Source of the DNA: an uncultured Actinomycetes bacterium
GTDB taxonomy: Bacteria > Actinomycetota > Acidimicrobiia > IMCC26256 > PALSA-610
NCBI GenBank assembly: GCA_963761055.1
Contig: CAVXFO010000007.1
Coordinates: forward strand, 425,075 to 489,074
Length of the DNA: 64,000 nucleotides
Direction of reading: 5' to 3'
Positions 1 through 64,000 of the stretch are shown one piece after another. The number at the start of each line of letters is the position of its first letter. Position 1 is the stretch's first letter. A model generated the notes under the pieces. It had not been told where the DNA came from and did not search any database. It saw only the letters and a list, made by a program, of their open reading frames with translations. A program made the position numbers and the translations under genes.

Positions 1-2
1 TC

Positions 3-1076
3 GTGGGCGGCGGGAACGTCGCCTTCGACGCGGCCCGCACCGCGCTGCGCGCGGATGCCGCCGGAACCACGCCACCCGCGCCGGTCGCGCTCGGACCGAG
101 CTCCGACGAAGACGCCCGCCGCGCGATGACCACCACCCTCGACGTGGCCCGCGCCGCGCGCCGCGCCGGTGTGGTCGAGGTCACGATCGTCGCGCTCGAA
201 TCGCCCGACGAGATCCCGGCCGATCCCGAGGAGATCGACGAAGCCGAACGGGAGGGCATCCGCATCGTCTACCGGCGCGGCCCCCATCGCTTCGTCGGCG
301 ACGCCGGCCGCGTCACCGGTCTCGAAACCGTTGCCGTCACTTCGGTCTTCGACGCCGACGGCCGTTTTGCGCCGACCTTCGCGGCCGGCACCGAAGAGGT
401 CATCGCGGCCGACACGGTCATCCTGGCGGTCGGCCAGGCCGCCGACATCGGCTTCCTCGACTCCGCGCTCATGCTCGAACGCGCCGGACCAGGTGTGAAG
501 ATCGACGCGGCGACCCTCCGCACTTCCGATCCGCGGGTCTGGGCCGGCGGCGACGTCGCGCGCGGCCCGCGCAACCTGATCGACGCGATCGCCGACGGTC
601 GACGCGCCGCGGCGTCGATCCATCGATCCCTCACCGGCCTCGCCGATCCCGCGCCGGTCGTAACCCACGAGATCCGCGTCGAGCTCCGGCCGGGCTTTCG
701 CCGGCTCGACAGCGACTACGACGCGATCCCCCGTCAGGCCATCCCCGCGACCCCCGCGGAACGCCGGGTCGGCTTCGGCGAGGTCGAGACCGGCTACGAC
801 GAGCAGCAGGCGCGACTCGAGGGGCTGCGCTGCCTCCGCTGCTTCGACAACATCGTGTTGTCACCCGAGCTGTGCATCTTGTGCGGCCTGTGCGTCGACG
901 TCTGCCCGCCCGACTGCATCACCATCGCACGCGCCGACCACGTCGGGCTCGGCACCGAACAGCAGTCGGTGCTGCTCCTCGACGAGGACCTCTGCATCCG
1001 CTGCGGGCTGTGCGTCAATCGTTGCCCTCCGGGCGCGCTGTCGATGGTTCACGCGAGGGAGCTCACGCATGGTTGA
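3..1076 (+). CDS. NAD(P)H/FAD oxidoreductase of the GltD/NfnB/SudA type with a C-terminal 2x[4Fe-4S] ferredoxin domain; 5' end cut by the window edge
   Basis: The ORF is open to the window edge. It carries the C-terminal flavoprotein signature ([28 protein letters not shown]). Two CxxCxxCxxxCP motifs follow ([24 protein letters not shown]). Its stop overlaps the next gene's ATG by 8 nt. Confidence 0.8.
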
Positions 1077-2439
1077 CGTCGACAACCGGGACCTCGAGCC
1101 GGGCCGGACCTCGGTCGATCACGGCATCACCGCGCGGGTCAAACGCAGCGACCCCTGGCGCTCGATGTTCCGGCACGCGCAGACCGATACACCGCGTGGA
1201 CGCGCCCTCCAGTCGTTCAGCAACGTCTTCCTGCACGTCTACCCGGTCAAGATCCCCAAGCGGGTACTGAATCTGCGCTACTCGCTCCGGCTCGGATTCA
1301 TCGCAGTAGTGCTGTTCGCGATCCTGCTGATCACCGGCGTCTATCTGATGTTCGTCTACACGCCGTCGGTCGGCTCCGCCTACGGCGACATGCAGAACCT
1401 GAAGACGGGCGTGGGCTTCGGTCAACTGATTCGCAACGTGCACCGCTGGGCCGCGCACCTGATGGTGCTCGTCGTCGCACTCCATCTCGTGCGCGTCTTC
1501 TACACGGGCGCGTACAAGAAGCCGCGCGAGTTCAACTGGGTGATCGGCGTGATGCTCCTGCTGGTCACGCTCGGCTTCTCGTTCACGGGCTACCTCCTGC
1601 CCTGGGACCAGCTGTCGTACTGGGCCGTCACCGTCGGCACGAACCTCGTGCACTACGTCCCGCTCCTGGGCGGACGGCTGCAGGACCTGCTGATCGGCGG
1701 CCCGCAAGTCGGCCAGAGCACCCTCCTACGCTTCTACGCACTGCACGTCGCGGTGCTGCCGTCGCTGCTCGCGCTGATGCTGACGGTGCACATCTGGCGG
1801 GTGCGCAAGGACGGCTTCGCGGTCGAGCGCAGCAGCGTCGGCGCGTTCGCCGAGGAGGGCACCGACCGTACTTCGGGCGAGCCCACCAACGCCGCGCTTC
1901 CCGCACCTGCGGCGGCCGCGATGGCGAAGGCCACACCTGATCTGTACGGCGGGCGCGTGCGCCTGCTCGGCGTCGTGGATCGCGAGTCGGTGACCGAGGC
2001 GGCCCGCCCCGTCGACGACACCGTGTTCACGTGGCCGCATCTGCTCGTGCGCCACGTCGTGGTCGCGCTCGGCACGGCCGCGGTCGTCCTCGGTCTCGCG
2101 GTCTCGTTCAGTGCCCCGCTCCGGGGCCTCGCCAATCCCAACCTCACCCCCGAGCCCGCCAAGGCGCCGTGGTACTTCGCCGGACTCCAGGAACTGCTCT
2201 CGCGGTTCGATCCCCTGATCGCGGGCATCCTCGTACCGGGCGGCGCGGTGCTCGTCCTGTTGTTGCTTCCGTACATCGATCGCAATCCCGACACGCGTGC
2301 GAGCCATCGCAAGGTCGCGATCACGTTGTTCAGTGTGTTGCTCGCGATCGCCGTGATCCTCACTGTCGTCGGCACGTTCTTCCGTGGACCCGGCTGGAAG
2401 TTCATTGCGCCGTGGACCCACTCGTACATCGAGTTCTAG
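1069..2439 (+). CDS. cytochrome b (fused b6-like N-terminal part plus subunit-IV-like C-terminal part)
   Basis: 456-aa polytopic protein. Cytochrome b motifs are present ([60 protein letters not shown]). The C-terminal part has [17 protein letters not shown]. The ATG at 1069 overlaps the upstream stop. Confidence 0.9.
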
Positions 2440-2448
2440 GAGACGGAC

Positions 2449-2946
2449 ATGGCAGATACGAGTCGACGCGACTTCCTTCGTGGGGGCTGGAAGCTCGGGG
2501 GCGCGCTGTTGATCGGCGCGGCCGGCTACACCGGTTACGAGGCATTGCGACCGCTCGCGAGCGGCGCCACCGGAGCCAAGCTGACGGTCGGGAAGGTCTC
2601 GAGCTTCGCGGCGGAGACGAGCACCTACGTCCCGGCCGGACGCATGTATGTCGTCAACACGCAGAGCTATCTCTTCGCGCTTTCGCAGAAGTGTCCGCAC
2701 CTCGGATGTCACGTTCCCTACTGCGAGAGCTCGGGGCGGTTCGAGTGCCCGTGCCACGGCTCCATCTACGACCTCGCCGGGGAGTACATCGCGGGTCCGG
2801 CGCCGCGCGGTATGGACCGCTACAACGTGAAGCTCGACGGCGACACGGTCGTCGTCGATACCGGTGTCCTCGAGACCGGCCCGAACCGGGGCGTCAAGAA
2901 TTTCCTCACGCCGCCCAAGGGTCCCGGCTGCATCGGTAAGGCCTGA
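2449..2946 (+). CDS. Rieske [2Fe-2S] protein, small Tat-exported type
   Basis: Twin-arginine motif SRRDFLRGG followed by a hydrophobic helix. Rieske boxes CPHLGCHV and CPCHGS. Starts 9 nt after the cytochrome b stop. Confidence 0.9.
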   Translation: MADTSRRDFLRGGWKLGGALLIGAAGYTGYEALRPLASGATGAKLTVGKVSSFAAETSTYVPAGRMYVVNTQSYLFALSQKCPHLGCHVPYCESSGRFECPCHGSIYDLAGEYIAGPAPRGMDRYNVKLDGDTVVVDTGVLETGPNRGVKNFLTPPKGPGCIGKA

Positions 2947-2947
2947 C

Positions 2948-3430
2948 ATGCCGCGCGAGCGTCCGCAACCGCCGCCGTTCGAGCCGGAGTGGCTCGACCG
3001 CAGCCTGAACCGTTACCTCGCGTGGGGTCTCGTCTTCATGGTCCTTCTGCTGGCCGGTTTCATTACCTACCGGGCCCGTGAGCCCGGTCTCCGGCGCGAC
3101 GCCAAGCGGGCGCAGACCACGAGCTACACGTCGATCGGGGCGCAGATCTTCGCGACGAGCTGTGCGCAGTGTCACGGGAAGAACGCGACCGGCGGCGGCA
3201 GCGCGCCGACGTTGAACTCGAGCCAATTCCTCAAGAACACGGCCGACAACCAGATCTTCGCGCTCGTGTCCGGTGGTGTGTCCGGCACCGCAATGCCCGC
3301 GTGGAACCTCGACTACGGAGGAACTTTCACCGACGAGCAGGTCCGTCAGGTCGTCACGTATCTGCGCTCGCTGGAACCGAACGCGCCGAGCATCCCCGGG
3401 TGGCGACAGGCCGCGCCGGCAAAGCCGTAG
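2948..3430 (+). CDS. membrane-anchored monohaem c-type cytochrome
   Basis: Internal ATG of ORF 2864..3430, placed 1 nt after the Rieske stop. N-terminal helix LAWGLVFMVLLLAGFITY. Single CAQCH haem motif and a distal Met region (GTAMPAW). Confidence 0.85.
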   Translation: MPRERPQPPPFEPEWLDRSLNRYLAWGLVFMVLLLAGFITYRAREPGLRRDAKRAQTTSYTSIGAQIFATSCAQCHGKNATGGGSAPTLNSSQFLKNTADNQIFALVSGGVSGTAMPAWNLDYGGTFTDEQVRQVVTYLRSLEPNAPSIPGWRQAAPAKP

Positions 3431-3437
3431 AGGTCGA

Positions 3438-4466
3438 TCACCAACGCTGGCGGGCTTCCTCCGCGAAACCCTGCAACGCGCGGAACTCGTACCGGCCGCC
3501 GTCGTCGGTGGTGACGCTCCCGGCCCAGCTGCCGAACATCTGATGCACCTCGCTGCCGGCAGCGTCCCCACCGGTGACCGTGTGCTTGTCGAATCTCGGT
3601 GTGAGCACGAGCTGCAGTTGGCCGCCGGGGTCGTCGACGCGCCACGGCTGCATCGGATGGTCCCAGTCGTAGTCCCACTGGAGCTCGCGGCCAAGCTTGG
3701 TGAGGCGGCCGTCGACGAGGAACCCGTTCTCGGTGAAGCCGGTCCCCTCGGTCCACTTGCCGCCGATCTGTAGGCCGATGACGTGGTCGCCGGACCGGCC
3801 CGCGCCGCCGCCCCAGTTCCACGTGATCTCCGACGGCCAGCGCCCGCGCCCGACGTCGAGCACGCCCCACGCGCCGTCCTCGGCGTTCGTGCCGATCGGC
3901 CGGGTGCGGTCGCCCACGACAAGTCGGCCGGCGGCCGGGCGGGCCTGGTGCTTCGACGTGAAGTTGAACACGTCGTCGCTCCACGGGATCACGACGTTGA
4001 GTGACTCGTGCCCGGGTGGTTGGAAGACCGTGACGTCGAGGCGCCCGGCGCGCCCGTCGCGTTCCGTCCACGCACCCCGGATGTGGGTGCCGGTCGCGTC
4101 GTCGTTCAGTGCCAACTCGAATCCGTCGCGCGCGACGTGCAGCGGTTCGGTGCCGGGCCGGTCGGGCAAGTGCATACCCTCGGCCCTCGGAACGACGATG
4201 CCGTTACCACCGGTCTCGCCCGTGACGAGGTCGGCCCAATACACGTCGGCCAGACCCACGTAGTCGACGTCGGAATACACGCACGACACCACGAGGTCGC
4301 CCGCGAGCACCGCCCAGTAGTCCCAGCGCTTGTTGCGACCCCACTCGCCTCCGAGGTTGGCGCGGTGCAGCGGCCGACGAGACCAACCGCGCGCGTTCGG
4401 GGCCAGCGCGCCCCCATCGGGCGTACACAGATCGACCGGCTCGGTCAGCTCCCGTTCGTGGGTCAT
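3438..4466 (-). CDS. DUF2804-like hypothetical protein
   Basis: Start taken at internal ATG 4466 (MTHERELTEPVDL...). The upstream part of ORF 3438..4907 is Arg/Ser/Ala-rich and looks non-coding. The family call is from remembered motifs (RWDYWAV, DVDYVGLADVYW) and was not searched. Confidence 0.6.
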   Translation of the reverse strand: MTHERELTEPVDLCTPDGGALAPNARGWSRRPLHRANLGGEWGRNKRWDYWAVLAGDLVVSCVYSDVDYVGLADVYWADLVTGETGGNGIVVPRAEGMHLPDRPGTEPLHVARDGFELALNDDATGTHIRGAWTERDGRAGRLDVTVFQPPGHESLNVVIPWSDDVFNFTSKHQARPAAGRLVVGDRTRPIGTNAEDGAWGVLDVGRGRWPSEITWNWGGGAGRSGDHVIGLQIGGKWTEGTGFTENGFLVDGRLTKLGRELQWDYDWDHPMQPWRVDDPGGQLQLVLTPRFDKHTVTGGDAAGSEVHQMFGSWAGSVTTDDGGRYEFRALQGFAEEARQRW

Positions 4467-5364
4467 GAAGAACTGTCTACTCGGAGCGGTACGGTGCGCG
4501 GCAGTGGATGCGATCCTGCGCAAGGCACTCGAACGCAGCCTCGGCGTCGGCATCGTGGCCGGGACGCCGGTGCGCGGGGGCGACGTCGCGGTGTCGTACG
4601 CGGTCGACCTCGACGACGGACGGCGCGTGTTCGCCAAGACGCACACGGCCGCACCGCCCGGCTTCTTCACGACGGAGGCCGCCGGGCTCGAATGGCTGCG
4701 AGCGGCTGCGGCGGTCCCGGTTCCCGAGGTACTCGCCGTCTCCGACGATGTGCCCAACCACCTCGTGCTGGAATGGATCACCGAGGGCCCGCCGGACCGC
4801 GAGACGGATCTGGCTCTCGGTACTGCGCTCGCACGCCTGCACCGGGCCGGCGCGCCCAGCTTCGGCCGCGAAGACCGGCGCACCACCGGGAGTCGCGGCC
4901 TTCCCAACGAGCCGTGCGCGACCTGGTCCGAGTTCTACGCGACCAACCGGCTACTGCCGCTCGCCAAGCTCGCGCGTGAATCCGGTGCCCTCCGCCGACC
5001 GGCGAGCGCCGCGCTCGAGGTACTCGCGGGCCGGCTCGAGAAATTCGGCGGCGCCCCCGAACCGCCGGCCCGACTGCACGGCGATCTCTGGGCCGGCAAC
5101 CGGCTCGTCGACCGCGACGCGAGGAGCTGGTTGATCGACCCGGCCGCGCACGGTGGGCATCGCGAGTTCGACCTCGCCATGATGCGCCTGTTCGGCGGAT
5201 TCGGAGCCGACTGCTTCGCCGCGTACGCCGACGCCTTCCCGCTCGCCGACGGTTGGGAGGGCCGCGTCGCCCTCCACCAGATCGCGCCTCTCGTCGTGCA
5301 CGCGATCAAGTTCGGTGGTGGCTACGTCGGCGCGGCCACGAACGCGATCAACCAGTACCGGTGA
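4465..5364 (+). CDS. fructosamine kinase family protein
   Basis: Motifs HGDLWAGN, IDPAAHGGHREFDLAMMRLFGGF. Start taken at ATG 4465 (MKNCLLG...); a later start is possible. Confidence 0.8.
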   Translation: MKNCLLGAVRCAAVDAILRKALERSLGVGIVAGTPVRGGDVAVSYAVDLDDGRRVFAKTHTAAPPGFFTTEAAGLEWLRAAAAVPVPEVLAVSDDVPNHLVLEWITEGPPDRETDLALGTALARLHRAGAPSFGREDRRTTGSRGLPNEPCATWSEFYATNRLLPLAKLARESGALRRPASAALEVLAGRLEKFGGAPEPPARLHGDLWAGNRLVDRDARSWLIDPAAHGGHREFDLAMMRLFGGFGADCFAAYADAFPLADGWEGRVALHQIAPLVVHAIKFGGGYVGAATNAINQYR

Positions 5365-7164
5365 CGGCACCGGCGCGGAACTCGAGGCCCTCGAAGTTGC
5401 CGGAGTTGCGCCACGTGTCGATGTATTCGAAGTACGCGACCGGGCCGAGCGGGTAGCCGGCCATGCCGAAGCGGGCTCGCGAGTTCAGCGGCTGGCCCTC
5501 GTTGTTGTAGTAGCCCGGGGTGCAGTCGGCATTACCGAAGAACGACAGCGGGCTGCTCTCGAGCAGATCCATCCACGCCTGCTCGGCATCGGCCGTGACC
5601 TCGACCTCGTCGGCACCCGTGTCGAGCGCATGCCGCACGACCGCTGCGATGGTGACGCCCGAATCGGCGAGGTTCGACGTGATGTTCGAGATCAGGTTGG
5701 CGCCCTGCGCGAAGCCGACGATGAAGAGATTCGGGAACCCGTGCACATGGATGCCGTGCATCGACTGCATGCCGTCGTGCCAGCACTTCGAGAGCCGGTA
5801 GCCGTCACGTCCGATGGTGTCGTAACCCGAGCGGCGGTCGTAGTCGGTACCGACCTCGAAGCCGGAGGCGAAGACCAAGCAGTCGAGGTCGTAGTGCACG
5901 CCCCCGACCCGACGCGCCCGTCGCGTCGATCCGTTCGACGCCCTTTCCGTCGGTGTCGACGAGGTGGCAGTTCGGCTCGTTGTACGCCTGCAGGTACTCG
6001 TCGTGGAAGCACGGCCGCTTGCAGAGTTGGCGGTACCACGCCTTCAGCTTCTCGGCGGTCGCGTCGTCGGCGACGACCGCGTTGCAGCGAGCGCGGATCT
6101 CGTCCATCTTCTCGTCGTCGCTCTCGAGGAATGCAAGCTCGGCGACCTCGGGCGTGAACTCCGCGCCGGCCGAGATCTTCTCGACGATCCGGTCGCGGAT
6201 GCGTTGCGAGATGTCGGTCCAGCCGTCCTTGACGAGGTCTTCGTCGGCGAAGCCGCCGGTCTGGAGGGTCGCGAAGTTCAACAGCCATTGCTTCTGCCAG
6301 CCGCACTCCAGCGTCGCGAACCACTCGGGGTCGATCGGGTGGTTGTTACGGACGTCGACCGACGACGGCGTGCGTTGGAACACATACAGCTCGCGCGCGT
6401 CGCGAGCGAGGGGCGGGATGCACTGCACCGCGGTCGCGCCGGTGCCGACGATTCCGACGCGCTTGTCGGCCAGGTTCGTCATCGGCGCGCCGGTCCAATC
6501 GCCGCCGGTGTACTCGTAGTCCCAGCGGCTCGTGTGAAAGGAGTGGCCGGCGAAGGTCTCGATCCCCGGGATGCCGGGCAGCTTGGGCTTGTTGAGCGGA
6601 CCCGTGCCCATGGCGACGAAGCGAGCCCGGAACGCGTCGCCGCGGTCGGTACGGATGATCCAGCGAGCCGCGGCCGCGTCCCAGTCGAGCTCCGTGACTA
6701 CGGTGGAGAACAGCGCCTTGTCGCGGCAAGTCGAACGTGTCGGCGATGCGCTTGCAGTGCCCGTAGATCTCGGGGGCCTTGACGTACTTCGCCGACGGCA
6801 TGTGGCCGGTCTCTTCGAGCAGCGGCAGATAGATCATGGCCGCGGTGTCGCACATCGCACCCGGGTACCGGTTCCAGTACCACGTACCGCCGAAGTCGCC
6901 GCCGACCTCGATGATCCGCACGTCGTCGATCCCCGCCTGCTTCAGGCGCGCGCCGACACACAACCCGGAGAAGCCGCCACCGATCAGCGCGACGGTGACC
7001 TCGTCGAAGAGTGGCTCGCGTTCGGTCCGCTCGGCGTAGGGATCGTCGAGCATCGAGGCGAAGCGGCCCGTCGGTTCGAGGTACTGGTCGTTGCCGTCGT
7101 GCCGCAGCCGCTTGTCGCGTTCCTCGCGGTACTTGACCCGCAGCGCGTCGTGATCCATCGTCAT
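5348..7164 (-). pseudogene. type I Baeyer-Villiger (flavin) monooxygenase, interrupted by two frameshifts as sequenced
   Basis: Three minus-strand ORF pieces join into one complete BVMO. Motifs are [34 protein letters not shown] and [13 protein letters not shown]. The junctions are FDL|[10 protein letters not shown] near 6725 and [12 protein letters not shown]|VHYDLDC near 5905. The second junction lies in a run of five G/C. Confidence 0.8.
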
Positions 7165-7566
7165 CTCGCCTCCGTCACCGCCGCGACCGGCGCACCCCAC
7201 CATGTGGTCGGCGCGCCCAAGATGTCGCGCCGAGGCAGACCATCGGCCGCCCCGAACGCTGTCCACCCGCGCGACCCGCACTGCGTCCGCGTACCGCGGT
7301 GCGAGCTCCGTGAATACCGCGCCACTGCCGTGCGCACGCAGCGCCTCGGCCGACGCGTAGGCCTCGTACAGCGTGCCCGTACCAGACGCGTCGTCGACGT
7401 ACCAGTCGTACACGACGGTGCCGGGCTCGTCGCGACCGACATCCACCATCGCGGCGGCCATCTCGCGGAAGCGCTCCGCGTCGAGGACCTCGAAGCGGAT
7501 CACGAACCGCACCCACTCGCCGTTGCGCACGAGGAGAAGGTAGCCGCGCGCTCGCCGCCGACGCAT
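7161..7566 (-). pseudogene. ABM (antibiotic-biosynthesis-monooxygenase)-like small protein, probably frameshifted; start uncertain (GTG 7512 or ATG 7566)
   Basis: The frame upstream of the BVMO start reads VRFVIRFEVLDAERFREMAAAMVDVGRDEPGTVVYDWYVDDASGTGTLYEAYASAEALRAHGSG, with no stop before the BVMO ATG. A neighbouring frame continues ...AFGAADGLP...AAVTEAR. That frame ends in a TGA overlapping the BVMO ATG (ATGA), which suggests an indel near 7260. Confidence 0.4.
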
Positions 7567-7626
7567 CGCCGCAGCACCCGGCCCGACGGCGTGGCGAGGT
7601 TCCCGGCCCACGAGTACCGTCTGGTC

Positions 7627-8595
7627 ATGCGCGACTTCGCGGGGCGGCGAGCAGTCGTCACGGGCGGCGGTTCGGGGATGGGTCGTGAACTGGTCCGCCA
7701 GCTCGCGGCCGAGGGATGCCACGTCGCGACCTGCGACGTCTCCGACGAGAGTCTCGCGGAGACCCGAGCGGTGGCCGAGCAGGACGCCTCGAGCGACACG
7801 CGTATCAGCACGTTCGTCGCCGACGTCACCGACGAGGCGCAATGGCAGGCCTTCCGTGAGCATGTCGCGACCGAACACGACACCGACTCCGTCAACCTGC
7901 TGTTCAACAACGCCGGCATCGGCGGCGGCGGAAGCTTCGTCACCGAAGCGCGCGAGCCGTGGGACGCGACATTCGCGGTGTGCTGGGGCGGCGTCTACCT
8001 CGGCTGCCGCACGTTCCTTCCGATGCTGATCGCCGCCGACGAGGCGCACATCGTCAACACCAGCAGCGTGAACGGGTTCTGGGCATCGCTCGGGCCGGGG
8101 ACGCCCCACACCGCCTACAGCGCGGCGAAGTTCGCGGTGAAGGGTTTCACCGAGGCGCTGGTCACCGATTTGCGACTGAACGCGCCTCACGTGAAGGCAT
8201 CGGTCGTCATGCCCGGCCACATCGGCACGGGCATCGTGCTCAACTCGTTGCGCTACTTCGGCCTCGACCCGAAGCACCTCGACGCCGAACAGCTCGCACA
8301 GATGCGGTCCCGGCTCGCCTCGCAAGGGATCGACGTGACGGGCGCGTCGGACGAAGACCTCGGCAACGGCATGCAACTCCAAGCCGAGATGTTCCGCGAC
8401 CTGGCGCCGACAACTGCCGCGCAGGCGTTCACCATCATCCTCGACGGCGTGCGCGCCGACCGGTGGCGCATCCTCGTCGGCGCCGACGCCGAGCAACTCG
8501 ACCGGTTGGTCCGCGAGACTCCCGAAGACGCCTACGAACCGTCGTTCATGGAACGGGTCCGCGCGCAGGGAATCTTCGGCGCGATCCCGCTGTAG
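7627..8595 (+). CDS. short-chain dehydrogenase/reductase (SDR)
   Basis: Internal ATG of ORF 6571..8595. Motifs TGGGSGMG, NNAGIGG, YSAAKFAVKG. Divergent from the ABM/BVMO genes. Confidence 0.85.
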   Translation: MRDFAGRRAVVTGGGSGMGRELVRQLAAEGCHVATCDVSDESLAETRAVAEQDASSDTRISTFVADVTDEAQWQAFREHVATEHDTDSVNLLFNNAGIGGGGSFVTEAREPWDATFAVCWGGVYLGCRTFLPMLIAADEAHIVNTSSVNGFWASLGPGTPHTAYSAAKFAVKGFTEALVTDLRLNAPHVKASVVMPGHIGTGIVLNSLRYFGLDPKHLDAEQLAQMRSRLASQGIDVTGASDEDLGNGMQLQAEMFRDLAPTTAAQAFTIILDGVRADRWRILVGADAEQLDRLVRETPEDAYEPSFMERVRAQGIFGAIPL

Positions 8596-8614
8596 CGCGT
8601 CGTTCGGACACGTC

Positions 8615-8691
8615 ACGACGCCGCTGAACACGACGCCGCTGAACACAACGCCGCTGAACACAACGCCGCTGAACACAACGCCGCTGAACAC
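8615..8691. repeat. 15-bp tandem repeat, 5 copies plus 2 nt (ACGACGCCGCTGAAC x2, ACAACGCCGCTGAAC x3)
   Basis: Read directly in the 131-nt spacer between the SDR stop (8595) and the DinB-like start (8727). Copies are head-to-tail with no spacers. Confidence 0.95.
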
Positions 8692-8726
8692 TTCCGGGAA
8701 GTCGATCGCGATGACAGACTGCGTCG

Positions 8727-9314
8727 GTGACACTCGATCCAAAGGCAGATCTGCACGAGTACCTGCAGTCGGGTCGCGCGGTAATGCTGTGGAAGCTCGA
8801 GGGGCTGTCCGAGTACGACATTCGCCGACCGTTGGTGCCGACAGGAACGAACTTGCTCGGTCTCGTCCGCCACGTTGCCAGTACCGAAACCGGTTACTTC
8901 GGGTCGGTGTTCGGCCGGCCGTTTCCGGAGCCGCTGCCGTGGATGGGGGTCGGCGAACCAAACGGCGACATGTGGGTGCGCTCCGGCGAGACCAAGGACA
9001 GCGTCGTCGAGTTCTGTCGGCGAGCTTGGGCTCACGCCGACGCGACGATCGATGTCCTTGCGCTGGAGGCCGTAGGTGAGGTGCCCTGGTGGCCGGCAGG
9101 CCGACGGCAACTCACGCTTCACCGCGCGCTGGTCCACGTGATCGTCGACATCTCTCGTCACGCCGGCCACGCCGACCTTCTTCGTGAACTGATCGACGGC
9201 TCGGTCGGCGCCGACCGCCGATGGTCCAACCTTCCGCCCGGCGACGAGGCTTGGTGGACCGGCTACCGCGACCGGGTCGAAGCCGCCGCCCGCAATGCAG
9301 GCGGCGTGACGTAG
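8727..9314 (+). CDS. DinB-family (DUF664-like) protein
   Basis: GTG start. Four-helix-bundle DinB-like pattern (LWKLEGLSEYDIRRP, LLGLVRHVASTE, ISRHAGHADLLRELIDG). Confidence 0.7.
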   Translation: MTLDPKADLHEYLQSGRAVMLWKLEGLSEYDIRRPLVPTGTNLLGLVRHVASTETGYFGSVFGRPFPEPLPWMGVGEPNGDMWVRSGETKDSVVEFCRRAWAHADATIDVLALEAVGEVPWWPAGRRQLTLHRALVHVIVDISRHAGHADLLRELIDGSVGADRRWSNLPPGDEAWWTGYRDRVEAAARNAGGVT

Positions 9315-9427
9315 CCGTCGTGCGCGGATCGCCGTTGTCTTCGTCGAACACACCCTCGACGAGGAACGCCGCCGGACCACGAATGATCCGACGGCGCCTC
9401 CGAATACCGTGACGGGAGCGAGCTACC

Positions 9428-12211
9428 TCACGAGCAGCCGCTGGTGCTACCGCAGCTGGGGCAGGCGTAGCAGCTGCCGGCCCGCTGCATCATGTCGCCG
9501 CACACGTGGCAGAGCACCATCTCCCGGCTGGCGGCGACGGGTGTCGATGCCGCGGGCGCAGCCGGCTCCTCGTCGCGGCCCCGGATCGCATCGGACGGCG
9601 CCCGGTCCTCGTACGGAAGGTCCATCGAGGTCGCGCTCGGCGTCGTCGACTCCTCGACGCCGGGCAACGTCGGTTGCAGCCGCTCCCCGACCGTCATGAT
9701 GCCCATCGCTTCGCGCTTGTCCTTGTCGAGGTACGCGACCGCGAGACGGCGGAAGATGTAGTCGACGAGGCTGGTCGCGAAGCGCAGGTCGGGGTCGTCG
9801 GTCATCCCCGCGGGCTCGAAGCGCATGTTCGTGAACATCTCGACGAACGCCTCGAGCGGCACGCCGTACTGCAGAGCATGGCTCACCGAGATCGCGAACG
9901 CGTCCATGATCCCGGCGAGCGTCGAACCCTGCTTGGCGACCTGCAGGAACATCTCACCGGGGCGGCCGTCGTCGTACTCGCCCACGGTCACGTAGCCGTG
10001 GCAGTCGGCGACCCGGAACGAGAACGTCTTCGCCGAACGCGTCTTCGGGAGCTTCTGCCGCACCGGCTCTTGGACGATGACCGTCTCGACGATCCGCTCG
10101 ACCTGCTGCACCACCGCGTCGGACGACTTCTTCTGCGTCGAGAGGGGCTGACCGACCTTGCAGTTGTCGCGGTAGAGCGCGACCGCCTTCAGGCCGAGTC
10201 GCCACGACTCGATGTAGAGCTCCTCGACGTCTTCGATGCCCGCCTCTTCGGGCATGTTCACCGTCTTGCTGATCGCGCCCGAGATGAACGGCTGCACCGC
10301 CGCCATCATCTTCACGTGACCCATGTAGTGGATCGTGTTGTCGCCCATCGAGCACACGAACACCGGCATGTGCTCGGCCTTGAAGACGGGCGCTCCGATG
10401 ATCGTCTTGTGCTCGTCGATGTGGGCGATGATCGTGTCGATCTCGTCGCCGCTGTAGCCGAGCTTGTGCAGCGCCCGCGGCACCGTCTGGTTGACGATGA
10501 ACATCGTGCCCCCGCCGACCAGCTTCTTCGCCTTCGTGAGCGCGAGGTCGGGCTCGATGCCGGTGGTGTCGCAGTCCATCATCAGACCGATTGTCCCCGT
10601 CGGCGCGAGCACCGTGGCCTGCGAGTTGCGCACACCGTGGCGCTCACCGAGCTCGACCGCGTCGTCCCACGCCTCTTGCGCCGCGCACAGCAACTCCGGA
10701 GGCACGAGGTCCTCGTCGATCTTGGCGGCCTCGGCCCGGTGCATGCGCAAGACGTTGAGCGTCGGCTCCTCGTTGGCGGCGTAGCCGGCGAACGGCCCCA
10801 TGCGGGCCGCCGTCTTCGCGCTCGTCGCGTACGCGTGACCGGTCATGAGCGACGTGATCGCCGCGGCCCACGCCCGACCACCGTCGGAGTCGTAGGGCAT
10901 GCCCTCGGCCATGAGCAGCGCTCCGAGGTTCGCGTAGCCGAGCCCGAGCTGACGGAACACCCGACTCGTCTCCGCGATGCTCTCGGTCGGGTAGTCGGCG
11001 TTGCCGACCAGGATCTCCTGGGCGGTGAACATGACCTCGACGGTGTGCTTGAACGCGTCGACGTCGAAGCTGCCGTCGTCGCCGAGATAATGCAGGAGGT
11101 TGATGCTCGCGAGGTTGCACGCCGAGTTGTCGAGGTGCATGTACTCCGAGCACGGGTTGCTGGCGTTGATCCGACCGGTGTTCGAAGCCGTGTGCCAGTT
11201 GTTGATCGTCGTGTCGAACTGCATGCCCGGATCCGCGCACTCCCACGCCGACTGGCTGATCTGACGCATGAGGTCGCGGGCGCGCACCGTCTTGACGACC
11301 TCGCCCGTCGTGACCGCGTTCAGATTCCAGTCGCGGTCGTCGAGGACCGCATCCATGAACGCGTCGGTGACGCGCACCGAGTTGTTGGCGTTCTGGTACT
11401 GGATCGAGTGGCTGTCCTTGCCGTCGAGGTCCATGTCGAAGCCGGCATCGCGCAGGGCCCGGGCCTTGCGCTCCTCGACCGCCTTGCACCACACGAAGTC
11501 CTCGATGTCGGGATGGTCGACGTCGAGGATCACCATCTTGGCGGCGCGGCGGGTCTTACCACCTGACTTGATCGTTCCCGCCGACGCGTCGGCGCCCCGC
11601 ATGAAGCTGACCGGACCGGACGCGGTCCCGCCACCCTTCAGGTGCTCGTGCGACGAACGGATCTTGGAGAGGTTGATGCCGGCGCCCGAGCCACCCTTGA
11701 AGATCGTGCCCTCTTCCCGGTACCAGTTGAGGATCGCGTCCATCTGGTCGTCGACCGCAAGGATGAAGCACGCCGAAGCCTGCTGCGGGACACCCTTCAC
11801 CCCGATGTTGAACCACACGGGCGAGTTGAACGACGCGTACTGGTGCACGAGCACGAACTTGAGCTCGTCCCGGAACGCGTCGGCCTCACGCTCGTCGACG
11901 AAGTAGCCGTCCTTGGTGCCCCAATCGGCGATGGTGTCGACGACCCGGTCGATGACCTGGCGCAGCGACCATTCGCGCTCCGGGGTACCGAGGGTGCCGC
12001 GGAAGTACTTCTGGGCGACGATGTTCGTGGCGTTCAGCGACCAGGTGGTCGGGAACTCGACGCCGGGCTGGAAGAAGGCGTCGCCGCCGTCCTTGAAATT
12101 CTGGATGCGCGAATCGCGCCGCTCCCATTCGACGGTGTCGTAGGGGTCGACTCCCGGCCTCGTGAACCGTCGCTCGATCCCGATACCGAGTTGTTGCGGC
12201 GCTATCGCCAT
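9428..12211 (-). CDS. nrdJ: class II (adenosylcobalamin-dependent) ribonucleotide reductase
   Basis: Long ORF with RNR motifs (NPCSEYMHLDNSACNLASINL, LAPTGTIGLMMDCDTTGIEP). C-terminal Cys-rich tail CHVCGDMMQRAGSCYACPSCG. Start taken at the second ATG (MAIAPQQLG); 12238 is also possible. Confidence 0.93.
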   Translation of the reverse strand: MAIAPQQLGIGIERRFTRPGVDPYDTVEWERRDSRIQNFKDGGDAFFQPGVEFPTTWSLNATNIVAQKYFRGTLGTPEREWSLRQVIDRVVDTIADWGTKDGYFVDEREADAFRDELKFVLVHQYASFNSPVWFNIGVKGVPQQASACFILAVDDQMDAILNWYREEGTIFKGGSGAGINLSKIRSSHEHLKGGGTASGPVSFMRGADASAGTIKSGGKTRRAAKMVILDVDHPDIEDFVWCKAVEERKARALRDAGFDMDLDGKDSHSIQYQNANNSVRVTDAFMDAVLDDRDWNLNAVTTGEVVKTVRARDLMRQISQSAWECADPGMQFDTTINNWHTASNTGRINASNPCSEYMHLDNSACNLASINLLHYLGDDGSFDVDAFKHTVEVMFTAQEILVGNADYPTESIAETSRVFRQLGLGYANLGALLMAEGMPYDSDGGRAWAAAITSLMTGHAYATSAKTAARMGPFAGYAANEEPTLNVLRMHRAEAAKIDEDLVPPELLCAAQEAWDDAVELGERHGVRNSQATVLAPTGTIGLMMDCDTTGIEPDLALTKAKKLVGGGTMFIVNQTVPRALHKLGYSGDEIDTIIAHIDEHKTIIGAPVFKAEHMPVFVCSMGDNTIHYMGHVKMMAAVQPFISGAISKTVNMPEEAGIEDVEELYIESWRLGLKAVALYRDNCKVGQPLSTQKKSSDAVVQQVERIVETVIVQEPVRQKLPKTRSAKTFSFRVADCHGYVTVGEYDDGRPGEMFLQVAKQGSTLAGIMDAFAISVSHALQYGVPLEAFVEMFTNMRFEPAGMTDDPDLRFATSLVDYIFRRLAVAYLDKDKREAMGIMTVGERLQPTLPGVEESTTPSATSMDLPYEDRAPSDAIRGRDEEPAAPAASTPVAASREMVLCHVCGDMMQRAGSCYACPSCGSTSGCS

Positions 12212-12313
12212 GTCTTCGATCTCCCTCCGAGCCGGCATCCCGGCTCAGGTCGCCCTGCGAAGCGGCCGCTACACGAACCACCTGTACAACCACCGTACGA
12301 ACCCAATGTACAA

Positions 12314-12333
12314 AACCACTACATCTTGTGGTT
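12314..12333 (-). promoter_or_regulatory. candidate NrdR box (AACCACTACATCTTGTGGTT, imperfect palindrome)
   Basis: Lies in the 252-nt nrdR-nrdJ spacer. It matches the remembered 16-bp NrdR-box pattern acaCwAtATaTwGtgt at about 12 of 16 positions. No convincing second box was found. Confidence 0.4.
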
Positions 12334-12490
12334 GCTTCCCATCCGGACCGCGAGATGGGGGTGCATTACACCACTGTAATTCCACGTGTGTCAACAGTTT
12401 CCGGACGACTCCGGACCAACTCCCCGAAGTTCGCCCGGGAGGTCGCCGAGCGCCCGTGGAGGCCCGGACCAGAGGTCCGGCACCTCCTGG

Positions 12491-12955
12491 TCAGCGCTGC
12501 TTGGGCTCCGTCGTCTTTTGCAGCTCGCCGACCTCGCGCTCGAAGTCGGCGAGGTCCTCGAAGCCCTTGTAGACGGAGGCGAACCGCAGATAGGCGACGT
12601 GATCGAGGACCCGCAACCGCTCGAGCACGGCCATGCCGACCCGGTCGCTCGAGACCTCCCCGCCCATGGCCCGCAACTCCTCCTCCACCGCCGCGACGAC
12701 CTGCTCGACCACCGAGTCGTCGAGCCGACCGGACGCCGACCGCTGGATCCCGGCCCGGAGCTTGGCGGCATGGAACGGCTCCGAGACACCGCTGCGCTTG
12801 CGGATCAGCAGCGGCGCCTCCTCCACCCGCTCGTACGTGGTGAACCGCCTTCCGCACGCCAGACACTCGCGGCGGCGGCGAATGGCCATCGACTCCTCGG
12901 CGACGCGCGAGTCGACGACCTTGTCGTCGTTCGCACGGCAATAGGGACAGCGCAC
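12491..12955 (-). CDS. nrdR: transcriptional repressor NrdR
   Basis: MRCPYCRANDDKVVDSR zinc ribbon plus an ATP-cone (VSSDRVGMAVLERLRVLDHVAYLRFASVY). Sits immediately upstream of nrdJ. Confidence 0.95.
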   Translation of the reverse strand: MRCPYCRANDDKVVDSRVAEESMAIRRRRECLACGRRFTTYERVEEAPLLIRKRSGVSEPFHAAKLRAGIQRSASGRLDDSVVEQVVAAVEEELRAMGGEVSSDRVGMAVLERLRVLDHVAYLRFASVYKGFEDLADFEREVGELQKTTEPKQR

Positions 12956-13023
12956 GAACAGCCACGGTAATCCGTCCGATCGCGAAATGCGGCCCGGTAG
13001 CAGTGCGAAGGAGTGCGGGACGA

Positions 13024-13458
13024 TCAGGGCGTCGGAACCGAGAGCATCTCGCCCTCGGTCACCGCAGTCGTGCCGAGTTCGCGCTCCATCGCGTCGACGA
13101 TCGGACGCACATCGCGGCCGGGCGCGGCGCGCTCGGCGATCGACCAGAGCGTGTCGCCCGGCTCCACGACGATGTGTTGCACGTGCGGGAGATGCTCGGC
13201 AGTGGCGAGGAACGACCCGCCGAGCATCACCCCCGCACGCACCATCGCCAGCGCGAGGCCCAGGCCGACCAGCGCGGCGAGGACGCGCCGCCGTCGGTAG
13301 ACGGCGCGCTGATGGCTGCGCGCGGGTCGGGGGCGGGGCTGACGACGAACATGACTGGCATCGGGCTCGACGACCCGGAACCGCCGGGGTGACGGCGCCG
13401 GGCGCGTGACGGGACCGGGCTCGATGAAGCGGGGCTCGAGTTGGAGGACTGCGGCCAT
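13024..13458 (-). CDS. LysM-domain membrane protein (ChiZ-like position, divergent from lexA)
   Basis: Single helix (VLAALVGLGLALAMV) followed by a C-terminal LysM motif (HIVVEPGDTLWSIAERAAPG...EGEMLSVP). Confidence 0.7.
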   Translation of the reverse strand: MAAVLQLEPRFIEPGPVTRPAPSPRRFRVVEPDASHVRRQPRPRPARSHQRAVYRRRRVLAALVGLGLALAMVRAGVMLGGSFLATAEHLPHVQHIVVEPGDTLWSIAERAAPGRDVRPIVDAMERELGTTAVTEGEMLSVPTP

Positions 13459-13483
13459 GGCGGCGGCTCCCTGAGTTTTCGAC

Positions 13484-13520
13484 GGGCTGAGTTACGAAGG
13501 GCTGAGTTACGAAGGGCTGG
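13484..13520. repeat. 15-bp tandem repeat GGGCTGAGTTACGAA, 2 full copies plus a 7-nt partial
   Basis: Read directly in the LysM-lexA divergent spacer. A related CTGAGTT lies just upstream at 13471. Confidence 0.85.
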
Positions 13521-13568
13521 CGATCGGACGAGACGATCGAACCAGAGAGGTGAGACAGCTACGGCGGC

Positions 13569-13582
13569 CGAACGCCTGTTCG
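13569..13582. promoter_or_regulatory. LexA (SOS) box CGAACGCCTGTTCG
   Basis: Perfect match to the actinobacterial core (T)CGAAC-N4-GTTCG(A). Sits 64 nt upstream of the lexA ATG, in the divergent spacer. Confidence 0.7.
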
Positions 13583-13598
13583 ATGTCAAGGAAAAACC

Positions 13599-13629
13599 CG
13601 AACGGGTGTTTGCCCCGAACGCGTGATCG
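13599..13629. promoter_or_regulatory. two degenerate LexA-box-like sites (CGAACGGGTGTTTG, CGAACGCGTGATCG)
   Basis: Each differs from CGAAC-N4-GTTCG at one position in the right half-site. Both lie between the perfect box and the lexA start. Confidence 0.35.
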
Positions 13630-13645
13630 TGTTACCCTCGAATGC

Positions 13646-14309
13646 ATGCCCAACGCACACGTCACCTCGGCAACCGACACACCGGCTCGGCTGACCGCTC
13701 GCCAGCGCCAGGTGCTCGAGTTCATCGACGCTCAGACCCGTGAGCAGGGCTATCCGCCCAGCGTCCGGGAGATCGGCGAGGCCGTCGGGCTCTCCTCGCC
13801 TTCCACCGTGCACGCGCACCTCGCCGCGCTGCAGGACAAGGGTTACCTCCGCCGCGACCCGAGTAAGCCGCGTGCGATCGAGGTCGCGCTCGGAGCCCAG
13901 CACGGGCACGGCGATCGACCGTCGTCCCGTGCGCAACGTTCCCCTGTTGGGTGACGTCGCCGCCGGTACCGGCGTGCTCGCGGCCGAGAACGTGGAGGAG
14001 GTCATCCCCGTTCCCACCGATCTCTGCGGCGACGGCGACCTGTTCATGCTCCGCGTGCGCGGCGAGTCGATGATCGACGCCGGCATCTTCGACGGTGACT
14101 ACATCGTCGCCCGGTCCCAACCCAATGCCGAGAACGGCGACATCGTCGTGGCGGGCATCCCGGGTGAGGAAGCCACGGTCAAGACGTTCATCCGCAAGCG
14201 CCACAAGGTCATCCTGCGCCCGTCGAACGAAGCGATGGACGACCTCGTCTACGACCCGCTCGACGTGCAGATCTACGGCAAGCTCGTCACGCTGATGCGC
14301 CGGATGTAG
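13646..14309 (+). pseudogene. lexA: LexA repressor, one frameshift as sequenced
   Basis: The N-terminal wHTH ([56 protein letters not shown]) is in the frame of ORF 13550. The S24 peptidase part ([32 protein letters not shown]) is in the frame of ORF 13740. The switch is at about 13900-13935. Confidence 0.9.
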
Positions 14310-14330
14310 TCGAGTCGGATCAGCTCCGGC

Positions 14331-15398
14331 TCAGCCGACTCCGACGAACCGCTGCAGCAACGCAAGGCACGCGTCGAGGGTGGCGCGGTCGACCCGTTCG
14401 TCGGCGGTGTGCGCGAGCTCTGGATCTCCCGGACCGAAGTTGCATGCCGGGATCCCGTGTTCCGCGAAGCGCCCCACGTCGGTCCAGCCCAGCTTGGGCC
14501 GCACCGGCAGGTCGTACACACCGGTCATTTCCGCGATCAACGGATTCATGAGATTGGGCGGCGCCGCGGTCGATGCATTCAACACCTCGGTGTGATCTGC
14601 ACCCGCGTCGGTGCAGAAGGTCACGACCTCGTGCACCGCCTCTTCCAACGAGCGTGACGGGGCGTAACGGCGGTTCAGCACCACCGAGCATCGATCGGGC
14701 ACCACGTTGTTCGCGACGCCGCCCTCGATCCGCACGACCTGTAACGCCTCGCGGTACGCGAGCGAGTCGACGTCGACGGTCGCAGCCTCGAAGTTCGCGG
14801 AGAAGTCGAGAAGCGGCGCGCAACGGTGGATCGCGTTCTTGCCCATCCAGGGCCGGGCCGAGTGGGCGCGCACGCCGTCGAACACCGCGCGCACGTGGAT
14901 GGTCCCCTGGCAGCCGGCCTCGACCCATCCTCCCGTCGGCTCGAGCATGATCGCAAGGTCGCCCTGCACGAGTGCGGGCGCCTCCGCGAACAGCCGCCGC
15001 AGCCCGTTGTGCTCGTCGGCGACCTCTTCACCGTCGTACAAGACGAGGGTGACGTCGAAGCGGCCCTTTCCGCTCGCAAGGTCGTCGGCGAGCGCGAGGA
15101 GGATCGCGAGCCCACCCTTCATGTCGGCGGTCCCGAGACCGTGCAGCACGTCACCGTCGCGCCGCGGCACCGCGTTGCCGTTCGCGGGCACGGTGTCGAG
15201 ATGGCCGCCGAGCACGATGCGCTGCGGCCGACCGAGGTCGGTGCGTGCCACCACGTTGGCGCCGATGCGATCGATATGCAGCGGTCCGCCGCTCTTGCGC
15301 AGGCGGGCCTCGACCACGTCGGCGAGCGCGGCTTCGGTGCCGCTCACCGACGGGATCTCGCAGAGCGTCTCGGTCAGCGCGAGGAGGTCCTGGCTCAC
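14331..15398 (-). CDS. dapE: succinyl-diaminopimelate desuccinylase
   Basis: M20 peptidase pattern (LGGHLDTVP, GTADMKGG, YDGEEV). The GTG start overlaps the dapD stop (GTGA). Confidence 0.88.
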   Translation of the reverse strand: MSQDLLALTETLCEIPSVSGTEAALADVVEARLRKSGGPLHIDRIGANVVARTDLGRPQRIVLGGHLDTVPANGNAVPRRDGDVLHGLGTADMKGGLAILLALADDLASGKGRFDVTLVLYDGEEVADEHNGLRRLFAEAPALVQGDLAIMLEPTGGWVEAGCQGTIHVRAVFDGVRAHSARPWMGKNAIHRCAPLLDFSANFEAATVDVDSLAYREALQVVRIEGGVANNVVPDRCSVVLNRRYAPSRSLEEAVHEVVTFCTDAGADHTEVLNASTAAPPNLMNPLIAEMTGVYDLPVRPKLGWTDVGRFAEHGIPACNFGPGDPELAHTADERVDRATLDACLALLQRFVGVG

Positions 15399-16219
15399 GA
15401 CACGATCCCGTGTTCGCGGAGGATCGCGTTCAGCTGCAGCTTGTCGTGGCCCGCGCCTTCGGGGAGATACCGCAGGATCAGCGCGCACGGAAGGCCGAAC
15501 ATGCCACCCTCGAACTCCTTCAAACGGGTGCCCGAGACCACGACCGCGCGCTCGGGGATGACCCCTCGGGGCAGCTCGGCGCCGGTCTCGGCCTCGATCA
15601 CATGCGTCGTCGACGTCACCACGAGCCCGGCCCCGAGCTTGGCGCCGTCCTTGACCCGGGCCCCGTCGACGATCATGCACCGCGACCCGATGAAGCAGTC
15701 GTCGCCGATCACCACGGGCACGGCTTGCGGGGGTTCGAGCACGCCGCCGATCCCGACTCCGCCGGAGAGGTGGACGTTCTTGCCGATCTGCGCGCACGAG
15801 CCGACCGTCGCCCACGTGTCGACCATCGTCCCGCTGTCGACATGGGCGCCGATGTTGACGTAGCTCGGCATCATCACGACGCCCCGCGCCAGGAACGCGC
15901 CGAAGCGCGCCGAAGCGCCGGGAACGACGCGTACACCGGCAGCCTCGTACCCGCGCTTGAGCGGCAGCTTGTCGACGTACTCGAACGGTCCGGCTTCGAT
16001 CTCCGCCATCTCGTTGACGCGGAACCACATGAGGATCGCGTGCTTGGCCGATTCGTTCACGACGACCCTGTCGTCGACGACCTCGGCCACTCGGATCTCG
16101 CCCCGGTCGAGGCGGCCGATGATGCCGGCCACGAGCTCCTTCGCCTCCACCAGCGGAAGCACGTCGCGCCAGTCGTCTCCGGCTTCGAACAGTTGCGTGG
16201 CCTGCTTGACGTCGTCCAT
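15395..16219 (-). CDS. dapD: tetrahydrodipicolinate N-succinyltransferase
   Basis: Internal ATG (MDDVKQATQ). Near-identical hexapeptide core to the E. coli type DapD (MPSYVNIGAHVDSGTMVDTWATVGSCAQIGKNVHLSGGVGIGGVLEP). Confidence 0.92.
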   Translation of the reverse strand: MDDVKQATQLFEAGDDWRDVLPLVEAKELVAGIIGRLDRGEIRVAEVVDDRVVVNESAKHAILMWFRVNEMAEIEAGPFEYVDKLPLKRGYEAAGVRVVPGASARFGAFLARGVVMMPSYVNIGAHVDSGTMVDTWATVGSCAQIGKNVHLSGGVGIGGVLEPPQAVPVVIGDDCFIGSRCMIVDGARVKDGAKLGAGLVVTSTTHVIEAETGAELPRGVIPERAVVVSGTRLKEFEGGMFGLPCALILRYLPEGAGHDKLQLNAILREHGIVS

Positions 16220-16262
16220 GTCGGTTCCTCGGTCGGGGTCAGCGGGATTCAGGATCAGGGAA

Positions 16263-17411
16263 TCAGGCTCGGGCGCGAACGAGGCGGTCGAGCGCGAGCT
16301 CGAGGCGGTCGCGGGGTTGCACGAGCGCGATCCGCACGTGGTCGGCCCCGAGCGCCCCGTACAGGTCGCCGGGCGACACGAGCAGCCCCGCCTCGTGCGC
16401 GAGCCGGGCGGCGATCTCCCAACCGTCGTCGGCGCCGTCGGTGGTACGCATCCACAGATAGAAGGTCGCGTCGCCACCGTCGTGCACGAGTCCGTACGGC
16501 GCGAGCGCGCCGCGCACCAGCTCGCGGCGTTCGGCGTAGCGACCGCGTTGGACGCCGACGTGGGCGTCGTCGCCCAGGGCGGCCGCGGCGGCCGCCTGCA
16601 CCATCGTCGGCGCCATCAATCCCGCGTGCTTACGCGTCTCGACCAGGTACGTGACCAGCTCGGGATCTCCCGCGTAGAAACCGACCCGCATCCCGGCGAG
16701 GTTGGAGCGCTTGGACACACTGTGCATCGCGAGCACACCGTCGAGGCCGCTCGTCAGGATCGTCGCGGGCTCGGGCGAGAACTCGCAGTAGCACTCGTCG
16801 CTCGCGACGGTCACCCCGCGGGCGCGAGCCCAAGCCGCTACCCGCGCGAAGTAGTCGTTGCCCGCCGTCGACGCCGACGGGTTACCGGGCTCGTTGATCC
16901 ACAGCACGAGCGCGCGGGCCGCGTCGTCGTCGCTGATCGCGTCGAGGTCGAGGTGCCACCGCCCGTCGAGCGGAACCGCAACGGCGCGGCACCCGGCGAG
17001 CACCGCGCCCATCTCGTAGCTCGGATATGCGATCGCGGGATACAGCACCGTGTCGCGACCGGGCGTGCGCAACCGCAGCAGATGCGGGAGCGAAGCCACG
17101 AGCTCCTTGGTCCCGACACACGCGCCGACGTGCGCGGCCTCCACGACCACTCCGAAGCGCCGGGAGATCCACTGCGCGGCCGCGTCGCGCAGGGCCGGGG
17201 ATCCGGCCGACGGCGGATAACCGTTCGACGCGGCCAACGCCGCGGCGGCTGCCGCGCTCGCGACCTCGGGGACCGGATCGCAGGGGGTGCCGATCGAGCA
17301 GTCGACCACGCCGCCGGGCAGCGAATCGGCGAGCCGCTTCAGGGCGTCGAGCCGCTCGTAGGGGTACGGGGGCGGGACGAATCCGCCGGTGGCCGCCATC
17401 CGCACCGACAC
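16263..17411 (-). CDS. dapC: succinyldiaminopimelate aminotransferase (class I PLP aminotransferase)
   Basis: N-terminus PPYPYERLDALKRLADSLPGGVVDCSIGTPCDPVP and the PLP-lysine region SVSKRSNLAGMRVG. Sits upstream of dapD-dapE. Confidence 0.8.
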   Translation of the reverse strand: MSVRMAATGGFVPPPYPYERLDALKRLADSLPGGVVDCSIGTPCDPVPEVASAAAAAALAASNGYPPSAGSPALRDAAAQWISRRFGVVVEAAHVGACVGTKELVASLPHLLRLRTPGRDTVLYPAIAYPSYEMGAVLAGCRAVAVPLDGRWHLDLDAISDDDAARALVLWINEPGNPSASTAGNDYFARVAAWARARGVTVASDECYCEFSPEPATILTSGLDGVLAMHSVSKRSNLAGMRVGFYAGDPELVTYLVETRKHAGLMAPTMVQAAAAAALGDDAHVGVQRGRYAERRELVRGALAPYGLVHDGGDATFYLWMRTTDGADDGWEIAARLAHEAGLLVSPGDLYGALGADHVRIALVQPRDRLELALDRLVRARA

Positions 17412-18736
17412 TAATCGGGGGCGCAGGCGTATTCGGAGAAGCGACCCGCCACAGCTTCGGGAAGGCGGGCCCGCACGCGCGTCGCCCGGTCGCCGTGCAC
17501 CTCGACGAGCACCTCACCCGCGCGATGCAGGGCCGCGAGCACGTCGCCGCGCTCGTACGGCACGACGAATTCGGTGATGCGCGCCAGCGCGCGCAGCCGG
17601 TCGCCGACCGCGGTGAGCAACTCCGGTACACCTCCACCGGTCACGGCCGAGATCGCGACCGATCCCCGGTGGGTATCGAGCAGGATCTTGACGTCGTCGG
17701 GATCCGCGAGATCGGTCTTGTTCCATACCAGCAGGCGGGGCACGTCGTCGGCCTCGATCTCGTGGAGCACCGTGTTCACCGCGACGATGAGCGCCTCGAC
17801 GTCGGGAGCACTTGCGTCGACGAGGTGCACGAGGAGGTCGGCACCGACGACCTCTTCCAACGTCGAGCGGAACGCCTCGACCAACTGGTGCGGCAACCGG
17901 CGCACGAACCCGACCGTGTCCGAGAGCACGACCGTCTCGCCGCCGGGCAGATGCAGCCGGCGGACCGTCGGGTCGAGCGTCGAGAAGAGCTGGTTCTCCA
18001 CGAGGACGCCCGCGCGCGTCAGTCGGTTGAGCAGCGTCGACTTCCCCGCGTTCGTATAGCCGACGAGCGCGACGTGCGGGACATCACGCCGTTTGCGGGC
18101 CTTGCGCTGCGTTGCGCGCGTCGCCGCCAAACCAGTCAGGTCGCGCTCGAGCTTCTGCATGCGCCGCAACAAGCGCCGGCGATCGACTTCGAGCTGTGTC
18201 TCGCCGGGACCGCGGGTGCCGATGCCGGCGCCCTGCTGGCTCAGCTGCAGACCACGGCCGCGCAACCGGGGCAGGCGGTACCGGAGCTGGGCGAGCTCGA
18301 CCTGCACCGAGCCTTCCTGGCTCGTCGCGTGCTGGGCGAAGATGTCGAGGATGAGGGCGACACGGTCGACGACGTCGACCGCGAACAGATTCTCGAGATT
18401 GCGCTGCTGGGCCGGCGTGAGCTCGTCGTCGAAGATCACGACGTCGATGTCGAGCGCTGCGCCTACCGCCTTCAGCTCCTGAGCCTTGCCCTTGCCGATG
18501 TAGGTGGCGGGGTCGGGTGTGCGCCGGCGCTGGAGCTCGGTGTGCACCGGCTCGGCCCCGGCTGTCTCGGCGAGCAACGCCAACTCGACGAGTGACGCTT
18601 CGGCTTCTTCGACCGTGTCGCTGCCGTAGGTGGTCCCGATCAGCAGCGCGCGCTGGCGCACGCGACCGAGGTCGACCTCGGTCGCGGTGAGGCGGCGGCG
18701 TTGCCGGCTCTGGTGCGCGCGCGACGGTTCGGTCAC
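17411..18736 (-). CDS. hflX: GTPase HflX
   Basis: HflX N-domain (DELTPAQQRNLE). G motifs GYTNAGKSTLLN, DTVGF, NKTD. The GTG start overlaps the dapF stop (GTGA). Confidence 0.9.
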   Translation of the reverse strand: MTEPSRAHQSRQRRRLTATEVDLGRVRQRALLIGTTYGSDTVEEAEASLVELALLAETAGAEPVHTELQRRRTPDPATYIGKGKAQELKAVGAALDIDVVIFDDELTPAQQRNLENLFAVDVVDRVALILDIFAQHATSQEGSVQVELAQLRYRLPRLRGRGLQLSQQGAGIGTRGPGETQLEVDRRRLLRRMQKLERDLTGLAATRATQRKARKRRDVPHVALVGYTNAGKSTLLNRLTRAGVLVENQLFSTLDPTVRRLHLPGGETVVLSDTVGFVRRLPHQLVEAFRSTLEEVVGADLLVHLVDASAPDVEALIVAVNTVLHEIEADDVPRLLVWNKTDLADPDDVKILLDTHRGSVAISAVTGGGVPELLTAVGDRLRALARITEFVVPYERGDVLAALHRAGEVLVEVHGDRATRVRARLPEAVAGRFSEYACAPD

Positions 18737-19575
18737 GACGTCGGTTTCATCGCGGGTTCGATCGGCACACCTACGTCGACATCGAAGACGTGCTCGACCG
18801 GCCCACCCAACCGCACCGTCGTCCCGAGCGCGACGGTCAACTCGCCGCCCGGCACCCGGACGCGCACCTGATCGTCGACGACACCCCGATGGTGCGCGAC
18901 CGCGGCCGCTGCGCACGCACCGGTCCCGCACGACAAGGTCTCGCCGACGCCGCGCTCCCAGACCCGCATGTCGATCTCGTCGGGCGGGTGCACGCGGACG
19001 AACTCGACGTTGGTGCGATAGGGAAAGCGGGCGTCGAGCTCGATGCGGGGGCCGTGCTGTGCGACCGGTACCACGGCCGGATCGATGACGAAGCACACGA
19101 GGTGCGGATTTCCCACGTCGGCGATGTCGCCCCAATACTCGGTTCCGTCGAGGACGATCTCGACGTCTTCTTCGCCGAGCGTCACCGTGCCCATGTCGAC
19201 GTCGGCGCCGGTCACCTTGCCCTGCACGTCGCGGATGAGCGTGACGTTCCGGATCCCGGCCGCGGTCTGCACGATCAGCTCGTGCTCGGTCCCGAGCCCG
19301 GCCCGGGCCGCGACCCAGGCCAGGCAACGGATCCCGTTCCCGCTCATCTCGGCGTCGCCGCCGTCGGCATTCTGCAGCCGCATCGTGCAGTCGGCCGGGG
19401 GTCCGGGTGCACCGGGACCGATCGTGATGAGGCCGTCGGCGCCGACGCCCCGGCGCCGGTCACACAGGTGAGCGACGGTCTCGGGCGCGAGCGGTGCCGC
19501 CTCGCCGTCGAGGGCGAGCCGGACGAGGAAGTCGTTGCCGGTGGCGTGGAGCTTGGCGAGATGGAGTGAGGTCAT
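18733..19575 (-). CDS. dapF: diaminopimelate epimerase
   Basis: MTSLHLAKLHATGNDFLV with both catalytic Cys regions (MSGNGIRC, LSCGTGACA). The ATG overlaps the miaA stop (ATGA). Confidence 0.92.
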   Translation of the reverse strand: MTSLHLAKLHATGNDFLVRLALDGEAAPLAPETVAHLCDRRRGVGADGLITIGPGAPGPPADCTMRLQNADGGDAEMSGNGIRCLAWVAARAGLGTEHELIVQTAAGIRNVTLIRDVQGKVTGADVDMGTVTLGEEDVEIVLDGTEYWGDIADVGNPHLVCFVIDPAVVPVAQHGPRIELDARFPYRTNVEFVRVHPPDEIDMRVWERGVGETLSCGTGACAAAAVAHHRGVVDDQVRVRVPGGELTVALGTTVRLGGPVEHVFDVDVGVPIEPAMKPTS

Positions 19576-20592
19576 GAACGGTCGGCCGCGACGGTCGCGG
19601 GGTCGTCCCAGAGTGCCACGACGACATCGGCCAACTGGTCCGGATTTCGCACGGTACCGAGCCAACGGATGCGGGGATCGCGCCGGAACCACACCCGCTG
19701 GCGACGCGCAAACCGACGTGTGCGCCGAACGGCGAGGTCGAACGCGTCCTCGAGGCAGGCGATCTCGCCGTCGAGGTACGCGAGCACCTCCTTGTACCCG
19801 ATCGCCTGGGCCGCGGTCCGGGACAGCCCCCCGCTCGCTTCCGACGATTCGTCGGAAGAATCGTTCTGACACGGCGAAGGGTGACCGCGCGTGGCCAGGG
19901 TGCGGACCTCGGCCTCGAGGCCTGCTTCGCGCATGACGGCGAACCGGGCCGCGATGCGGCGGCCCAACTCGGCACGCGGCAGCCAGATGCCGACCAGGCT
20001 CACGTCGAAGGCCGGGGGCCCGTAGTCGGTGAGCCCGGAACCGAACGACGAGAACGGCCGGCCGGTGATCTCGAGCACCTCGAGCGCGCGGCACGATCCG
20101 GCGGGCGTTGCCCGGCTCGATACGGGAGACCGCGAGCGGATCCGCGAGCGCGAGCCGCTCGTAGGCGAGGGTCAGGCCGTCGGCGGTCGCGGTCTCTCGT
20201 TCGAGGATGGCCCGGACCGCGAGGTCGCGAGGCGGAACCCGGAGCCCGTCGACGACGGCCCGGACGTAGAGGCCGGTCCCTCCGACGAGCAGGGCCCGGC
20301 GCCCCCGCGCTTCGATGTCGGCCACCGCCGCGAGCGCCGCGTCCTGGGTTGCGCGCACGGACCAATCCTCGGACGGGTCGGCAACGTCGACGAGATGATG
20401 GCGAACCGCGGCCTGCTCGGCGGGCGAGGGCTTGGCCGTGCCGACGTCCATCCCTCGGTACACCTGCATCGAATCGAGCGACACGATCTCGACGTCGTCG
20501 AACGCAGTCGCGGCCGCCAGCGCGACCGCCGACTTGCCCGACGCGGTCGGTCCGACGATGGCAAGGTGGCGACTCAGCTCACACCGCCGCAA
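19572..20592 (-). pseudogene. miaA: tRNA dimethylallyltransferase, one frameshift as sequenced; start tentative (TTG 20592)
   Basis: The N-terminal part (IVGPTASGKSAVAL...LLVGGTGLYVRAVVDG...RIEPGNARRIV) is in the frame of ORF 18733..20862. The remainder (LEVLEITGRPFSSF...AIGYKEVLAYL) is in ORF 19572..20078. One extra C sits near 20085 (GTG-C-CGCGCG). Confidence 0.85.
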
Positions 20593-21958
20593 CCGGGATG
20601 CGGGTGCGCCGCCGCGGCGCGGGCTTGACCAACGCGAGAAGGTCGGCCCGCAGGAAGTGCGGGGCCGCGCCCGTGACCCGGACCTCGACCAAATCGCCGG
20701 GCCGGGTCGTGGCGGCCGGAGCGAAGTGCACGAGCTTGTTCTGGCGGGTGCGTCCCGACCAGAACGACTGATCCTTCTTGGACGGCCCTTCGACCAACAC
20801 TTCCTCGGTGCGGCCGATCCGCGCTTCGTGGTTGCGCAGCGCGTGTCCTTCGACGACGGCAACCAGGCGTTGCATCCGCTCCTGTACCACGGCCGGTTCG
20901 ACGAAGGAATCCGTCATGAGCGCGGCCTCGGTCCCGGGCCGCGGTGAGAACACGAACGTGTACGCCGCGTCGTACGCAGCGTCGTCGGCGACCGCGAGCG
21001 TCTGCGCGAAGTCGGCCTCGGTCTCACCCGGGAACCCGACGATGATGTCGGTGGTCACCGCGAGGTCGTCGACTGCCGCGCGCGCGGCGCGCAGCCGCTC
21101 GAGATAACGCGCCGCGGTGTAGCCGCGGTGCATGCGCGCCAAGGTCTGGTCGCTCCCCGACTGCAGCGGTAGGTGCAGGTGCTCGCACACGTGCGCGCAC
21201 TCCCCCATTGCCGCGACGGTCTCCGGGCGCAGGTCCTTCGGATGAGGCGACGTGAAGCGGATGCGCTCGATGCCGTCGACCGTGTCGAGCGTTCGCAGGA
21301 GATCGGCGAACTGTGGGCGGAACTGGCCGGCACCCAGATCACGACCGTAGGAGTTGACGTTCTGGCCGAGCAGGGTGATCTCGGAAACACCGCCACGGGC
21401 GAGGTCGACGACTTCGGCCACGATGTCGCCGGTGCGCCGGCTGACTTCCTTGCCGCGCACGGACGGAACGATGCAGAACGCGCACGAGTTGTCGCAACCG
21501 ATCTGGATCGTGACCCACGCCGAATGGTCATCGTCGCGGCGGGCCGGCAGCGCCGACGGGTAGGCCTCGTGCTCGTCGAGGATCTCGACGACCGGTCCGG
21601 TCTTGCGGGCCTCGCGCAACAGCTCCGGCGCGTGCGCGAGGTTGTGCGTCCCGAAGACGACGTCGACGAACGGGGCGCGGTCGCGAACCCCGTCGCGGTC
21701 CTTTTGGGCGAGGCATCCGCCGACCGCGATCTGGAGATCCGGACGCTCGGCCTTCAGCGCTTTGAGGTCGCCCAGGTGGGCGTAGAGCTTGTTGTCGGCG
21801 TTCTCGCGGATGCAACAGGTGTTGAGCACGATGACGTCGGCCTCACCGACCTCGTCAGTCGGTTCCATCCCGTCGGCTTCGAGGACGCCCGCGATCCGTT
21901 CGGAATCGTGTTCGTTCATCTGGCACCCGTAGGTGCGAACGTAGAAACGCCGCGTCAT
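20579..21958 (-). CDS. miaB: tRNA-i6A37 methylthiotransferase
   Basis: YVRTYGCQMNEHDSE and the radical-SAM motif CDNSCAFCIVP, followed by a TRAM-like C-terminus. Confidence 0.95.
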   Translation of the reverse strand: MTRRFYVRTYGCQMNEHDSERIAGVLEADGMEPTDEVGEADVIVLNTCCIRENADNKLYAHLGDLKALKAERPDLQIAVGGCLAQKDRDGVRDRAPFVDVVFGTHNLAHAPELLREARKTGPVVEILDEHEAYPSALPARRDDDHSAWVTIQIGCDNSCAFCIVPSVRGKEVSRRTGDIVAEVVDLARGGVSEITLLGQNVNSYGRDLGAGQFRPQFADLLRTLDTVDGIERIRFTSPHPKDLRPETVAAMGECAHVCEHLHLPLQSGSDQTLARMHRGYTAARYLERLRAARAAVDDLAVTTDIIVGFPGETEADFAQTLAVADDAAYDAAYTFVFSPRPGTEAALMTDSFVEPAVVQERMQRLVAVVEGHALRNHEARIGRTEEVLVEGPSKKDQSFWSGRTRQNKLVHFAPAATTRPGDLVEVRVTGAAPHFLRADLLALVKPAPRRRTRIPVAAV

Positions 21959-22011
21959 GACCGCCCCAGTGTACGGGCGCCGAAGACGCGGCCCCGTAGG
22001 CTCAGGACCCC

Positions 22012-22734
22012 GTGGACATCACCGTCGGTGCCGCCGTCCTGATTGGCATCGCAGTGCTGGTCGGCGCTTCGATCCAGGGCTCCATCGGCTTTGGGATGAA
22101 CCTCGTCACGGTGCCGGTCCTCGCGCTGGTCCTGCCTGACGCGCTGCCGGCGACCGTCATCTTGTTGGGTATCCCGATCTCGATCGCGATGCTGCGACAC
22201 GAGCATCGGGCAATCGATCGCCGAGGCGTGACCTGGATACTGATCGGCCGTGTTCCGGGCACGCTCGCCGGGACGATCGTGGTCGCAACGGTCAGTGCCA
22301 CCGCGCTCAAAGGGGTGATCGGTGTATCGGTGCTGGTCGCCGTGATCGCGAGTGCTATCGCACCACCGATCTCGCTCATCCCGCTCACCCAATTCGCCGG
22401 CGGCTTGGTCTCGGGCACCACCGGGACCGCGGCGGGCATCGGCGGCCCACCGCTCGCACTCTTGTATCAGCACCATGACGGACCAACGATGCGAGCGACG
22501 CTGGCGGCGTCCTTCTTCTTCGGTACCACGCTTTCCGCGGCCACGCTCGCCGTTGCGGGTCACGTCACCCTGGCCGACTGCGCGCTCGCGGCCAGCCTCG
22601 TCCCACTCGTCATCGGCGGCTCGTGGCTCGGTCGGCAAGCTCACGGCATGCTCGATCGCCGCTGGCTGCGACCCGCGGTGCTCGCCTTCGCGGCCGTTGC
22701 GGCGATCGTCGTGCTCGTCGACGCAGTGCGCTGA
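22012..22734 (+). CDS. TauE/SafE-family anion exporter-like membrane protein
   Basis: 240-aa polytopic protein with an internal duplication (GASIQGSIGFG / SGTTGTAAGIGG). Confidence 0.75.
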   Translation: MDITVGAAVLIGIAVLVGASIQGSIGFGMNLVTVPVLALVLPDALPATVILLGIPISIAMLRHEHRAIDRRGVTWILIGRVPGTLAGTIVVATVSATALKGVIGVSVLVAVIASAIAPPISLIPLTQFAGGLVSGTTGTAAGIGGPPLALLYQHHDGPTMRATLAASFFFGTTLSAATLAVAGHVTLADCALAASLVPLVIGGSWLGRQAHGMLDRRWLRPAVLAFAAVAAIVVLVDAVR

Positions 22735-22835
22735 CGACACGACCCCGCCCGCGTACGGGTCACATCCTGGTCGCCGGCCGGGGACACTCGCCGCTAAATG
22801 AGTGCTCCCCGACCGTGGTGGCGACACAGCTCGTC

Positions 22836-23900
22836 TCAGGCGTCGACATCCTGTTCGACGCCTTCCTCTACCTCGTCCGTGAGGTCGACATCGTCGTTCA
22901 AACCCGACGCATCCTTGATCTTCTCGCTGATCTCGACCATGAGGTCGACGTTCTCGGCGAGGAACTTCTTGACGTTCTCGCGGCCCTGGCCGAGCTGCTC
23001 ACCTTCGTACGTGAACCAGGCACCGGACTTCTTGATGATGCCCATCTCGACTCCGACGTCGAGCAGCGAGCCTTCTCGGCTGATGCCCTGGCCGTACATG
23101 ATGTCGAACTCGGCCTGCTTGAACGGAGGTGCGGTCTTGTTCTTGACCACCTTGACCCGCACCCGGTTGCCAACGACCTCGGGCCCGTCCTTGATCGACT
23201 CGATCCGGCGGATGTCGAGCCGCACGGACGAGTAGAACTTGAGTGCCCGACCGCCCGGCGTCGTCTCCGGCGAACCGAACATGACGCCGATCTTCTCTCG
23301 CAGCTGGTTGATGAACACCGCGATCGTCCGGGACTTGTTGAGGTTGCCGGTGAGCTTGCGCAATGCCTGGCTCATCAACCGGGCCTGGAGACCCATGTGC
23401 GAGTCGCCCATCTCGCCTTCGATCTCGGCCCGGGGCACGAGGGCCGCCACCGAGTCGATGACGAGCACGTCGAGCGCACCGGACCGGATCAACATGTCGG
23501 CGATCTCGAGTGCCTGCTCGCCCGTGTCGGGCTGGCTGATCAACAACTCGTCGACGTTGACGCCGATGGCCGCCGCGTACACGGGATCCATGGCGTGCTC
23601 GGCGTCGATGTAGGCACAGACGCCACCGTTGCGCTGGGCTTCGGCGACCACGTGGGTCGCGAGCGTCGACTTCCCCGACGACTCCGGTCCGAAGATCTCG
23701 ACGATCCGGCCCCGGGGCAAGCCGCCGATCCCGAGCGCGAGGTCGAGTGCGAGCGCTCCCGTGGGGATCGCTTCGATCCCGACGTGCCCACGCTCTCCGA
23801 GCTTCATGATCGAACCCTTGCCGAACTGCTTGTCGATCTGGCCCAAAGCCATCTCGAGTGCTTTCGCGCGGTCCACCTGTGAACCCCTCTCTGCCACCAA
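22836..23900 (-). CDS. recA: recombinase RecA
   Basis: [11 protein letters not shown], the [18 protein letters not shown] region and [22 protein letters not shown]. Confidence 0.97.
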
Positions 23901-24015
23901 GGCCTTGCTCCTTCAGTCGGGGGAAGTCGTCGTGCTGGCGACCCTAACGACGGGGTGTGACAGCTACGGGTTCCTCACCAGCGGGTGAATCACATGCGTG
24001 TAACGAAGCCTAGAG

Positions 24016-24029
24016 CGAACAGGCGTTCG
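24016..24029. promoter_or_regulatory. LexA (SOS) box CGAACAGGCGTTCG upstream of recA
   Basis: Exact reverse complement of the lexA box. Sits 116 nt upstream of the recA start, in the thpR-recA spacer. Confidence 0.65.
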
Positions 24030-24053
24030 GTGCAAGGATCTCCGACGAACTCG

Positions 24054-24614
24054 TCAACCCCGAGGCGCTCGGAGCGGGACGCGGGCACGGACCGAATGGC
24101 GGGCGCCGTCGGCACGCAACTCGCTCTCGAACAAGACGATCTCGTCCACGGCCCACGCCGTACCGACGGGCGCCGGACCGATCGCGGCGCACACCGCTCG
24201 CAGGTCCGTGGGGACCCGGTGCCGGGCGAGCGTGAGGTGCGGGAGGAACTCGACGCCTGGCCGGTCGCGTTGGTAGCCGAGCGGCGCGAGCAGGGCCTCG
24301 ACCTCCGCCGCGAGCACACCGAGCCAGGCCGCGCCCTCGTGCACGCCGAGGATCACGAAGCGCGCCCGGCGCCGGTTGCCGATCGTGTCGGCGCCGCCGA
24401 GTTGCAGTCGGCCCGCACCCGCGGCGAACTGCGCAGCCGCGAGGGCGCGAGCGACCTTGTCGACGTCGACGTCGTCGCCCAGGAACTGCAGCGTGAGATG
24501 CCACTGGTCGCGCCGGCTCGCGCGCCCGTTGCCGAGATCCACCGACGCGAGTCGGGCCTCGATCACGTCGAGTACCGGCGCGGGTGGACGGACCGCGACG
24601 AACGCTCGCGTCAC
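24054..24614 (-). CDS. thpR: RNA 2',3'-cyclic phosphodiesterase (2H family)
   Basis: Two HxTx motifs (WHLTLQFLG, PHLTLAR). Confidence 0.85.
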   Translation of the reverse strand: MTRAFVAVRPPAPVLDVIEARLASVDLGNGRASRRDQWHLTLQFLGDDVDVDKVARALAAAQFAAGAGRLQLGGADTIGNRRRARFVILGVHEGAAWLGVLAAEVEALLAPLGYQRDRPGVEFLPHLTLARHRVPTDLRAVCAAIGPAPVGTAWAVDEIVLFESELRADGARHSVRARVPLRAPRG

Positions 24615-24624
24615 CGACGGACCG

Positions 24625-24981
24625 CTATCCGCTGCAGAGACAGAGCTCGTTGCCCTCGGGATCGCGCATCACGATCCACGCACAGCCACCGTCGGAAACC
24701 GGACCGGCGCCGGCCCGCGTCGCACCCAACTCGGCGAAGCGGGCCGCTTCGACTTCGACGTCGTCGACGATGAGGTCGAGATGCACGCGGTTCTTGACCG
24801 CCTTCGACTCGGGCACCCGTTGGAAGATGATCTTCGGCCCTCCCTCGCCGCCCACCGGGACACACGAGACGTAGTTGCCGAACTCGCCGTACGGTTCGTA
24901 GCCGAGCGCCTCGCAGTAGAAGGCCCGCAACTGTGCGGGGTCGGCGCAGTCGATGTTGACCTGGATCTCGTTCACGCGCAT
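24625..24981 (-). CDS. VOC/glyoxalase-family small protein
   Basis: Internal ATG (MRVNEIQVNIDC...HLDLIVDDVE...VMRDPEGNELCL) at the tail of the composite ORF 24625..26265. Confidence 0.7.
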   Translation of the reverse strand: MRVNEIQVNIDCADPAQLRAFYCEALGYEPYGEFGNYVSCVPVGGEGGPKIIFQRVPESKAVKNRVHLDLIVDDVEVEAARFAELGATRAGAGPVSDGGCAWIVMRDPEGNELCLCSG

Positions 24982-25009
24982 CCGGCACCCTCCTGGATCT
25001 CGGCCGTTC

Positions 25010-26265
25010 TCAGTGCTGCGCCAGCGAGTCGAGACGTTGGCGCAGCAAGTTGAGCAGCGTGATCGTCGAGAACTGGCGGAGCCGTTCGCGGTCGCCGGGC
25101 AGGCGCGTGCTCGACGACTTCCGTCGGCACACCCGGGATCGCGAGACCGAGGAAGACGGTGCCCACCGCGACGCCGTCCTGTTCGGTCGGCCCCGCGACG
25201 CCGGTGGCCGCGATCCCGACATCGGCGCCGAGCACACGCTGCGCGGCTTCGGCCATCTCCCGCGCGGCCTCCTCGCTCACGACCGATTGCGCGGTGACGC
25301 CGAGCAACGACCGTTTGACGTCGGTCGCGTAGCTGCCGATCGTGCCCCGGAACGTGTCGCTCGCACCTTCGACGTTGACGATGCGCGCGCCGATCAGACC
25401 ACCGGTGAGTGACTCCGCCACGCCGAGGGTCCAGCCCCGGCCCCGCAGGCGTTCCAGCACCGCGTACTCCATCGTCTCGTCGTCGACGCCGAACACGAGG
25501 TCGCCGAGGATGAGCCGCAGCTCCTTTTCCTCCAGCTCGACGAGCGCGCGCGCTTCGGGCTCGGTCGCGGCTTTTCCCGTCACCCGGACCACGAGCCCTT
25601 CGATGCCGCGCGCCAGGAACGCGATGGTCGGGATTGCCTCCTTGGGCATCGAGCGCGTCGAGCCGGTGCGCGACCATCTCCGCGAGCGCCGACTCGGATG
25701 TTCCCCACGTCTTCAACGACAGCGACACGATCGCGGCGGCCTCGCCCGATCGCCGCAACAGATCGGGGATCACGTGGTCGGTGACCATCTGCTTCATCTC
25801 GTACGGCACGCCGGGCACCGCGTACACGATCTTGCCGTCGGGCAGCTCACACTTGAGCCCGGGCGCGGTGCCGATCGGGTTCGGGATCGCCTCACCCCCG
25901 TCGGGGATATCGGCCTGGCGCAGGTTGTTCTGCGGCATGTCCCGGACCCGGGCGCGGAACATCTGGGCGATCGTCTCCGCGAGCTCGTCGTGACGCACCA
26001 GCGCGACACCCATGAGCTCTGCGATCGCATCGCGGGTCAGGTCGTCCTGGGTCGGGCCGAGACCGCCGCAGATGAGCACGGCGTCGGACCGCTCGAGCTG
26101 ATCGCGCAGCGCGGCGACGATGCGGGCCTGGTTGTCGCCGATCGCGCGATGCTCGAACGAGTCGATGCCCGACGCCGCGAACTGTTCCCCGATCCACGCA
26201 CTGTTCGTGTCGACGATCTGACCGAGCAACAGCTCGGTGCCGATCGCGAGGACCTCACACCGCAT
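25010..26265 (-). pseudogene. cinA: competence/damage-inducible protein CinA, two frameshifts as sequenced
   Basis: The MoCF-like N-domain (VLAIGTELLLGQIVDTNS...CGGLGPTQDDLT) is in ORF 24625..26265. The middle part (TIAFLARGIEGLVVRV...ESLTGGLIGARI) is in ORF 24972..25649. The end (RLPGDRERLRQFSTITLLNLLRQRL) is in ORF 25010..25237. The junctions are at about 25640 and 25105. Confidence 0.85.
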
Positions 26266-26308
26266 CTCGTGACCTTCCCCTCGGTCGCCGCGCCGGGTGC
26301 GGCATTGC

Positions 26309-26899
26309 TCAGGATTCGCTGCGTTGCCAGTCGATGTAGCCGCGCCGCACGATCTCGAGCCCGGACACCAAGGTGAGCACCACCGCGATGCCGAACACGA
26401 ACAGCTGGAGTCCGACGTAGTCGGCGGTGATCGGCAGCAGCACGAACCCGACCGCGCAGTACTGCGTGAACGCCTTGTACTTGCCGAGCTTCTGCGCGGG
26501 CAACACGACGCCGCGCCGCCCCGCGATCGAACGGTACGCGCTGATGCCGAACTCGCGCGCCGCGATCAGGAGCACGGCCCACCAGGCGAACACGCCGCGG
26601 TCGGCGAGCACCGCGAGGCCACCGAGCACGATGAGCTTGTCGGCCACCGGATCGAGGAACGCGCCCGAGCGGGTCGCGCCGTCGCGCCGGGCCATCCAGC
26701 CGTCGAGACTGTCGCTCGCGGTGATCGCGAACCAGAGCCCGACCGTGGCCCACTCGGAGCCGCGGTGGCGGATGAGCGCCAGCGCGGGGACCGCGACGAG
26801 AATCCGGCTGAGCGTGATGAAGTTGGCCGGCGTGGCCAGCGCGTTCTGACCGAAGCGCTTCGTCGCCCGGCTGGGCGGCGGCGCGGCCGCTGCGGTCAC
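26309..26899 (-). CDS. pgsA: CDP-diacylglycerol-glycerol-3-phosphate 3-phosphatidyltransferase
   Basis: CDP-alcohol phosphotransferase motif DGWMARRDGATRSGAFLDPVADK. GTG start at 26899, just after the rimO stop. Confidence 0.85.
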   Translation of the reverse strand: MTAAAAPPPSRATKRFGQNALATPANFITLSRILVAVPALALIRHRGSEWATVGLWFAITASDSLDGWMARRDGATRSGAFLDPVADKLIVLGGLAVLADRGVFAWWAVLLIAAREFGISAYRSIAGRRGVVLPAQKLGKYKAFTQYCAVGFVLLPITADYVGLQLFVFGIAVVLTLVSGLEIVRRGYIDWQRSES

Positions 26900-26909
26900 G
26901 TGACGACCT

Positions 26910-28244
26910 TCACCGGGCGACCTTCGCGTCGAGATCGGGGCCTTCCACCCCGCACACCGAGGCCCGCACGATCGCACCCGGGCGGGCGAAGAGCTCGCCG
27001 TCGCCGAGGAGGCGCACGATTCCGTCGATCTCCGGAGCTTCGCGGTGTGTGCGGCCGACCATGACATCGTCGTCGTCGAGGCCGTCGACCAACACGTCGA
27101 CGTCGCGCCCGACGAGCGCGCGGCGCGCGGCGGCGGTGATCGGCTCCTGCACCTCGGAACACTCGCGCAAACGCTCGGTCACGAGCGAGTCCGCGACGGC
27201 GCCTCCGAGATCGGCCGCGGCCGTGCCGTCCTCACGAGAGAACGCGAAGAACCCGGCCCAGTCGAGGCGAGCCTCGTCGAGGAAGCCGAGCAGCGACTCG
27301 TGGTCGGCTTCGGTCTCCCCCGGGAACCCGACGATGAACGACGAACGGAACGCGGCGTCGGGCTGCTCGGCGCGGATTCCGGAGATGATCCGGGCGAAGC
27401 GGTCGCCACTTCCCCAACGCTTCATGCTGCGCAACAGATCCGGCGCGGCGTGCTGCAGCGAGAGATCGAAGTACGGGACGACCGAATCGAGCTCGAGCAT
27501 CGTCGAGACGAGGGGGTCCTTGACCTCGGACGGGTACAGGTAGAGCAGACGCACCCGAGCGAGACCGTCGGCGCGCAGTGGGTCGAGCCGCCCGAGCAAC
27601 GGCGCGAGCGAGCCCGGTTCCCCCGCGTCGCGTCCGTACCAGGCGAGGTCCTGGGCAACCAACACGATCTCGGCCACGCCCTGTTCGACGAGTCCTCGCA
27701 CCTCGGCCTCGATCGATTCCGGTGTGCGCGACCGTTGCTTGCCCCGGAACGACGGGATCGCGCAGAATGCGCACGCGCGATCGCAACCCTCCGCAACCTT
27801 GACGTACGCCCAGGGTGCGGTGGGCGCGGGCCGGGGCAGCTCGAGCAGATCGCGAACACCGGCCGGCTTACGCCCGCGCATCACGACGCTCGACAGCGAA
27901 CCCTCGCCCGCGAAGCCCACCACTGCGCTGGCCTCGGGAAGCGCGGCCGCGAGCTCTTCGCCGTAACGCTCGGCCATGCAGCCGGTCACGACGAGACGCG
28001 CACCGGGCTTGCGCGCGTCCGAGAGCGTGAGCGCGACGTCGATCGATTCCTGACGGGCGGCCTCGATGAACGCGCAGGTGTTGACCACCACGAGGTCGGC
28101 ATCGGCGACAGAGTCCGCAGGAGTCAGGCCGTCGGCGAGCAACGACGCGACGACCTTGTCGGAGTCGACTGCGTTCTTGGGGCAGCCGAGCGTCTCGACA
28201 TGGAACCGCTTTCCTGTCGTCGGGTCGGCGGGCATTCTCGCCAT
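26910..28244 (-). CDS. rimO: ribosomal protein S12 methylthiotransferase
   Basis: FHVETLGCPKNAVDS and the radical-SAM motif CDRACAFCAIP, followed by a TRAM-like C-terminus. Confidence 0.92.
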   Translation of the reverse strand: MARMPADPTTGKRFHVETLGCPKNAVDSDKVVASLLADGLTPADSVADADLVVVNTCAFIEAARQESIDVALTLSDARKPGARLVVTGCMAERYGEELAAALPEASAVVGFAGEGSLSSVVMRGRKPAGVRDLLELPRPAPTAPWAYVKVAEGCDRACAFCAIPSFRGKQRSRTPESIEAEVRGLVEQGVAEIVLVAQDLAWYGRDAGEPGSLAPLLGRLDPLRADGLARVRLLYLYPSEVKDPLVSTMLELDSVVPYFDLSLQHAAPDLLRSMKRWGSGDRFARIISGIRAEQPDAAFRSSFIVGFPGETEADHESLLGFLDEARLDWAGFFAFSREDGTAAADLGGAVADSLVTERLRECSEVQEPITAAARRALVGRDVDVLVDGLDDDDVMVGRTHREAPEIDGIVRLLGDGELFARPGAIVRASVCGVEGPDLDAKVAR

Positions 28245-28276
28245 CGTACCGGCGCACCCCCGTACACTCCCCGCCC

Positions 28277-28741
28277 GTGGACGAACCGACGCTGTGGTGC
28301 CCGTCGTGCGGATCCGAGTATCGAGTGGGAACCACCCGGTGCGCCGACTGCCGGGTCGCCCTCGTGACCGAGGAGCCGACCCATCTCACGGGCGCCGACG
28401 AGACCGACGAGGACGACGATGCGGGTGGTCTCGTCGAGGTAGGCGAGTACCCCAAGATCCAGGCCCAGGTGCTGCGCCGGCGGCTCGAGACCGCGAGCGT
28501 CCCGGTGATGATCGAGTGGACGGGCGGCGCCGACGACCGCCGCGGCGTGTTGTTCGTTCCCGACGACCAGGCCGAGTTCGCGGCTGCAGTCGTGAACGAG
28601 ATCGACGTAGACGACGAGGTCGGCGACGACTCACCGCACGCCTACGTCGTGCGCATCGAGGAACACCTCTCGGCCGTCGCCGGCCTCCTCGACGAGCTGC
28701 GCACGAGACTCGACGACCTCGAGGCCGACGGCAAGCTCTAG
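28277..28741 (+). CDS. hypothetical protein with an N-terminal zinc ribbon and acidic linkers
   Basis: CPSCGSEYRVGTTRCADC followed by D/E-rich stretches. Codon usage matches neighbouring genes. No family recognised with confidence. Confidence 0.5.
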   Translation: MDEPTLWCPSCGSEYRVGTTRCADCRVALVTEEPTHLTGADETDEDDDAGGLVEVGEYPKIQAQVLRRRLETASVPVMIEWTGGADDRRGVLFVPDDQAEFAAAVVNEIDVDDEVGDDSPHAYVVRIEEHLSAVAGLLDELRTRLDDLEADGKL

Positions 28742-28863
28742 CCACGGCCCGTTGGTCGCTACCGGCGCGCGATGCCGAGCGAGCGATGAGCTCGCCGTCG
28801 GCCCTCGATCGTGCACCCGAGTATCTGCGCACGGCTCGAAGATCAACTATCCGGTCGCCACGC

Positions 28864-30772
28864 TCAACTCGAGGGACGCGAGCGAAACTTCCTCAGCATG
28901 CGTCGAGGGTACGCGAGCGACCGCAACCACAGACCAGAGGAATCGGGCGCCCGGTACGGTTCGTTCCAGGTGACACGGCGGAAGTTTGCAGTGGAACGCT
29001 CGATCACGGGTAGCAACGCATCACCCTCTGCGCCCTGTCGATACAGCGGAAACGTGATCCGATCGACGGTCTCCGGCCAGCGCAGTTCGACGTGAAGTGC
29101 GGATTCACTCTTGTCGGCCGTCACCGCCGGAAGACCGGTAACGCTCGCCGGCACCAGTAGCACAACGAAGTGTGGGTTCACGCTCGTGGCCGCGAAACCG
29201 ACGATCGAATGCTCGGCGAACGGTTGCGCCCGTGCCGAAAACGGGTCGACTCGTGTCTCGACGGCTCCCGGCCTGACTGCGACGATCCGGCCGAGGATGG
29301 CACCGTCAACGCCACGGACCATCGCGGTACCGTCGACGTCACCAACCTCGGCAGAGGGAACGTGCGCAACGAACTCGTACTCGTGCTGCCTACCGTCCTT
29401 GTCGACGTCGTCGTGGACGAGCAGGTAGGGGAATGGGCGACGCACGAAGACCGCCGTGCGCACACAATGACGGACGGGATTGTGACCGTCTTGATCGTAG
29501 GAAGGCTTTGCATCGCCGACGACGGCGACGACCTCGGGCGTCGCTCCGAAGCCGATGATGCTGCCGGAGACGCCGGAGCCCTCCCCGGCAGGCTTCTCGC
29601 CGCGTCCGTCGATGCGCACGAGATTGTGCGCGAGAGAGGACGATGGCGAGCCTTCGCGACGGTCGTTGCCGTCGCCCGAGTCGATCACCATCGGCGCACC
29701 GTTCGCGATGAACGCGAACGAGTTGTTGTCTGCCTGATCATGGAGTCGAGCACGCTCGAGAAATGGACCCGAGTTGAAGGCGAGCACGGTCGCGTCCGTC
29801 GACCACGAGTCGCGAGCTCGACAAGTAGCCGACCTCGGGGTCGAAAATCACGTCATCGAGTTCTGTAAGCGGCGTCTCGATTCCATCACCTGGATGGAAG
29901 AACATCGCTTCGGCGAGCGACGACCAGAGACGATGCGCGCCGTAGGTGCCGAGGCCACTGCGGCCGAGCAGCCGGTCCCACACGGTCGCACAGATACCAG
30001 GTTCGTAGCGGCTGAACATCAGCAGCAGACCCCAGATGGCCCGGTCGGGCTCAGAGAAGGAGTCGTTGAAGTTTTGCAGCCAAGATCCGCCGGGCAAGGT
30101 TTCGTGTGCGTACCAATGCGGCACTCGATGAAGCTTCCGCTCGATACTCGAGTGGGGTGGAACGAGCTCTTCGTCCCGGCCACGCGCACGCAAGAGGCTC
30201 AGGAGCACACCGACATACTTGAAGTCGTAGCCGCAATACGTGATGCCTTCCCACGTGAGGCCGACCGCCGTAACGCCGTGCGCAAGGAAGCCGCTCGTCG
30301 CCTCGAATGCTCGCTCGAGCCACGCCGACGAATCGGGGTGCCGCTCGAGCGCGAGCGCTCCCGCGCCAAGTGCGGCGTAGGCGATGATTGTGTGGTTGAA
30401 GGCCACACACGCCATGTCGCCCCAGCTCGTCGTCGCCTGCTCGTGCGCAACGAATTCGGCGAACTCGGCAGCAATGCCTTCGAGCAGCGGTAGTCGATCG
30501 GCCAGACGCGCTCGGTGGGTCTCGATGCACCCGGCGAGGGCGGTGAGAACCCACGGGGCCGCGAGGTGACGATCGAATCCGGAAGCGTCCCGCCACGCAC
30601 CCCCTGCCATCGGCGCCACGATCTCGACAAGGTGCTCAAGGTGCGGACCATCGGGCACGAGCACGGCGAGCGCACTCAGCTCCTCGATCGTCGCTCGCCA
30701 GCGCACGAACGACTTGCCGCGCAGATGGTACAAGCTGCTCGGAGTGAGCTTCAGATGCGCCGCCCCCGCCAC
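28864..30772 (-). pseudogene. heparinase II/III-like (polysaccharide-lyase-like) protein, one frameshift as sequenced
   Basis: The N-terminal alpha-helical part is ORF 29738..30772. The C-terminal part is ORF 28864..29787 (FNSGPFLERARLHDQADNNSFAFIANGAPMVIDSG). The junction is GYLSS|RDSWSTDATVLAF near 29815. The family call is from memory of the domain pattern. Confidence 0.55.
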
Positions 30773-30898
30773 TTCCAGCCGGAGGCGGATTTCCGCCGCG
30801 GGTTGGACCGGTGTCGGCGAGCGCTCGCGTGACCGCGTCGTCGGGCAGAAACACCGTCTGCGCCCCCTAGCAACCGATGAACAGGCCCGTACGCCGGT

Positions 30899-33145
30899 TC
30901 ACCCAAGCTTCGAACGGACACGCCGCATGACGCCCGCACAGATCTCCGACGGCCTGCGAACTCCATTGAGCGAGAACCTGCGGGACGTCGTGACGGGCGC
31001 AGGCGGGATCGGCGCCGCCTCGGGCGTCAACTGGACCGGTTCGCTGTGGTCCGCCTTCGGCGTGGGCACGATTCGCCGGGGCATCGGATGGGTCGAGGGA
31101 GTTGGCGTGATGTCAGTCCAGTGCTCGCCACCGTCGGTCGAGCGGAAGAAGCCGGAAGGCGCGTAGCCGAAGATCGTCGCGTCGTTGGCGTAGTCGGGTG
31201 AGAACGCGATCGGCGAAGCGACCGCGTTCGGAATGTTCGCGAAGACGACATTGCGGTCGAGTAGGTCCGTTCCGACGGCTACAAACGTTCGACCCCCATC
31301 GGTCGACTTGTAGAGGCTTTTCCCCGCGACGCTGACGAGCACCGTCCCGTCGACCGCAAAATTCGGCGACACCGCAGCGGCCTCGATATTGCCACGCGCA
31401 CCGTACGCGGCCTGCTCGACTCTGCCCCACGATGCGCCGGCGTCACGCGTGACGTAGAGCCCGCGACGGGTGGCGGCGAAAAGGGTCCGGTCGGTGTCGA
31501 ATGCGGGAGAGATCGCGAGGTGGGTGAAGGTGTCTGAGCCTGGACCCGTCGCGGTCCAGGTCGCGGTCCACGTTCGCGCCGGCGTCGGTACTCACGAACA
31601 ACTGGTCGGGTCCCGTGGCGGCAGCCGCGAAAATGGTCTGATCAGTCGCGAACGTCGGCGAGATCGCGAAACTACGGATCTGACCATCGAGCTTCGACAC
31701 GACGACCCACGTCGCGGCGCCGTCTCGAGTCTTCCAGATCTCGCCGAAGCGGTTGCCGAGGAAGATCGAGCCATCGCTGCCGAACGCGGGCGACACGCTC
31801 ATCACGAACTGCTGCAGCGGGATGCCTACCTTGACGACGCGTCGGGCCCAGTGCCGCCCTCGATCAGTCGACTTGAGGAAGGTCGTCCAGTTCGAGCACA
31901 GCAGAGTCTCGTCTGTGTCGTACGCAGGCGAGAATGCGATACCGAAGAGACGTGCGAACCGATCCGGCTTCTGTTGCATGAACCCGCGTTCTTCGAGCCC
32001 CTCGTTGATCGGTATCCAGGTATCGCCGCGATCTTCCGAAAGATAAGCGCCATTGATGTACGAGCTCGCCGCGACCGACGCATCGGCCGCGTAGTTCGGC
32101 GACACCGCAATGCTGATCGCGAGCGTCGCGGGAAGAGTTTCGAGCTCGGTCCATGTGCCGCCACCGTCGTGCGAGCCAAAGAAGCCGTCGAAACCAGCGA
32201 GGAACAATGAACGTGTACCGGGGCTGGAAGCTCCCGGCGCGGCGACAATACGACCGAAGTGCGGCCGTTTCGCATAGCGCTCTTCGTACTTCTGGGTGTT
32301 GCGAGTGAGCCCGACGCTCATGGGCCTCCAGGATTCACCCTTGTCATCGCAGCCGAAGACGCCTCCCGACCATGTCGATATCCACACTCGCGAATCGTCG
32401 CCGTAGTCAGGCGAGAACGCGATCGACGAGATCGACGTGTCGGTCAGCCCGACGTTCTTCACCTTGAAGAACTCGCCACCGTCCACGCTCTTGAAAACGC
32501 CCGACACCGCGCTGCCGACCAGCATGGTCTGGTCGGACGAGAACGCCGGTGAGAGTGCGATCGAGCGGATCGCACCCGCTTCGGCGAGCCGCGTGGTTTT
32601 CCACGTCGCGCCGCTGTCGGAGGAGAGGTGTAACCGGCCGGATTCGTCCCCGACAACGACGATGCCGTCGCGATCGGGCGCGTACGCCGCTGCCGTGATC
32701 GTTGCGTCGGTGCTCGACAATTGCGACGCCACGCGGCGCCGCCGTCGGTCGTGCCGAACAGTCCGTCCGATACCGACACGGCGAGCACGCGATCCGCTGA
32801 GTGCGGCGAGATCGCGACGATCGAGACACGAGCGTCCGCCTTTGTCACTTGCACTTTCGACCACGACAGACCCTCGTCGATCGACTTGTACACGCCGTCG
32901 CCACGTGACACGAAGAACATGATCCGCTTGTCCGTCGCCGACATGTCGAGCGAGAACCGCTGTGCCGTGTCGGTGAAGTACTGCCACATGTTGTTGAGGC
33001 CACGGACGACGTTCTGCCACGAATGACCGCCATCGTTGCTCTTGAGGAACATGTCGCGGCAGAGCGCGAACACGACGCCATCGTTCTCGTAGTCCGGCGA
33101 GACTGCAATGTCGTAGACGTCGTCGTGCGGTGTATGCGGTGCCAC
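30899..33145 (-). pseudogene. Asp-box (BNR) repeat beta-propeller protein with 14 repeats, at least two frameshifts as sequenced
   Basis: Three frames join: 33145 to about 32735, then to about 31545, then to 30899. I counted 14 SxDxGxxW-like motifs (e.g. SNDGGHSW, SSDSGATW, STDGGEHW). Most are preceded by the pattern ISPxFxxDxT. Confidence 0.7.
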
Positions 33146-33255
33146 CCCGAAAATCTACTCCGTTCGCTCGATCATCGGCCAAGGCGGATCGCCCGGATTC
33201 GGCGGCCCGAACCGCCCCGACGTGGCCTACGGGCCGGTGGTAGCCTCGCGCAGCC

Positions 33256-34071
33256 ATGCTTGCGAAGCTCCGTAAACGGCTCGTCCGATCACCAAGGGTT
33301 CCGGCGCCGGACGGGCAATCGCGCAAGCCGGTGGCCGACGATTCCGCGACTCGAGAGACGCGAACCATCGAAGGCTCCTGCGCCGTGTGCGGTCGCCACG
33401 CCGTCTTCGAGCGCGGCACCGGTTCGGTGCTCGGCAACTTCACGTGCCCGCACTGCCGGGCCACGCTGCGCTATCAAGGCCAGGCCGCCGCGCTCGTGCA
33501 TTGCTACGCGCGGCACGGCGCGCGGTCACTCGCCGCGCTCGTGAAGGAGCCCGAGTTCGCAACACTCCGCGTGTACGAGCCGGGCGACCGCGGTGCGCTC
33601 GCGCGGTTCCTGGGCAAGGTCCCGGGCCACGTGCGCACGGTGTACCAAACCGATGTCGCGCCGGGCGAGTGCGTCGACGGCGTCCGCTCCGAGGACCTCA
33701 TGGCGCTGACCTTCGACACGGGATCGTTCGACCTCGTGATCACCTCCGACATCATGGAGCACGTACGTCATCCGTTCGTCGGCTTCGCCGAGATCCACCG
33801 GGTTCTGACATCCGGTGGCTACCACGTGTTCACCATCCCGGTGCGACACCCGATACGGGACGTGACCGTCCCACACGTCGACGTCTCGAGCGCCGAGGAC
33901 GTCTTCCTCGTCAAACCGGCGTATCACAACAGCCATCTCGTCTACAACGACTTCGGCCAGGACATGCTGGGCCCGCTCGACGCAATCGGGTTTGCGACCG
34001 AGGTCGTGCGCTTCGAGTCGTCCGACGAAGAGGCTGCGACGCAGCTCACGTTCTGCTCCCGAAAGCTCTGA
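33256..34071 (+). CDS. class I SAM-dependent methyltransferase with an N-terminal C4 zinc ribbon
   Basis: CAVCG...CPHC ribbon, then YEPGDRG and FDLVITSDIMEHV motifs typical of Methyltransf_11/23-like folds. Confidence 0.7.
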   Translation: MLAKLRKRLVRSPRVPAPDGQSRKPVADDSATRETRTIEGSCAVCGRHAVFERGTGSVLGNFTCPHCRATLRYQGQAAALVHCYARHGARSLAALVKEPEFATLRVYEPGDRGALARFLGKVPGHVRTVYQTDVAPGECVDGVRSEDLMALTFDTGSFDLVITSDIMEHVRHPFVGFAEIHRVLTSGGYHVFTIPVRHPIRDVTVPHVDVSSAEDVFLVKPAYHNSHLVYNDFGQDMLGPLDAIGFATEVVRFESSDEEAATQLTFCSRKL

Positions 34072-34084
34072 TCGCGTCGTGATC

Positions 34085-34110
34085 AGGCCGATCGGCGCAC
34101 CGATCGGCCT
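34085..34110 (+). terminator. GC-rich hairpin (AGGCCGATCGG-cgca-CCGATCGGCCT) 14 nt after the methyltransferase stop
   Basis: Perfect 11-bp stem with a 4-nt loop, read directly. There is no U-tract, so function is inferred from position only. Confidence 0.45.
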
Positions 34111-34348
34111 CACATCTCCGGCATCGGTCTCGAAGCTGGTGCGAGAAGGTCGCGTAGTCGTTCGCGACGCGAGCGGATCGGGGTCGACTCGCGGTGGCGC
34201 GGAACCACTGTGATAGCCGTTCTCACGGCGTTCGGCAAGCGTTCTGGGCCGCGCGTTCTGCTCGCTTGAGGTGCTGAGTCACGTGCTCGAAACGCGGCTC
34301 CTATCTGTCAAGAGGCGTTCTCGGCGTTGCCGGCAGACCAGTGATGTG

Positions 34349-34357
34349 CCACTCAGG
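34349..34357. repeat. target-site duplication CCACTCAGG (left copy)
   Basis: An identical 9-mer directly flanks both ends of the IS element. Confidence 0.85.
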
Positions 34358-35780
34358 GAGTTATAACCAGAACTTGTGGATCGACCATCCGTTCGAGGGC
34401 GCGGCGTACCTTCCTCGTTGAAACCAATACGAGCTCAACCGGGGATGCAACCCCGGGAGGAAGGAACGCCGATGTTGAGGGTAGTAGCAAATGACGATGC
34501 CCGCGCGGAGATGCGCGTCGGGCTTGATGAGATCGTCCGCGAGGGCGCGCGCCGGATGTTGGCTGTTGCTCTCGAGGCCGAGGTCGACGACTACGTCGCC
34601 GCGTTCGCTGAGGAGCGTGACGAGAACGGACACCGGCTCGTGACCCGTAACGGTCACGCCGAGCCGCGCACGATCACGACGGCGGCCGGCGGGATCGAGG
34701 TCGAGGCGCCGCGCGTCAACGACAAGCGCGTCGACGGACAGACCGGTGAGCGGCGCGGGTTCAAGAGCGTCATCGTGCCGCCGTGGTGCCGCAAGTCCCC
34801 GAAGGTGACCGAGGTGTTGCCGTTGATGTATCTGCATGGCATGAGCTCGGGCGACTTCGCGCCGGCGCTCGAGGAGTTCTTCGGTTCCGCCGCCGGGCTC
34901 TCGGCGTCGGTGATCACTCGCCTGACCAAGCAGTGGCAGGCCGAGCAGCGGGACTTCGCGCACCGCCGGTTGGATGAACGCGATTTCGTGTACGTGTGGG
35001 CCGACGGTGTGCATTTCAACGTCCGTCTCGAAGAGGCCCGCCTGTGTTGTCTGGTCATCGTGGGCGTGCGGGCCGACGGCACCAAGGAGCTGGTTGCCAT
35101 CACTGACGGACACCGCGAATCGACCGACAGCTGGGCTGATCTGCTCCGCGACCTCAAACGACGCGGGATGCGCGCTCCGATGGTCGCGGTGGGTGACGGG
35201 GCACTCGGGTTCTGGGCGGCGTTGCGCACCGTGTGGCCCGAGACAACCGAACAGAGGTGTTGGGTCCACAAGGTCGCCAACTGCCTCGCTGCGTTGCCGA
35301 AGTCGGTGCAGCCGACGGCGCGCAAGATGCTGGCGGAGATCCGCGACGCCGAAGACCGCGAGCATGCCCTCACCGCCATCGACGCGTTCGCGGCGGAGTT
35401 CGCGGTGAAGTGGCCCAAGGCGGTCGCCAAGATCGTCGATGACGCCGAGCCACTGCTCGCCTTCTACGACTTCCCAGCCGAGCATTGGATCCATCTCAAG
35501 ACCACCAACCCGATCGAATCGACCTTCGCCACCGTGCGGCTGCGGACCAAGGTCACCAAGGGACCGGGCTCGCGCGCCGCTGGCCTGGCCATGGCCTTCA
35601 AGCTCATCGAAGCGGCCGAGTCGCGGTGGCGGGCGGTCAACGCACCGCAGCTCGTCGCACTCGTCCGCGCCGGCGCCAAGTTCGAGAAGGGGGCGATCGT
35701 CGAACGCGCGAACACACAGGATCAGGAAGCCGCCGCGTGATCAACGGAACAACCCGATCCACAGGTCTTGACTATTTCTC
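34358..35780 (+). mobile_element. IS256-family insertion sequence (1423 bp), apparently intact
   Basis: Imperfect terminal inverted repeats: GAGTTATAACCAGAACTTGTGGATCG against the reverse complement GAGAAATAGTCAAGACCTGTGGATCG, 19 of 26 matching. One transposase gene. Flanked by a 9-bp direct repeat. Confidence 0.88.
34472..35740 (+). CDS. IS256-family (Mutator-type) transposase
   Basis: ATG preceded by GGGAGGAAGGA. Typical IS256 transposase text (VYVWADGVHFNVR, CLVIVGVRADGTKELVAI, QRCWVHKVANCLAALPK, TTNPIESTFATVRLR). Confidence 0.93.
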   Translation: MLRVVANDDARAEMRVGLDEIVREGARRMLAVALEAEVDDYVAAFAEERDENGHRLVTRNGHAEPRTITTAAGGIEVEAPRVNDKRVDGQTGERRGFKSVIVPPWCRKSPKVTEVLPLMYLHGMSSGDFAPALEEFFGSAAGLSASVITRLTKQWQAEQRDFAHRRLDERDFVYVWADGVHFNVRLEEARLCCLVIVGVRADGTKELVAITDGHRESTDSWADLLRDLKRRGMRAPMVAVGDGALGFWAALRTVWPETTEQRCWVHKVANCLAALPKSVQPTARKMLAEIRDAEDREHALTAIDAFAAEFAVKWPKAVAKIVDDAEPLLAFYDFPAEHWIHLKTTNPIESTFATVRLRTKVTKGPGSRAAGLAMAFKLIEAAESRWRAVNAPQLVALVRAGAKFEKGAIVERANTQDQEAAA

Positions 35781-35789
35781 CCACTCAGG
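35781..35789. repeat. target-site duplication CCACTCAGG (right copy)
   Basis: Identical to 34349..34357. Confidence 0.85.
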
Positions 35790-35916
35790 TAAGGGCAGGC
35801 ACTGAGCCGAAGACCGCGATCGCGCGCGATGCACCGAGGTAACTCTTTGTGGGAAGCCGCAGTCAGAGCTGTAGACCGGCGGCGTGGGGCCGCCGGCGAC
35901 CACCAGGAGGTGGCAG

Positions 35917-36243
35917 ATGTACGACTTCGCAGTCGTCGCGTTGCTCGCGCTCGCGACATTGAAGGTCGTCGATTTCCTTTCGGATGCAATTCCGCAGTTT
36001 CGCAGCCTGCGCTCGCTCCTGACGTTCGTTCTCGGCGTCGGCGCGACCGTGCTGCTCGACTACTCGGTCTTCCGGGGCTTCGGGATCGGGATCCGCAACG
36101 ACACTGTCGGCGTCTGGATCACCGGCTTCGTCGTGGCCGGCATGACGGTGCCGTGGCGGGCGCTGTTCGGCTACCTGACCCACGACCGGGCCACCGCCGA
36201 CGAGACGCTCGGCGAGCACACGCCCAAGGTCCGCGCCGCGTAG
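35917..36243 (+). CDS. small hypothetical membrane protein (about 3 helices)
   Basis: ATG 6 nt after AGGAGG. Hydrophobic segments FAVVALLALATL, LLTFVLGVGATVLL, VWITGFVVAGM. No family recognised. Confidence 0.5.
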   Translation: MYDFAVVALLALATLKVVDFLSDAIPQFRSLRSLLTFVLGVGATVLLDYSVFRGFGIGIRNDTVGVWITGFVVAGMTVPWRALFGYLTHDRATADETLGEHTPKVRAA

Positions 36244-36301
36244 GGGCGAACCCGCGCGAGGACGAGGGCGGCGCAACGGCGCGTCGCCCTCCTTCTCGTG
36301 G

Positions 36302-38806
36302 TCATTCCTTTTCTTGCATCTCCTGTAACTCTTCGACGCTCATCAACACCGAGCGGGCCTTCGATCCCTCCGACGGACCGACCACGCCCCGGCGTTCGAG
36401 CAGATCCATCAGGCGCCCGGCCCGGGCGAACCCGACCCGCAGCTTGCGCTGCAGCATGCTGGTGGAACCGAGGCCGCTCGTGACGACGAGCTCCATCGCT
36501 TCGGCCAACAGGTCGTCGGTCTCGTCCGCGTCGCCCCGTGAACGACTTCCGGGTGCGTCGGAACCCTGCACGCCTTCGACGTACTGCGGCGCGATCACCT
36601 GACGCTTCCAGTCCGCGACGACCTTGCGCACGCAGTCTTCGTCAACCCATGCACCCTGGATGCGGTCGGCGCGACTCGACGACGCGTTGAGCAAGAGCAT
36701 GTCGCCCTTGCCCACGAGCTTCTCCGCACCACCCTGGTCGAGGATGACGCGGGAGTCGGCGAGCGTGCTCACGCTGAACGCGATCCGGCTCGGCACGTTG
36801 GCCTTGATCACACCGGTGATGACGTCGACCGACGGCCGTTGCGTCGCGATCACGAGGTGGATGCCGACGGCCCGGGCCATCTCCGCGAGCCGGCAGATGC
36901 TCGTCTCCACGTCGCGGGCCGCGACCATCATGAGGTCGGCGAGCTCGTCGACCACGACGACGATGAACGGCAGGCGTTCGTATGCCTTCCCCGTGTCGGG
37001 ATCGGGATCGTCCTCGGTCGGGATGTCGCCCTTGTCGTACATCGCGTTGTAGCCCGTGATGTCGCGCACGCCGATGTCGGCCAGGAGGTCGTATCGCATC
37101 TCCATCTCGCGCACGGCCCAGTCGAGCGCGTTCGCGGCTTTCTTCGGATTGGTGACGACCTCGGTGAGGAGGTGCGGCACGTTGTTGTACTGGCCCATCT
37201 CGACCCGCTTCGGGTCGATGAGGATCAGGCGCACCTCGTCGGGAGTCGTCCGCATGAGGATCGACGTGACGATCGTGTTGATGCAGCTCGACTTGCCCGC
37301 ACCGGTCTGACCGGCGATCAGCACGTGCGGGAACGTCGCGAGGTTCGCGAACACGGCTCGGCCCACGATGTCGCGACCCATGCTCACCTCGAGCGGGGAC
37401 TTCGCCTTTTTCGCTTCCGGGCTACTGAGAATGTCGCCGAGCGTCACGATCGGGCGCATCTTGTTGGGGACCTCGACGCCGATCGCGCTGCGCCCCGGGA
37501 TCGGGGCGAGGATGCGCACGTCGTGGCTCGCCATCGCGTACGCGATCTCTTTCGACAGGCTCGTGACCTTGTTGACCTTCACGCCCGCCGCGAGCTCCAA
37601 CTCGTAGCGGGTCACTGTCGGTCCGACCGTCGCGTCGATCAGCCGGGCGTCGACCCCGAACTCGCGCATCGTCGCCTCGAGCACATCGCCACCCTGTTTG
37701 ACCATGCGGGTGTCGATCTCGCGCTTCTCGCTCCGCTTGAGGAGATTCGTGGCGGGCAGCTTCCAGACGACCTTCGGTACCGGGCGGGGGTGTTCGTCCT
37801 CGCCTCCGGCCGCTTCCTCGTCGAGTTCCTCGTCGGCTTCGTCCTCCTCTTCGCCGTCCTCTTCCTCGTATTCCTCTTCCTCGTCCTCTTCCTCGTACTC
37901 CTCCTCGGCGTACTCGCCTTCTTCGTCCTCTTCGCCTTCGTCTTCTTCGTACTCTTCGTACTCGTCGTCGGCTTCGAGCTCGTCGTCGGCAAGCTCCTCC
38001 TCCGCGACCAGGTCGAGCACGGGATCGTCAGCCGACTGGTCGAACAGCACCGCGCGCCGGGTCGACACCTCGGGCGCGACGGTGGTGGTCGACCCGTCGG
38101 CCCGTTCCGACGGCAGGGTCAGGATCGTGCGCGCCTGCCGCCCGACGAAACGACCGCCCGTCACGACCGACTGCGCGATCTGACGGATACCGGTGCCGAC
38201 GACGAGCAACAGCCCGAGCGCACCGACGGCGACGAGCACGATGGCCGCGCCCGCGCGGCCGAGCCCGGCCCGCAGCGGCGCGCCCACCATTGCGCCGACG
38301 AGTCCGCCGGCGTGGCGCAACGGCTCGAGCGATCCGGCGGCGGTCTTGGCCCGGGCGAGATGAAAGCCGCCGACGGCCGCGCCGACCACGAGGACCAGGC
38401 CGAGCCCGAAACGCAGGCCGCGTCGGGCGACCTCGTCGTCGTCGTCGGTGCGGCTCTGACCGACCGCGGAGGCCGCCGCGGCCAACGCCGCGAACGGGAT
38501 GAGGACCTTACCCCGCCCGAGGAGGTCGGCCGCGAGGGCGTCGATGCCCCGCCCGATGGGTCCGACGACGTCGGAGAACATCGCAAGCAGGCTGAGCAGC
38601 CCGAAGACGGCGAGCCCGATCGCGAGCACGTCGATGCGGTGATCAGCCAGCTGCTCGGAGAATTCGTCCCGCCACGCAGATCGGGTTTGGCGGGCACGAG
38701 TTTTGACCGCGCTCTCGACCGCTTCCGTCCGCGCGCGGACTTTGACTGACGGCGCGAAGCCATACCCCAAAACTAACACCGGCCACTCTGACCCCACAGG
38801 GATCAT
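36302..38806 (-). CDS. ftsK: DNA translocase FtsK with a long acidic linker
   Basis: N-terminal membrane helices, an E/D/Y-rich linker, a motor domain (IAGQTGAGKSSCIN, LPFIVVVVDELADLMM) and a C-terminal gamma wHTH (STSMLQRKLRVGFARAGRLMDLLE). Start at ATG 38806 is tentative. Confidence 0.92.
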   Translation of the reverse strand: MIPVGSEWPVLVLGYGFAPSVKVRARTEAVESAVKTRARQTRSAWRDEFSEQLADHRIDVLAIGLAVFGLLSLLAMFSDVVGPIGRGIDALAADLLGRGKVLIPFAALAAAASAVGQSRTDDDDEVARRGLRFGLGLVLVVGAAVGGFHLARAKTAAGSLEPLRHAGGLVGAMVGAPLRAGLGRAGAAIVLVAVGALGLLLVVGTGIRQIAQSVVTGGRFVGRQARTILTLPSERADGSTTTVAPEVSTRRAVLFDQSADDPVLDLVAEEELADDELEADDEYEEYEEDEGEEDEEGEYAEEEYEEEDEEEEYEEEDGEEEDEADEELDEEAAGGEDEHPRPVPKVVWKLPATNLLKRSEKREIDTRMVKQGGDVLEATMREFGVDARLIDATVGPTVTRYELELAAGVKVNKVTSLSKEIAYAMASHDVRILAPIPGRSAIGVEVPNKMRPIVTLGDILSSPEAKKAKSPLEVSMGRDIVGRAVFANLATFPHVLIAGQTGAGKSSCINTIVTSILMRTTPDEVRLILIDPKRVEMGQYNNVPHLLTEVVTNPKKAANALDWAVREMEMRYDLLADIGVRDITGYNAMYDKGDIPTEDDPDPDTGKAYERLPFIVVVVDELADLMMVAARDVETSICRLAEMARAVGIHLVIATQRPSVDVITGVIKANVPSRIAFSVSTLADSRVILDQGGAEKLVGKGDMLLLNASSSRADRIQGAWVDEDCVRKVVADWKRQVIAPQYVEGVQGSDAPGSRSRGDADETDDLLAEAMELVVTSGLGSTSMLQRKLRVGFARAGRLMDLLERRGVVGPSEGSKARSVLMSVEELQEMQEKE

Positions 38807-38841
38807 GGGCCGGACCAGGGGTTCAGCGCGCGCCGTGGGGT

Positions 38842-39609
38842 TCAGAGCGCGGACGAGTACCCGCCGTCGACCGGGTAGGTCTGGCCGGTGATCCACGAAC
38901 CCGCTTCACTGCACAACAGCGCCACCAGGACCGCCGGGTCGTCGGGCCGCCCGAGGCGAGGGATCGTGTAACGGCGGGCCATCTTCGTCTCGAGCTCGGG
39001 ATTCTGGACGATCGCCTCCTCCAACACGCCCGTCTTCATCGTCCCGAGGGCCACGCAGTTGGCGGTCACCCCGTGGGGACCCACCTCGGCCGCGAGCCCG
39101 CGGGTGAAGCCCATCGCCCCGGCCTTCGCCGCGCCGTAGATGGCCTGGAAGCGCTCGCCTTTGCGCCCTGCGTCGGAGACGATCGTGACGATCCTCCCCC
39201 ACCGCTGTTCGGCCATCGCCCCCGCGTAGGCGTGGGTCACGTGCAGCACCGCGCCGAGGTTGAGGCGCATCGCGCTCTCCCAATCCTCGGGACGGGTGTC
39301 GACGAACAGCTTCAGCTCGCCGAACCCCGTGGTCGGGATGCCGGCGTTGTTCACGAGAATGTCGACCGGGCCCGTGGCCTCACGCATCCGGGTGATCTTG
39401 AGCGGACTGGTGACATCGGCCTTCACGGGACGCGCGTGCGCGTCGCCGCCGAGATCCTTCGCGACCGCTGCGGCCCGGTCTTCGAAGATGTCGTTCACCC
39501 ACACGAACGCACCGGCGCGCACGAGCGCGACGCAGATCGCGGTGCCCACTCCGTTCCCGCCACCCGTCACGAGCGCGCGCCGGCCCGACAAGTCAACGTC
39601 GATGCTCAT
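38842..39609 (-). CDS. SDR-family oxidoreductase (FabG-like)
   Basis: TGGGNGVG, NNAGI, YGAAKAGAMGF. Confidence 0.85.
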   Translation of the reverse strand: MSIDVDLSGRRALVTGGGNGVGTAICVALVRAGAFVWVNDIFEDRAAAVAKDLGGDAHARPVKADVTSPLKITRMREATGPVDILVNNAGIPTTGFGELKLFVDTRPEDWESAMRLNLGAVLHVTHAYAGAMAEQRWGRIVTIVSDAGRKGERFQAIYGAAKAGAMGFTRGLAAEVGPHGVTANCVALGTMKTGVLEEAIVQNPELETKMARRYTIPRLGRPDDPAVLVALLCSEAGSWITGQTYPVDGGYSSAL

Positions 39610-39613
39610 CGGC

Positions 39614-41278
39614 TCAGATCTCCATCACGACGGGAATTACCTGCGGTCGCCGCCGGGTGCGCTCGTCGATGAAGCGGGCCAGCGACTTGCGGCAGTGGCG
39701 CCGCATCGTGTCGAAGTCGGTGTTCCCCTCACCGGCGGCCTTGGCGATGGCCGCGCGCACGACGAGCTTGGCGTCTTCGATCAGGTCGTCGGCCTCGGGT
39801 GCATACACCCAACCCCGGGTGACGATCTCCGGCCCGGTGACGATCTCGCCGTTGGCGGCGTCGACCGTGACGATCACCACGACCACACCCTCTTCGGAAA
39901 GCATGCGCCGGTCGCGCAGCACGCCGTGACTGACGTCGCCGACGATGCCGTCGACGTACATGTAGCCGGCCGGAACCGCGCGCCGTTCGACCTCGACGCC
40001 CGCCGCAGTGATCGTGACCGCGTCGCCGTCCTCACAGATGATGACGTTGTCGTCGGCGACCCCGACCTCGTGCGCCAGGTGTGCATGGTTCACGAGGTGG
40101 CGATACTCGCCGTGAACGGGGATGAACCACTCCGGCTGCAGCAGGCTGAGGACGAATTTGAGCTCTTCCTGCGAAGCGTGGCCCGACACGTGGACCGGCG
40201 ACGTGCGATCGTGCACGACCTCGGCGCCGGCGCGGTACATCGAGTCGATGACGCGCGACACGTTCGACTCGTTACCCGGGATCGCGTGCGCGCTGATCAC
40301 CACGACATCCTCGGACGACACCTTGACGTGCTTGTGCTCGTGTGCGGCCATCAACGACAGCGCGCTCATCGGCTCGCCCTGAGAGCCGGTGCAGATGATG
40401 CAGACGTCTCCGGCCGCGTACCGCGACGTCTCCTCGATGTCGATGACCGCGTACGCGGGAATATCGATGAAGCGGCGTTCGCGAGCCATCGATACGTTCT
40501 GCATCATCGAGCGGCCGACGAAAGCCACTTTGCGGCCATGCGCGATCGCGGCTTGAGCCACCTGCTCGACCCGATGCAGGTGCGACGCGAAGCTCGCGAC
40601 GATGAAGCGCTTGTCGGGGTGCTCGCGGAACAGCGCGCGCATGGCGACGCGGACCGTCGACTCCGACGGCGTGAAACCCGGCCGCTCCGCGTTCGTCGAG
40701 TCGGAGAGCAGGAGCCGGATACCACCGTCGCGCCGGGCGATCTCCCCCATGAGCGCGAGGTCGGTGTGGCGGCCGTCGACCGGAGTGAGGTCGAGCTTGA
40801 AGTCGCCGGTGTGCAGAATCGTGCCCTCGGACGTGAAGTACGCGACCGCGAAACCGTGCGGCACCGAGTGCGTGACCGGTATGAACTCACATTCGATCGG
40901 ACCGATCCGCAATCGCTGCCCGTCGACAACGGGGATCAGCTCGGTCCGATCGAGCATCCCGGCTTCTTCGATGCGGTTCCGAGCGAGCGCGAGCGACAAC
41001 GCCGAGCCGTATATCGGGACGGAGACGTCGCGGAGCAAGAAAGCGAGACCACCCGCGTGATCCTCGTGCGCGTGGGTGAGGATGACCGCCTCGACGCGAT
41101 CGGCGTTGTCGCGGAGATACGTGAAGTCCGGCAGGACCAGGTCGATGCCGGGCATGTCGGCGTCGGGGAACATGATCCCGCAGTCGACGACCAGGATGCG
41201 GTCCTCGACCTCGAGGCAAAAGCAATTGCGGCCGATCTCACCGAGACCGCCGAGAAACACGATGCGAACCGACATCAA
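39614..41278 (-). CDS. rnj: ribonuclease J
   Basis: Metallo-beta-lactamase/beta-CASP pattern (THAHEDHAGGL, HTGDFKLD, HVSGHASQEELK). Confidence 0.95.
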   Translation of the reverse strand: MMSVRIVFLGGLGEIGRNCFCLEVEDRILVVDCGIMFPDADMPGIDLVLPDFTYLRDNADRVEAVILTHAHEDHAGGLAFLLRDVSVPIYGSALSLALARNRIEEAGMLDRTELIPVVDGQRLRIGPIECEFIPVTHSVPHGFAVAYFTSEGTILHTGDFKLDLTPVDGRHTDLALMGEIARRDGGIRLLLSDSTNAERPGFTPSESTVRVAMRALFREHPDKRFIVASFASHLHRVEQVAQAAIAHGRKVAFVGRSMMQNVSMARERRFIDIPAYAVIDIEETSRYAAGDVCIICTGSQGEPMSALSLMAAHEHKHVKVSSEDVVVISAHAIPGNESNVSRVIDSMYRAGAEVVHDRTSPVHVSGHASQEELKFVLSLLQPEWFIPVHGEYRHLVNHAHLAHEVGVADDNVIICEDGDAVTITAAGVEVERRAVPAGYMYVDGIVGDVSHGVLRDRRMLSEEGVVVVIVTVDAANGEIVTGPEIVTRGWVYAPEADDLIEDAKLVVRAAIAKAAGEGNTDFDTMRRHCRKSLARFIDERTRRRPQVIPVVMEI

Positions 41279-41373
41279 CCTTGCACGCTACAGCGACGGC
41301 TCACCCACTCGCGACCGATCCGAACCGGCGTGCGTTACCGGCGCATGCCGACAACGCGCGCCGGTTCGACTCG

Positions 41374-42504
41374 TCATGCGCCGGCTGCGGCCACGCGGTC
41401 CTTGGCGACCTCGTCGAGCATCGTGTATTCCTCGCCGGTGTCGACCCAGTCCTCGAACTGGATGACGCCGAGCTCGGTGAACCGCTGGCGGAGCCAGCCC
41501 TGGTTACGGTCGAGCAGGCCGAGCTTCTTGCAGTTCGGGACGATCTTGGAGAACAGGATGTTCTGGAAGAGGAGCCGGCTCTCGTCGGCCAGCACCAGTT
41601 CGAGCGCGTCCTTGACCGGCACGCCCATGCGGTCCCAGACCTCCTGCTGGAGGAAGCGGTCGCGCATCCGCACTGCGGCCTCGAACGCGAACTCCTGGCG
41701 GTCCATCATCTCCGCGTCGGAGAGCTCCTTGTAGTACTCCTGCAAGGAGAGCACGCCGAACGCCACGTGGCGAGCCTCGTCGCTCATGACATAGCGGAGC
41801 AGTTGCTTGAGCAGCGGCTCGCTCGTCATCTGGTGCATGAAGCCGAACGCGGCGAGTGCGAGACCCTCGACCATGATCTGCATGCCGAGGTACGTCATGT
41901 CCCAGCGGCTGTCGGCGAGGATGTCGTCGAGCAGCAGCTCGAGGTGCGCGTTGATCGGGTAGTGCCCCGACAGCTTCTCGTCGAGATACTTGGCAAAGAC
42001 CTCGACGTGGCGGGCCTCGTCGACTACCTGCGTGGCGGCGTAGTACTTGGCGTCTACCCACGGCACGGTCTCGACGATGCGCGCGGTGCAGAGCAACGCG
42101 CCCTGCTCACCGTGCATGAACTGCGACAGCGTCCAGTTCTGACCCTCGATCGCGAGCTCGACCCACTCCTTTTCCGTCCACTTCGCGAACGGAGTGCCGG
42201 AAAGGTCGACCTGGTCACCGAAGAACTGGACGTCCTCGCGGTTCATCTCGTTCAGCGCGAGGGCTTCCTGATCGACGGGAATCGACCAGTCGAGGTCGGT
42301 GGTGACGTTCCACTGCGACGTCTTCGCCTTCTCGTAGAGCTTGCCCAGCGCGGGACGAGTGCGCTCGTAGTCCCACGTGAAGACAGTGTCGAAGTTGGCG
42401 CCGACGTTGTGGGACGCGGCATCGACGTCGGTGTTGCTGACGGAGAGGATCGCTTCGAGATCGTTGATCTCGTCGCGACCGATCAGCTCGTGGTTGGCGG
42501 TCAT
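41374..42504 (-). CDS. ferritin-like di-iron carboxylate protein (AurF/R2-like oxygenase family guess)
   Basis: Internal ATG preceded by GAAGGAG. Two ExxH pairs with upstream Glu (MHGEQGAL...VDEARHVEVF; MVEGLALAAF...SDEARHVAFG). The ATG overlaps the TetR stop (ATGA). Confidence 0.6.
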   Translation of the reverse strand: MTANHELIGRDEINDLEAILSVSNTDVDAASHNVGANFDTVFTWDYERTRPALGKLYEKAKTSQWNVTTDLDWSIPVDQEALALNEMNREDVQFFGDQVDLSGTPFAKWTEKEWVELAIEGQNWTLSQFMHGEQGALLCTARIVETVPWVDAKYYAATQVVDEARHVEVFAKYLDEKLSGHYPINAHLELLLDDILADSRWDMTYLGMQIMVEGLALAAFGFMHQMTSEPLLKQLLRYVMSDEARHVAFGVLSLQEYYKELSDAEMMDRQEFAFEAAVRMRDRFLQQEVWDRMGVPVKDALELVLADESRLLFQNILFSKIVPNCKKLGLLDRNQGWLRQRFTELGVIQFEDWVDTGEEYTMLDEVAKDRVAAAGA

Positions 42505-43088
42505 TGGGACACTCCTTCGACGTTGACGAAACCGGGGACGACGAAGTCGTCGACGAGAGCACGGACTTGTGCCCGATCGGCGATGTCGAAATTCTCGGAG
42601 GGACTGAAGAGGTACGAGAGCGTCAGGCGCGCCAGCCACTCGCCGAGGCGAGCGGCGTCGTCGCCGACGAAGCGCGTGAACACGGGCGCGACGAGCGCGG
42701 CCGCGGTACTGAGCACCGCGTCTTCGCGTTCGAACGCGAGGAAGGGAAGGATGACTTCGGGCTCGTGCACTGCGATGAACGCGAGGGCCCGGTGACCGGT
42801 GAGCGCCCGCGCGGCCGCGGTCACGACAGTCGTGATCGCCTCACCCAGCGAATCGTCGAGCTCGGTCGCCGAGACGAGGGTGTCGCTCAGCGTCCGCACC
42901 TCTCGTGCGACGAGCGCCGCAAGGAGCTGCTGCTTGTTCGCGAAGCAGCGATAGACGGTCGCCCGGGCGCACCCGGCTTCGCGGGCGACGTCGTCGAGCG
43001 TGGTCTTGGCGAGCCCGACCCGGCCGAGACAGGTCAGGGCGGCTTCGAGAACGCGAGAGGCTTGGGGACTCAACTCGACGAACTCCAT
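42501..43088 (-). CDS. TetR-family transcriptional regulator
   Basis: HTH: GLAKTTLDDVAREAGCARATVYRCFANKQQLL. Confidence 0.85.
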   Translation of the reverse strand: MEFVELSPQASRVLEAALTCLGRVGLAKTTLDDVAREAGCARATVYRCFANKQQLLAALVAREVRTLSDTLVSATELDDSLGEAITTVVTAAARALTGHRALAFIAVHEPEVILPFLAFEREDAVLSTAAALVAPVFTRFVGDDAARLGEWLARLTLSYLFSPSENFDIADRAQVRALVDDFVVPGFVNVEGVSQ

Positions 43089-43147
43089 CACTTGAGACAC
43101 TGATCCAGTGTACGTCTCATCGTCAACGTGTCCCGGGTCACACCTCT

Positions 43148-43163
43148 GCTCGCGATCGCGAGC
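43148..43163. promoter_or_regulatory. 16-bp perfect palindrome GCTCGCGATCGCGAGC
   Basis: Read directly, 60 nt upstream of the TetR (42501..43088) start. Candidate operator by position only. Confidence 0.3.
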
Positions 43164-43174
43164 GCGCCCATCTC

Positions 43175-43233
43175 CACCAACAGTTGTCGGAGTTCTCCGC
43201 GCCTGGCACGGATATGTCCGACAACTGTTGGTG
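43175..43233. promoter_or_regulatory. 17-bp perfect inverted repeat (CACCAACAGTTGTCGGA ... TCCGACAACTGTTGGTG) with a 25-nt spacer
   Basis: Read directly. Each arm contains the odd palindrome CAACnGTTG. It begins 14 nt after the stop of the upstream TetR gene, so it is either a terminator hairpin or a pair of operators. Confidence 0.4.
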
Positions 43234-43246
43234 AGGTTTTCTGGGG

Positions 43247-43840
43247 TCAGGGGGCCTCGATGCCGCCGAGGAGCTCGCCGTGGACAAGATCGGCGACCTG
43301 AGCCGGATCCTCGAGGTCCCAGCGGCCGGGAGCGCCGATGAGCGAGAGGATCGACCGGGCCAGATACTCCGCGGCCCGTTCGCTGTCGACGCCCGGGCGC
43401 AGGCGGCCGGCCTCGGCTTCCCGGCGCAGGTACGGGAGCAGGAAGTCGGCGATGAACGGCAGCGATTTGGCCGACTCCGTCGTCAGCAGGGGCAACAGCC
43501 GCTCGGGTTCCGTGTCCATGATCTTGCGCAGCACCGCGTGCTCGGCCACCGACCGGTGAGCGAAGGTGAGCCCCCGTTCCAAGAGCACCGCCAGGCTCGG
43601 GGCGTCGCGCACCTGGTCGGCCAATCGGTTGAAGTAGTTGGCGAGCTCCCAGCCGACGGTTTCCAGCAGCAACTCGTCCCGCCCGCCGTCGAACTGGCGG
43701 TAGATCGTCGCCCGAGACACGCCCGACTCCTTCACGATGTCGTCGATGGTCGTCTTGGCCATCCCGAACCGCTCGACGCAACGATAGGTGGCCGCGAGCA
43801 GCCGGTCGCGGAGGGTCAGCGGATCGCTCGCCTGCGTCAT
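43247..43840 (-). CDS. TetR-family transcriptional regulator (BioQ-like position)
   Basis: HTH: GMAKTTIDDIVKESGVSRATIYRQFDGGRDELL. Divergent from bioA. Confidence 0.85.
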   Translation of the reverse strand: MTQASDPLTLRDRLLAATYRCVERFGMAKTTIDDIVKESGVSRATIYRQFDGGRDELLLETVGWELANYFNRLADQVRDAPSLAVLLERGLTFAHRSVAEHAVLRKIMDTEPERLLPLLTTESAKSLPFIADFLLPYLRREAEAGRLRPGVDSERAAEYLARSILSLIGAPGRWDLEDPAQVADLVHGELLGGIEAP

Positions 43841-43851
43841 GCCGGCACATT

Positions 43852-45235
43852 GTGCGTCAGAATCGCGGGGTGACCGCGCACGACGGCGAAGTCCAGCCTG
43901 GCGAACCTCGGCGTGGCGACGTCCAGCGCGGCGATGTTCAGAGTGATTGGGTCAGGCGGGACGCGCAGGTCGTGTGGCACGGCTTCACCCAGATGTCGAC
44001 CTTCGCCGACAACCACCCGATCATCGTCGACCGGGCCGAGGGCCGGGAGCTGATCGACGTCGACGGTCGGCACTACCTCGACGCGATCTCGTCGCTGTGG
44101 GTCACGACCTTGGGTCATCACGTTCCCGAGCTCGACGACGCGATCCTGCACCAGCTCGCGCTCGGCGCACACTCGACCATGCTCGGCAACGGCAACCGTG
44201 TAGTCGTCGAGCTCTCCGAAGCGTTGGCCCGCGTCGTTCCCGTCGACGACCCACATTTCCTGTATGCCAGCGACGGCGCGTCGGCGGTGGAGCAAGCGCT
44301 CAAGATCGCGTTCCAGTACTGGCACAACCGGGGCGTACGAGGACGCACCACGTTCCTCGCGTTCGGCGGGGCGTACCACGGCGACACGATCGGCGCGCTT
44401 TCCGTCGGCGACGACGGATTCGGCGCCGATGTCTTCGACGCGTTGCGATTCCCGGTCGTACGCGCGCCCGCGTTCGACGACCCGCAGTGTTTCGACACCG
44501 CCGTGCGCTTGATCGCCGAGCACGGCTCCGAGCTCGCGGCCGTCATCGTCGAGCCCTCCGTGCAGGCCGCGGCCGGAATGCAGATGGCGGATCACGGTGG
44601 GCTCGCGCGCCTCGGAGCGGCGTGCCGCGCCCACGACGTGCTCTTGATCTGCGATGAGATCGCGACCGGCTTCGGCCGGACCGGCACCCTCTTCGCGTCG
44701 GAGCAGTGCAGCCTTCGCCCCGACCTGCTCTGTCTGGGCAAGGGCCTCACCGCGGGCTACCTCCCCATGTCGGTGACCGCGGCGAGCGGCCCGGTGTTCG
44801 AAGCTTTCCTCGGTGACGATCTGGGCGGGCAGACGCTCTACCACGGTCATTCCTTCGGCGGGAACGCGTTGGCCGCGGCCGTAGCGCTCCGCCACCTCGA
44901 GCTGATCGAGGCGTGGGATGTGTTGGCCAACGTGCGCGAGCGTTCCGACGAGCTGGCCGGCCTGCTCCACGATCGCGTCGCGCCCAAGCCCACGGTCAAA
45001 GACGTCCGCCTGCGCGGCCTCATGGGCGCGGTCGAGCTCGCGCCGCCCGCCGACGGCCTGCGGTGGGGCCGCCGCGTCGAGCGCGGCCGCGGTCGAGCGC
45101 GGCGTCCTGCTCCGCTCCATCGGCGACAACGTCACGCTCATGCCTCCCCTGACGATCACGTCGGAGGAGCTCCACCGGATCGTGCACGCATTGAGCGAAG
45201 CACTCGACGAGATCGGCGACGAGGCCGGCCGATGA
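43852..45235 (+). pseudogene. bioA: adenosylmethionine-8-amino-7-oxononanoate aminotransferase, one frameshift as sequenced
   Basis: WHGFTQM, HGDTIGALS, ICDEIATGFGRTG and HGHSFGGN are in the frame of ORF 43852. The C-terminus (AAAVERGVLLRSIGDNVTLMPPLTI) is in ORF 44918..45235. The switch is at about 45045-45090. The start (GTG 43852 or 43870) is uncertain. Confidence 0.85.
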
Positions 45236-46373
45236 CCTGGGACGCGTGGGCCGAGGGCGAGAGCAACGCGATCCGCGCCGCGGGTCGGTGGCGCGAACCC
45301 CGTTCCATCGACGCCAAGGGTCCACAGGGGAAGCTCGGCGACGGCACTGACCGACCGGCCGACCGCGCGGTCGTGTCGTTCGCCTCGAACGACTACCTCG
45401 GCCTCACCGCCCATCCGTCGGTGATCGCGGCCGCGCACGAGGCACTCGACCGTTGGGGCGCAGGGGCCGGATCGGCTCGCCTCATTGTCGGCACCCGCCC
45501 GGTTCACGCCGAGCTCGAACACGAGCTTGCAGAGTGGAAGCGGTCGGCGCGGGCCGCGCTCTTCCCCACCGGTTTCGCCACGAACCTCGGCGTCATCAGC
45601 ACGTTCGCCGGGGCCGGGGTGCTCGTCTGCAGCGACGAGCTCAACCACGCGTCGATCATCGACGGGTGCCGCCTCGCGCGCGGCGACGTCGCGATCTACC
45701 GGCACCGAGACCTCGACCACCTCGCGACACTGCTCCGGTCACGCGGTGCACGCCGTGCGCTGGTCGTCACCGACACCGTGTTCTCGATGGACGGCGACGT
45801 GGCCGACGTCGACGCGCTCCTCGACGTGTGCGCCGCGAAGACGCGCTCCTCGTCGTCGACGAGGCTCACGCCGTTCTCGGGCCCAATCTCGACGCGCGTG
45901 ATGGCGTCGAGGTGTTGCGGATCGGGACGTTGTCGAAGACGCTCGGCGCGCTCGGCGGTTTCGTGGCCGGCTCGGCGCGTTCGATCGCGCTGGTCGAGAA
46001 CATCTCGCGTCCCTACATCTTCACGACCGCGCCGACACCCGCCGACACCGCCGCCGCGCTCGCCGCGCTCCGGATCGTGCGCTCCGACGAAGGCACCGCG
46101 CTCGTGCGCCGGCTGCGGCGCCACGTCGACCGGCTCCGACCCGGGCACCCGTCCCCTATCGTCCCGTTCGTCTGCGGCGAAGAGCAGCGCGCGCTCGATG
46201 CCGCCCGCGCCCTCCTCGACGACGGTTACCTCGTTCCCGCGATCCGCCCCCCGACCGTCCCGCCGGGCACCTCGCGGCTGCGGGTGACGGTGTCGGCCGC
46301 GCACAGCGACGCGCAGGTCGACCAGCTGTTGCGTGCGCTGACCCGCGTCCTCGGCTCCGTCCCGGTTCGTTGA
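45232..46373 (+). pseudogene. bioF: 8-amino-7-oxononanoate synthase, one frameshift as sequenced
   Basis: The ATG overlaps the bioA stop (ATGA). The N-terminal part (FASNDYLGL...SDELNHASIIDG...TDTVFSMDGD) is in the ORF 43852 frame. The remainder (DALLVVDEAHAVLGP...GTLSKTLGALGG...IRPPTVP) is in ORF 45453..46373. The junction is near 45840. Confidence 0.85.
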
Positions 46374-47002
46374 GCCCCGTCGTCGTCGCCGGCACCGGCA
46401 CCGATGTCGGGAAGACCTTCGTGGCGGCCGCCGTGTTGCAGGCGCTGCGCACGCGCGGGCTCCCCGTCGTCGCCCGCAAGCCGGTGCAGTCGTTCACACC
46501 CGGCGACACGGCGACCGATGCCGACGTGCTCGCACGCGTCACCGACGAGGCACCCACCGACGTGTGCCCGGCGCACCGCTGGTTACCGATGCCGCTCGCA
46601 CCGCCGATGGCGGCTGAGGCGCTCGGGCTCCCGCCCTTCACGATCGCGGATCTCGTCACCGAGATCACGACGAGCACCGCCGCGAACGTTCCCCTGCTCG
46701 TCGAGACCGTGGGTGGCGTGCGATCACCGATCGCCGACGACGGCGACTGCGTCGACCTCATCCACGCGCTCGCGCCCGGCGTGGTCGTGCTCGTCGCCGA
46801 CGCCGGGCTCGGCACGATCAACGCCGTGCGCCTGAGTCGGGACGCGCTCCGCAACGAACACGTCGTCGTTGCTCTCAACCGCTTCGACCGCGGCTCCGAC
46901 CTCCACACCCGCAATGCCGCGTGGCTTCGGACGCGAGAGGGCCTCGACGTCGTCACCGACATCGAGGCTCTCGTCGCGCGTCTCGAACCCCGCCTGCGCT
47001 AG
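46370..47002 (+). CDS. bioD: dethiobiotin synthetase
   Basis: VAGTGTDVGKT P-loop. The TTG start overlaps the bioF stop. Confidence 0.88.
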   Translation: MSPVVVAGTGTDVGKTFVAAAVLQALRTRGLPVVARKPVQSFTPGDTATDADVLARVTDEAPTDVCPAHRWLPMPLAPPMAAEALGLPPFTIADLVTEITTSTAANVPLLVETVGGVRSPIADDGDCVDLIHALAPGVVVLVADAGLGTINAVRLSRDALRNEHVVVALNRFDRGSDLHTRNAAWLRTREGLDVVTDIEALVARLEPRLR

Positions 47003-48387
47003 CTGTTGAGCAGCGACGCGGGCGACAGGCTCGCAGTCTTGCCGTCGAGGTTCGTTACCGGACCGACGGCAACGGTGTGGCCCTCGGCCTTGTTGTACTT
47101 GACGAGTTGGAAGGTCTCCCCGAGGAACCAGTCGGTCTTGCTCGTCGTCCACGACGCGCCGGGCAACTCCAGCCCGGCATCCTTCACGCCTTGCAACGTG
47201 CGGGCCGTTTCCATCACCGACACCCGATCGAGCGTCGGCGAAGCCTCCAGGATCTTCTGCAACAACGCCGCGGTCGACCAGCCGTAGGCGACGATGCCGT
47301 CGTCGAGGTCGGCCTTGGGCTGGTACTTCGCGGTTTGCGCCTTGTACAGCTTCACAGCCGCGTTCGCCGCGTTGGCGGGGTCGGCCGGGTCCATGAGCGG
47401 CGTCACGCTCAGCACGCCGTCGGCACCGTCGCCCCCGAGCGTGAAGAGCAACTTCGAGACGCACGTGCCCGACATGTAGATGAGTGGCTTCCATCCCGCG
47501 TCGTGGGCGGCGGTCAATGCGTTCGGGCACGCGAGCAACGTGCCGCCGAGCACGAAGGTGTCGGCCTTCGACGCGGCGAGGTCGGTCATCTGCGCTTTCA
47601 CCTCGGAGCCCTCGGCGTTGTAGCTCGCCTGCTTCACGATGCTGAGGGTCGTGCCCTGAACGAGCTGCTCGAGGGTGTCCTTGTACGACTGGCCGAAATC
47701 GTCGTTGGCGTAGAGCAACGCGATCTTGGCGTTGGGCTTGTTCTTCTTCAGGTAGTCGACGAAGACCTGCATCTCGAGCGGGTACGGCACGAGCTCCGAA
47801 CCGAGCATCCACGGGTACTTCGTGTTTCCCCACTGCACCGCGCCCGACGCGATGGCGAGGTTGGGAACGCAGTCGGAGTTGACCGTCTCGCGGATGCCGA
47901 GGTTGTTCTTCGTGCCAACCGTATTGAACAGCGCGAACACCTTGTCGCTGTTGATCAGCGTGTCGACGTTGGTCGACGTCTTCGCGGCGTCGTAGGCGTC
48001 GTCCTTGCTGACCAGTTGAATCTTGTACTTCTTCCCCGCGACGGTGACACCGCCTTGGGCGTTGAGATACGAGATGTACGCCTGCTCACCCATGAGGATC
48101 GCGTTGAACGCGGAGTATGTGCCCGACAGGGGGAGGCTCGTCCCGATCTTGATCGTGTTGCCGGTCACACCCTCGGTGAGGGTCGACGGATCGCACTTCG
48201 ACGAGTCGATGACGGTCGTGGCGGGCGTTGATCCACTCGTCGATCCCCCGGGAGCGGTGGTCGCGGCCGACGGAGTGTCGCTCCGACCGCTGCCGCACGC
48301 GGCGACGAGGAGTGCGAACGCGGCTCCGAGTGCCACCGCACGAACCGGTCGGACCTTGCGGGGAGCCCCGCGGCGAACGTCGGTCAT
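46999..48387 (-). CDS. ABC transporter substrate-binding lipoprotein (branched-chain amino acid/amide type)
   Basis: Lipobox LLVAACGS followed by a type I periplasmic-binding-fold pattern. Last gene of the liv-like operon. Confidence 0.82.
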   Translation of the reverse strand: MTDVRRGAPRKVRPVRAVALGAAFALLVAACGSGRSDTPSAATTAPGGSTSGSTPATTVIDSSKCDPSTLTEGVTGNTIKIGTSLPLSGTYSAFNAILMGEQAYISYLNAQGGVTVAGKKYKIQLVSKDDAYDAAKTSTNVDTLINSDKVFALFNTVGTKNNLGIRETVNSDCVPNLAIASGAVQWGNTKYPWMLGSELVPYPLEMQVFVDYLKKNKPNAKIALLYANDDFGQSYKDTLEQLVQGTTLSIVKQASYNAEGSEVKAQMTDLAASKADTFVLGGTLLACPNALTAAHDAGWKPLIYMSGTCVSKLLFTLGGDGADGVLSVTPLMDPADPANAANAAVKLYKAQTAKYQPKADLDDGIVAYGWSTAALLQKILEASPTLDRVSVMETARTLQGVKDAGLELPGASWTTSKTDWFLGETFQLVKYNKAEGHTVAVGPVTNLDGKTASLSPASLLNS

Positions 48388-48418
48388 GGCGTCGTTCCTT
48401 TCATTTCGGGTGAGGAGG

Positions 48419-49498
48419 TCACGTGGACGTCGGTGAGGTCTTCCGGCGGCGGAGACTGCGCAACCGGGAGGTCACGAGGCGCCGTCCCCCACCGACGATG
48501 CCGTCGGGAAGAACGTACATGAGAAGAATCAGCCCGATGCCGTAAATCGCCGGCGACAGGAGATTCTTGACGGAGTCGTTGATGTGCCAGAACAAGATCG
48601 TGTTCGGGAACGACTCGCTGATGTAGCGACCGCTGAACACGACGATGATCCCGCCGGCCAGCGGTCCGAGAACGGTCGCGGTGCCGCCGATGACGACGGC
48701 GACGAGGAACTCGATCGAGAGCTGGAACGTCGCGACCGACGAAGCTGTCGCGAGCCGCTTCACGAGCACGAAGCACGAGCCCGCGACACCCGCGTACAAC
48801 GCGCTCGTCGCGAAGGCGATGACCTTGACCCGGGCAACGTTGATACCGACCGTCTCTGCGGCCGCCTCGTGGTCGCGCACCGCGATCAGCGCCCGGCCGA
48901 AACGGCTGCGCACGATCAGGAACAGCGCGACGATCCCGATCACCGAGATCGCGAGCGTCGCGTAGTACGCCCACTGATCGGGATGGCCGACGAACGTCGG
49001 GGTCCACGACGGCGGGAGCAGCTTCACCCGTGGCAGCTCGCCGACCTGCGAGGTCCCGCACGTTGCACAGAGATCGTGCGGGACGAAACGGTTCGTCAGC
49101 TGCGGGAACAGCACCGCGAGACCGAGTGTGACGAGCGCGAGGTACAGCCCCTTGACCCGCAGGGCCGGAAAGCCGACCAACACCCCGACGCCGAACGACA
49201 GCGCACCCGCGACGAGCAGGGTCGGAGCGAACGGCCAGTCGTGCGACTGCATCAAGATCGCGGTCGTGTACATGCCGAGCCCGAAGAACGCGCCGTGCCC
49301 GATCGAAACCTGACCGTTGTACCCGGTCAGCAGATTGAGGCCCATCGCGGCGACGCCGATGTACAAAGCCTCGGCCCAGAGGTACGTGGTGCCCTGCTCG
49401 TAGAACTGCGGGATGTACCAACCGAACACGTAGACCGCGACGATCAGCACCGCGATCGCGGCGACCACGCGGATGGTCTGCGGGCGGTCGAGCCTCAC
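48419..49498 (-). CDS. livM: branched-chain amino acid ABC transporter permease
   Basis: LNLLTGYNGQVSIGHGAFFGLG motif. The GTG start overlaps the livH stop (GTGA). Confidence 0.85.
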   Translation of the reverse strand: MRLDRPQTIRVVAAIAVLIVAVYVFGWYIPQFYEQGTTYLWAEALYIGVAAMGLNLLTGYNGQVSIGHGAFFGLGMYTTAILMQSHDWPFAPTLLVAGALSFGVGVLVGFPALRVKGLYLALVTLGLAVLFPQLTNRFVPHDLCATCGTSQVGELPRVKLLPPSWTPTFVGHPDQWAYYATLAISVIGIVALFLIVRSRFGRALIAVRDHEAAAETVGINVARVKVIAFATSALYAGVAGSCFVLVKRLATASSVATFQLSIEFLVAVVIGGTATVLGPLAGGIIVVFSGRYISESFPNTILFWHINDSVKNLLSPAIYGIGLILLMYVLPDGIVGGGRRLVTSRLRSLRRRKTSPTST

Positions 49499-50373
49499 AC
49501 GCGCTCCACACGCCGGGAGCCGAAGAGCCCCGATGGCCGGAACAGCAACACGATCAGGATGAGCCCGAACGGGACCACGAGCTCGATGTCGTGCACGACG
49601 TGCAGGTATTGCGTTGTCATCGTGCCCGCGACACCGACGATCAATCCGGCAACGACGGCGCCGAGCGGGCTGTCGAACCCGCCCAACGCGGCGGCCGCGA
49701 ACGAGTACACGAGGATCTCCTGCATGCTCGCGCCCTGCAGACCGACCGGCGCGACGACGAGCGCGCCCGCGAGCGCGCCGATTGCGGCGGCCATCGCCCA
49801 GCCCAACATCAATATCCGCCCGACCGGTACGCCGACGAGTCGGGTCGACTCGGGATTCGAGGCGACGGCCCGGAACGCCAAGCCGATGCGCGTCCGGTTC
49901 AGCAGCAGGTAGAGGATCAGGCACTCGGCCAGGAGCACACCGACGAGCACGAGCGTGTCACTCGAGATCTGCACGTTGCCGGGCAACCAGGTCTTGTTCG
50001 GATAGGCACGCGGCAACAGCTTGATGTCGTTGCCGAACTGCACCTGCGCGATCGAGTTGATCGCGAGGAACATGCCGATGGTGACGATCACCAACACGAG
50101 CGGCGACGCCTGCTCGACCGGGCGGATCAGGATGCGCTCGATCGCCGCGCCACCGACGAACGAGATCACCATCGCCAGCAAGATCGCGGTCCAGACGGGA
50201 ACGCTGCGCTGCGTCAGGAACCAGACGATGTACGTCGAATACAGCGCCATCTCGCCCTGGGCGAAGTTCAAGATCCCCGTAGTGCGGAACACGAGCACGA
50301 GCGCGAGCGCCAACGACGCGTAGACGGCGCCACTGCCGATCCCGTTCATCAGCTGGGTGAGGAAGAGCGACAT
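49495..50373 (-). CDS. livH: branched-chain amino acid ABC transporter permease
   Basis: MSLFLTQLMNGIGSGAVYASLALALVLVFRTTGILNFAQGE. The ATG shares one nt with the upstream stop (TGATG). Confidence 0.85.
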   Translation of the reverse strand: MSLFLTQLMNGIGSGAVYASLALALVLVFRTTGILNFAQGEMALYSTYIVWFLTQRSVPVWTAILLAMVISFVGGAAIERILIRPVEQASPLVLVIVTIGMFLAINSIAQVQFGNDIKLLPRAYPNKTWLPGNVQISSDTLVLVGVLLAECLILYLLLNRTRIGLAFRAVASNPESTRLVGVPVGRILMLGWAMAAAIGALAGALVVAPVGLQGASMQEILVYSFAAAALGGFDSPLGAVVAGLIVGVAGTMTTQYLHVVHDIELVVPFGLILIVLLFRPSGLFGSRRVERV

Positions 50374-51800
50374 CAGATGCCCAAATACGCGCGGCGCACG
50401 TCGTCGTTGCTCGCCAGATCGGCCGCGGAACCCGAGCTCACGATCGTCCCGGTCTCGAGCACGTACCCGCGCACCGCGAGCTTCAACGCGAGTCCCGCGT
50501 TCTGCTCGACGACGAGCATCGAGGTGCCGTCCTCCCGGTTGAGATCGCCGAGCGTGCGGAACAGCTCCTGGGTCACGATCGGCGCCAACCCGAGCGAAGG
50601 CTCGTCGAGCAGCACGAGCTTCGGACGACCCATGAGCGCCCGCGCCACCGCGAGCATCTGCTGCTCGCCCCCGCTCATGCTCCCCGCCTGTTGCGCGCGC
50701 CGATCCTTGAGCCGGGGGAACGTGGTGTACCAACGCTCGATGTCGGAGTCGATGTCGGGTCCGCGACGGCGGTACGCACCGATGCGCAGATTGTCTTCGA
50801 CCGTGAGATCGACGATCGTGCCCCGGCCCTGGGGCACGTGCGCTATGCCCGCGGCCGCGATCTGCTCGGGACGGTGGCCGCCGATCGAACGGCCCTCGAA
50901 GAGGATGCTCCCACCGGTGTCGATCATGCCCGAGATCGCGCGCAGCGTCGTGGTCTTGCCCGCGCCGTTCGCGCCGAGGATGACCACCACTTCGCCGTCG
51001 GCGACCGAGAAGTCGAGACCCTGCAACACCCGTACCGCGCCGTATCCGGCGCGCAGCTCCGAAACCTGGAGCAGCGCGCTCGACGCGGGAGTCCCCAGGT
51101 ATGCCTCGACGACGCGTGGATCGGCGCGTACCTCCGCGGGCGCGCCCTCGGCGATCTTGCTGCCGAAGTCGAGGACCACGACCTTGTCGGAGATCGCCAT
51201 GACCATCGCCATGTGGTGCTCGACGAGCAACACGCTCAACTCGAACTCCGACCGGACGGACCGGATCAGTTCACCGAGCTCGTCGACCTCGGAATGTGTG
51301 AGTCCCGCCGCGGGCTCGTCGAGGAGCAACAACCGGGGTCGGGCCGCGAGCGCACGCGCGATCTCGATGCGTTTGAGCGTCCCGTACGGCAAGCCGACCG
51401 CGGGCCGGGCCGCGAGGTCGTCGAGCGACAGGCGCTGCAGGATCGAATGGGCTTCGGCTCGCCGCTTGGCGTTCACGCGCCCGTGCGTGTAGCCGCCGAT
51501 CAGGACGTTGTCGAGCACCGTCAGGGCCGGAAAGAGCGCGAGGTTCTGGAAGGTGCGGGCAATTCCGACCTTGGCGATCTTGTGCGGCCGCATCCGCAGA
51601 AGGTCGTGGCCGTCGAAGCGGATCTCGCCGCTCGACGGTTGGTAGAGCCGGCTGACGCAGTTGAACAGCGTGGTCTTCCCTGCGCCGTTCGGACCGATGA
51701 GAGCGCAGATCTGTCCGGCCTCGATCGTGAATGTGAGGTCGGCGAGGGCGACGATCCCCCCGAACTCGACCCGAATGTCCTCGACCGACAACAACGCCAC
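50373..51800 (-). CDS. fused LivG-LivF-type ABC ATPase (two nucleotide-binding domains in one ORF)
   Basis: Two Walker A sites (GPNGAGKTT, GANGAGKTT), two signature motifs and two Walker B sites (LLLLDEPAAGL, LVLLDEPSLGL). The domains are joined by ...AYLGTPASSALLQV... with no stop or usable start between them. Confidence 0.8.
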   Translation of the reverse strand: MALLSVEDIRVEFGGIVALADLTFTIEAGQICALIGPNGAGKTTLFNCVSRLYQPSSGEIRFDGHDLLRMRPHKIAKVGIARTFQNLALFPALTVLDNVLIGGYTHGRVNAKRRAEAHSILQRLSLDDLAARPAVGLPYGTLKRIEIARALAARPRLLLLDEPAAGLTHSEVDELGELIRSVRSEFELSVLLVEHHMAMVMAISDKVVVLDFGSKIAEGAPAEVRADPRVVEAYLGTPASSALLQVSELRAGYGAVRVLQGLDFSVADGEVVVILGANGAGKTTTLRAISGMIDTGGSILFEGRSIGGHRPEQIAAAGIAHVPQGRGTIVDLTVEDNLRIGAYRRRGPDIDSDIERWYTTFPRLKDRRAQQAGSMSGGEQQMLAVARALMGRPKLVLLDEPSLGLAPIVTQELFRTLGDLNREDGTSMLVVEQNAGLALKLAVRGYVLETGTIVSSGSAADLASNDDVRRAYLGI

Positions 51801-51872
51801 CGGCGTCCCCCTGGAAACTGCGGAAGCTAGACGGGATATCTACCCGATCCAAGCGCGAATACAAGCGTGCGT

Positions 51873-52652
<780 letters not shown>

Positions 52653-52700
52653 CTACGGCCCGCAGACTTCGAGAACCCGGAGGTGAGACCTCGGAGCCCG

Positions 52701-53966
52701 TCAGAACTCCGAGACAGAGTGCGGACCGACGACCGCGAGCGTGCGGGACGCTCCGGCGAAGACCCGCTCGATGACTCGGTCGACGTCGTCGTCGGTCACC
52801 GCCTCGACGCGCGCGGTCAACTCCTCGAGGGTCGGGATCTCGCCCTCGACCAGCTCCGAGCGCCCGAGCCGGCGCATCCGGCTCGACGACGTCTCGAGCG
52901 ACATTGCCAGCGACCCTACGAGGTGGCCCTTGGCGCCCGCGATCTCGATGTCGGAGAGACCGTTCGCGACGAGCCGATCGAGCTCGGCGCCGATCACTTC
53001 GAGCGTCTCGGGAACGTGCTCGGGCGCGGTCCCGGCGTACACGGCGAGCATGCCGGCATCATCGAAGCCCGCGTGGTACGAGAAGACCGAGTAGGCGAGG
53101 CCGCGAGTCTCGCGGATCTCCTGGAACAGCCGTGACGACATACCGCCCCCGAGCGCCTGGTTCAACACCGTCAGGGCGTATCGGTCCGGATCGAGCGCCG
53201 CGAACGAACGCAGGCCGGTCACGACGTGCGACTGCTCGGAATCGCGGTTGAGTACGACCAAGGGTGAGGCGGCCGCAGGCTTCTCACGCGGACGACCCGG
53301 CCGTTCGCCGTCGATCGCCGGGAATCGAGCCTCGACCAGGTCGAGCACTCCCTCGTGCGTGAGGTTGCCGGCCGCGGCCAGCACGACGTTCGACGGGACA
53401 TAGTGCGCGCCGTGATACGCGGCGATGTCGCCACGGGCCATTGCGGTGATCGACCCCTCGCTGCCGAGCACCTCTCGGCCGAGCGAATGCCCCGGGAACA
53501 GCGCGGCCGCGAACAGATCGTGCACGAGATCGTCGGGTGTGTCGTCGCGCATCCCGATCTCTTCGAGGATCACCCGGCGCTCCGCCTCGACATCGTCGAC
53601 GCGAAAGGCCGGGTGCCACAACACGTCGGCGAGCACCCCGAACGCGTTCTCGAGCTGCGTGTCGGGGACCCGCATGTAGAACACGGTCTGTTCGTGTGTC
53701 GTGAACGCGTTCATCTCGCCGCCGACCGACTCGATCGCCTCCGCGATCTCGCGGGCGCTCAGCCGATCGGTGCCTTTGAACAGCAGGTGCTCGAGGAAGT
53801 GACTGGCACCCCATTGCGCACCCTGCTCGTCGCGCGCGCCACTCCCGACCCACGCGCCGAGGGTGACCGAGCGGAGTCCGGGCAGGGCTTCGGTGACGAC
53901 GCGCAAGCCGGAGGGCAGGCGCGTGCGCCCGACTCCGTTCGCGGACGGGTTCGCGGCGCCGTTCAC
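52701..53966 (-). CDS. M16-family zinc peptidase
   Basis: HFLEHLLFKGT (HxxEH). The start is set at GTG 53966, downstream of the pnp stop, and is uncertain. Confidence 0.85.
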   Translation of the reverse strand: MNGAANPSANGVGRTRLPSGLRVVTEALPGLRSVTLGAWVGSGARDEQGAQWGASHFLEHLLFKGTDRLSAREIAEAIESVGGEMNAFTTHEQTVFYMRVPDTQLENAFGVLADVLWHPAFRVDDVEAERRVILEEIGMRDDTPDDLVHDLFAAALFPGHSLGREVLGSEGSITAMARGDIAAYHGAHYVPSNVVLAAAGNLTHEGVLDLVEARFPAIDGERPGRPREKPAAASPLVVLNRDSEQSHVVTGLRSFAALDPDRYALTVLNQALGGGMSSRLFQEIRETRGLAYSVFSYHAGFDDAGMLAVYAGTAPEHVPETLEVIGAELDRLVANGLSDIEIAGAKGHLVGSLAMSLETSSSRMRRLGRSELVEGEIPTLEELTARVEAVTDDDVDRVIERVFAGASRTLAVVGPHSVSEF

Positions 53967-53994
53967 AATGCCGCGTCCGCTCTGCCCTGCGGGC

Positions 53995-56496
53995 TCAGCG
54001 CCGCGGACCACCGCGCCGGGCGCCGCCGCGACCGCCTCGCCCACCGCGGCCACGGTCGCCGCCGGCGCCGGACTTCTCCGGCTCGGCTGCGGGCCCGAGG
54101 TCACCGAACTCTTCGCGGGCCTGCTCTTCCCACGCCGACTCGAACGACGCCGTCACCCGAGGGGAGGACGCCTCGCGCGCCCCGCCCGAATCCCGGGACG
54201 ACTCCCGGGGGGGACGGTCACCGCGCGGCGCCCGCGACTCGCGGTCACGGTCGCGAGGGCCACTGGCGTTGCCGCCACCGCCACCGCCACCGTCGCCACC
54301 GGTGTCGTCACCGTCGTCGCCGAGCAGCGAGAGCGAGAGCTTGCCGTTCTGGTCGATGTCGTCGACCTTGACCGACAGCTCGTCGCCGAGCGCGAGCACA
54401 TCTTCGACCCGGTCGATGCGCTTGCCGCGACCGAGCTTGGAGATGTGAATGAGACCGTCGCGACCCGGGAGAATGTTGACGAACGCACCGAACTTGGTGA
54501 TGTTGACGACCCGGCCTTCGTAGACCGCACCCACCTCGGCGGACGGCGGGTCGAGGATGAGCTCGATCCGGCGCTGCGCCTCGGAGACGGCCGCTCCGTC
54601 CTTGGATCCGATCGACACGATGCCGACGCCGTCGGCGTCCTGCACCGAGATGTCGGCGCCCGTCTCCTGCTGAATCGTGTTGATGACCTTGCCCTTGGGC
54701 CCGATGACCTCGCCGATCTTGTCGACGGGGATCTCGAAGCTGACGATCTTCGGGGCCGTGGTGCGCACCTCTCCGCGCGGCTGCGCAATCGCACCTTCCA
54801 TGACCGCGAGGATCTTCAGCCGGGCGTCCTTGGCCTGCAGCAGCGCGGCGGCGAGGACGTCGGCAGGAATGCCGGCGATCTTCGTGTCGAGCTGCAGCGC
54901 GGTGACGAACTCCGACGTACCGGCGACCTTGAAGTCCATGTCGCCGAACGCGTCTTCCTGGCCGAGGATGTCGGTGAGGGTCGTGTACTTGCCCTCCGCG
55001 AACACCAGGCCCATCGCGATACCCGCGACCGGCGCCTTGATCGGCACACCGGCGTCCATCAGCGAGAGGCTGGAGCCGCAGACCGACGCCATCGAAGTGG
55101 AGCCGTTCGACGCGAGCACGTCGGAGACGACCCGCATCGTGTAGGGCCACTCGAGGCTGCTCGGCAGCACCGGGATCAACGCCCGCTCGGCCAGCGCGCC
55201 GTGACCGATCTCGCGGCGCTTCGGCGAACCGACCCGGCCCGTCTCGCCCGTCGAGAACGGCGGGAAGTTGTAGTGGTGCATGTACTTCTTGCGGGTCTCG
55301 AGCGTGATCGTGTCGAGCATCTGCTCCATACGGGGCATGGCAAGCGTCGCAACGTCGAGCACCTGCGTCTCGCCCCGCTGGAAGAGCGACGAGCCGTGCG
55401 CGGTGTCGAGGACCCCGACCTCGGCCGACAGCGGCCGGATGTCGGCGGGACCGCGACCGTCGATGCGTACGCCCTCGTTGACGATCCGGCGCCGGACGAC
55501 TTCCTTCTGCAGCGAACGGAAGGCCTTCTTGACCTCGCCCGCCTGCTCGGCGTGCACGCCGGGCGCGTCGACCGTGCCGACCAGCGCGGCCTGGATGCCG
55601 ACGAGGATCTCGTCGAGCTTCGCGTTGCGCTCGGCCTTGTCGGCGATCTTCATCGCCGCGTCGGTCGTGGACTCGGCGTGTGCCTTCACCGCCGCGTACA
55701 CCGCGGGGGTGTAGTCGATGTTCGGCATGTACTCGACCGGCGTGATCGGCCCGCGAGCCTTGATGAACTCCTCGCGCAGCTTCTTCTGGAGCTCGATCGA
55801 AGCGTTGATCCACTTCTTCGATTCCTCGAGGCCGCCCGCGATGAGCTCTTCGGTCATCTTCGGGGCGCCCTCTTCGTAGAGCTCCCACGTGCGTTCGGTG
55901 CCACCGGCTTCGACCATCATGATCGCGACGTCGCCGTCGGGAAGCTGACGGCCGGCGACGACGATCTCGAAGGTCGAGTCGTCGCCCTCTTGGAACGTGG
56001 GGTGCGCGATCCACTCGCCGTTGTGATGGGCGAGGCGCACCGCGCCGATCGGGCCGTCGAACGGAATGCCCGAGACCGTGAGCGCGGCAGATGCGCCGTT
56101 GATCGACACGACGTCGTGCGGGTTCTCGAGGTCCACGCCGAGGATCGTCGCGATGACCTGGACCTCGTTGCGGAAGTCGGCCGGGAACGACGGACGCAGC
56201 GGCCGGTCGGTCAGACGACAGGTGAGGATCGCGAGCTCGCCGGGGCGACCCTCGCGCCGGAAGAACGAGCCGGGGATCTTGCCCGCGGCATACGCCCGCT
56301 CCTCGACGTCGACCGTCAGCGGGAAGAAGTCGATGCCCTCACGGGGCTTCGAGGTGGCGACCGTCGACAGCAACGTGGTGCCACCGACCTTGACGAAGAC
56401 GGCGCCTGCGGCCAGGGAGGCCAGCTTGCCCGTCTCGAGGGTCATCTCGAGGCCGGCGGCGTTGATAGGACCGGAAACCGAAATTGCGTCACTCAC
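53995..56496 (-). CDS. pnp: polyribonucleotide nucleotidyltransferase (PNPase) with a Gly/Arg-rich C-terminal extension
   Basis: Two RNase PH domains, KH and S1 (GRVVNITKFGAFVNILPGRDGLIHISK). The tail is ...GGDGGGGGGGN...GGDRGRGGRGGRGGARRGGPRR. GTG start at 56496, preceded by GAGAGGA. Confidence 0.95.
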   Translation of the reverse strand: MSDAISVSGPINAAGLEMTLETGKLASLAAGAVFVKVGGTTLLSTVATSKPREGIDFFPLTVDVEERAYAAGKIPGSFFRREGRPGELAILTCRLTDRPLRPSFPADFRNEVQVIATILGVDLENPHDVVSINGASAALTVSGIPFDGPIGAVRLAHHNGEWIAHPTFQEGDDSTFEIVVAGRQLPDGDVAIMMVEAGGTERTWELYEEGAPKMTEELIAGGLEESKKWINASIELQKKLREEFIKARGPITPVEYMPNIDYTPAVYAAVKAHAESTTDAAMKIADKAERNAKLDEILVGIQAALVGTVDAPGVHAEQAGEVKKAFRSLQKEVVRRRIVNEGVRIDGRGPADIRPLSAEVGVLDTAHGSSLFQRGETQVLDVATLAMPRMEQMLDTITLETRKKYMHHYNFPPFSTGETGRVGSPKRREIGHGALAERALIPVLPSSLEWPYTMRVVSDVLASNGSTSMASVCGSSLSLMDAGVPIKAPVAGIAMGLVFAEGKYTTLTDILGQEDAFGDMDFKVAGTSEFVTALQLDTKIAGIPADVLAAALLQAKDARLKILAVMEGAIAQPRGEVRTTAPKIVSFEIPVDKIGEVIGPKGKVINTIQQETGADISVQDADGVGIVSIGSKDGAAVSEAQRRIELILDPPSAEVGAVYEGRVVNITKFGAFVNILPGRDGLIHISKLGRGKRIDRVEDVLALGDELSVKVDDIDQNGKLSLSLLGDDGDDTGGDGGGGGGGNASGPRDRDRESRAPRGDRPPRESSRDSGGAREASSPRVTASFESAWEEQAREEFGDLGPAAEPEKSGAGGDRGRGGRGGRGGARRGGPRR

Positions 56497-56654
56497 GCAA
56501 AGGTTCCTCTCTGTTTGAGCGAGAGGCACCGGTTCCCAGTTGTCAACGTCCGGGGATCGATCTTTCGAAGTCCGGGCGGTGGCGACTGACAACCGACATC
56601 TGCTCTCGCATGATTTCGAATGTCAATTTCTTCGAGATCGATGCCTCGAAGTTC

Positions 56655-56680
56655 GCGAGGAGCGGATGGCCGCTCCTCGC
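56655..56680 (-). terminator. hairpin GCGAGGAGCGG-atgg-CCGCTCCTCGC just after the rpsO stop
   Basis: Perfect 11-bp stem with a 4-nt loop, 9 nt downstream of the rpsO stop, inside the 192-nt rpsO-pnp spacer. Confidence 0.5.
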
Positions 56681-56688
56681 GCGAATCC

Positions 56689-56946
56689 CTAGCGACGGAT
56701 GCCGAGCTTGGCGATGAGCGCTCGGTACCGCTCGATGTTGTTGCGCCGGAGGTAGTCGAGCATCCGCCGACGGCGGCCGACGAGCATCAGCAGACCCCGC
56801 TGCGTGTGGAAGTCCTTCTTGTGGACCTTCATGTGCTCCGTCAGATGACGGATGCGCTCCGTCAGGAGTGCGATCTGCACCTCCGCCGAGCCGGTGTCGG
56901 TCTCGTGGAGGCGGTTATCGCTGATCGTTGCGGCCTTGTCGGGCAT
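56689..56946 (-). CDS. rpsO: 30S ribosomal protein S15
   Basis: Internal [52 protein letters not shown]. Confidence 0.95.
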
Positions 56947-57032
56947 ACGTGCGTTCGAACCTTCTTCGATTTTCTCGTGTTTCGTTACGGATTCAGCGAG
57001 GGAGGCTACCAGACCTGCCGTGCCCACCCCGG

Positions 57033-57983
57033 TTACCCGGCCGGATGCAGGGTCCGCACCTCGGCTACGTCGCGGCGCATCTGGGCGACGAGATCGGCGA
57101 CGTCGTCGAATCGCTCCTGGCCCCGCAGCCGGTGGGTGAACCGGACCCGGGCCGGCTGGTCGTAGAGATCACCGTCGAAATCGAGGACGTACGCCTCGAC
57201 CAGAAACATCCCTGCTTCGGCGTAGAACGTGGGCCGGCGCCCGGCCGAGATCGCGGCCGGCCGGGAGATCCCGTCGGCGCCGGAGAACGTCCCCGCGTAG
57301 ACGCCGTCGTCCGGTAGACAGATGTTGGCCGGCACGCCCACGTTGGCGGTCGGGAAGCCGAGCTCACGACCCCGGGCGTCGCCGCGCTCCACCGTCCCCC
57401 GCACCTCGTGCGGGCGGCCGAGCATCACCGCCGCGCCTTCGACGTCACCGCGGGCGATGAGCTCACGGATCCGGGTCGACGAGTACGGGATGCCGGCATC
57501 GCGCCGGGGTGCGGCAACGAGGCCCAGCCCGATCGTCTCGAACCCGAGCTCGGCGCCCATCAACTGCAGCAGTGGGACATCGCCGTGGCGCCGGTGCCCG
57601 AAATGGAAGTCGGCGCCGACGACGACGAGGCGGGCGCGCAACGCGCTCGCGAGCAGCTCCTCGACGAACTGTTCGGCGGGCTCCTTGCTGCGGGCGGCGT
57701 CGAACGGCAAGACGAGGCATTCGTCGACCGAACCCGTCGCCTCGAGCAATTCGAGCTTCTGATCGAGAGTGGTCAGGAGCTTGGGTGCGGATCCGGGCCG
57801 GACGACCTCGGCCGGATGCCGGTCGAAGGTGAGCACCGTTGCCACGAGTCCGCGCGCCTCTGCCAGCTCGCGCACGAGACGCAGCACGGCTTGATGACCG
57901 AGGTGGACACCGTCGAACGCGCCGATCGTCACCGCGCGCCCCGGCGCCGGAACGATCTCGGCCGGATCCCGGTAGATCCTCAC
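57033..57983 (-). CDS. ribF: bifunctional riboflavin kinase / FMN adenylyltransferase
   Basis: [11 protein letters not shown], the FGHRRHGD region, and a kinase domain ([21 protein letters not shown]). Confidence 0.92.
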
Positions 57984-57990
57984 GAGGGCC

Positions 57991-58899
57991 TCATGAAGCG
58001 CCTCGTGAGATCGATGTCTCGGTCGCGACGACGACCGACGGCTTGACCCCGCCGCCGCGGCGCTCGTACACCGCGAGCAGCGTTCCGTGTTCGTCGACGA
58101 TCGCGAACGGTCCGGCGCCGGTGCGTTCGCCCAGCAACGCGGGCGCGGCGAACGTGGCGCCGTGCGAGACGGCGCGGGCGCGTTCGACGTCGACGCTCAC
58201 CATCTCGAGGTCGCGCATTGCCTCCGTCGGCGGCCGGACCGCGGCGTCGGGATCGGATTCGATCGCCTCGATCGGGCGGGCGTCGTCGAGGGTGAAGCCG
58301 CCGACCCGCAGTCGCCGCAGACCGCCCAGATGCGCGCACCCGCCGAGCGCGCTGCCGAGGTCGGCGGCGAGTGTGCGGATGTAGGTGCCACTCGAGCACG
58401 CGACCCGGATCGTCGCTTCGGGGTACGCGCCCTCCTCGAGCTCCTCCACGACGAGCTCGCCGATGTGCACGGGCCGGGCCGCACGCTCGATCTCCTCACC
58501 CGCCCGCGCCATCTCGTAGAGCTTGCGACCGCCCACCTTCAGCGCCGACACCATGGGCGGGACCTGCTCGATGTCGCCGACGAACGCGCGGGCGGCGTTT
58601 TCGAGGTCGGCGCGCGTGACCTTCATCTCGGTCCGTTCCAGTACTGCCCCCGACGCGTCAAGCGTGTCGGTCGCGACCCCGAACACGACGCGGCCGCGGT
58701 ACTCCTTGCCCGCTTCCTGCAGGTATCGCAGCAAGCGAGTGACCCGGCCCAGGCCGACGAGGAGCACTCCGGTGGCGTCGGGATCGAGGGTTCCCGCGTG
58801 CCCGATGCGGCGCTGCCCGTACACGCCCCGCAACTTGGCTACGACATCGTGACTGGTCCATCCCGGTGCCTTGTCGACCACGACGAGGCCGTCTCGCAT
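57991..58899 (-). CDS. truB: tRNA pseudouridine(55) synthase
   Basis: Internal ATG. VVVDKAPGWTSHDVV, the HAGTLDPDATGVL catalytic Asp region, and QVPPMVSALKVGG. Confidence 0.92.
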   Translation of the reverse strand: MRDGLVVVDKAPGWTSHDVVAKLRGVYGQRRIGHAGTLDPDATGVLLVGLGRVTRLLRYLQEAGKEYRGRVVFGVATDTLDASGAVLERTEMKVTRADLENAARAFVGDIEQVPPMVSALKVGGRKLYEMARAGEEIERAARPVHIGELVVEELEEGAYPEATIRVACSSGTYIRTLAADLGSALGGCAHLGGLRRLRVGGFTLDDARPIEAIESDPDAAVRPPTEAMRDLEMVSVDVERARAVSHGATFAAPALLGERTGAGPFAIVDEHGTLLAVYERRGGGVKPSVVVATETSISRGAS

Positions 58900-58957
58900 C
58901 GACTCCGAATTCCTCACGCCTCGACTGCCAGGGTCGCCGCGCTCGAATACACGCGGT

Positions 58958-59933
58958 TCACAGGGCGTGCATGATCGTCGCGACGACGGCCTCCGCCGTC
59001 TCGTCGCTCGTGAAGCCCGCCGCGAAGCGGTGGCCGCCACCGCCTTGGCGTTCCGCGATCTGACGTACGTCGATCGTGCCGAGCGAGCGCAAGCTCACGC
59101 GCCACGTGAGGTCGGGCCCCTGCTTCAACACGCACGCGACCTGCGCTTCGCGGGTGCGGCGGAGCACGTCGATCAGCCCTTCGACCTCGTCGAAGGTGAC
59201 GTCGTAACGGGTGAGGTCTTCCTGGGTGACCTTCGTCCAGACGAACGCCTTGTCGGGAACGAGTGTCGCAGCCTGGAGCGCCCCTGCAAGGAGCTGCAGG
59301 TACGCGAACCGGTGCTCCTCGAACAGTGTGCGCGAGAGCTCGGGGATCGGTACGTCGAAGCACGACAGCTCCCGCGCGAGCTCGAAGACGGCAGGCGTCG
59401 TCGACTCGTACTGGAACCGGCCCGTGTCGCAGACGAGCGCTGCGTACAGGCACACGGCCGCGTCGCGGGTGAGGGGCAGACCGAGCCGCTCGATCAACCG
59501 GCGCACGAGCACACCACTCGCGGCCGCGTCGGGATCGATCACGTTGATCGTGCCGTACCGCTGGTTCGACACGTGGTGGTCGATCACGACGAGCTCGCGG
59601 GCGGCCTTGGCCGGCCGCTCGAGATCACCGAGGCGCGACAGCGAGCCCGAATCGAAGGTCACCATGACGTCCGGATCGCGCGGGAAGCGGTCGGGGGCCG
59701 TCAACAGGTCGAGTCCGGGCAGCTGGCGGTAGTGCGCCGCGACGACGAACGGCTCCGAGAACGACGCGACGCTCGTGATCCCCGCCGCGCACAACACATG
59801 ATGCAGCGCGAGCATCGAGCCGAGCGCGTCACCGTCGGGACTCACGTGGCAGGCCAGGCTCACTTCACCGGAACCGAGAATCGCCTCGGCCGCCCGGGTG
59901 CAGCGCGCTGTCGACCGGGAGATCGTCGTTCAC
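58958..59933 (-). pseudogene. nrnA: DHH-family phosphoesterase (NrnA-like), probable frameshift close to the 5' end
   Basis: The main frame starts inside the conserved region (..AAEAILGSGEVSLACHVSPDGDALGS, DHH as VIDHHVSN, GGGH). It has no start codon after the rbfA stop. A GTG overlapping the rbfA stop (GTGA) opens a second frame (MNDDLPVDSALH...). That frame would join the main one via an indel near 59885-59905 (CCCGGG run). Confidence 0.7.
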
Positions 59934-60352
59934 GCGCGCTCCTCGTCGCCGCGGGTCTCACCATCGTGGCCGTTCGACGCCTCTCGGTGGTGGATATCGC
60001 GGAGGATGTCCTCGATGCGCTGACCGGACACGATGCCGGGGTCGACGACGAAATCGAGCTTGGGCACCTGGCGGATGCGCATCTGGCGGCCGACCACGCC
60101 CCGCAGGTGTGATCCGGCCGACCGCAGCGCATCGGCAACGTCGTCGGACACGGAGTCGCGGCTGTCGACCGCGGTCGCCGTGAGCGTGGAGTAGTACACC
60201 TTGGCGTGGGCGAGGTCGCGGCTCACATCGACCCCGGTGAAGGTCACGAGCTCCAACCGCGGATCGCTCAGTCGCTCCAACTCGTCGGCCAGGACTTCGA
60301 GCATCACTTCGTTGACGCGCGCAGTACGCGGGTACTTGCGGGCCGAGGTCAT
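59930..60352 (-). CDS. rbfA: ribosome-binding factor A
   Basis: Internal ATG. RTARVNEVMLEVLADELERLSDPRLELVTFTGVDVSRDLAHAKVYY. Confidence 0.9.
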   Translation of the reverse strand: MTSARKYPRTARVNEVMLEVLADELERLSDPRLELVTFTGVDVSRDLAHAKVYYSTLTATAVDSRDSVSDDVADALRSAGSHLRGVVGRQMRIRQVPKLDFVVDPGIVSGQRIEDILRDIHHREASNGHDGETRGDEERA

Positions 60353-60356
60353 ACGG

Positions 60357-60659
60357 TCACGCCCACTCACTCTCGAGCCATGCGGTCTCGACGTCGAGCA
60401 ACTCGACATCGGCCGCGGTGACCACGAACCGTTCGATCGACCCCAGCATCTCCCGCACCTGTGTCTCGGTGACGCCGACGACGGCGACCGCGATCGCGGC
60501 CCGCTGCCACTGGTCGTGGTGGTCGACCTCGGCGACCGAGACGTGGAACCGGTGGCGCAACCCGTCGACGATCGGACGAATGGCTGCGCGCTTCACCTTC
60601 AGCGACCGGCTCTGCGGGATGTGCAGATCGAAACGGACCGCGGCTGCGTACACGGGCAC
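60357..60659 (-). CDS. DUF503 (YlxP-like) protein
   Basis: 100 aa (VRFDLHIPQSRSLKVKRAAIRPIVDGLRHRF) in the conserved position between infB and rbfA. Confidence 0.8.
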   Translation of the reverse strand: MPVYAAAVRFDLHIPQSRSLKVKRAAIRPIVDGLRHRFHVSVAEVDHHDQWQRAAIAVAVVGVTETQVREMLGSIERFVVTAADVELLDVETAWLESEWA

Positions 60660-60757
60660 ATTCTCGCACTCCGGGCGCCGGACCCACTATCCGCCGTCAC
60701 GAACACGCTCACGAACCGGTGCGGCCCGGCTCCAACCCGGTCGTCCAGCCCCGCCCC

Positions 60758-60842
60758 ATCCCGATCCGGCGTGCATCCCGATCCGGCGTGCATCCCGATC
60801 CGGGCGGCATCCCGAAACCGACGGCATCCCGATCCGGCGTGA
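60758..60842. repeat. 17-bp tandem repeat, 5 copies (ATCCCGATCCGGCGTGC x2, then three diverged copies)
   Basis: Read directly in the infB-DUF503 spacer. Copies are contiguous with no spacers. Confidence 0.9.
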
Positions 60843-60883
60843 TTGCAAGGATCCCGTCGCACGTCCGTCGGGATCCTTGCAAT
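60842..60883. other. perfect 15-bp stem hairpin (ATTGCAAGGATCCCG - 12 nt - CGGGATCCTTGCAAT)
   Basis: Read directly. It abuts the last 17-bp repeat copy and is less GC-rich than its surroundings. Confidence 0.85.
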
Positions 60884-60948
60884 GTGTTTGTGACGAGCGA
60901 TGCGGTTGTGACGAGTGCGGGCCGAGCGGGAATCAGGTCGGCGGGCGA

Positions 60949-63764
60949 TCAGACCCGGGCGATCTCTCGTTCCTCGAACGTCTCGATCACGTCACCGGCC
61001 TTGAGGTCCTGGTAGTTCTCGAGCCCGATACCGCACTCGAACCCATCGCGGACTTCACGCACGTCGTCCTTGAACCGGCGCAGCGTGGCGATCGATCCCT
61101 TCCAGATGATCGTTCCCTCGCGTAGGAAGCGGACCTTCGAACCACGCGTGATCACGCCACTCGTGACGTAGCAGCCGGCGACCTTGCCGACGCGCGGGAC
61201 CGAGAAGACCTCGCGCACTTCGGCATCCCCGGTGACGACTTCCTCGTACTCGGGCTTGAGCATCCCGACGAGAGCGTTGCGGACGTCGTCGAGCACGCCG
61301 TAGATGACCTCGTAGGTTCGGATCTCGACGCCTTCGCGCTCGGCCACTTCGCGGGCCTTGCGGTCGGGACGCACGTTGAAGCCGATCACAGTCGCGTTCG
61401 ACACGGCCGCGAGGTCGAGGTCGGACGCCGTGATCCCACCGACACCGCGGTGCACGAACGACAGGCGGACCTCGTCGTGCTCGGCGTCGAGCTTCTTCAG
61501 CGCGTCGGTGAGCGCCTCCAGCGAACCGTTGACGTCGGCCTTCACGATGAGGTTCAACGTGGCGACCTCGCCCCGTTGGACCATCGCGAAGATGTCCTCG
61601 AGCCGGGCACCGCCGCCCAGCATCATCGGGTTGCGTTGTGCCGCCACCTTGCGCCGATGCGTGCGCGCCTCGGCAACCGTGCGCGCGACCTTGTCGGAGG
61701 GCGCGACCCGGAGCTCGTCACCCGCGAGCGGCACGTCGTCGAGACCGAGCACTTCCACGGGAACCGACGGACCGGCCTCGCTGACCTGCAGGCCCTGCTC
61801 GTCGAACATCGCGCGGACGCGGCCCCAAGCCGGGCCGGCCACGATCTGGTCGCCGACCCGCAGCGTGCCTTCCTCGACGAGGGCGGTCACGACCGGACCA
61901 CGGCCCTGGTCGAGGTACGACTCGAGCACGTAGGCCTTGGCCGGGCGCTTCGGGTTGGCGACGAGGTCCTCGGCGATCTCGGCGTCGGCCACGAGCAACA
62001 GGGCGTCGAGCAGTTCCTCGACACCTTGCCCCGTCGGCGCAGCGACGTCGAGGACGATCGTGTTCCCGCCCCACTCCTCGGGCACCAACTCCTGCTCGGT
62101 GAGCTGCTGGCGCACGCGGGTCGGGTCGGCGTCTTCCCGGTCGGTCTTCGTCACGGCGACGACGATCGGCACTTCCGCGGCCCGGGCGTGGTTGATCGCC
62201 TCGACAGTCTGCGGCATGACACCATCGTCGGCCGCGACCACGAGGATCGCGATGTCGGTGATCTGCGCGCCGCGCGCGAACGCATTGCGGTGAACGCCTC
62301 GTGACCCGGTGTGTCGATGAACGTGATGCGACGACCGTCGCGCACCACCTGGTACGCCCCGATGTGCTGGGTGATGCCACCGGCTTCACCCGCGACCACG
62401 TTCGCGTGCCGGATGCGGTCGAGCAGCGTCGTCTTTCCGTGGTCGACGTGACCCATGACGGTGATGACCGGCGGGCGCGGCTCGAGCAGCGCGTCGTCGT
62501 CCTCGTCGTCGGCGGTGAGCAGCGCGATCAGCTCGATCTCCTGTTCACTCCCCGGCTCCACGATCAGGATCTGGGCACCGAGCTCCTCGGCGATGAGCTC
62601 GATCATCTCGTCGGGCAGCGACGCCGTCGCCGTCATCATTTCGCCGGCCGCGAAGAGGATCCGGACGAGGTCGGCGGGCGTGCGGTTCAGCTTGGGCGCG
62701 TACTCCTGGATGGTGCTGCCGCGCGAGACGACGATCTCGCCTTCGGGAACGGGCGCATCGGCCGGGGTGAGCCGCTGCGAAGCCGGTTCGAGCTCGGCGC
62801 GGTCGCGACGACGCTTCTTGCGCCGGCGCTGCGGGGGTCCGCCGGGTCGGCCCCGGCCACCGCCGGGACCACCGAAGCCGCCGGGTCCGCCACCAGGGCC
62901 ACCACCGGGACCACCCCGGCCGCGTCCGGGCGCGCCGGTACGGGCGCCACCGGGACCACCGGCTGAACCACCGGGACCGCCGCCGGGCGTGTATCCACCT
63001 CCGCCACCACCGCGCGGACCGCCGAAGCCGCCCCCACCGGGGCCGCCGCGGGCGCCGCCGCCGCCACCGCCGGGACCGGGCCGGGGGCCGCCGGGACGAC
63101 TTCCGAAACTGGTGCGGGGGCCGGGAGGGGGCGGCGGGACCTTCCCGGGCGGCGGCGGGATCGCCTTGCCGCTGCCGGACGTGGGACGCGACGGGGCCGC
63201 GGGCGGTGGGGTCGACGGCGCACGCGCGGCCGGCCGGTCCTCCACCGAAGGCGTGGGTCGGGTGCCGGGTGCGGCCGAGGGAGCTGACGCGGGCGCGGCA
63301 ACGGGCGGCGCTACCGGCGGAGCCGACGCGGGCGCGACCGTCGCCGCGGCCGCGGCCGGGCGTTCCACCGGCGCGGGCGGAGCCGGCATCGCGGGCGCGG
63401 GCGACGAGCGCACCACCCGGTGCGAGGACCGGACCACCGCGGGCTTGGCCTCTTCGACCGCGGCGGACGCGGCGGCCGGCTCGACGGGCCGGCTCGACGG
63501 CGCGATCGTCGTCACCGGGGCGGGCGCGGCGGGCGGGACTTCCGGAACGGGCGGGGCCGGGGCGGGCTCGGGCTCGACGACGGGCGCCTTTTTCAGCCCG
63601 CGTGAGTCGGCCAGGCGGCGGACGCGGTCGGCCGAGGGCTCGTCGATGCTCGACGAGTGGCTCTTGACGCCGATCTTGAGCTCGTTGGAAAGCTCGACCA
63701 CGACGGCGTTGTCAACGCCGAGCTCTCGTGCCAGCTCGTAGACCCGAATCTTCTTCGTCGCCAA
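60949..63764 (-). pseudogene. infB: translation initiation factor IF-2, one frameshift as sequenced
   Basis: The N-terminal part (TTG start, [17 protein letters not shown], Pro/Gly-rich region, [24 protein letters not shown]) is in ORF 62151..63764. The remainder ([24 protein letters not shown]...) is in the frame of ORF 60949..62241. The junction is near 62265-62285. Confidence 0.92.
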
Positions 63765-63777
63765 AACAGTCCGTTCC

Positions 63778-64000
63778 TTAGAAATCGGTGCTCTCTAGTG
63801 TCGCGCGCAGCTCTTCGACTTCGGTGCTCGTCAGCTCCCGGCGGAGCGCCCGGGCGAGTGTTCCTCGCTTTGCCGCCCGGGCGAAACAGTCGCTCGAGCA
63901 GATCCATGCGCCCCGGCCGGGCTTGGTCCGGCCGATCTGTACCGCTCCCCCACGCATCGCCGCAATCCGGATCCAGCCCTCGGGGCTGTCGGTCCGGCGG
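63778..64000 (-). CDS. YlxR/DUF448-like protein, 5' end outside the window
   Basis: Not in the ORF track because no start codon lies in the window. My own translation of the minus strand gives ...[51 protein letters not shown], ending in TAA at 63778..63780. This is the usual position upstream of infB. Confidence 0.6.

Follow-up and report, generated by a model that had tools for sequence, protein, structure and literature searches.

NAD(P)-oxidoreductase-containing Rieske/cytochrome b complexes were reportedly described from anammox bacteria by Kartal and colleagues in 2013. In Kuenenia, the complexes encoded by Kuste4569-4574 and Kustd1480-1485 include an NAD(P) oxidoreductase subunit, and the generation of NAD(P)H from quinol by the anammox complexes has the status of a proposal (Hauser et al. 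2025, PMC12954380). According to de Almeida (2016), as quoted in PMC5600118 and PMC12954380, the Kuenenia flavoprotein co-migrates with the complex. A wider frame is offered by the APWY clade of cytochrome b, defined by Kao & Hunte (2014, PMC4122944), in which the Acidimicrobidae are listed with one member, the split form of Ilumatobacter coccineus, alongside Planctomycetes, delta-Proteobacteria, Nitrospirales and Chloroflexi. This clade probably corresponds to the cytochromes b that Dibrova et al. (2013/2017, PMC5600118) place in subfamily G, for which they note the company of NAD(P)-binding Fe-S proteins "in many other cases". A further system, ExtOPQ of Geobacter, comprises the Rieske protein, cytochrome b and membrane protein of the extHIJKLMNOPQS cluster, which codes for multihaem cytochromes, a porin and a rhodanese-like protein and lacks a flavoprotein (PMC5877670).

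We examined a comparable locus at positions 3-3430 of a 64,000-nucleotide stretch of DNA from an uncultured soil actinobacterium of the Acidimicrobiia (the window, to which all coordinates below refer, every feature being on the + strand). Here four tightly packed, co-directional genes code, in this order, for a flavoprotein, a cytochrome b, a Rieske protein and a monohaem cytochrome c (ORFs 3..1076, 1069..2439, 2449..2946 and 2948..3430). Re-reading of the coordinates reproduced the packing given in the original prediction, namely an 8-nt overlap followed by gaps of 9 and 1 nt. The overlap lies in the junction cATGGTTGAc, which joins the cytochrome b ATG (1069-1071) to the flavoprotein TGA (1074-1076) and is preceded by AGGGAG ~10 nt upstream; the cytochrome b TAG is followed by 9 nt containing GGAG and then the Rieske ATG at 2449, and a single nucleotide separates the Rieske TGA from the cytochrome c ATG at 2948. 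For the last gene this ATG, which yields the 160-aa product as called in relatives, was used in place of the GTG at 2864 given by the mechanical ORF list.

The flavoprotein gene starts upstream of the window, which holds its C-terminal 357 codons (3..1076, residues 250-606 of 606); the full-length protein of the same genome (P0121, 606 aa) is 100% identical over the window part. Pfam (Pyr_redox_2, 1e-11; two Fer4, 3e-15; also Fer4_7 and Fer4_10) and NCBIfam (PRK12771, 189 bits, matched through the model end) identify it as a GltD/NfnB-type FAD/NAD(P)-binding iron-sulfur flavoprotein, and the best PDB matches of a relative's flavoprotein are NfnA 9n5u (299 bits), 9bov and 8oh5_C (268), NfnB 5jca_L (221) and GltD 2vdc_G (203), in agreement with the predicted GltD/NfnB-type protein with an extra C-terminal 2x[4Fe-4S] domain. 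That domain (831..1028) comprises a CLRC motif and two CxxCxxCxxxCP motifs, with 10 Cys residues invariant in alignments A1 and A2. With the GltD, NfnB, SudA and Stn modules the protein shares strong sequence matches and the same combination of Fer4_20 and two Rossmann domains, but it differs from them in this added domain and in its location inside a Rieske/cytochrome b operon. We rejected its identification as a plain GltD or NfnAB subunit, since no gene for a partner large subunit (GltB) or for NfnA lies within 8-10 kb in relatives and all GltD/NfnAB equivalog models fall far under cut-off, the query being the partial fragment in the window. Within the NAD(P) domain, the second dinucleotide-binding motif (6..38), an 11-residue stretch forming the predicted NAD(P)H site, is invariant in alignments A1 and A2. 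It is followed by a 39-residue insertion (54..170, alignment A2) that the flavoproteins of Acidimicrobiia and Acidobacteriota have in common and the anammox homologue lacks, its second half, a 15-residue stretch, being invariant in alignment A1. The end of strand beta-2 (189..203) reads VALES, with an invariant Glu315 (alignments A1 and A2), where the anammox flavoprotein has VYRRT; this one motif hints at the use of NADH rather than NADPH.

The second gene (1069..2439) codes for a 456-aa cytochrome b, and the presence of both Cytochrome_B (1.4e-48) and Cytochrom_B_C (1.5e-11) domains in its ORF bears out the predicted fusion: of seven predicted TM helices, four make up a b6-like part and three a subunit-IV-like part, and a variable linker (residues 261-280) joins the two. 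The best solved-structure match is b6, over residues 68-250 (175 bits, with Rhodobacter cytochrome b at 138 and actinobacterial QcrB at 91-95), and the C-terminal part matches TIGR01156 (4.5e-6). Based on an alignment of 77 sequences and on the alignment with b6, the four bis-His ligands of haems bP and bN (H125, H139, H226 and H241; 1435..1797) are invariant or near-invariant, H226 being present in 76/77, with a gap in the remaining one. Five residues after H241 the window protein has Arg, as in b6, at the position where bc1 carries the Qi His. Where the CxGG haem-cN motif would lie, it reads RLGF (1288..1299); Arg is found here in 59 of the 77 sequences, and Cys only in 10 split-type loci and the anammox protein. 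Because this Cys is missing, a covalent haem cN is predicted to be absent. The Qo-site motif APWY (2164..2175), common to the anammox subunit IV, is embedded in KAPWYF in 77/77 sequences, which places the predicted module in the APWY clade. A further feature is the n-side motif FLHVYPVK (1228..1251), in which His56 is present in all 77 aligned sequences; residues 41-60 around it show a conservation of 0.90, equal to that of the haem helices. In the anammox alignment His56 matches His43 and Arg246 matches Arg247. Hauser et al. (2025, PMC12954380) predict that Kuste4571 His43, like Kustd1481 His62, ligates an additional haem b between the monomers, on the dimer axis. The same type of motif occurs in a Firmicutes cluster (L088) without an adjacent flavoprotein, and it is therefore not specific to flavoprotein-linked clusters.

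The remaining two products also took the forms predicted for them. The Rieske [2Fe-2S] protein (2449..2946, 165 aa; Pfam Rieske, 9e-11) carries the Tat motif SRRDFL (2461-2478) and the cluster-binding motifs CPHLGC (2692-2709) and CPCHGSIY (2746-2769); the Ser of CxCHGS is universal, and the window protein has both the Ser and the Tyr. Its best PDB matches are two Kuenenia Rieske proteins, 9rk3 and 9rk4. The 160-aa cytochrome c (2948..3430; Pfam Cytochrome_CBB3/Cytochrom_C, 2e-11) combines an N-terminal membrane anchor (TM helix 3014-3070) with a single haem motif, CAQCH (3161-3175), and a Met ligand region (3290-3304). Exactly one CxxCH is present in the cytochrome c of 65/66 related loci, and in one of the loci (L063) the cytochrome c is fused to a cupredoxin.

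The suggested relation to the anammox clusters with a GltD-like subunit is upheld by comparison with an anammox locus of the Kuste4569-4573 type (L084), against which the flavoprotein aligns over its full length with 36% identity (E 4e-112), the b6 part of the cytochrome b with 47% and its subunit IV part with 40%, PAKAPWYF being present in both; the Rieske matches to 9rk3 and 9rk4 point the same way. The two systems share a flavoprotein in which an N-terminal Fer4_20 and an FAD/NAD(P) domain are followed by CL(R/K)C and two ferredoxin motifs, a b6-type cytochrome b in which four His bind the haems and the subunit-IV part has APWY, and a small Rieske protein with a Tat signal. The Ser and Tyr beside the Rieske cluster, of which the Ser would form the H-bond, make the window protein a candidate for the high potential known from Kuenenia. 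They differ in that the window cytochrome b is fused, has three rather than five helices in its subunit IV part, and lacks the CxGG Cys and hence haem cN; in a monohaem cytochrome c and a blue-copper protein, as against the hexa-/octahaem cytochromes and HAO-like protein of anammox bacteria, no multihaem p-side cytochrome subunit being found in the window cluster or the linked clusters of relatives; in gene order; in the 39-aa insertion and the VALES for VYRRT of the NAD domain; and in the host, an apparently aerobic actinobacterium without an anammoxosome. Judged by these sequence comparisons, the predicted complex is a simpler, aerobic, streamlined homologue of the Kuste4569-4573 and Kustd1480-1485 complexes.

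Other known systems fit less well. The original prediction had called the locus a b6f/Bacillus-like module other than qcrCAB; the second part stands, while "Bacillus-like" proved imprecise, the APWY clade being the appropriate label. Cyanobacterial/chloroplast b6f and Firmicutes b6c resemble the window module in the four His ligands and the subunit-IV-like C-terminal part and, as noted, provide the best structure match, but they have the haem cN Cys, a cytochrome f or a cytochrome c-fused subunit IV, and PEWY/PDWY instead of APWY, and b6 lacks the N-terminal extension with His56 that the fused window protein possesses. We accordingly rejected cytochrome b6f, given the fused cytochrome b, the absence of the cN Cys and of cytochrome f, and APWY in place of PEWY. 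The QcrCAB complex of Mycobacterium and Corynebacterium, of the same phylum and with the same general role of a menaquinol-oxidising Rieske/cytochrome b complex, was rejected on NCBIfam scores far under cut-off (QcrB 124 against 500, QcrA 30 against 275 and QcrC 37 against 200 bits); it further differs in its dihaem rather than monohaem cytochrome c, its Rieske protein of ~400 rather than 165 aa, its PDWY motif and its gene order. ExtP (266 bits) and ExtQ (56) of Geobacter are the highest-scoring NCBIfam models for the window cytochrome b, but both lie under their cut-offs (290 and 150) and multihaem ExtKLMNS neighbours are lacking, so that ExtOPQ was likewise rejected. The earlier surveys of the clade describe neither the fused form of the Acidimicrobiia and its conservation throughout the class, nor the partners (cupredoxin and small TM protein) or the His56 motif.

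We then considered the neighborhoods of related loci. The order flavoprotein-cytochrome b-Rieske-cytochrome c recurs in all 67 Acidimicrobiia species loci with enough upstream sequence, down to ~50% cytochrome b identity; the arrangement of the four genes is far beyond chance. The translational coupling given in the original prediction is borne out, the 8-nt overlap of flavoprotein and cytochrome b genes being found in ~30 of the 52 loci measured (median junction spacings -8, 8 and 1.5 nt). Linkage of the flavoprotein to the cluster extends to Acidobacteriota, Armatimonadota and one unassigned contig, and the orthologous clusters retain the flavoprotein. Extension upstream places the flavoprotein outside any gltB operon: in relatives a blue-copper (cupredoxin) lipoprotein and a small 2-TM protein are encoded there instead, and within 8-10 kb upstream or downstream there is no partner gene of the gltB, nfnA or formate-dehydrogenase-like kind. 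We tentatively assign the four genes to a conserved operon of six, coding for the blue-copper lipoprotein, the small 2-TM protein, the flavoprotein, cytochrome b, Rieske protein and cytochrome c, of which they would form the distal end.

The cluster occurs across Acidimicrobiia families and in every lineage of the class that was sampled, and cytochrome b identity exceeds 82% among the best 120 database matches, as would be expected of a housekeeping complex III. The module could indeed be an ordinary menaquinol:cytochrome c/cupredoxin reductase with a normal Q cycle, the flavoprotein being a merely co-transcribed soluble oxidoreductase or a regulatory/overflow valve. Related APWY clusters, namely L088 of Firmicutes, the second cluster of L086 and Geobacter ExtOPQ, work without a flavoprotein gene, and genome surveys detected no other complex III in some Acidimicrobiia (PMC7771536, PMC12008989), both of which are consistent with this reading. 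We nevertheless consider it unlikely: the co-migration cited for the Kuenenia flavoprotein (de Almeida 2016, in PMC5600118 and PMC12954380) argues for a true subunit, the strict adjacency and the 8-nt overlap are kept over deep divergence across four phyla, no other partner gene lies near the flavoprotein, and the cN Cys and bc1-type Qi His are missing.

Instead, we cautiously propose, at somewhat less than even confidence, that the locus encodes a menaquinol-oxidising APWY-clade Rieske/cytochrome b complex carrying a cytoplasmic NAD(P)-linked flavoprotein subunit, through which the low-potential electron would be passed to NAD(P)+. The host quinone we take to be menaquinone, as in Actinomycetota generally. 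Menaquinol would be oxidised at the APWY Qo site, one electron running downhill from the high-potential Rieske cluster to the membrane-anchored monohaem cytochrome c, the cupredoxin and a terminal oxidase. The other would pass via haems bP and bN to an n side lacking haem cN and the bc1-type Qi histidine, and from there, probably via an extra haem b held between the two His56 residues of the cytochrome b dimer, into the flavoprotein, whose four Fe-S clusters and FAD would relay it to NAD(P)+, the Glu of VALES suggesting NAD+. Gene content, motifs, homology with the anammox subunits, the conserved order with its translational coupling and the missing cN cysteine are read from the sequences, whereas we infer that the flavoprotein is physically attached, that a further haem is present, which way the electrons run and which nucleotide is used; an AF2 monomer model was too low in confidence for use (pLDDT 52). 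Because the Kuenenia Rieske proteins have potentials of +303 and +335 mV (PMC12954380), reduction of NAD(P)+ by the low-potential branch would be energetically feasible with menaquinol. Several points count against the proposal: NAD(P)H production has the status of a proposal in the anammox bacteria too (PMC12954380), the His56-type motif recurs in L088 with no flavoprotein beside it, the choice between NADH and NADPH depends on a single motif, a functional Qn site is compatible with the sequence, and the hosts, with complex I, have the appearance of aerobic heterotrophs that would not obviously need quinol to drive NAD+ reduction.

The same anatomy would fit either direction of electron flow. 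The flavoprotein might oxidise NAD(P)H and feed haem bN or an n-side quinone pocket through its Fe-S chain, producing menaquinol or amounting to an NAD(P)H:cytochrome c/cupredoxin reductase, by analogy with the proposed FNR-b6f cyclic link. For modules of the GltD/NfnB type, NAD(P)H is normally the electron donor. In loci L071-L082 a free-standing 138-aa ferredoxin, homologous to the C-terminal iron-sulfur domain of the flavoprotein, takes the place of the latter ahead of cytochrome b6, pointing to a general port for electrons on the n side, and FNR is cited as co-purifying with b6f (in PMC5600118). This direction seems improbable to us, however, as ~250 mV would be wasted without proton pumping though complex I is present (nuoA adjoins the split-type cluster), an argument also made in PMC12954380; furthermore, it leaves the high-potential Rieske signature in a menaquinone organism unexplained and, with haem cN absent, offers no obvious Qn site for quinone reduction.

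The linkage of the cupredoxin to the cluster, which is constant, and the capacity of some Acidimicrobiia to oxidise Fe(II) would suit a third direction, in which a high-potential donor delivers electrons via cupredoxin and cytochrome c to a pmf-driven Rieske/cytochrome b complex working uphill towards quinone and/or NAD(P)+ for lithotrophy, like Acidithiobacillus petI. Operation in reverse has been proposed for APWY complexes (Kao & Hunte, PMC4122944). We hold this to be very unlikely here: the lineages with the cluster come from ordinary soils, peat and wastewater and extend beyond lithotrophs, the neighborhoods inspected revealed no genes for lithotrophy, and the sequence carries no indication of direction.

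Returning to menaquinol oxidation coupled to NAD(P)+ reduction, a wider and rather doubtful reading is that this is the only complex III of the Acidimicrobiia and operates without a Q cycle, the low-potential electron passing via the inter-monomer haem b and the four Fe-S clusters to NAD+, with the reduced NAD re-oxidised by complex I in an "NAD cycle". If true, such a cycle would harvest the large gap between menaquinol and a copper/oxygen branch of high potential, and soil actinobacteria would widely respire oxygen by the mechanism that has been proposed in anammox bacteria. A complex of six subunits from aerobes in culture would then allow this mechanism to be tested.

All four genes of the cluster lie on the forward strand. 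The flavoprotein gene, within which the window edge falls, is present as its C-terminal part (3..1076, a frame-3 ORF of 357 residues), and is followed by those for cytochrome b (1069..2439, 456 aa), the Rieske protein (2449..2946, 165 aa) and cytochrome c (2948..3430, 160 aa, with an ATG at 2948 where the mechanical ORF list gives a GTG start at 2864). The tight packing put forward in the original prediction, namely an 8-nt overlap, a 9-nt gap and a 1-nt gap, is borne out by the sequence at all three junctions: the cytochrome b ATG at 1069, with AGGGAG upstream, precedes the flavoprotein TGA at 1074-1076; the cytochrome b TAG is followed, after 9 nt including GGAG, by the Rieske ATG; and a single nucleotide separates the Rieske TGA from the cytochrome c ATG. 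Neither internal promoter-like sites nor convincing terminators were found in window 1-5500, and across the whole window there are no Rfam families, nor does any of the four genes have a paralogue there.

Domain searches recovered Pyr_redox_2 and two 4Fe-4S motifs (Pfam) in the flavoprotein, together with an NCBIfam PRK12771 match running to the end of the model, a motif of 15 residues (not shown) and two copies of CxxCxxCxxxCP. In cytochrome b, the Cytochrome_B and Cytochrom_B_C domains (Pfam and NCBIfam) are accompanied by the haem-ligand residues H125, H139, H226 and H241 and seven predicted TM helices, with a variable, gap-rich linker (residues 261-280) between the b6-like and subunit-IV-like parts. 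The Rieske protein combines a Rieske domain match with the motifs SRRDFL, CPHLGC and CPCHGSIY, and the last protein is a class-I cytochrome c by Pfam and NCBIfam, with one TM helix, a single CAQCH and AMPAW.

The next gene after cytochrome c lies on the opposite strand and codes for a DUF2804 protein; it is followed by a fructosamine-kinase-like gene (together window 3438-5364; 83% and 85% identical, respectively, to their homologues in the related locus L001), after which synteny with the closest relative stops. On the minus strand at 5350-7100, the homologue match of a flavin-monooxygenase (Baeyer-Villiger type) gene runs across three frames (-2, -3, -1), reflecting either a pseudogene or assembly indel errors. 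A near-perfect tandem repeat at 8614-8691, with a 15-nt unit in 5.2 copies and 98% matches, lies within several overlapping, doubtful mechanical ORFs and translates as repeated VFSGV in one of the minus-strand frames; a plus-strand ORF begins shortly after it, at 8727. Further tandem repeats occur at 13471-13519 (15 nt x 3.2), 37829-37976 (27-nt), 60757-60841 (17 nt x 5) and 62839-63093 (42- and 33-nt, of a Pro/Gly-rich coding type), and G+C reaches its maximum (0.74) in the final 2 kb.

The full-length flavoprotein (P0121, 606 aa), encoded on a 921,674-bp contig, agrees with the window fragment at 100% identity; its additional N-terminal part carries Fer4_20-type Cys motifs and an FAD-binding GGGPAG. 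When an 84% identical orthologue from locus L006 was used as query, the closest solved structures were NfnA-like 9n5u (299 bits), 9bov, Stn 8oh5_C, NfnB 5jca_L and GltD, with the C-terminal part matching polyferredoxin and NuoI-type domains. Membership in GltBD or NfnAB was rejected as the partner genes are absent nearby: no gltB, nfnA or formate-dehydrogenase gene was found in the relatives' neighborhoods of the cluster. An AF2 model of the full-length protein (pLDDT 52, pTM 0.46; alignment of 41 sequences, at least 75% identical) was discarded. In several long-read metagenome-assembled genomes (MAGs) the flavoprotein gene is frameshifted and called as fragments (L001:8187-10005, L002:8190-10008, L083:9541-11304), and such frameshifts may hide it from automated annotation; the short-read loci L006 and L084 (the latter an anammox locus) were taken as references.

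Against PDB sequences the cytochrome b scores highest with b6 (175 bits), followed by proteobacterial cytochrome b (138) and actinobacterial QcrB (91-95), and the actinobacterial Qcr NCBIfam models score far under cut-off for the window proteins, in agreement with the earlier view that this is not the canonical actinobacterial qcrCAB. A rough neighbor-joining tree of the b6 core, computed without support values, sets all compared cytochrome b sequences apart from spinach b6. The Qo motif APWY is invariant in 77/77 aligned sequences, and the protein accordingly belongs to the APWY clade defined by Kao and Hunte 2014, which already lists a split Ilumatobacter cytochrome b and of which, according to those authors, no member has been characterized (PMC4122944). 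At the position of the haem-cN cysteine (CxGG) the fused type has Arg. The Geobacter Ext system was considered because ExtP is the top NCBIfam hit for cytochrome b, and was rejected as the score falls under cut-off and the Ext cluster has no flavoprotein partner to ExtOPQ (PMC5877670).

We then examined conservation in one genome per GTDB species, which yielded 486 cytochrome b relatives and 80 retained loci, the closest (82-96% identity) coming from Acidimicrobiia MAGs. The order flavoprotein, cytochrome b, Rieske, cytochrome c is kept in every one of the 67 fused-type loci with upstream sequence, down to about 50% cytochrome b identity, while three Acidobacteriota loci have the order flavoprotein, Rieske, cytochrome b. 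With heuristically picked start codons, the median junction spacings across the 52 loci with complete genes are -8, 8 and 1.5 nt, and about 30 of these loci share the -8 overlap. The flavoprotein is thus neither a stray from an unrelated operon such as one with gltB, nor missing from orthologous clusters, both of which figure in the grounds that the original prediction had named for abandoning it. An ordinary Q-cycle complex, with the flavoprotein merely a co-transcribed enzyme or an overflow valve, would have to accommodate this conserved translational coupling and the absence of both known n-side quinone-site signatures, and we regard it as unlikely. Acidimicrobiia-type clusters with 69-86% identity were also observed on contigs labeled as Burkholderiales, Gemmatimonadales or Jiangellaceae MAGs (L017, L038, L045, L050), labels that are probably binning errors.

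The content upstream of the window was deduced from relatives with 82-96% cytochrome b identity rather than from the window's own genome. In these, two genes always stand ahead of the flavoprotein gene (L006:5025-6194; same region in L003-L061). One codes for a blue-copper lipoprotein with ligands arranged as H...C-x4-H-x4-M, in which two or three tandem cupredoxin hits are frequent; the other, whose stop codon shares 1 nt with the flavoprotein start, codes for a membrane protein of 77 aa with two helices. The operon probably comprises six genes, two of them beyond the window's left edge. A more distant group of Acidimicrobiia encodes the cupredoxin downstream, or as a fusion with cytochrome c. 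One such fusion (L063:9739-10608) has a cupredoxin-like C-terminal part with the copper-ligand motif CHVEGHYEAGM and no Pfam copper-domain hit, and L065 probably encodes another; the L063 fusion supports passage from cytochrome c to a copper protein as the high-potential exit.

Among PDB entries, the top matches of the Rieske protein are the Kuenenia soluble domains 9rk3 (Kustd1480, 64.5 bits) and 9rk4 (Kuste4569, 61.8 bits) over residues 45-140, as against 56 bits with b6f PetC in the cluster-binding part only. The 9rk4 segment used as query retrieved the intact Kuste4569-4573-type anammox locus L084, and comparison with it upheld the suspected likeness to anammox flavoprotein-containing clusters: P0121 is colinear with the anammox flavoprotein over residues 1-597 (36% identity, E 4e-112), including the YDA(I/V)PRQ linker, CL(R/K)C and both ferredoxin motifs, while cytochrome b residues 23-249 match cytochrome b6 (47% identity) and residues 307-453 subunit IV (40% identity, with PAKAPWYF identical). 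Furthermore, the invariant His56 (FLHVYPVK) aligns with anammox His43 (WLHLHPAK) and Arg246 with Arg247, and conservation around His56 equals that of the haem helices. In the anammox protein these residues are taken to be the ligand and the propionate partner, respectively, of a predicted extra dimer-axis haem b, from which the path would lead to four Fe-S clusters and FAD (Hauser et al. 2025, PMC12954380). Unlike its anammox counterpart, the window cytochrome b is fused, has a shorter subunit IV part and lacks the cN Cys, and a monohaem cytochrome c and cupredoxin stand in place of multihaem proteins. The flavoprotein differs in its NAD domain, where a conserved insertion of 39 aa, common to Acidobacteriota, is not in the anammox protein, and where VALES (with invariant Glu315) replaces VYRRT, a change that we tentatively read as specificity for NADH over NADPH.

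Twelve more Acidimicrobiia loci (L071-L082) have split b6 and subunit IV genes, with the cN Cys (CxGG) in 10/12, i.e. every one that could be aligned, and a large cytochrome c that is dihaem in 6/6 countable loci. L072 and L078, the two loci read completely, encode a 290-291-aa Rieske protein, the large cytochrome c and, in the flavoprotein's place, a free-standing 138-aa 2x[4Fe-4S] ferredoxin homologous to its C-terminal domain, without a GltD-like part; in L078 (7052-12662) the order is a 150-aa TM protein, ferredoxin, cytochrome b6, subunit IV, Rieske, dihaem cytochrome c and then nuoA. This replacement suggests that the ferredoxin domain may be the piece contacting cytochrome b. Clusters of flavoprotein, Rieske, b6 and subunit IV genes also occur in a Fimbriimonas MAG (Armatimonadota, L087), in L086 (a contig without taxon) and, with a hexahaem cytochrome c, in Acidobacteriota (L074). 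Dibrova et al. had earlier recorded that NAD(P)-binding Fe-S proteins accompany the cytochrome b of subfamily G "in many other cases" (PMC5600118). L086:1-9856 holds two Rieske/cytochrome b clusters in tandem, one with flavoprotein and N-side His, the second with a fused cytochrome b and neither. The His56-type motif is found in every flavoprotein- or ferredoxin-linked cytochrome b examined and is missing from the flavoprotein-less L086 paralogue, making it a suggestive marker of the flavoprotein link; it is also present in the flavoprotein-less Firmicutes cluster L088, and is therefore not diagnostic.

Ever since Rieske/cytochrome b complexes with an NAD(P) oxidoreductase subunit were recognized in the genomes of anammox bacteria, which grow slowly and are genetically intractable, they have posed a puzzle; to our knowledge, no study has demonstrated the proposed bifurcation from quinol to NAD(P)H. 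The reading that we favor, tentatively and in line with the anammox model, is that the complex may be a menaquinol:cytochrome c/cupredoxin oxidoreductase, in which the low-potential electron from menaquinol would reach NAD(P)+ and the other would pass to cytochrome c/cupredoxin. This reading draws on the homology of the electron-path elements, the always-linked copper acceptor, the missing n-side signatures, the conserved coupling, and a Rieske signature of the high-potential kind (with the universal Ser and, in this protein, also Tyr) in an organism presumed to use menaquinone. Following the symmetry argument that Hauser et al. take from Bergdoll et al., a high-potential Rieske protein with menaquinone would entail b haems of sufficiently low potential (PMC12954380). 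However, a physiological need for such NAD(P)+ reduction in an aerobe is not evident, and the anammox model is itself only a proposal. The opposite direction, with NAD(P)H feeding electrons into the complex via the flavoprotein, would use the same homologous path and seems to us doubtful; pmf-driven reverse flow from a high-potential donor, for which the linked copper protein would be at hand, we consider improbable.

Complexes of this type were known before, albeit uncharacterized; new are the Acidimicrobiia variant, fused, without cN and with monohaem cytochrome c and cupredoxin, and, at the level of sequence, its class-wide conservation with translational coupling and the His56/His43 equivalence. 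In Acidimicrobiia genome papers complex III is described as missing or incomplete, or cytochrome b alone is listed, which leaves the complex effectively undescribed in this class; the present findings explain those reports (PMC7771536, PMC12008989). The fused type occurs in MAGs labeled Aquihabitans, Iamiaceae and Ilumatobacteraceae, and the APWY cytochrome b of the cultured Ilumatobacter coccineus is recorded as split (PMC4122944). A minimal complex, with a fused cytochrome b lacking haem cN, a monohaem cytochrome c and a cupredoxin, is conserved across an entire class of Actinomycetota common in soil, freshwater and wastewater, and none of the proposed elements of the electron path is missing from it, the His that would ligate the putative extra haem included. 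The Acidimicrobiia hence offer a simpler system, in which the function could be tested in lineages with cultured aerobic members.

Follow-up and report, generated by a model that had tools for sequence, protein, structure and literature searches.

The window, the whole 64,000-nt stretch of DNA analysed here, belongs to an uncultured soil Acidimicrobiia bacterium and has a GC content of ~68%. It contains roughly 55-60 genes, and ~12 of them are split by breaks in the reading frame. Coordinates are given on the + strand of the window, with the position originally predicted for each break in brackets after it. The original prediction had claimed about 15 reading-frame breaks, and all the 15 that it listed are present in the sequence, within ~30 nt of where it had placed them; each is a single small indel (eleven +1, three +2 and one -1). 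The list was not complete: at least one more event, a probable -2 at ~51082 that fuses livG to livF, brings the total to 16, of which 14 are insertions, and the event density in the window is ~0.25 per kb.

Three lines of evidence were used for the breaks: Pfam profiles, tblastn with intact orthologues and nucleotide alignments. Pfam profile matches (IPPT, DapB_C, Aminotran_3, Aminotran_1_2, GTP_EFTU, and LexA_DNA_bind together with Peptidase_S24) run on across the frame change, intact orthologues spread seamlessly over two or three frames of the window in tblastn, and the nucleotide alignments reveal a window-private indel per site, which bears out the earlier claim that conserved proteins continue in a neighbouring frame. 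The frame path was followed with a codon-usage Viterbi in place of a stop-to-stop GC3 screen, which was too diluted to locate the breaks. Using every stop-to-stop ORF of the relatives as tblastn query worked as well, with noise from the long off-frame ORFs of 68% GC DNA. The window was also scanned for Rfam families and tRNAs, without a match.

Genes of central functions are among those broken. The lexA gene (13646..14306, + strand) carries +1 G at 13892 (13915), in the linker that joins the DNA-binding domain to the S24 peptidase, and Pfam places LexA_DNA_bind and Peptidase_S24 in different frames. In tblastn the intact 221-aa LexA of relative L081 matched the window in two pieces, frame +2 covering residues 1-88 and frame +3 residues 84-221, the two pieces being 89% and 91% identical to the orthologue. 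In miaA (19581..20577, - strand), the extra C that had been predicted is found as +1 C at 20091 (20085) within the IPPT domain, whose profile is divided into 1-125 and 125-243 over two frames; tblastn and the alignments agree. The infB gene (60952..63762, - strand) has +2 CG at 62277-62278 (62275) in its GTPase domain, where the GTP_EFTU profile is divided into 51-91 and 86-184 across the break. Intact IF2 of six relatives matched window frames -3 and -2 with 92-98% identity in tblastn, and in the alignment with 14 relatives the +2 CG is private to the window.

The nrnA gene (58961..59931, - strand), whose GTG start overlaps the rbfA stop, carries +1 G at 59901 (59895), ~10 codons past that start. 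DHH and DHHA1 lie within one ORF, in which the first start codon comes no earlier than residue 23, and in the alignment the window alone has one more base behind the conserved GTGA start. An ordinary rbfA/nrnA boundary had been considered for this site on the ground that DHH/DHHA1 share one ORF and rbfA is complete, and this reading was overturned by the DNA alignment with its +1 ten codons into nrnA. Two insertions were detected in cinA (25013..26265, - strand), +1 C at 25113 (25105) and +1 C at 25632 (25640), both window-private in alignments against 8 relatives. The CinA of relative L169 is found on the window in three pieces, with frame -2 encoding residues 1-212, frame -3 residues 212-394 and frame -1 residues 385-417. 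Alignment of repaired proteins to orthologues had been proposed as a check, and the pieces do tile the orthologues: repaired CinA showed 96-97% identity to intact 417-aa proteins over 100% of the length (417/417 aa).

Biosynthetic genes showed the same pattern. In bioA (43966..45232, + strand), +1 C at 45078 (45070) is window-private in the alignment against 8 relatives, and the Aminotran_3 profile extends over two frames as 7-354 and 362-403, with tblastn matches also across the frames. The following bioF (45229..46370, + strand) has lost 1 nt at 45833/45834 (45840) in a GCGCGC run; here the Aminotran_1_2 profile is divided into 3-175 and 182-361 over two frames, and tblastn and the alignment agree. 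The dapB gene (51876..52642, - strand) contains +2 GA at 52097-52098 (52090), private to the window against 13 relatives, and both the DapB_C profile (1-51 and 53-120) and tblastn matches cross the break.

Four accessory genes, located in window-specific islands, are also affected. The BVMO gene (flavin monooxygenase; 5351..7164, - strand) is distributed over three frames by +1 C at 5911 (5905) and a +1 at 6727 (6725). Its intact 609-aa homologue P0242 matched with query residues 9-152 in frame -2, 154-424 in frame -3 and 426-598 in frame -1, relatives match it in a single frame, and the DNA alignment to L089-L091 shows the indels. The adjacent ABM-domain gene (7165..7530, - strand) has a probable +1 A at 7260 (7260). 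Pfam ABM matched in one frame (15-74 of 78), and the C-terminal tail (AFGAADGLPRRD..., to its stop) lies in a second frame, its TGA overlapping the BVMO ATG as an ATGA stop/start. In the relative L089 the N-terminal and C-terminal parts are in one frame, in a copy that is internally deleted. This single relative and the ATGA overlap make the break probable, the weakest of the 15 cases.

The heparinase II/III-like gene (28963..30832, - strand) has +1 A at 29818 (29815). An intact 660-aa homologue (L088) matched frame -1 of the window with residues 9-348 and frame -2 with residues 330-637, and the junction residues read GYLS|ARDSW against GYLSARDGW in the homologue. The gene for a BNR/Sortilin-type beta-propeller (31031..33145, - strand) contains +1 A at 31574 (31545) and +2 GC at 32728-32729 (32735), both seen in the DNA alignment to L087; intact homologues of 729-767 aa match frame -1 with residues 1-139, frame -3 with 140-525 and frame -1 again with 530-701. 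The event absent from the original prediction involves livG and livF, which form one 488-aa ORF (50376..51839, - strand). In every relative that has the operon they are separate genes, read in different frames and overlapping by GTGA/ATGA, and the fusion probably reflects a 2-nt deletion at 51081/51082 that took away the ATGA stop/start overlap.

The sequence contexts of the junctions are heterogeneous. Several junctions had been predicted to sit in homopolymer or GC-dinucleotide runs, which holds for infB and bioF, the only breaks within (CG)n runs (short ones, (CG)3-4), but 7 of the 11 +1 insertions join no run and the longest resulting run is only 3. No long homopolymer or tandem tract was present at any indel, and phase-variable simple-sequence slippage is thus not supported.

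No frame break was common to any relative, with the 15 sites and the livG/livF site each aligned to 1-16 relatives. Breaks conserved at identical positions in relatives would have spoken against the original prediction, and none was seen. The closest relatives are ~12-20% diverged at the nucleotide level, and the search for a same-species assembly yielded only relatives with ~85-88% nucleotide identity, also for a protein that is 97% identical. The earlier claim that there is no other decay around the breaks holds: broken genes cover the full orthologue length with identities like those of intact neighbours (77% to 98%), each has one or two indels without secondary lesions, and after repair no in-frame stops were found in the genes tested. 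The breaks ignore essentiality, with infB, dapB, lexA, miaA, bioA and bioF affected alongside the accessory genes.

Comparison with related assemblies, also proposed earlier, separated two groups and was the decisive test. As control, 25 relatives from outside the Microflora Danica (MFD) project were used, most of whose contig names point to short-read assemblers or JGI, and no frame breaks of their own were found in ~73,000 aligned aa (~220 kb coding sequence). The breaks in the window are far in excess of chance, because these relatives carry none in ~220 kb. The comparison set was eight MFD 'contig_N' loci (~40,600 aa, 122 kb), which had ~60 frame breaks at positions unlike those of the window (19 in L009, 15 in L086, 10 in L028). 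Break density among MFD relatives ranged from 0.05 to 1.45 per kb. We identified 20 private non-3n indels in L086 (19 of them +1 insertions) and 20 in L009 (18 of them +1 insertions), all at GC-rich sites outside homopolymers, and none in L081 or L169. Two genes of the window were hit independently in MFD contigs: the miaA of L086 has its own +1 T 17 nt from the +1 C of the window, and the propeller gene of L087 shows T4 -> T5 ~50 nt from the +1 A of the window. Since three or four events in the window are +2 and those of L086 and L009 are almost only +1, the error profiles are similar but not identical.

The frame breaks are very probably errors in the consensus of a metagenome assembled from long reads alone (probability about 0.93). 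The real genes of the organism are almost certainly intact, and the breaks would then be no biological feature. This agrees with the original prediction, which favoured systematic indel errors of the assembly over decaying genes, given the private breaks, the normal conservation, the essential genes affected and the MFD contigs with the same signature; the type of error is different, mostly single-base insertions outside homopolymers and not classic homopolymer slips. We infer that the contig came from an MFD-type long-read assembly and that low coverage caused the errors. The most likely source would be a long-read MAG like those of Microflora Danica, sequenced by Nanopore at low to moderate coverage and probably produced with Flye --meta and one Medaka round without short-read polishing. 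Its consensus would gain spurious indels of 1-2 bases at ~0.25 per kb, most of them insertions of one base at GC-rich sites outside homopolymers, and the indels may split ~12 genes while the genes of the organism stay whole.

Such errors are described for Nanopore-only MAGs (Sereika et al. 2022, PMC9262707; 2025, PMC12313526). The MFD-LR catalogue is Nanopore-only with one Medaka round, and its lower-coverage MAGs were reported with Nanopore-associated errors (PMC12313526); for Nanopore bins below ~40x, short-read polishing is required to avoid fragmented gene calls (PMC9262707). As in the window, small indels fragment gene calls whatever the essentiality, are private to the assembly, vary in density and are absent in non-MFD assemblies. 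The difference is that published work stresses indels in homopolymers and genomes of low GC content, whereas the window (68% GC, its place in the catalogue being presumed), L086 and L009 have mostly single-base insertions outside homopolymers.

This insertion bias and the non-homopolymer contexts are unlike the textbook Nanopore signature, and an artefact of another kind might be considered, such as PacBio CLR, Ion Torrent or 454 sequencing, or a consensus of co-assembled strains. It is improbable, because Nanopore-only MFD contigs show the same insertion-biased, non-homopolymer signature, and strain mixing alone makes no frame-breaking indels in essential genes.

Slightly less probable still is that the frameshifts are real, by massive recent pseudogenisation (reductive decay) or in a non-viable or relic population. 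The indels are truly present in the deposited sequence, and the accessory genes (BVMO, ABM, heparinase-like and propeller) in window-specific islands could plausibly decay. The many frameshifted genes in a short actinobacterial stretch also resemble Mycobacterium leprae. In decay of the M. leprae type, essential genes are spared, stops, deletions and divergence accumulate, and many lesions are shared within the lineage. In the window, by contrast, IF2, DapB, LexA and MiaA are among the broken genes, there are one or two lesions per gene and none is shared, and secondary lesions are absent, one or two small repairs giving full-length proteins 85-98% identical to orthologues. Other long-read contigs are equally densely broken at different sites, and non-MFD assemblies are without breaks. 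Real decay is not credible, because break density tracks the sequencing platform across related contigs. The chance that the indels are real, with IF2, DapB, LexA and others made full-length via pervasive recoding or with the lineage in catastrophic, very recent decay, is very small.

Decoding of the breaks in the living cell, whether by programmed ribosomal frameshifting, by transcriptional slippage or by another recoding system, is the least probable of all: each protein does continue seamlessly in a neighbouring frame, as in prfB (+1) and dnaX (-1), but the orthologues of all relatives are single-frame at these sites, the shifts differ in both sign and size (+1, +2, -1 and -2), and no conserved site, slippery heptamer or homopolymer common to the junctions was found. 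The known programmed shifts, those of prfB and dnaX among them, are conserved between taxa.

If the breaks are consensus errors, pseudogene calls, split or fused genes and pathway gaps from this contig are unreliable, and the same caution would apply to similar long-read-only MAGs. Judged by the deposited sequence, this organism would seem defective in the synthesis of biotin and lysine, in the SOS response and in translation initiation. The value of the result is practical, as a data-quality warning, and not biological. Checks usually target another error profile than this one, in which high-GC DNA gains single bases outside homopolymers, and homopolymer-aware or coding-density filters may therefore miss these errors.

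Nanopore errors of the classic type are homopolymer deletions, unlike the events in the window. The insertions recurrently create GTCGAG, but a methylation-motif-wide miscall, with GTGAGC read as GTCGAGC, was considered as cause and ruled out, as GTGAGC still occurs 0.83 times per kb.

The frame path of the window was traced by codon-usage Viterbi across six frames, and each same-strand frame change was then tested by homology. The original prediction had listed 15 reading-frame breaks, and all 15 were found to be present by Pfam, orthologue mapping and DNA alignment, within ~30 nt of the predicted positions (BVMO, about 6725 and 5905; ABM, 7260; lexA, 13915; miaA, 20085; cinA, 25640 and 25105; heparinase-like gene, 29815; propeller gene, 32735 and 31545; bioA, 45070; bioF, 45840; dapB, 52090; nrnA, 59895; infB, 62275). 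Pfam domains continued across the frame change in miaA (IPPT 1-125, then 125-243), dapB (DapB_C 1-51, then 53-120), bioA (Aminotran_3 7-354, then 362-403), bioF (Aminotran_1_2 3-175, then 182-361) and infB (GTP_EFTU 51-91, then 86-184). The DNA-binding and S24 domains of lexA lay in separate frames, and cinA was in three pieces (MoCF, then KH 25-73 with CinA 2-127, then the remainder). Over two or three window frames, intact orthologues of these seven genes from relatives mapped seamlessly, as did intact 729-767-aa homologues of the propeller gene, which is called in the window as a 473-aa fragment (P0121). A 660-aa intact homologue of the heparinase-like gene and the intact 609-aa BVMO protein P0242 also mapped seamlessly over window frames. 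The nrnA break gave the initial impression of a normal rbfA/nrnA boundary, which was overturned by DNA alignment: the GTGA stop/start overlap is conserved, and a window-private extra base lies ten codons later. The ABM break is the least secure of the 15. Its conserved C-terminal tail, ending in a TGA that overlaps the BVMO ATG, is out of frame with the ABM domain; domain and tail share one frame in L089, a JGI contig of a relative, but that copy is internally deleted (186-353, upstream of BVMO, without ~58 internal residues, in frame, versus the window copy). Where relatives gave coverage (the stretches 12.2-22, 22-29 and 36-39.6 kb, and 42.5 kb), the other same-strand frame changes were ordinary gene boundaries; those in 1-5.3 and 7.5-9.4 kb had no relative.

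In alignments of orthologous loci, none of the indels was common to any relative. One or two small repairs restore each gene to the full length of its orthologue, and comparison with orthologues revealed no other decay in the broken genes beyond the small indels. Repaired CinA showed 96-97% identity over 417/417 aa with intact proteins, the IF2 pieces 92-98% and the LexA pieces 89% and 91%; unbroken neighbour genes ranged from 77% to 98%.

Insertions made up 14 of 16 events (eleven +1, three +2, one -1 and a probable -2 at livG/F). The prediction had placed several junctions in homopolymer or GC-dinucleotide runs. This was correct only in part: infB and bioF are the only breaks in (CG)n runs, seven of the eleven +1 insertions joined no homopolymer, and the longest run produced was 3. 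Five window-private indels (45078, 25113, 29818, 51081 and 58921-58922) created the hexamer GTCGAG, and four of them GTCGAGC. This recurrence, tested post hoc, hints at a k-mer bias of basecaller or polisher. A motif-wide miscall of GTGAGC was ruled out by the lack of any depletion: the motif occurs at 0.83 per kb.

As an assembly-type control, single-frame pieces of the window were used as queries, and internal frame changes were counted in every fetched relative. The 25 loci from outside the Microflora Danica (MFD) catalogue, mostly with short-read-assembler (k141_, k99_, NODE_, scaffold_) or JGI contig names, had no breaks of their own in ~73,000 aligned residues; the only flags fell at the livG-livF fusion of the window itself. 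In contrast, the eight loci from MFD MAGs, on 0.3-4 Mb contigs with Flye-style "contig_N" names, had ~60 breaks in ~40,600 residues (L009, 19; L086, 15; L028, 10). It shows that the breaks follow assembly type. Multiple alignments gave 20 private non-3n indels in 7.6 kb of L086 (19 of them +1 insertions) and 20 in L009 (18 of them +1), all in GC-rich non-homopolymer contexts, and none in the related loci L081 and L169. The error signature of the window matches that of L086 and L009, and miaA and the propeller gene were also independently struck in sibling contigs; +2 events are commoner in the window than in L086 or L009. Gene calls of L086 were similarly fragmented or falsely fused (miaB-miaA joined, dapF in pieces, lexA truncated), and those of L081 and L169 were clean. 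These public MAG contigs, L086 (225-8272) and L009 (whole locus), carry 1.1-1.5 frame breaks per kb, far worse than the window, with effects including false fusions miaB-miaA and dapD-dapE and broken IF2, PNPase and RbfA.

Only Nanopore reads went into the MFD long-read catalogue, which was assembled with Flye --meta --nano-hq and given a single round of Medaka; its authors noted Nanopore-associated errors in lower-coverage MAGs (PMC12313526). The same group reported that Nanopore R10.4 bins below ~40x need short-read polishing, otherwise gene calls are fragmented by indels (PMC9262707). The window's own contig probably comes from an assembly of this kind, at low to moderate coverage.

The reading of the frame breaks as assembly indel error and not a biological feature, as originally proposed, is thus supported by private indels, absence of other decay, breaks tracking assembly type and a matching signature. 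An artefact of another kind, whether due to a different platform or to a strain-mixture consensus, is conceivable but unlikely, and the verdict is unaffected by this. Genuine gene decay fails, because essential genes are among those broken, the lesions are neither shared nor accumulated, and the breaks are linked to assembly type. Programmed recoding also fails, since the orthologues are unshifted and the sites have no common motif or shift size.

Assembly error probably also accounts for a 16th event, not in the original prediction. At 50376-51839, livG and livF, two ABC ATPase genes, form one 488-aa ORF, and the junction reads TCGA versus an ATGA or GTGA stop/start overlap in all relatives with the operon. 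One 2-nt deletion at 51081/51082 would account for the single ORF, but the fusion could be real. The liv-type operon (46974-51873) is absent in the closest relatives (L001-L009) and found in more distant ones (L011-L017, L021, L028).

Outside coding sequence, window-private indels were an insertion of 5 nt where miaB meets miaA (20564-20584), a +2 GA between nrnA and its upstream gene (58921-58922), and +13 and -2 in the rpsO-pnp intergenic region (56610 and 56648). These indels may be errors or may reflect real variation. In the propeller gene, an in-frame 12-nt tandem duplication at 31550-31573 (ACGTGGACCGCG ACCTGGACCGCG, giving TWTA TWTA) lies beside the +1 A and is missing from L087, a sibling long-read contig. 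L087 has its own propeller frameshift (10001-11812, T4 to T5), a 603-aa gene call and an rve-family transposase gene downstream.

GC content is 65-74% along the entire window, and its gene set is the usual actinobacterial core region: nrdJ-type RNR, nrdR, lexA, dapE-like, dapD, hflX, dapF, miaA, miaB, recA, cinA, pgsA, rimO, ftsK, RNase J, bioA/F/D, liv ABC transporter, dapB, pnp, rpsO, truB/ribF, nrnA, rbfA and infB. A scan of the whole 64 kb (1-64000) gave no tRNA genes or Rfam families above threshold. All matches of the window PNPase were to soil and peat MAGs of uncultured Acidimicrobiia/Actinomycetota; the top ones reached 92-94% identity in amino acids and ~80-84% in nucleotides, and gene order was conserved. 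The nearest relatives compared were ~12-20% divergent in nucleotides even with proteins 97% identical, and none was of the same species. Two blocks have no counterpart in the syntenic L081 and L169: 5359-9430 (BVMO, ABM and an SDR-like gene) and 28748-35836 (heparinase-like, propeller and methyltransferase genes), the latter kin to a glycan or sulfotransferase cluster of the related loci L087 and L088. These accessory blocks hold six of the 15 breaks.
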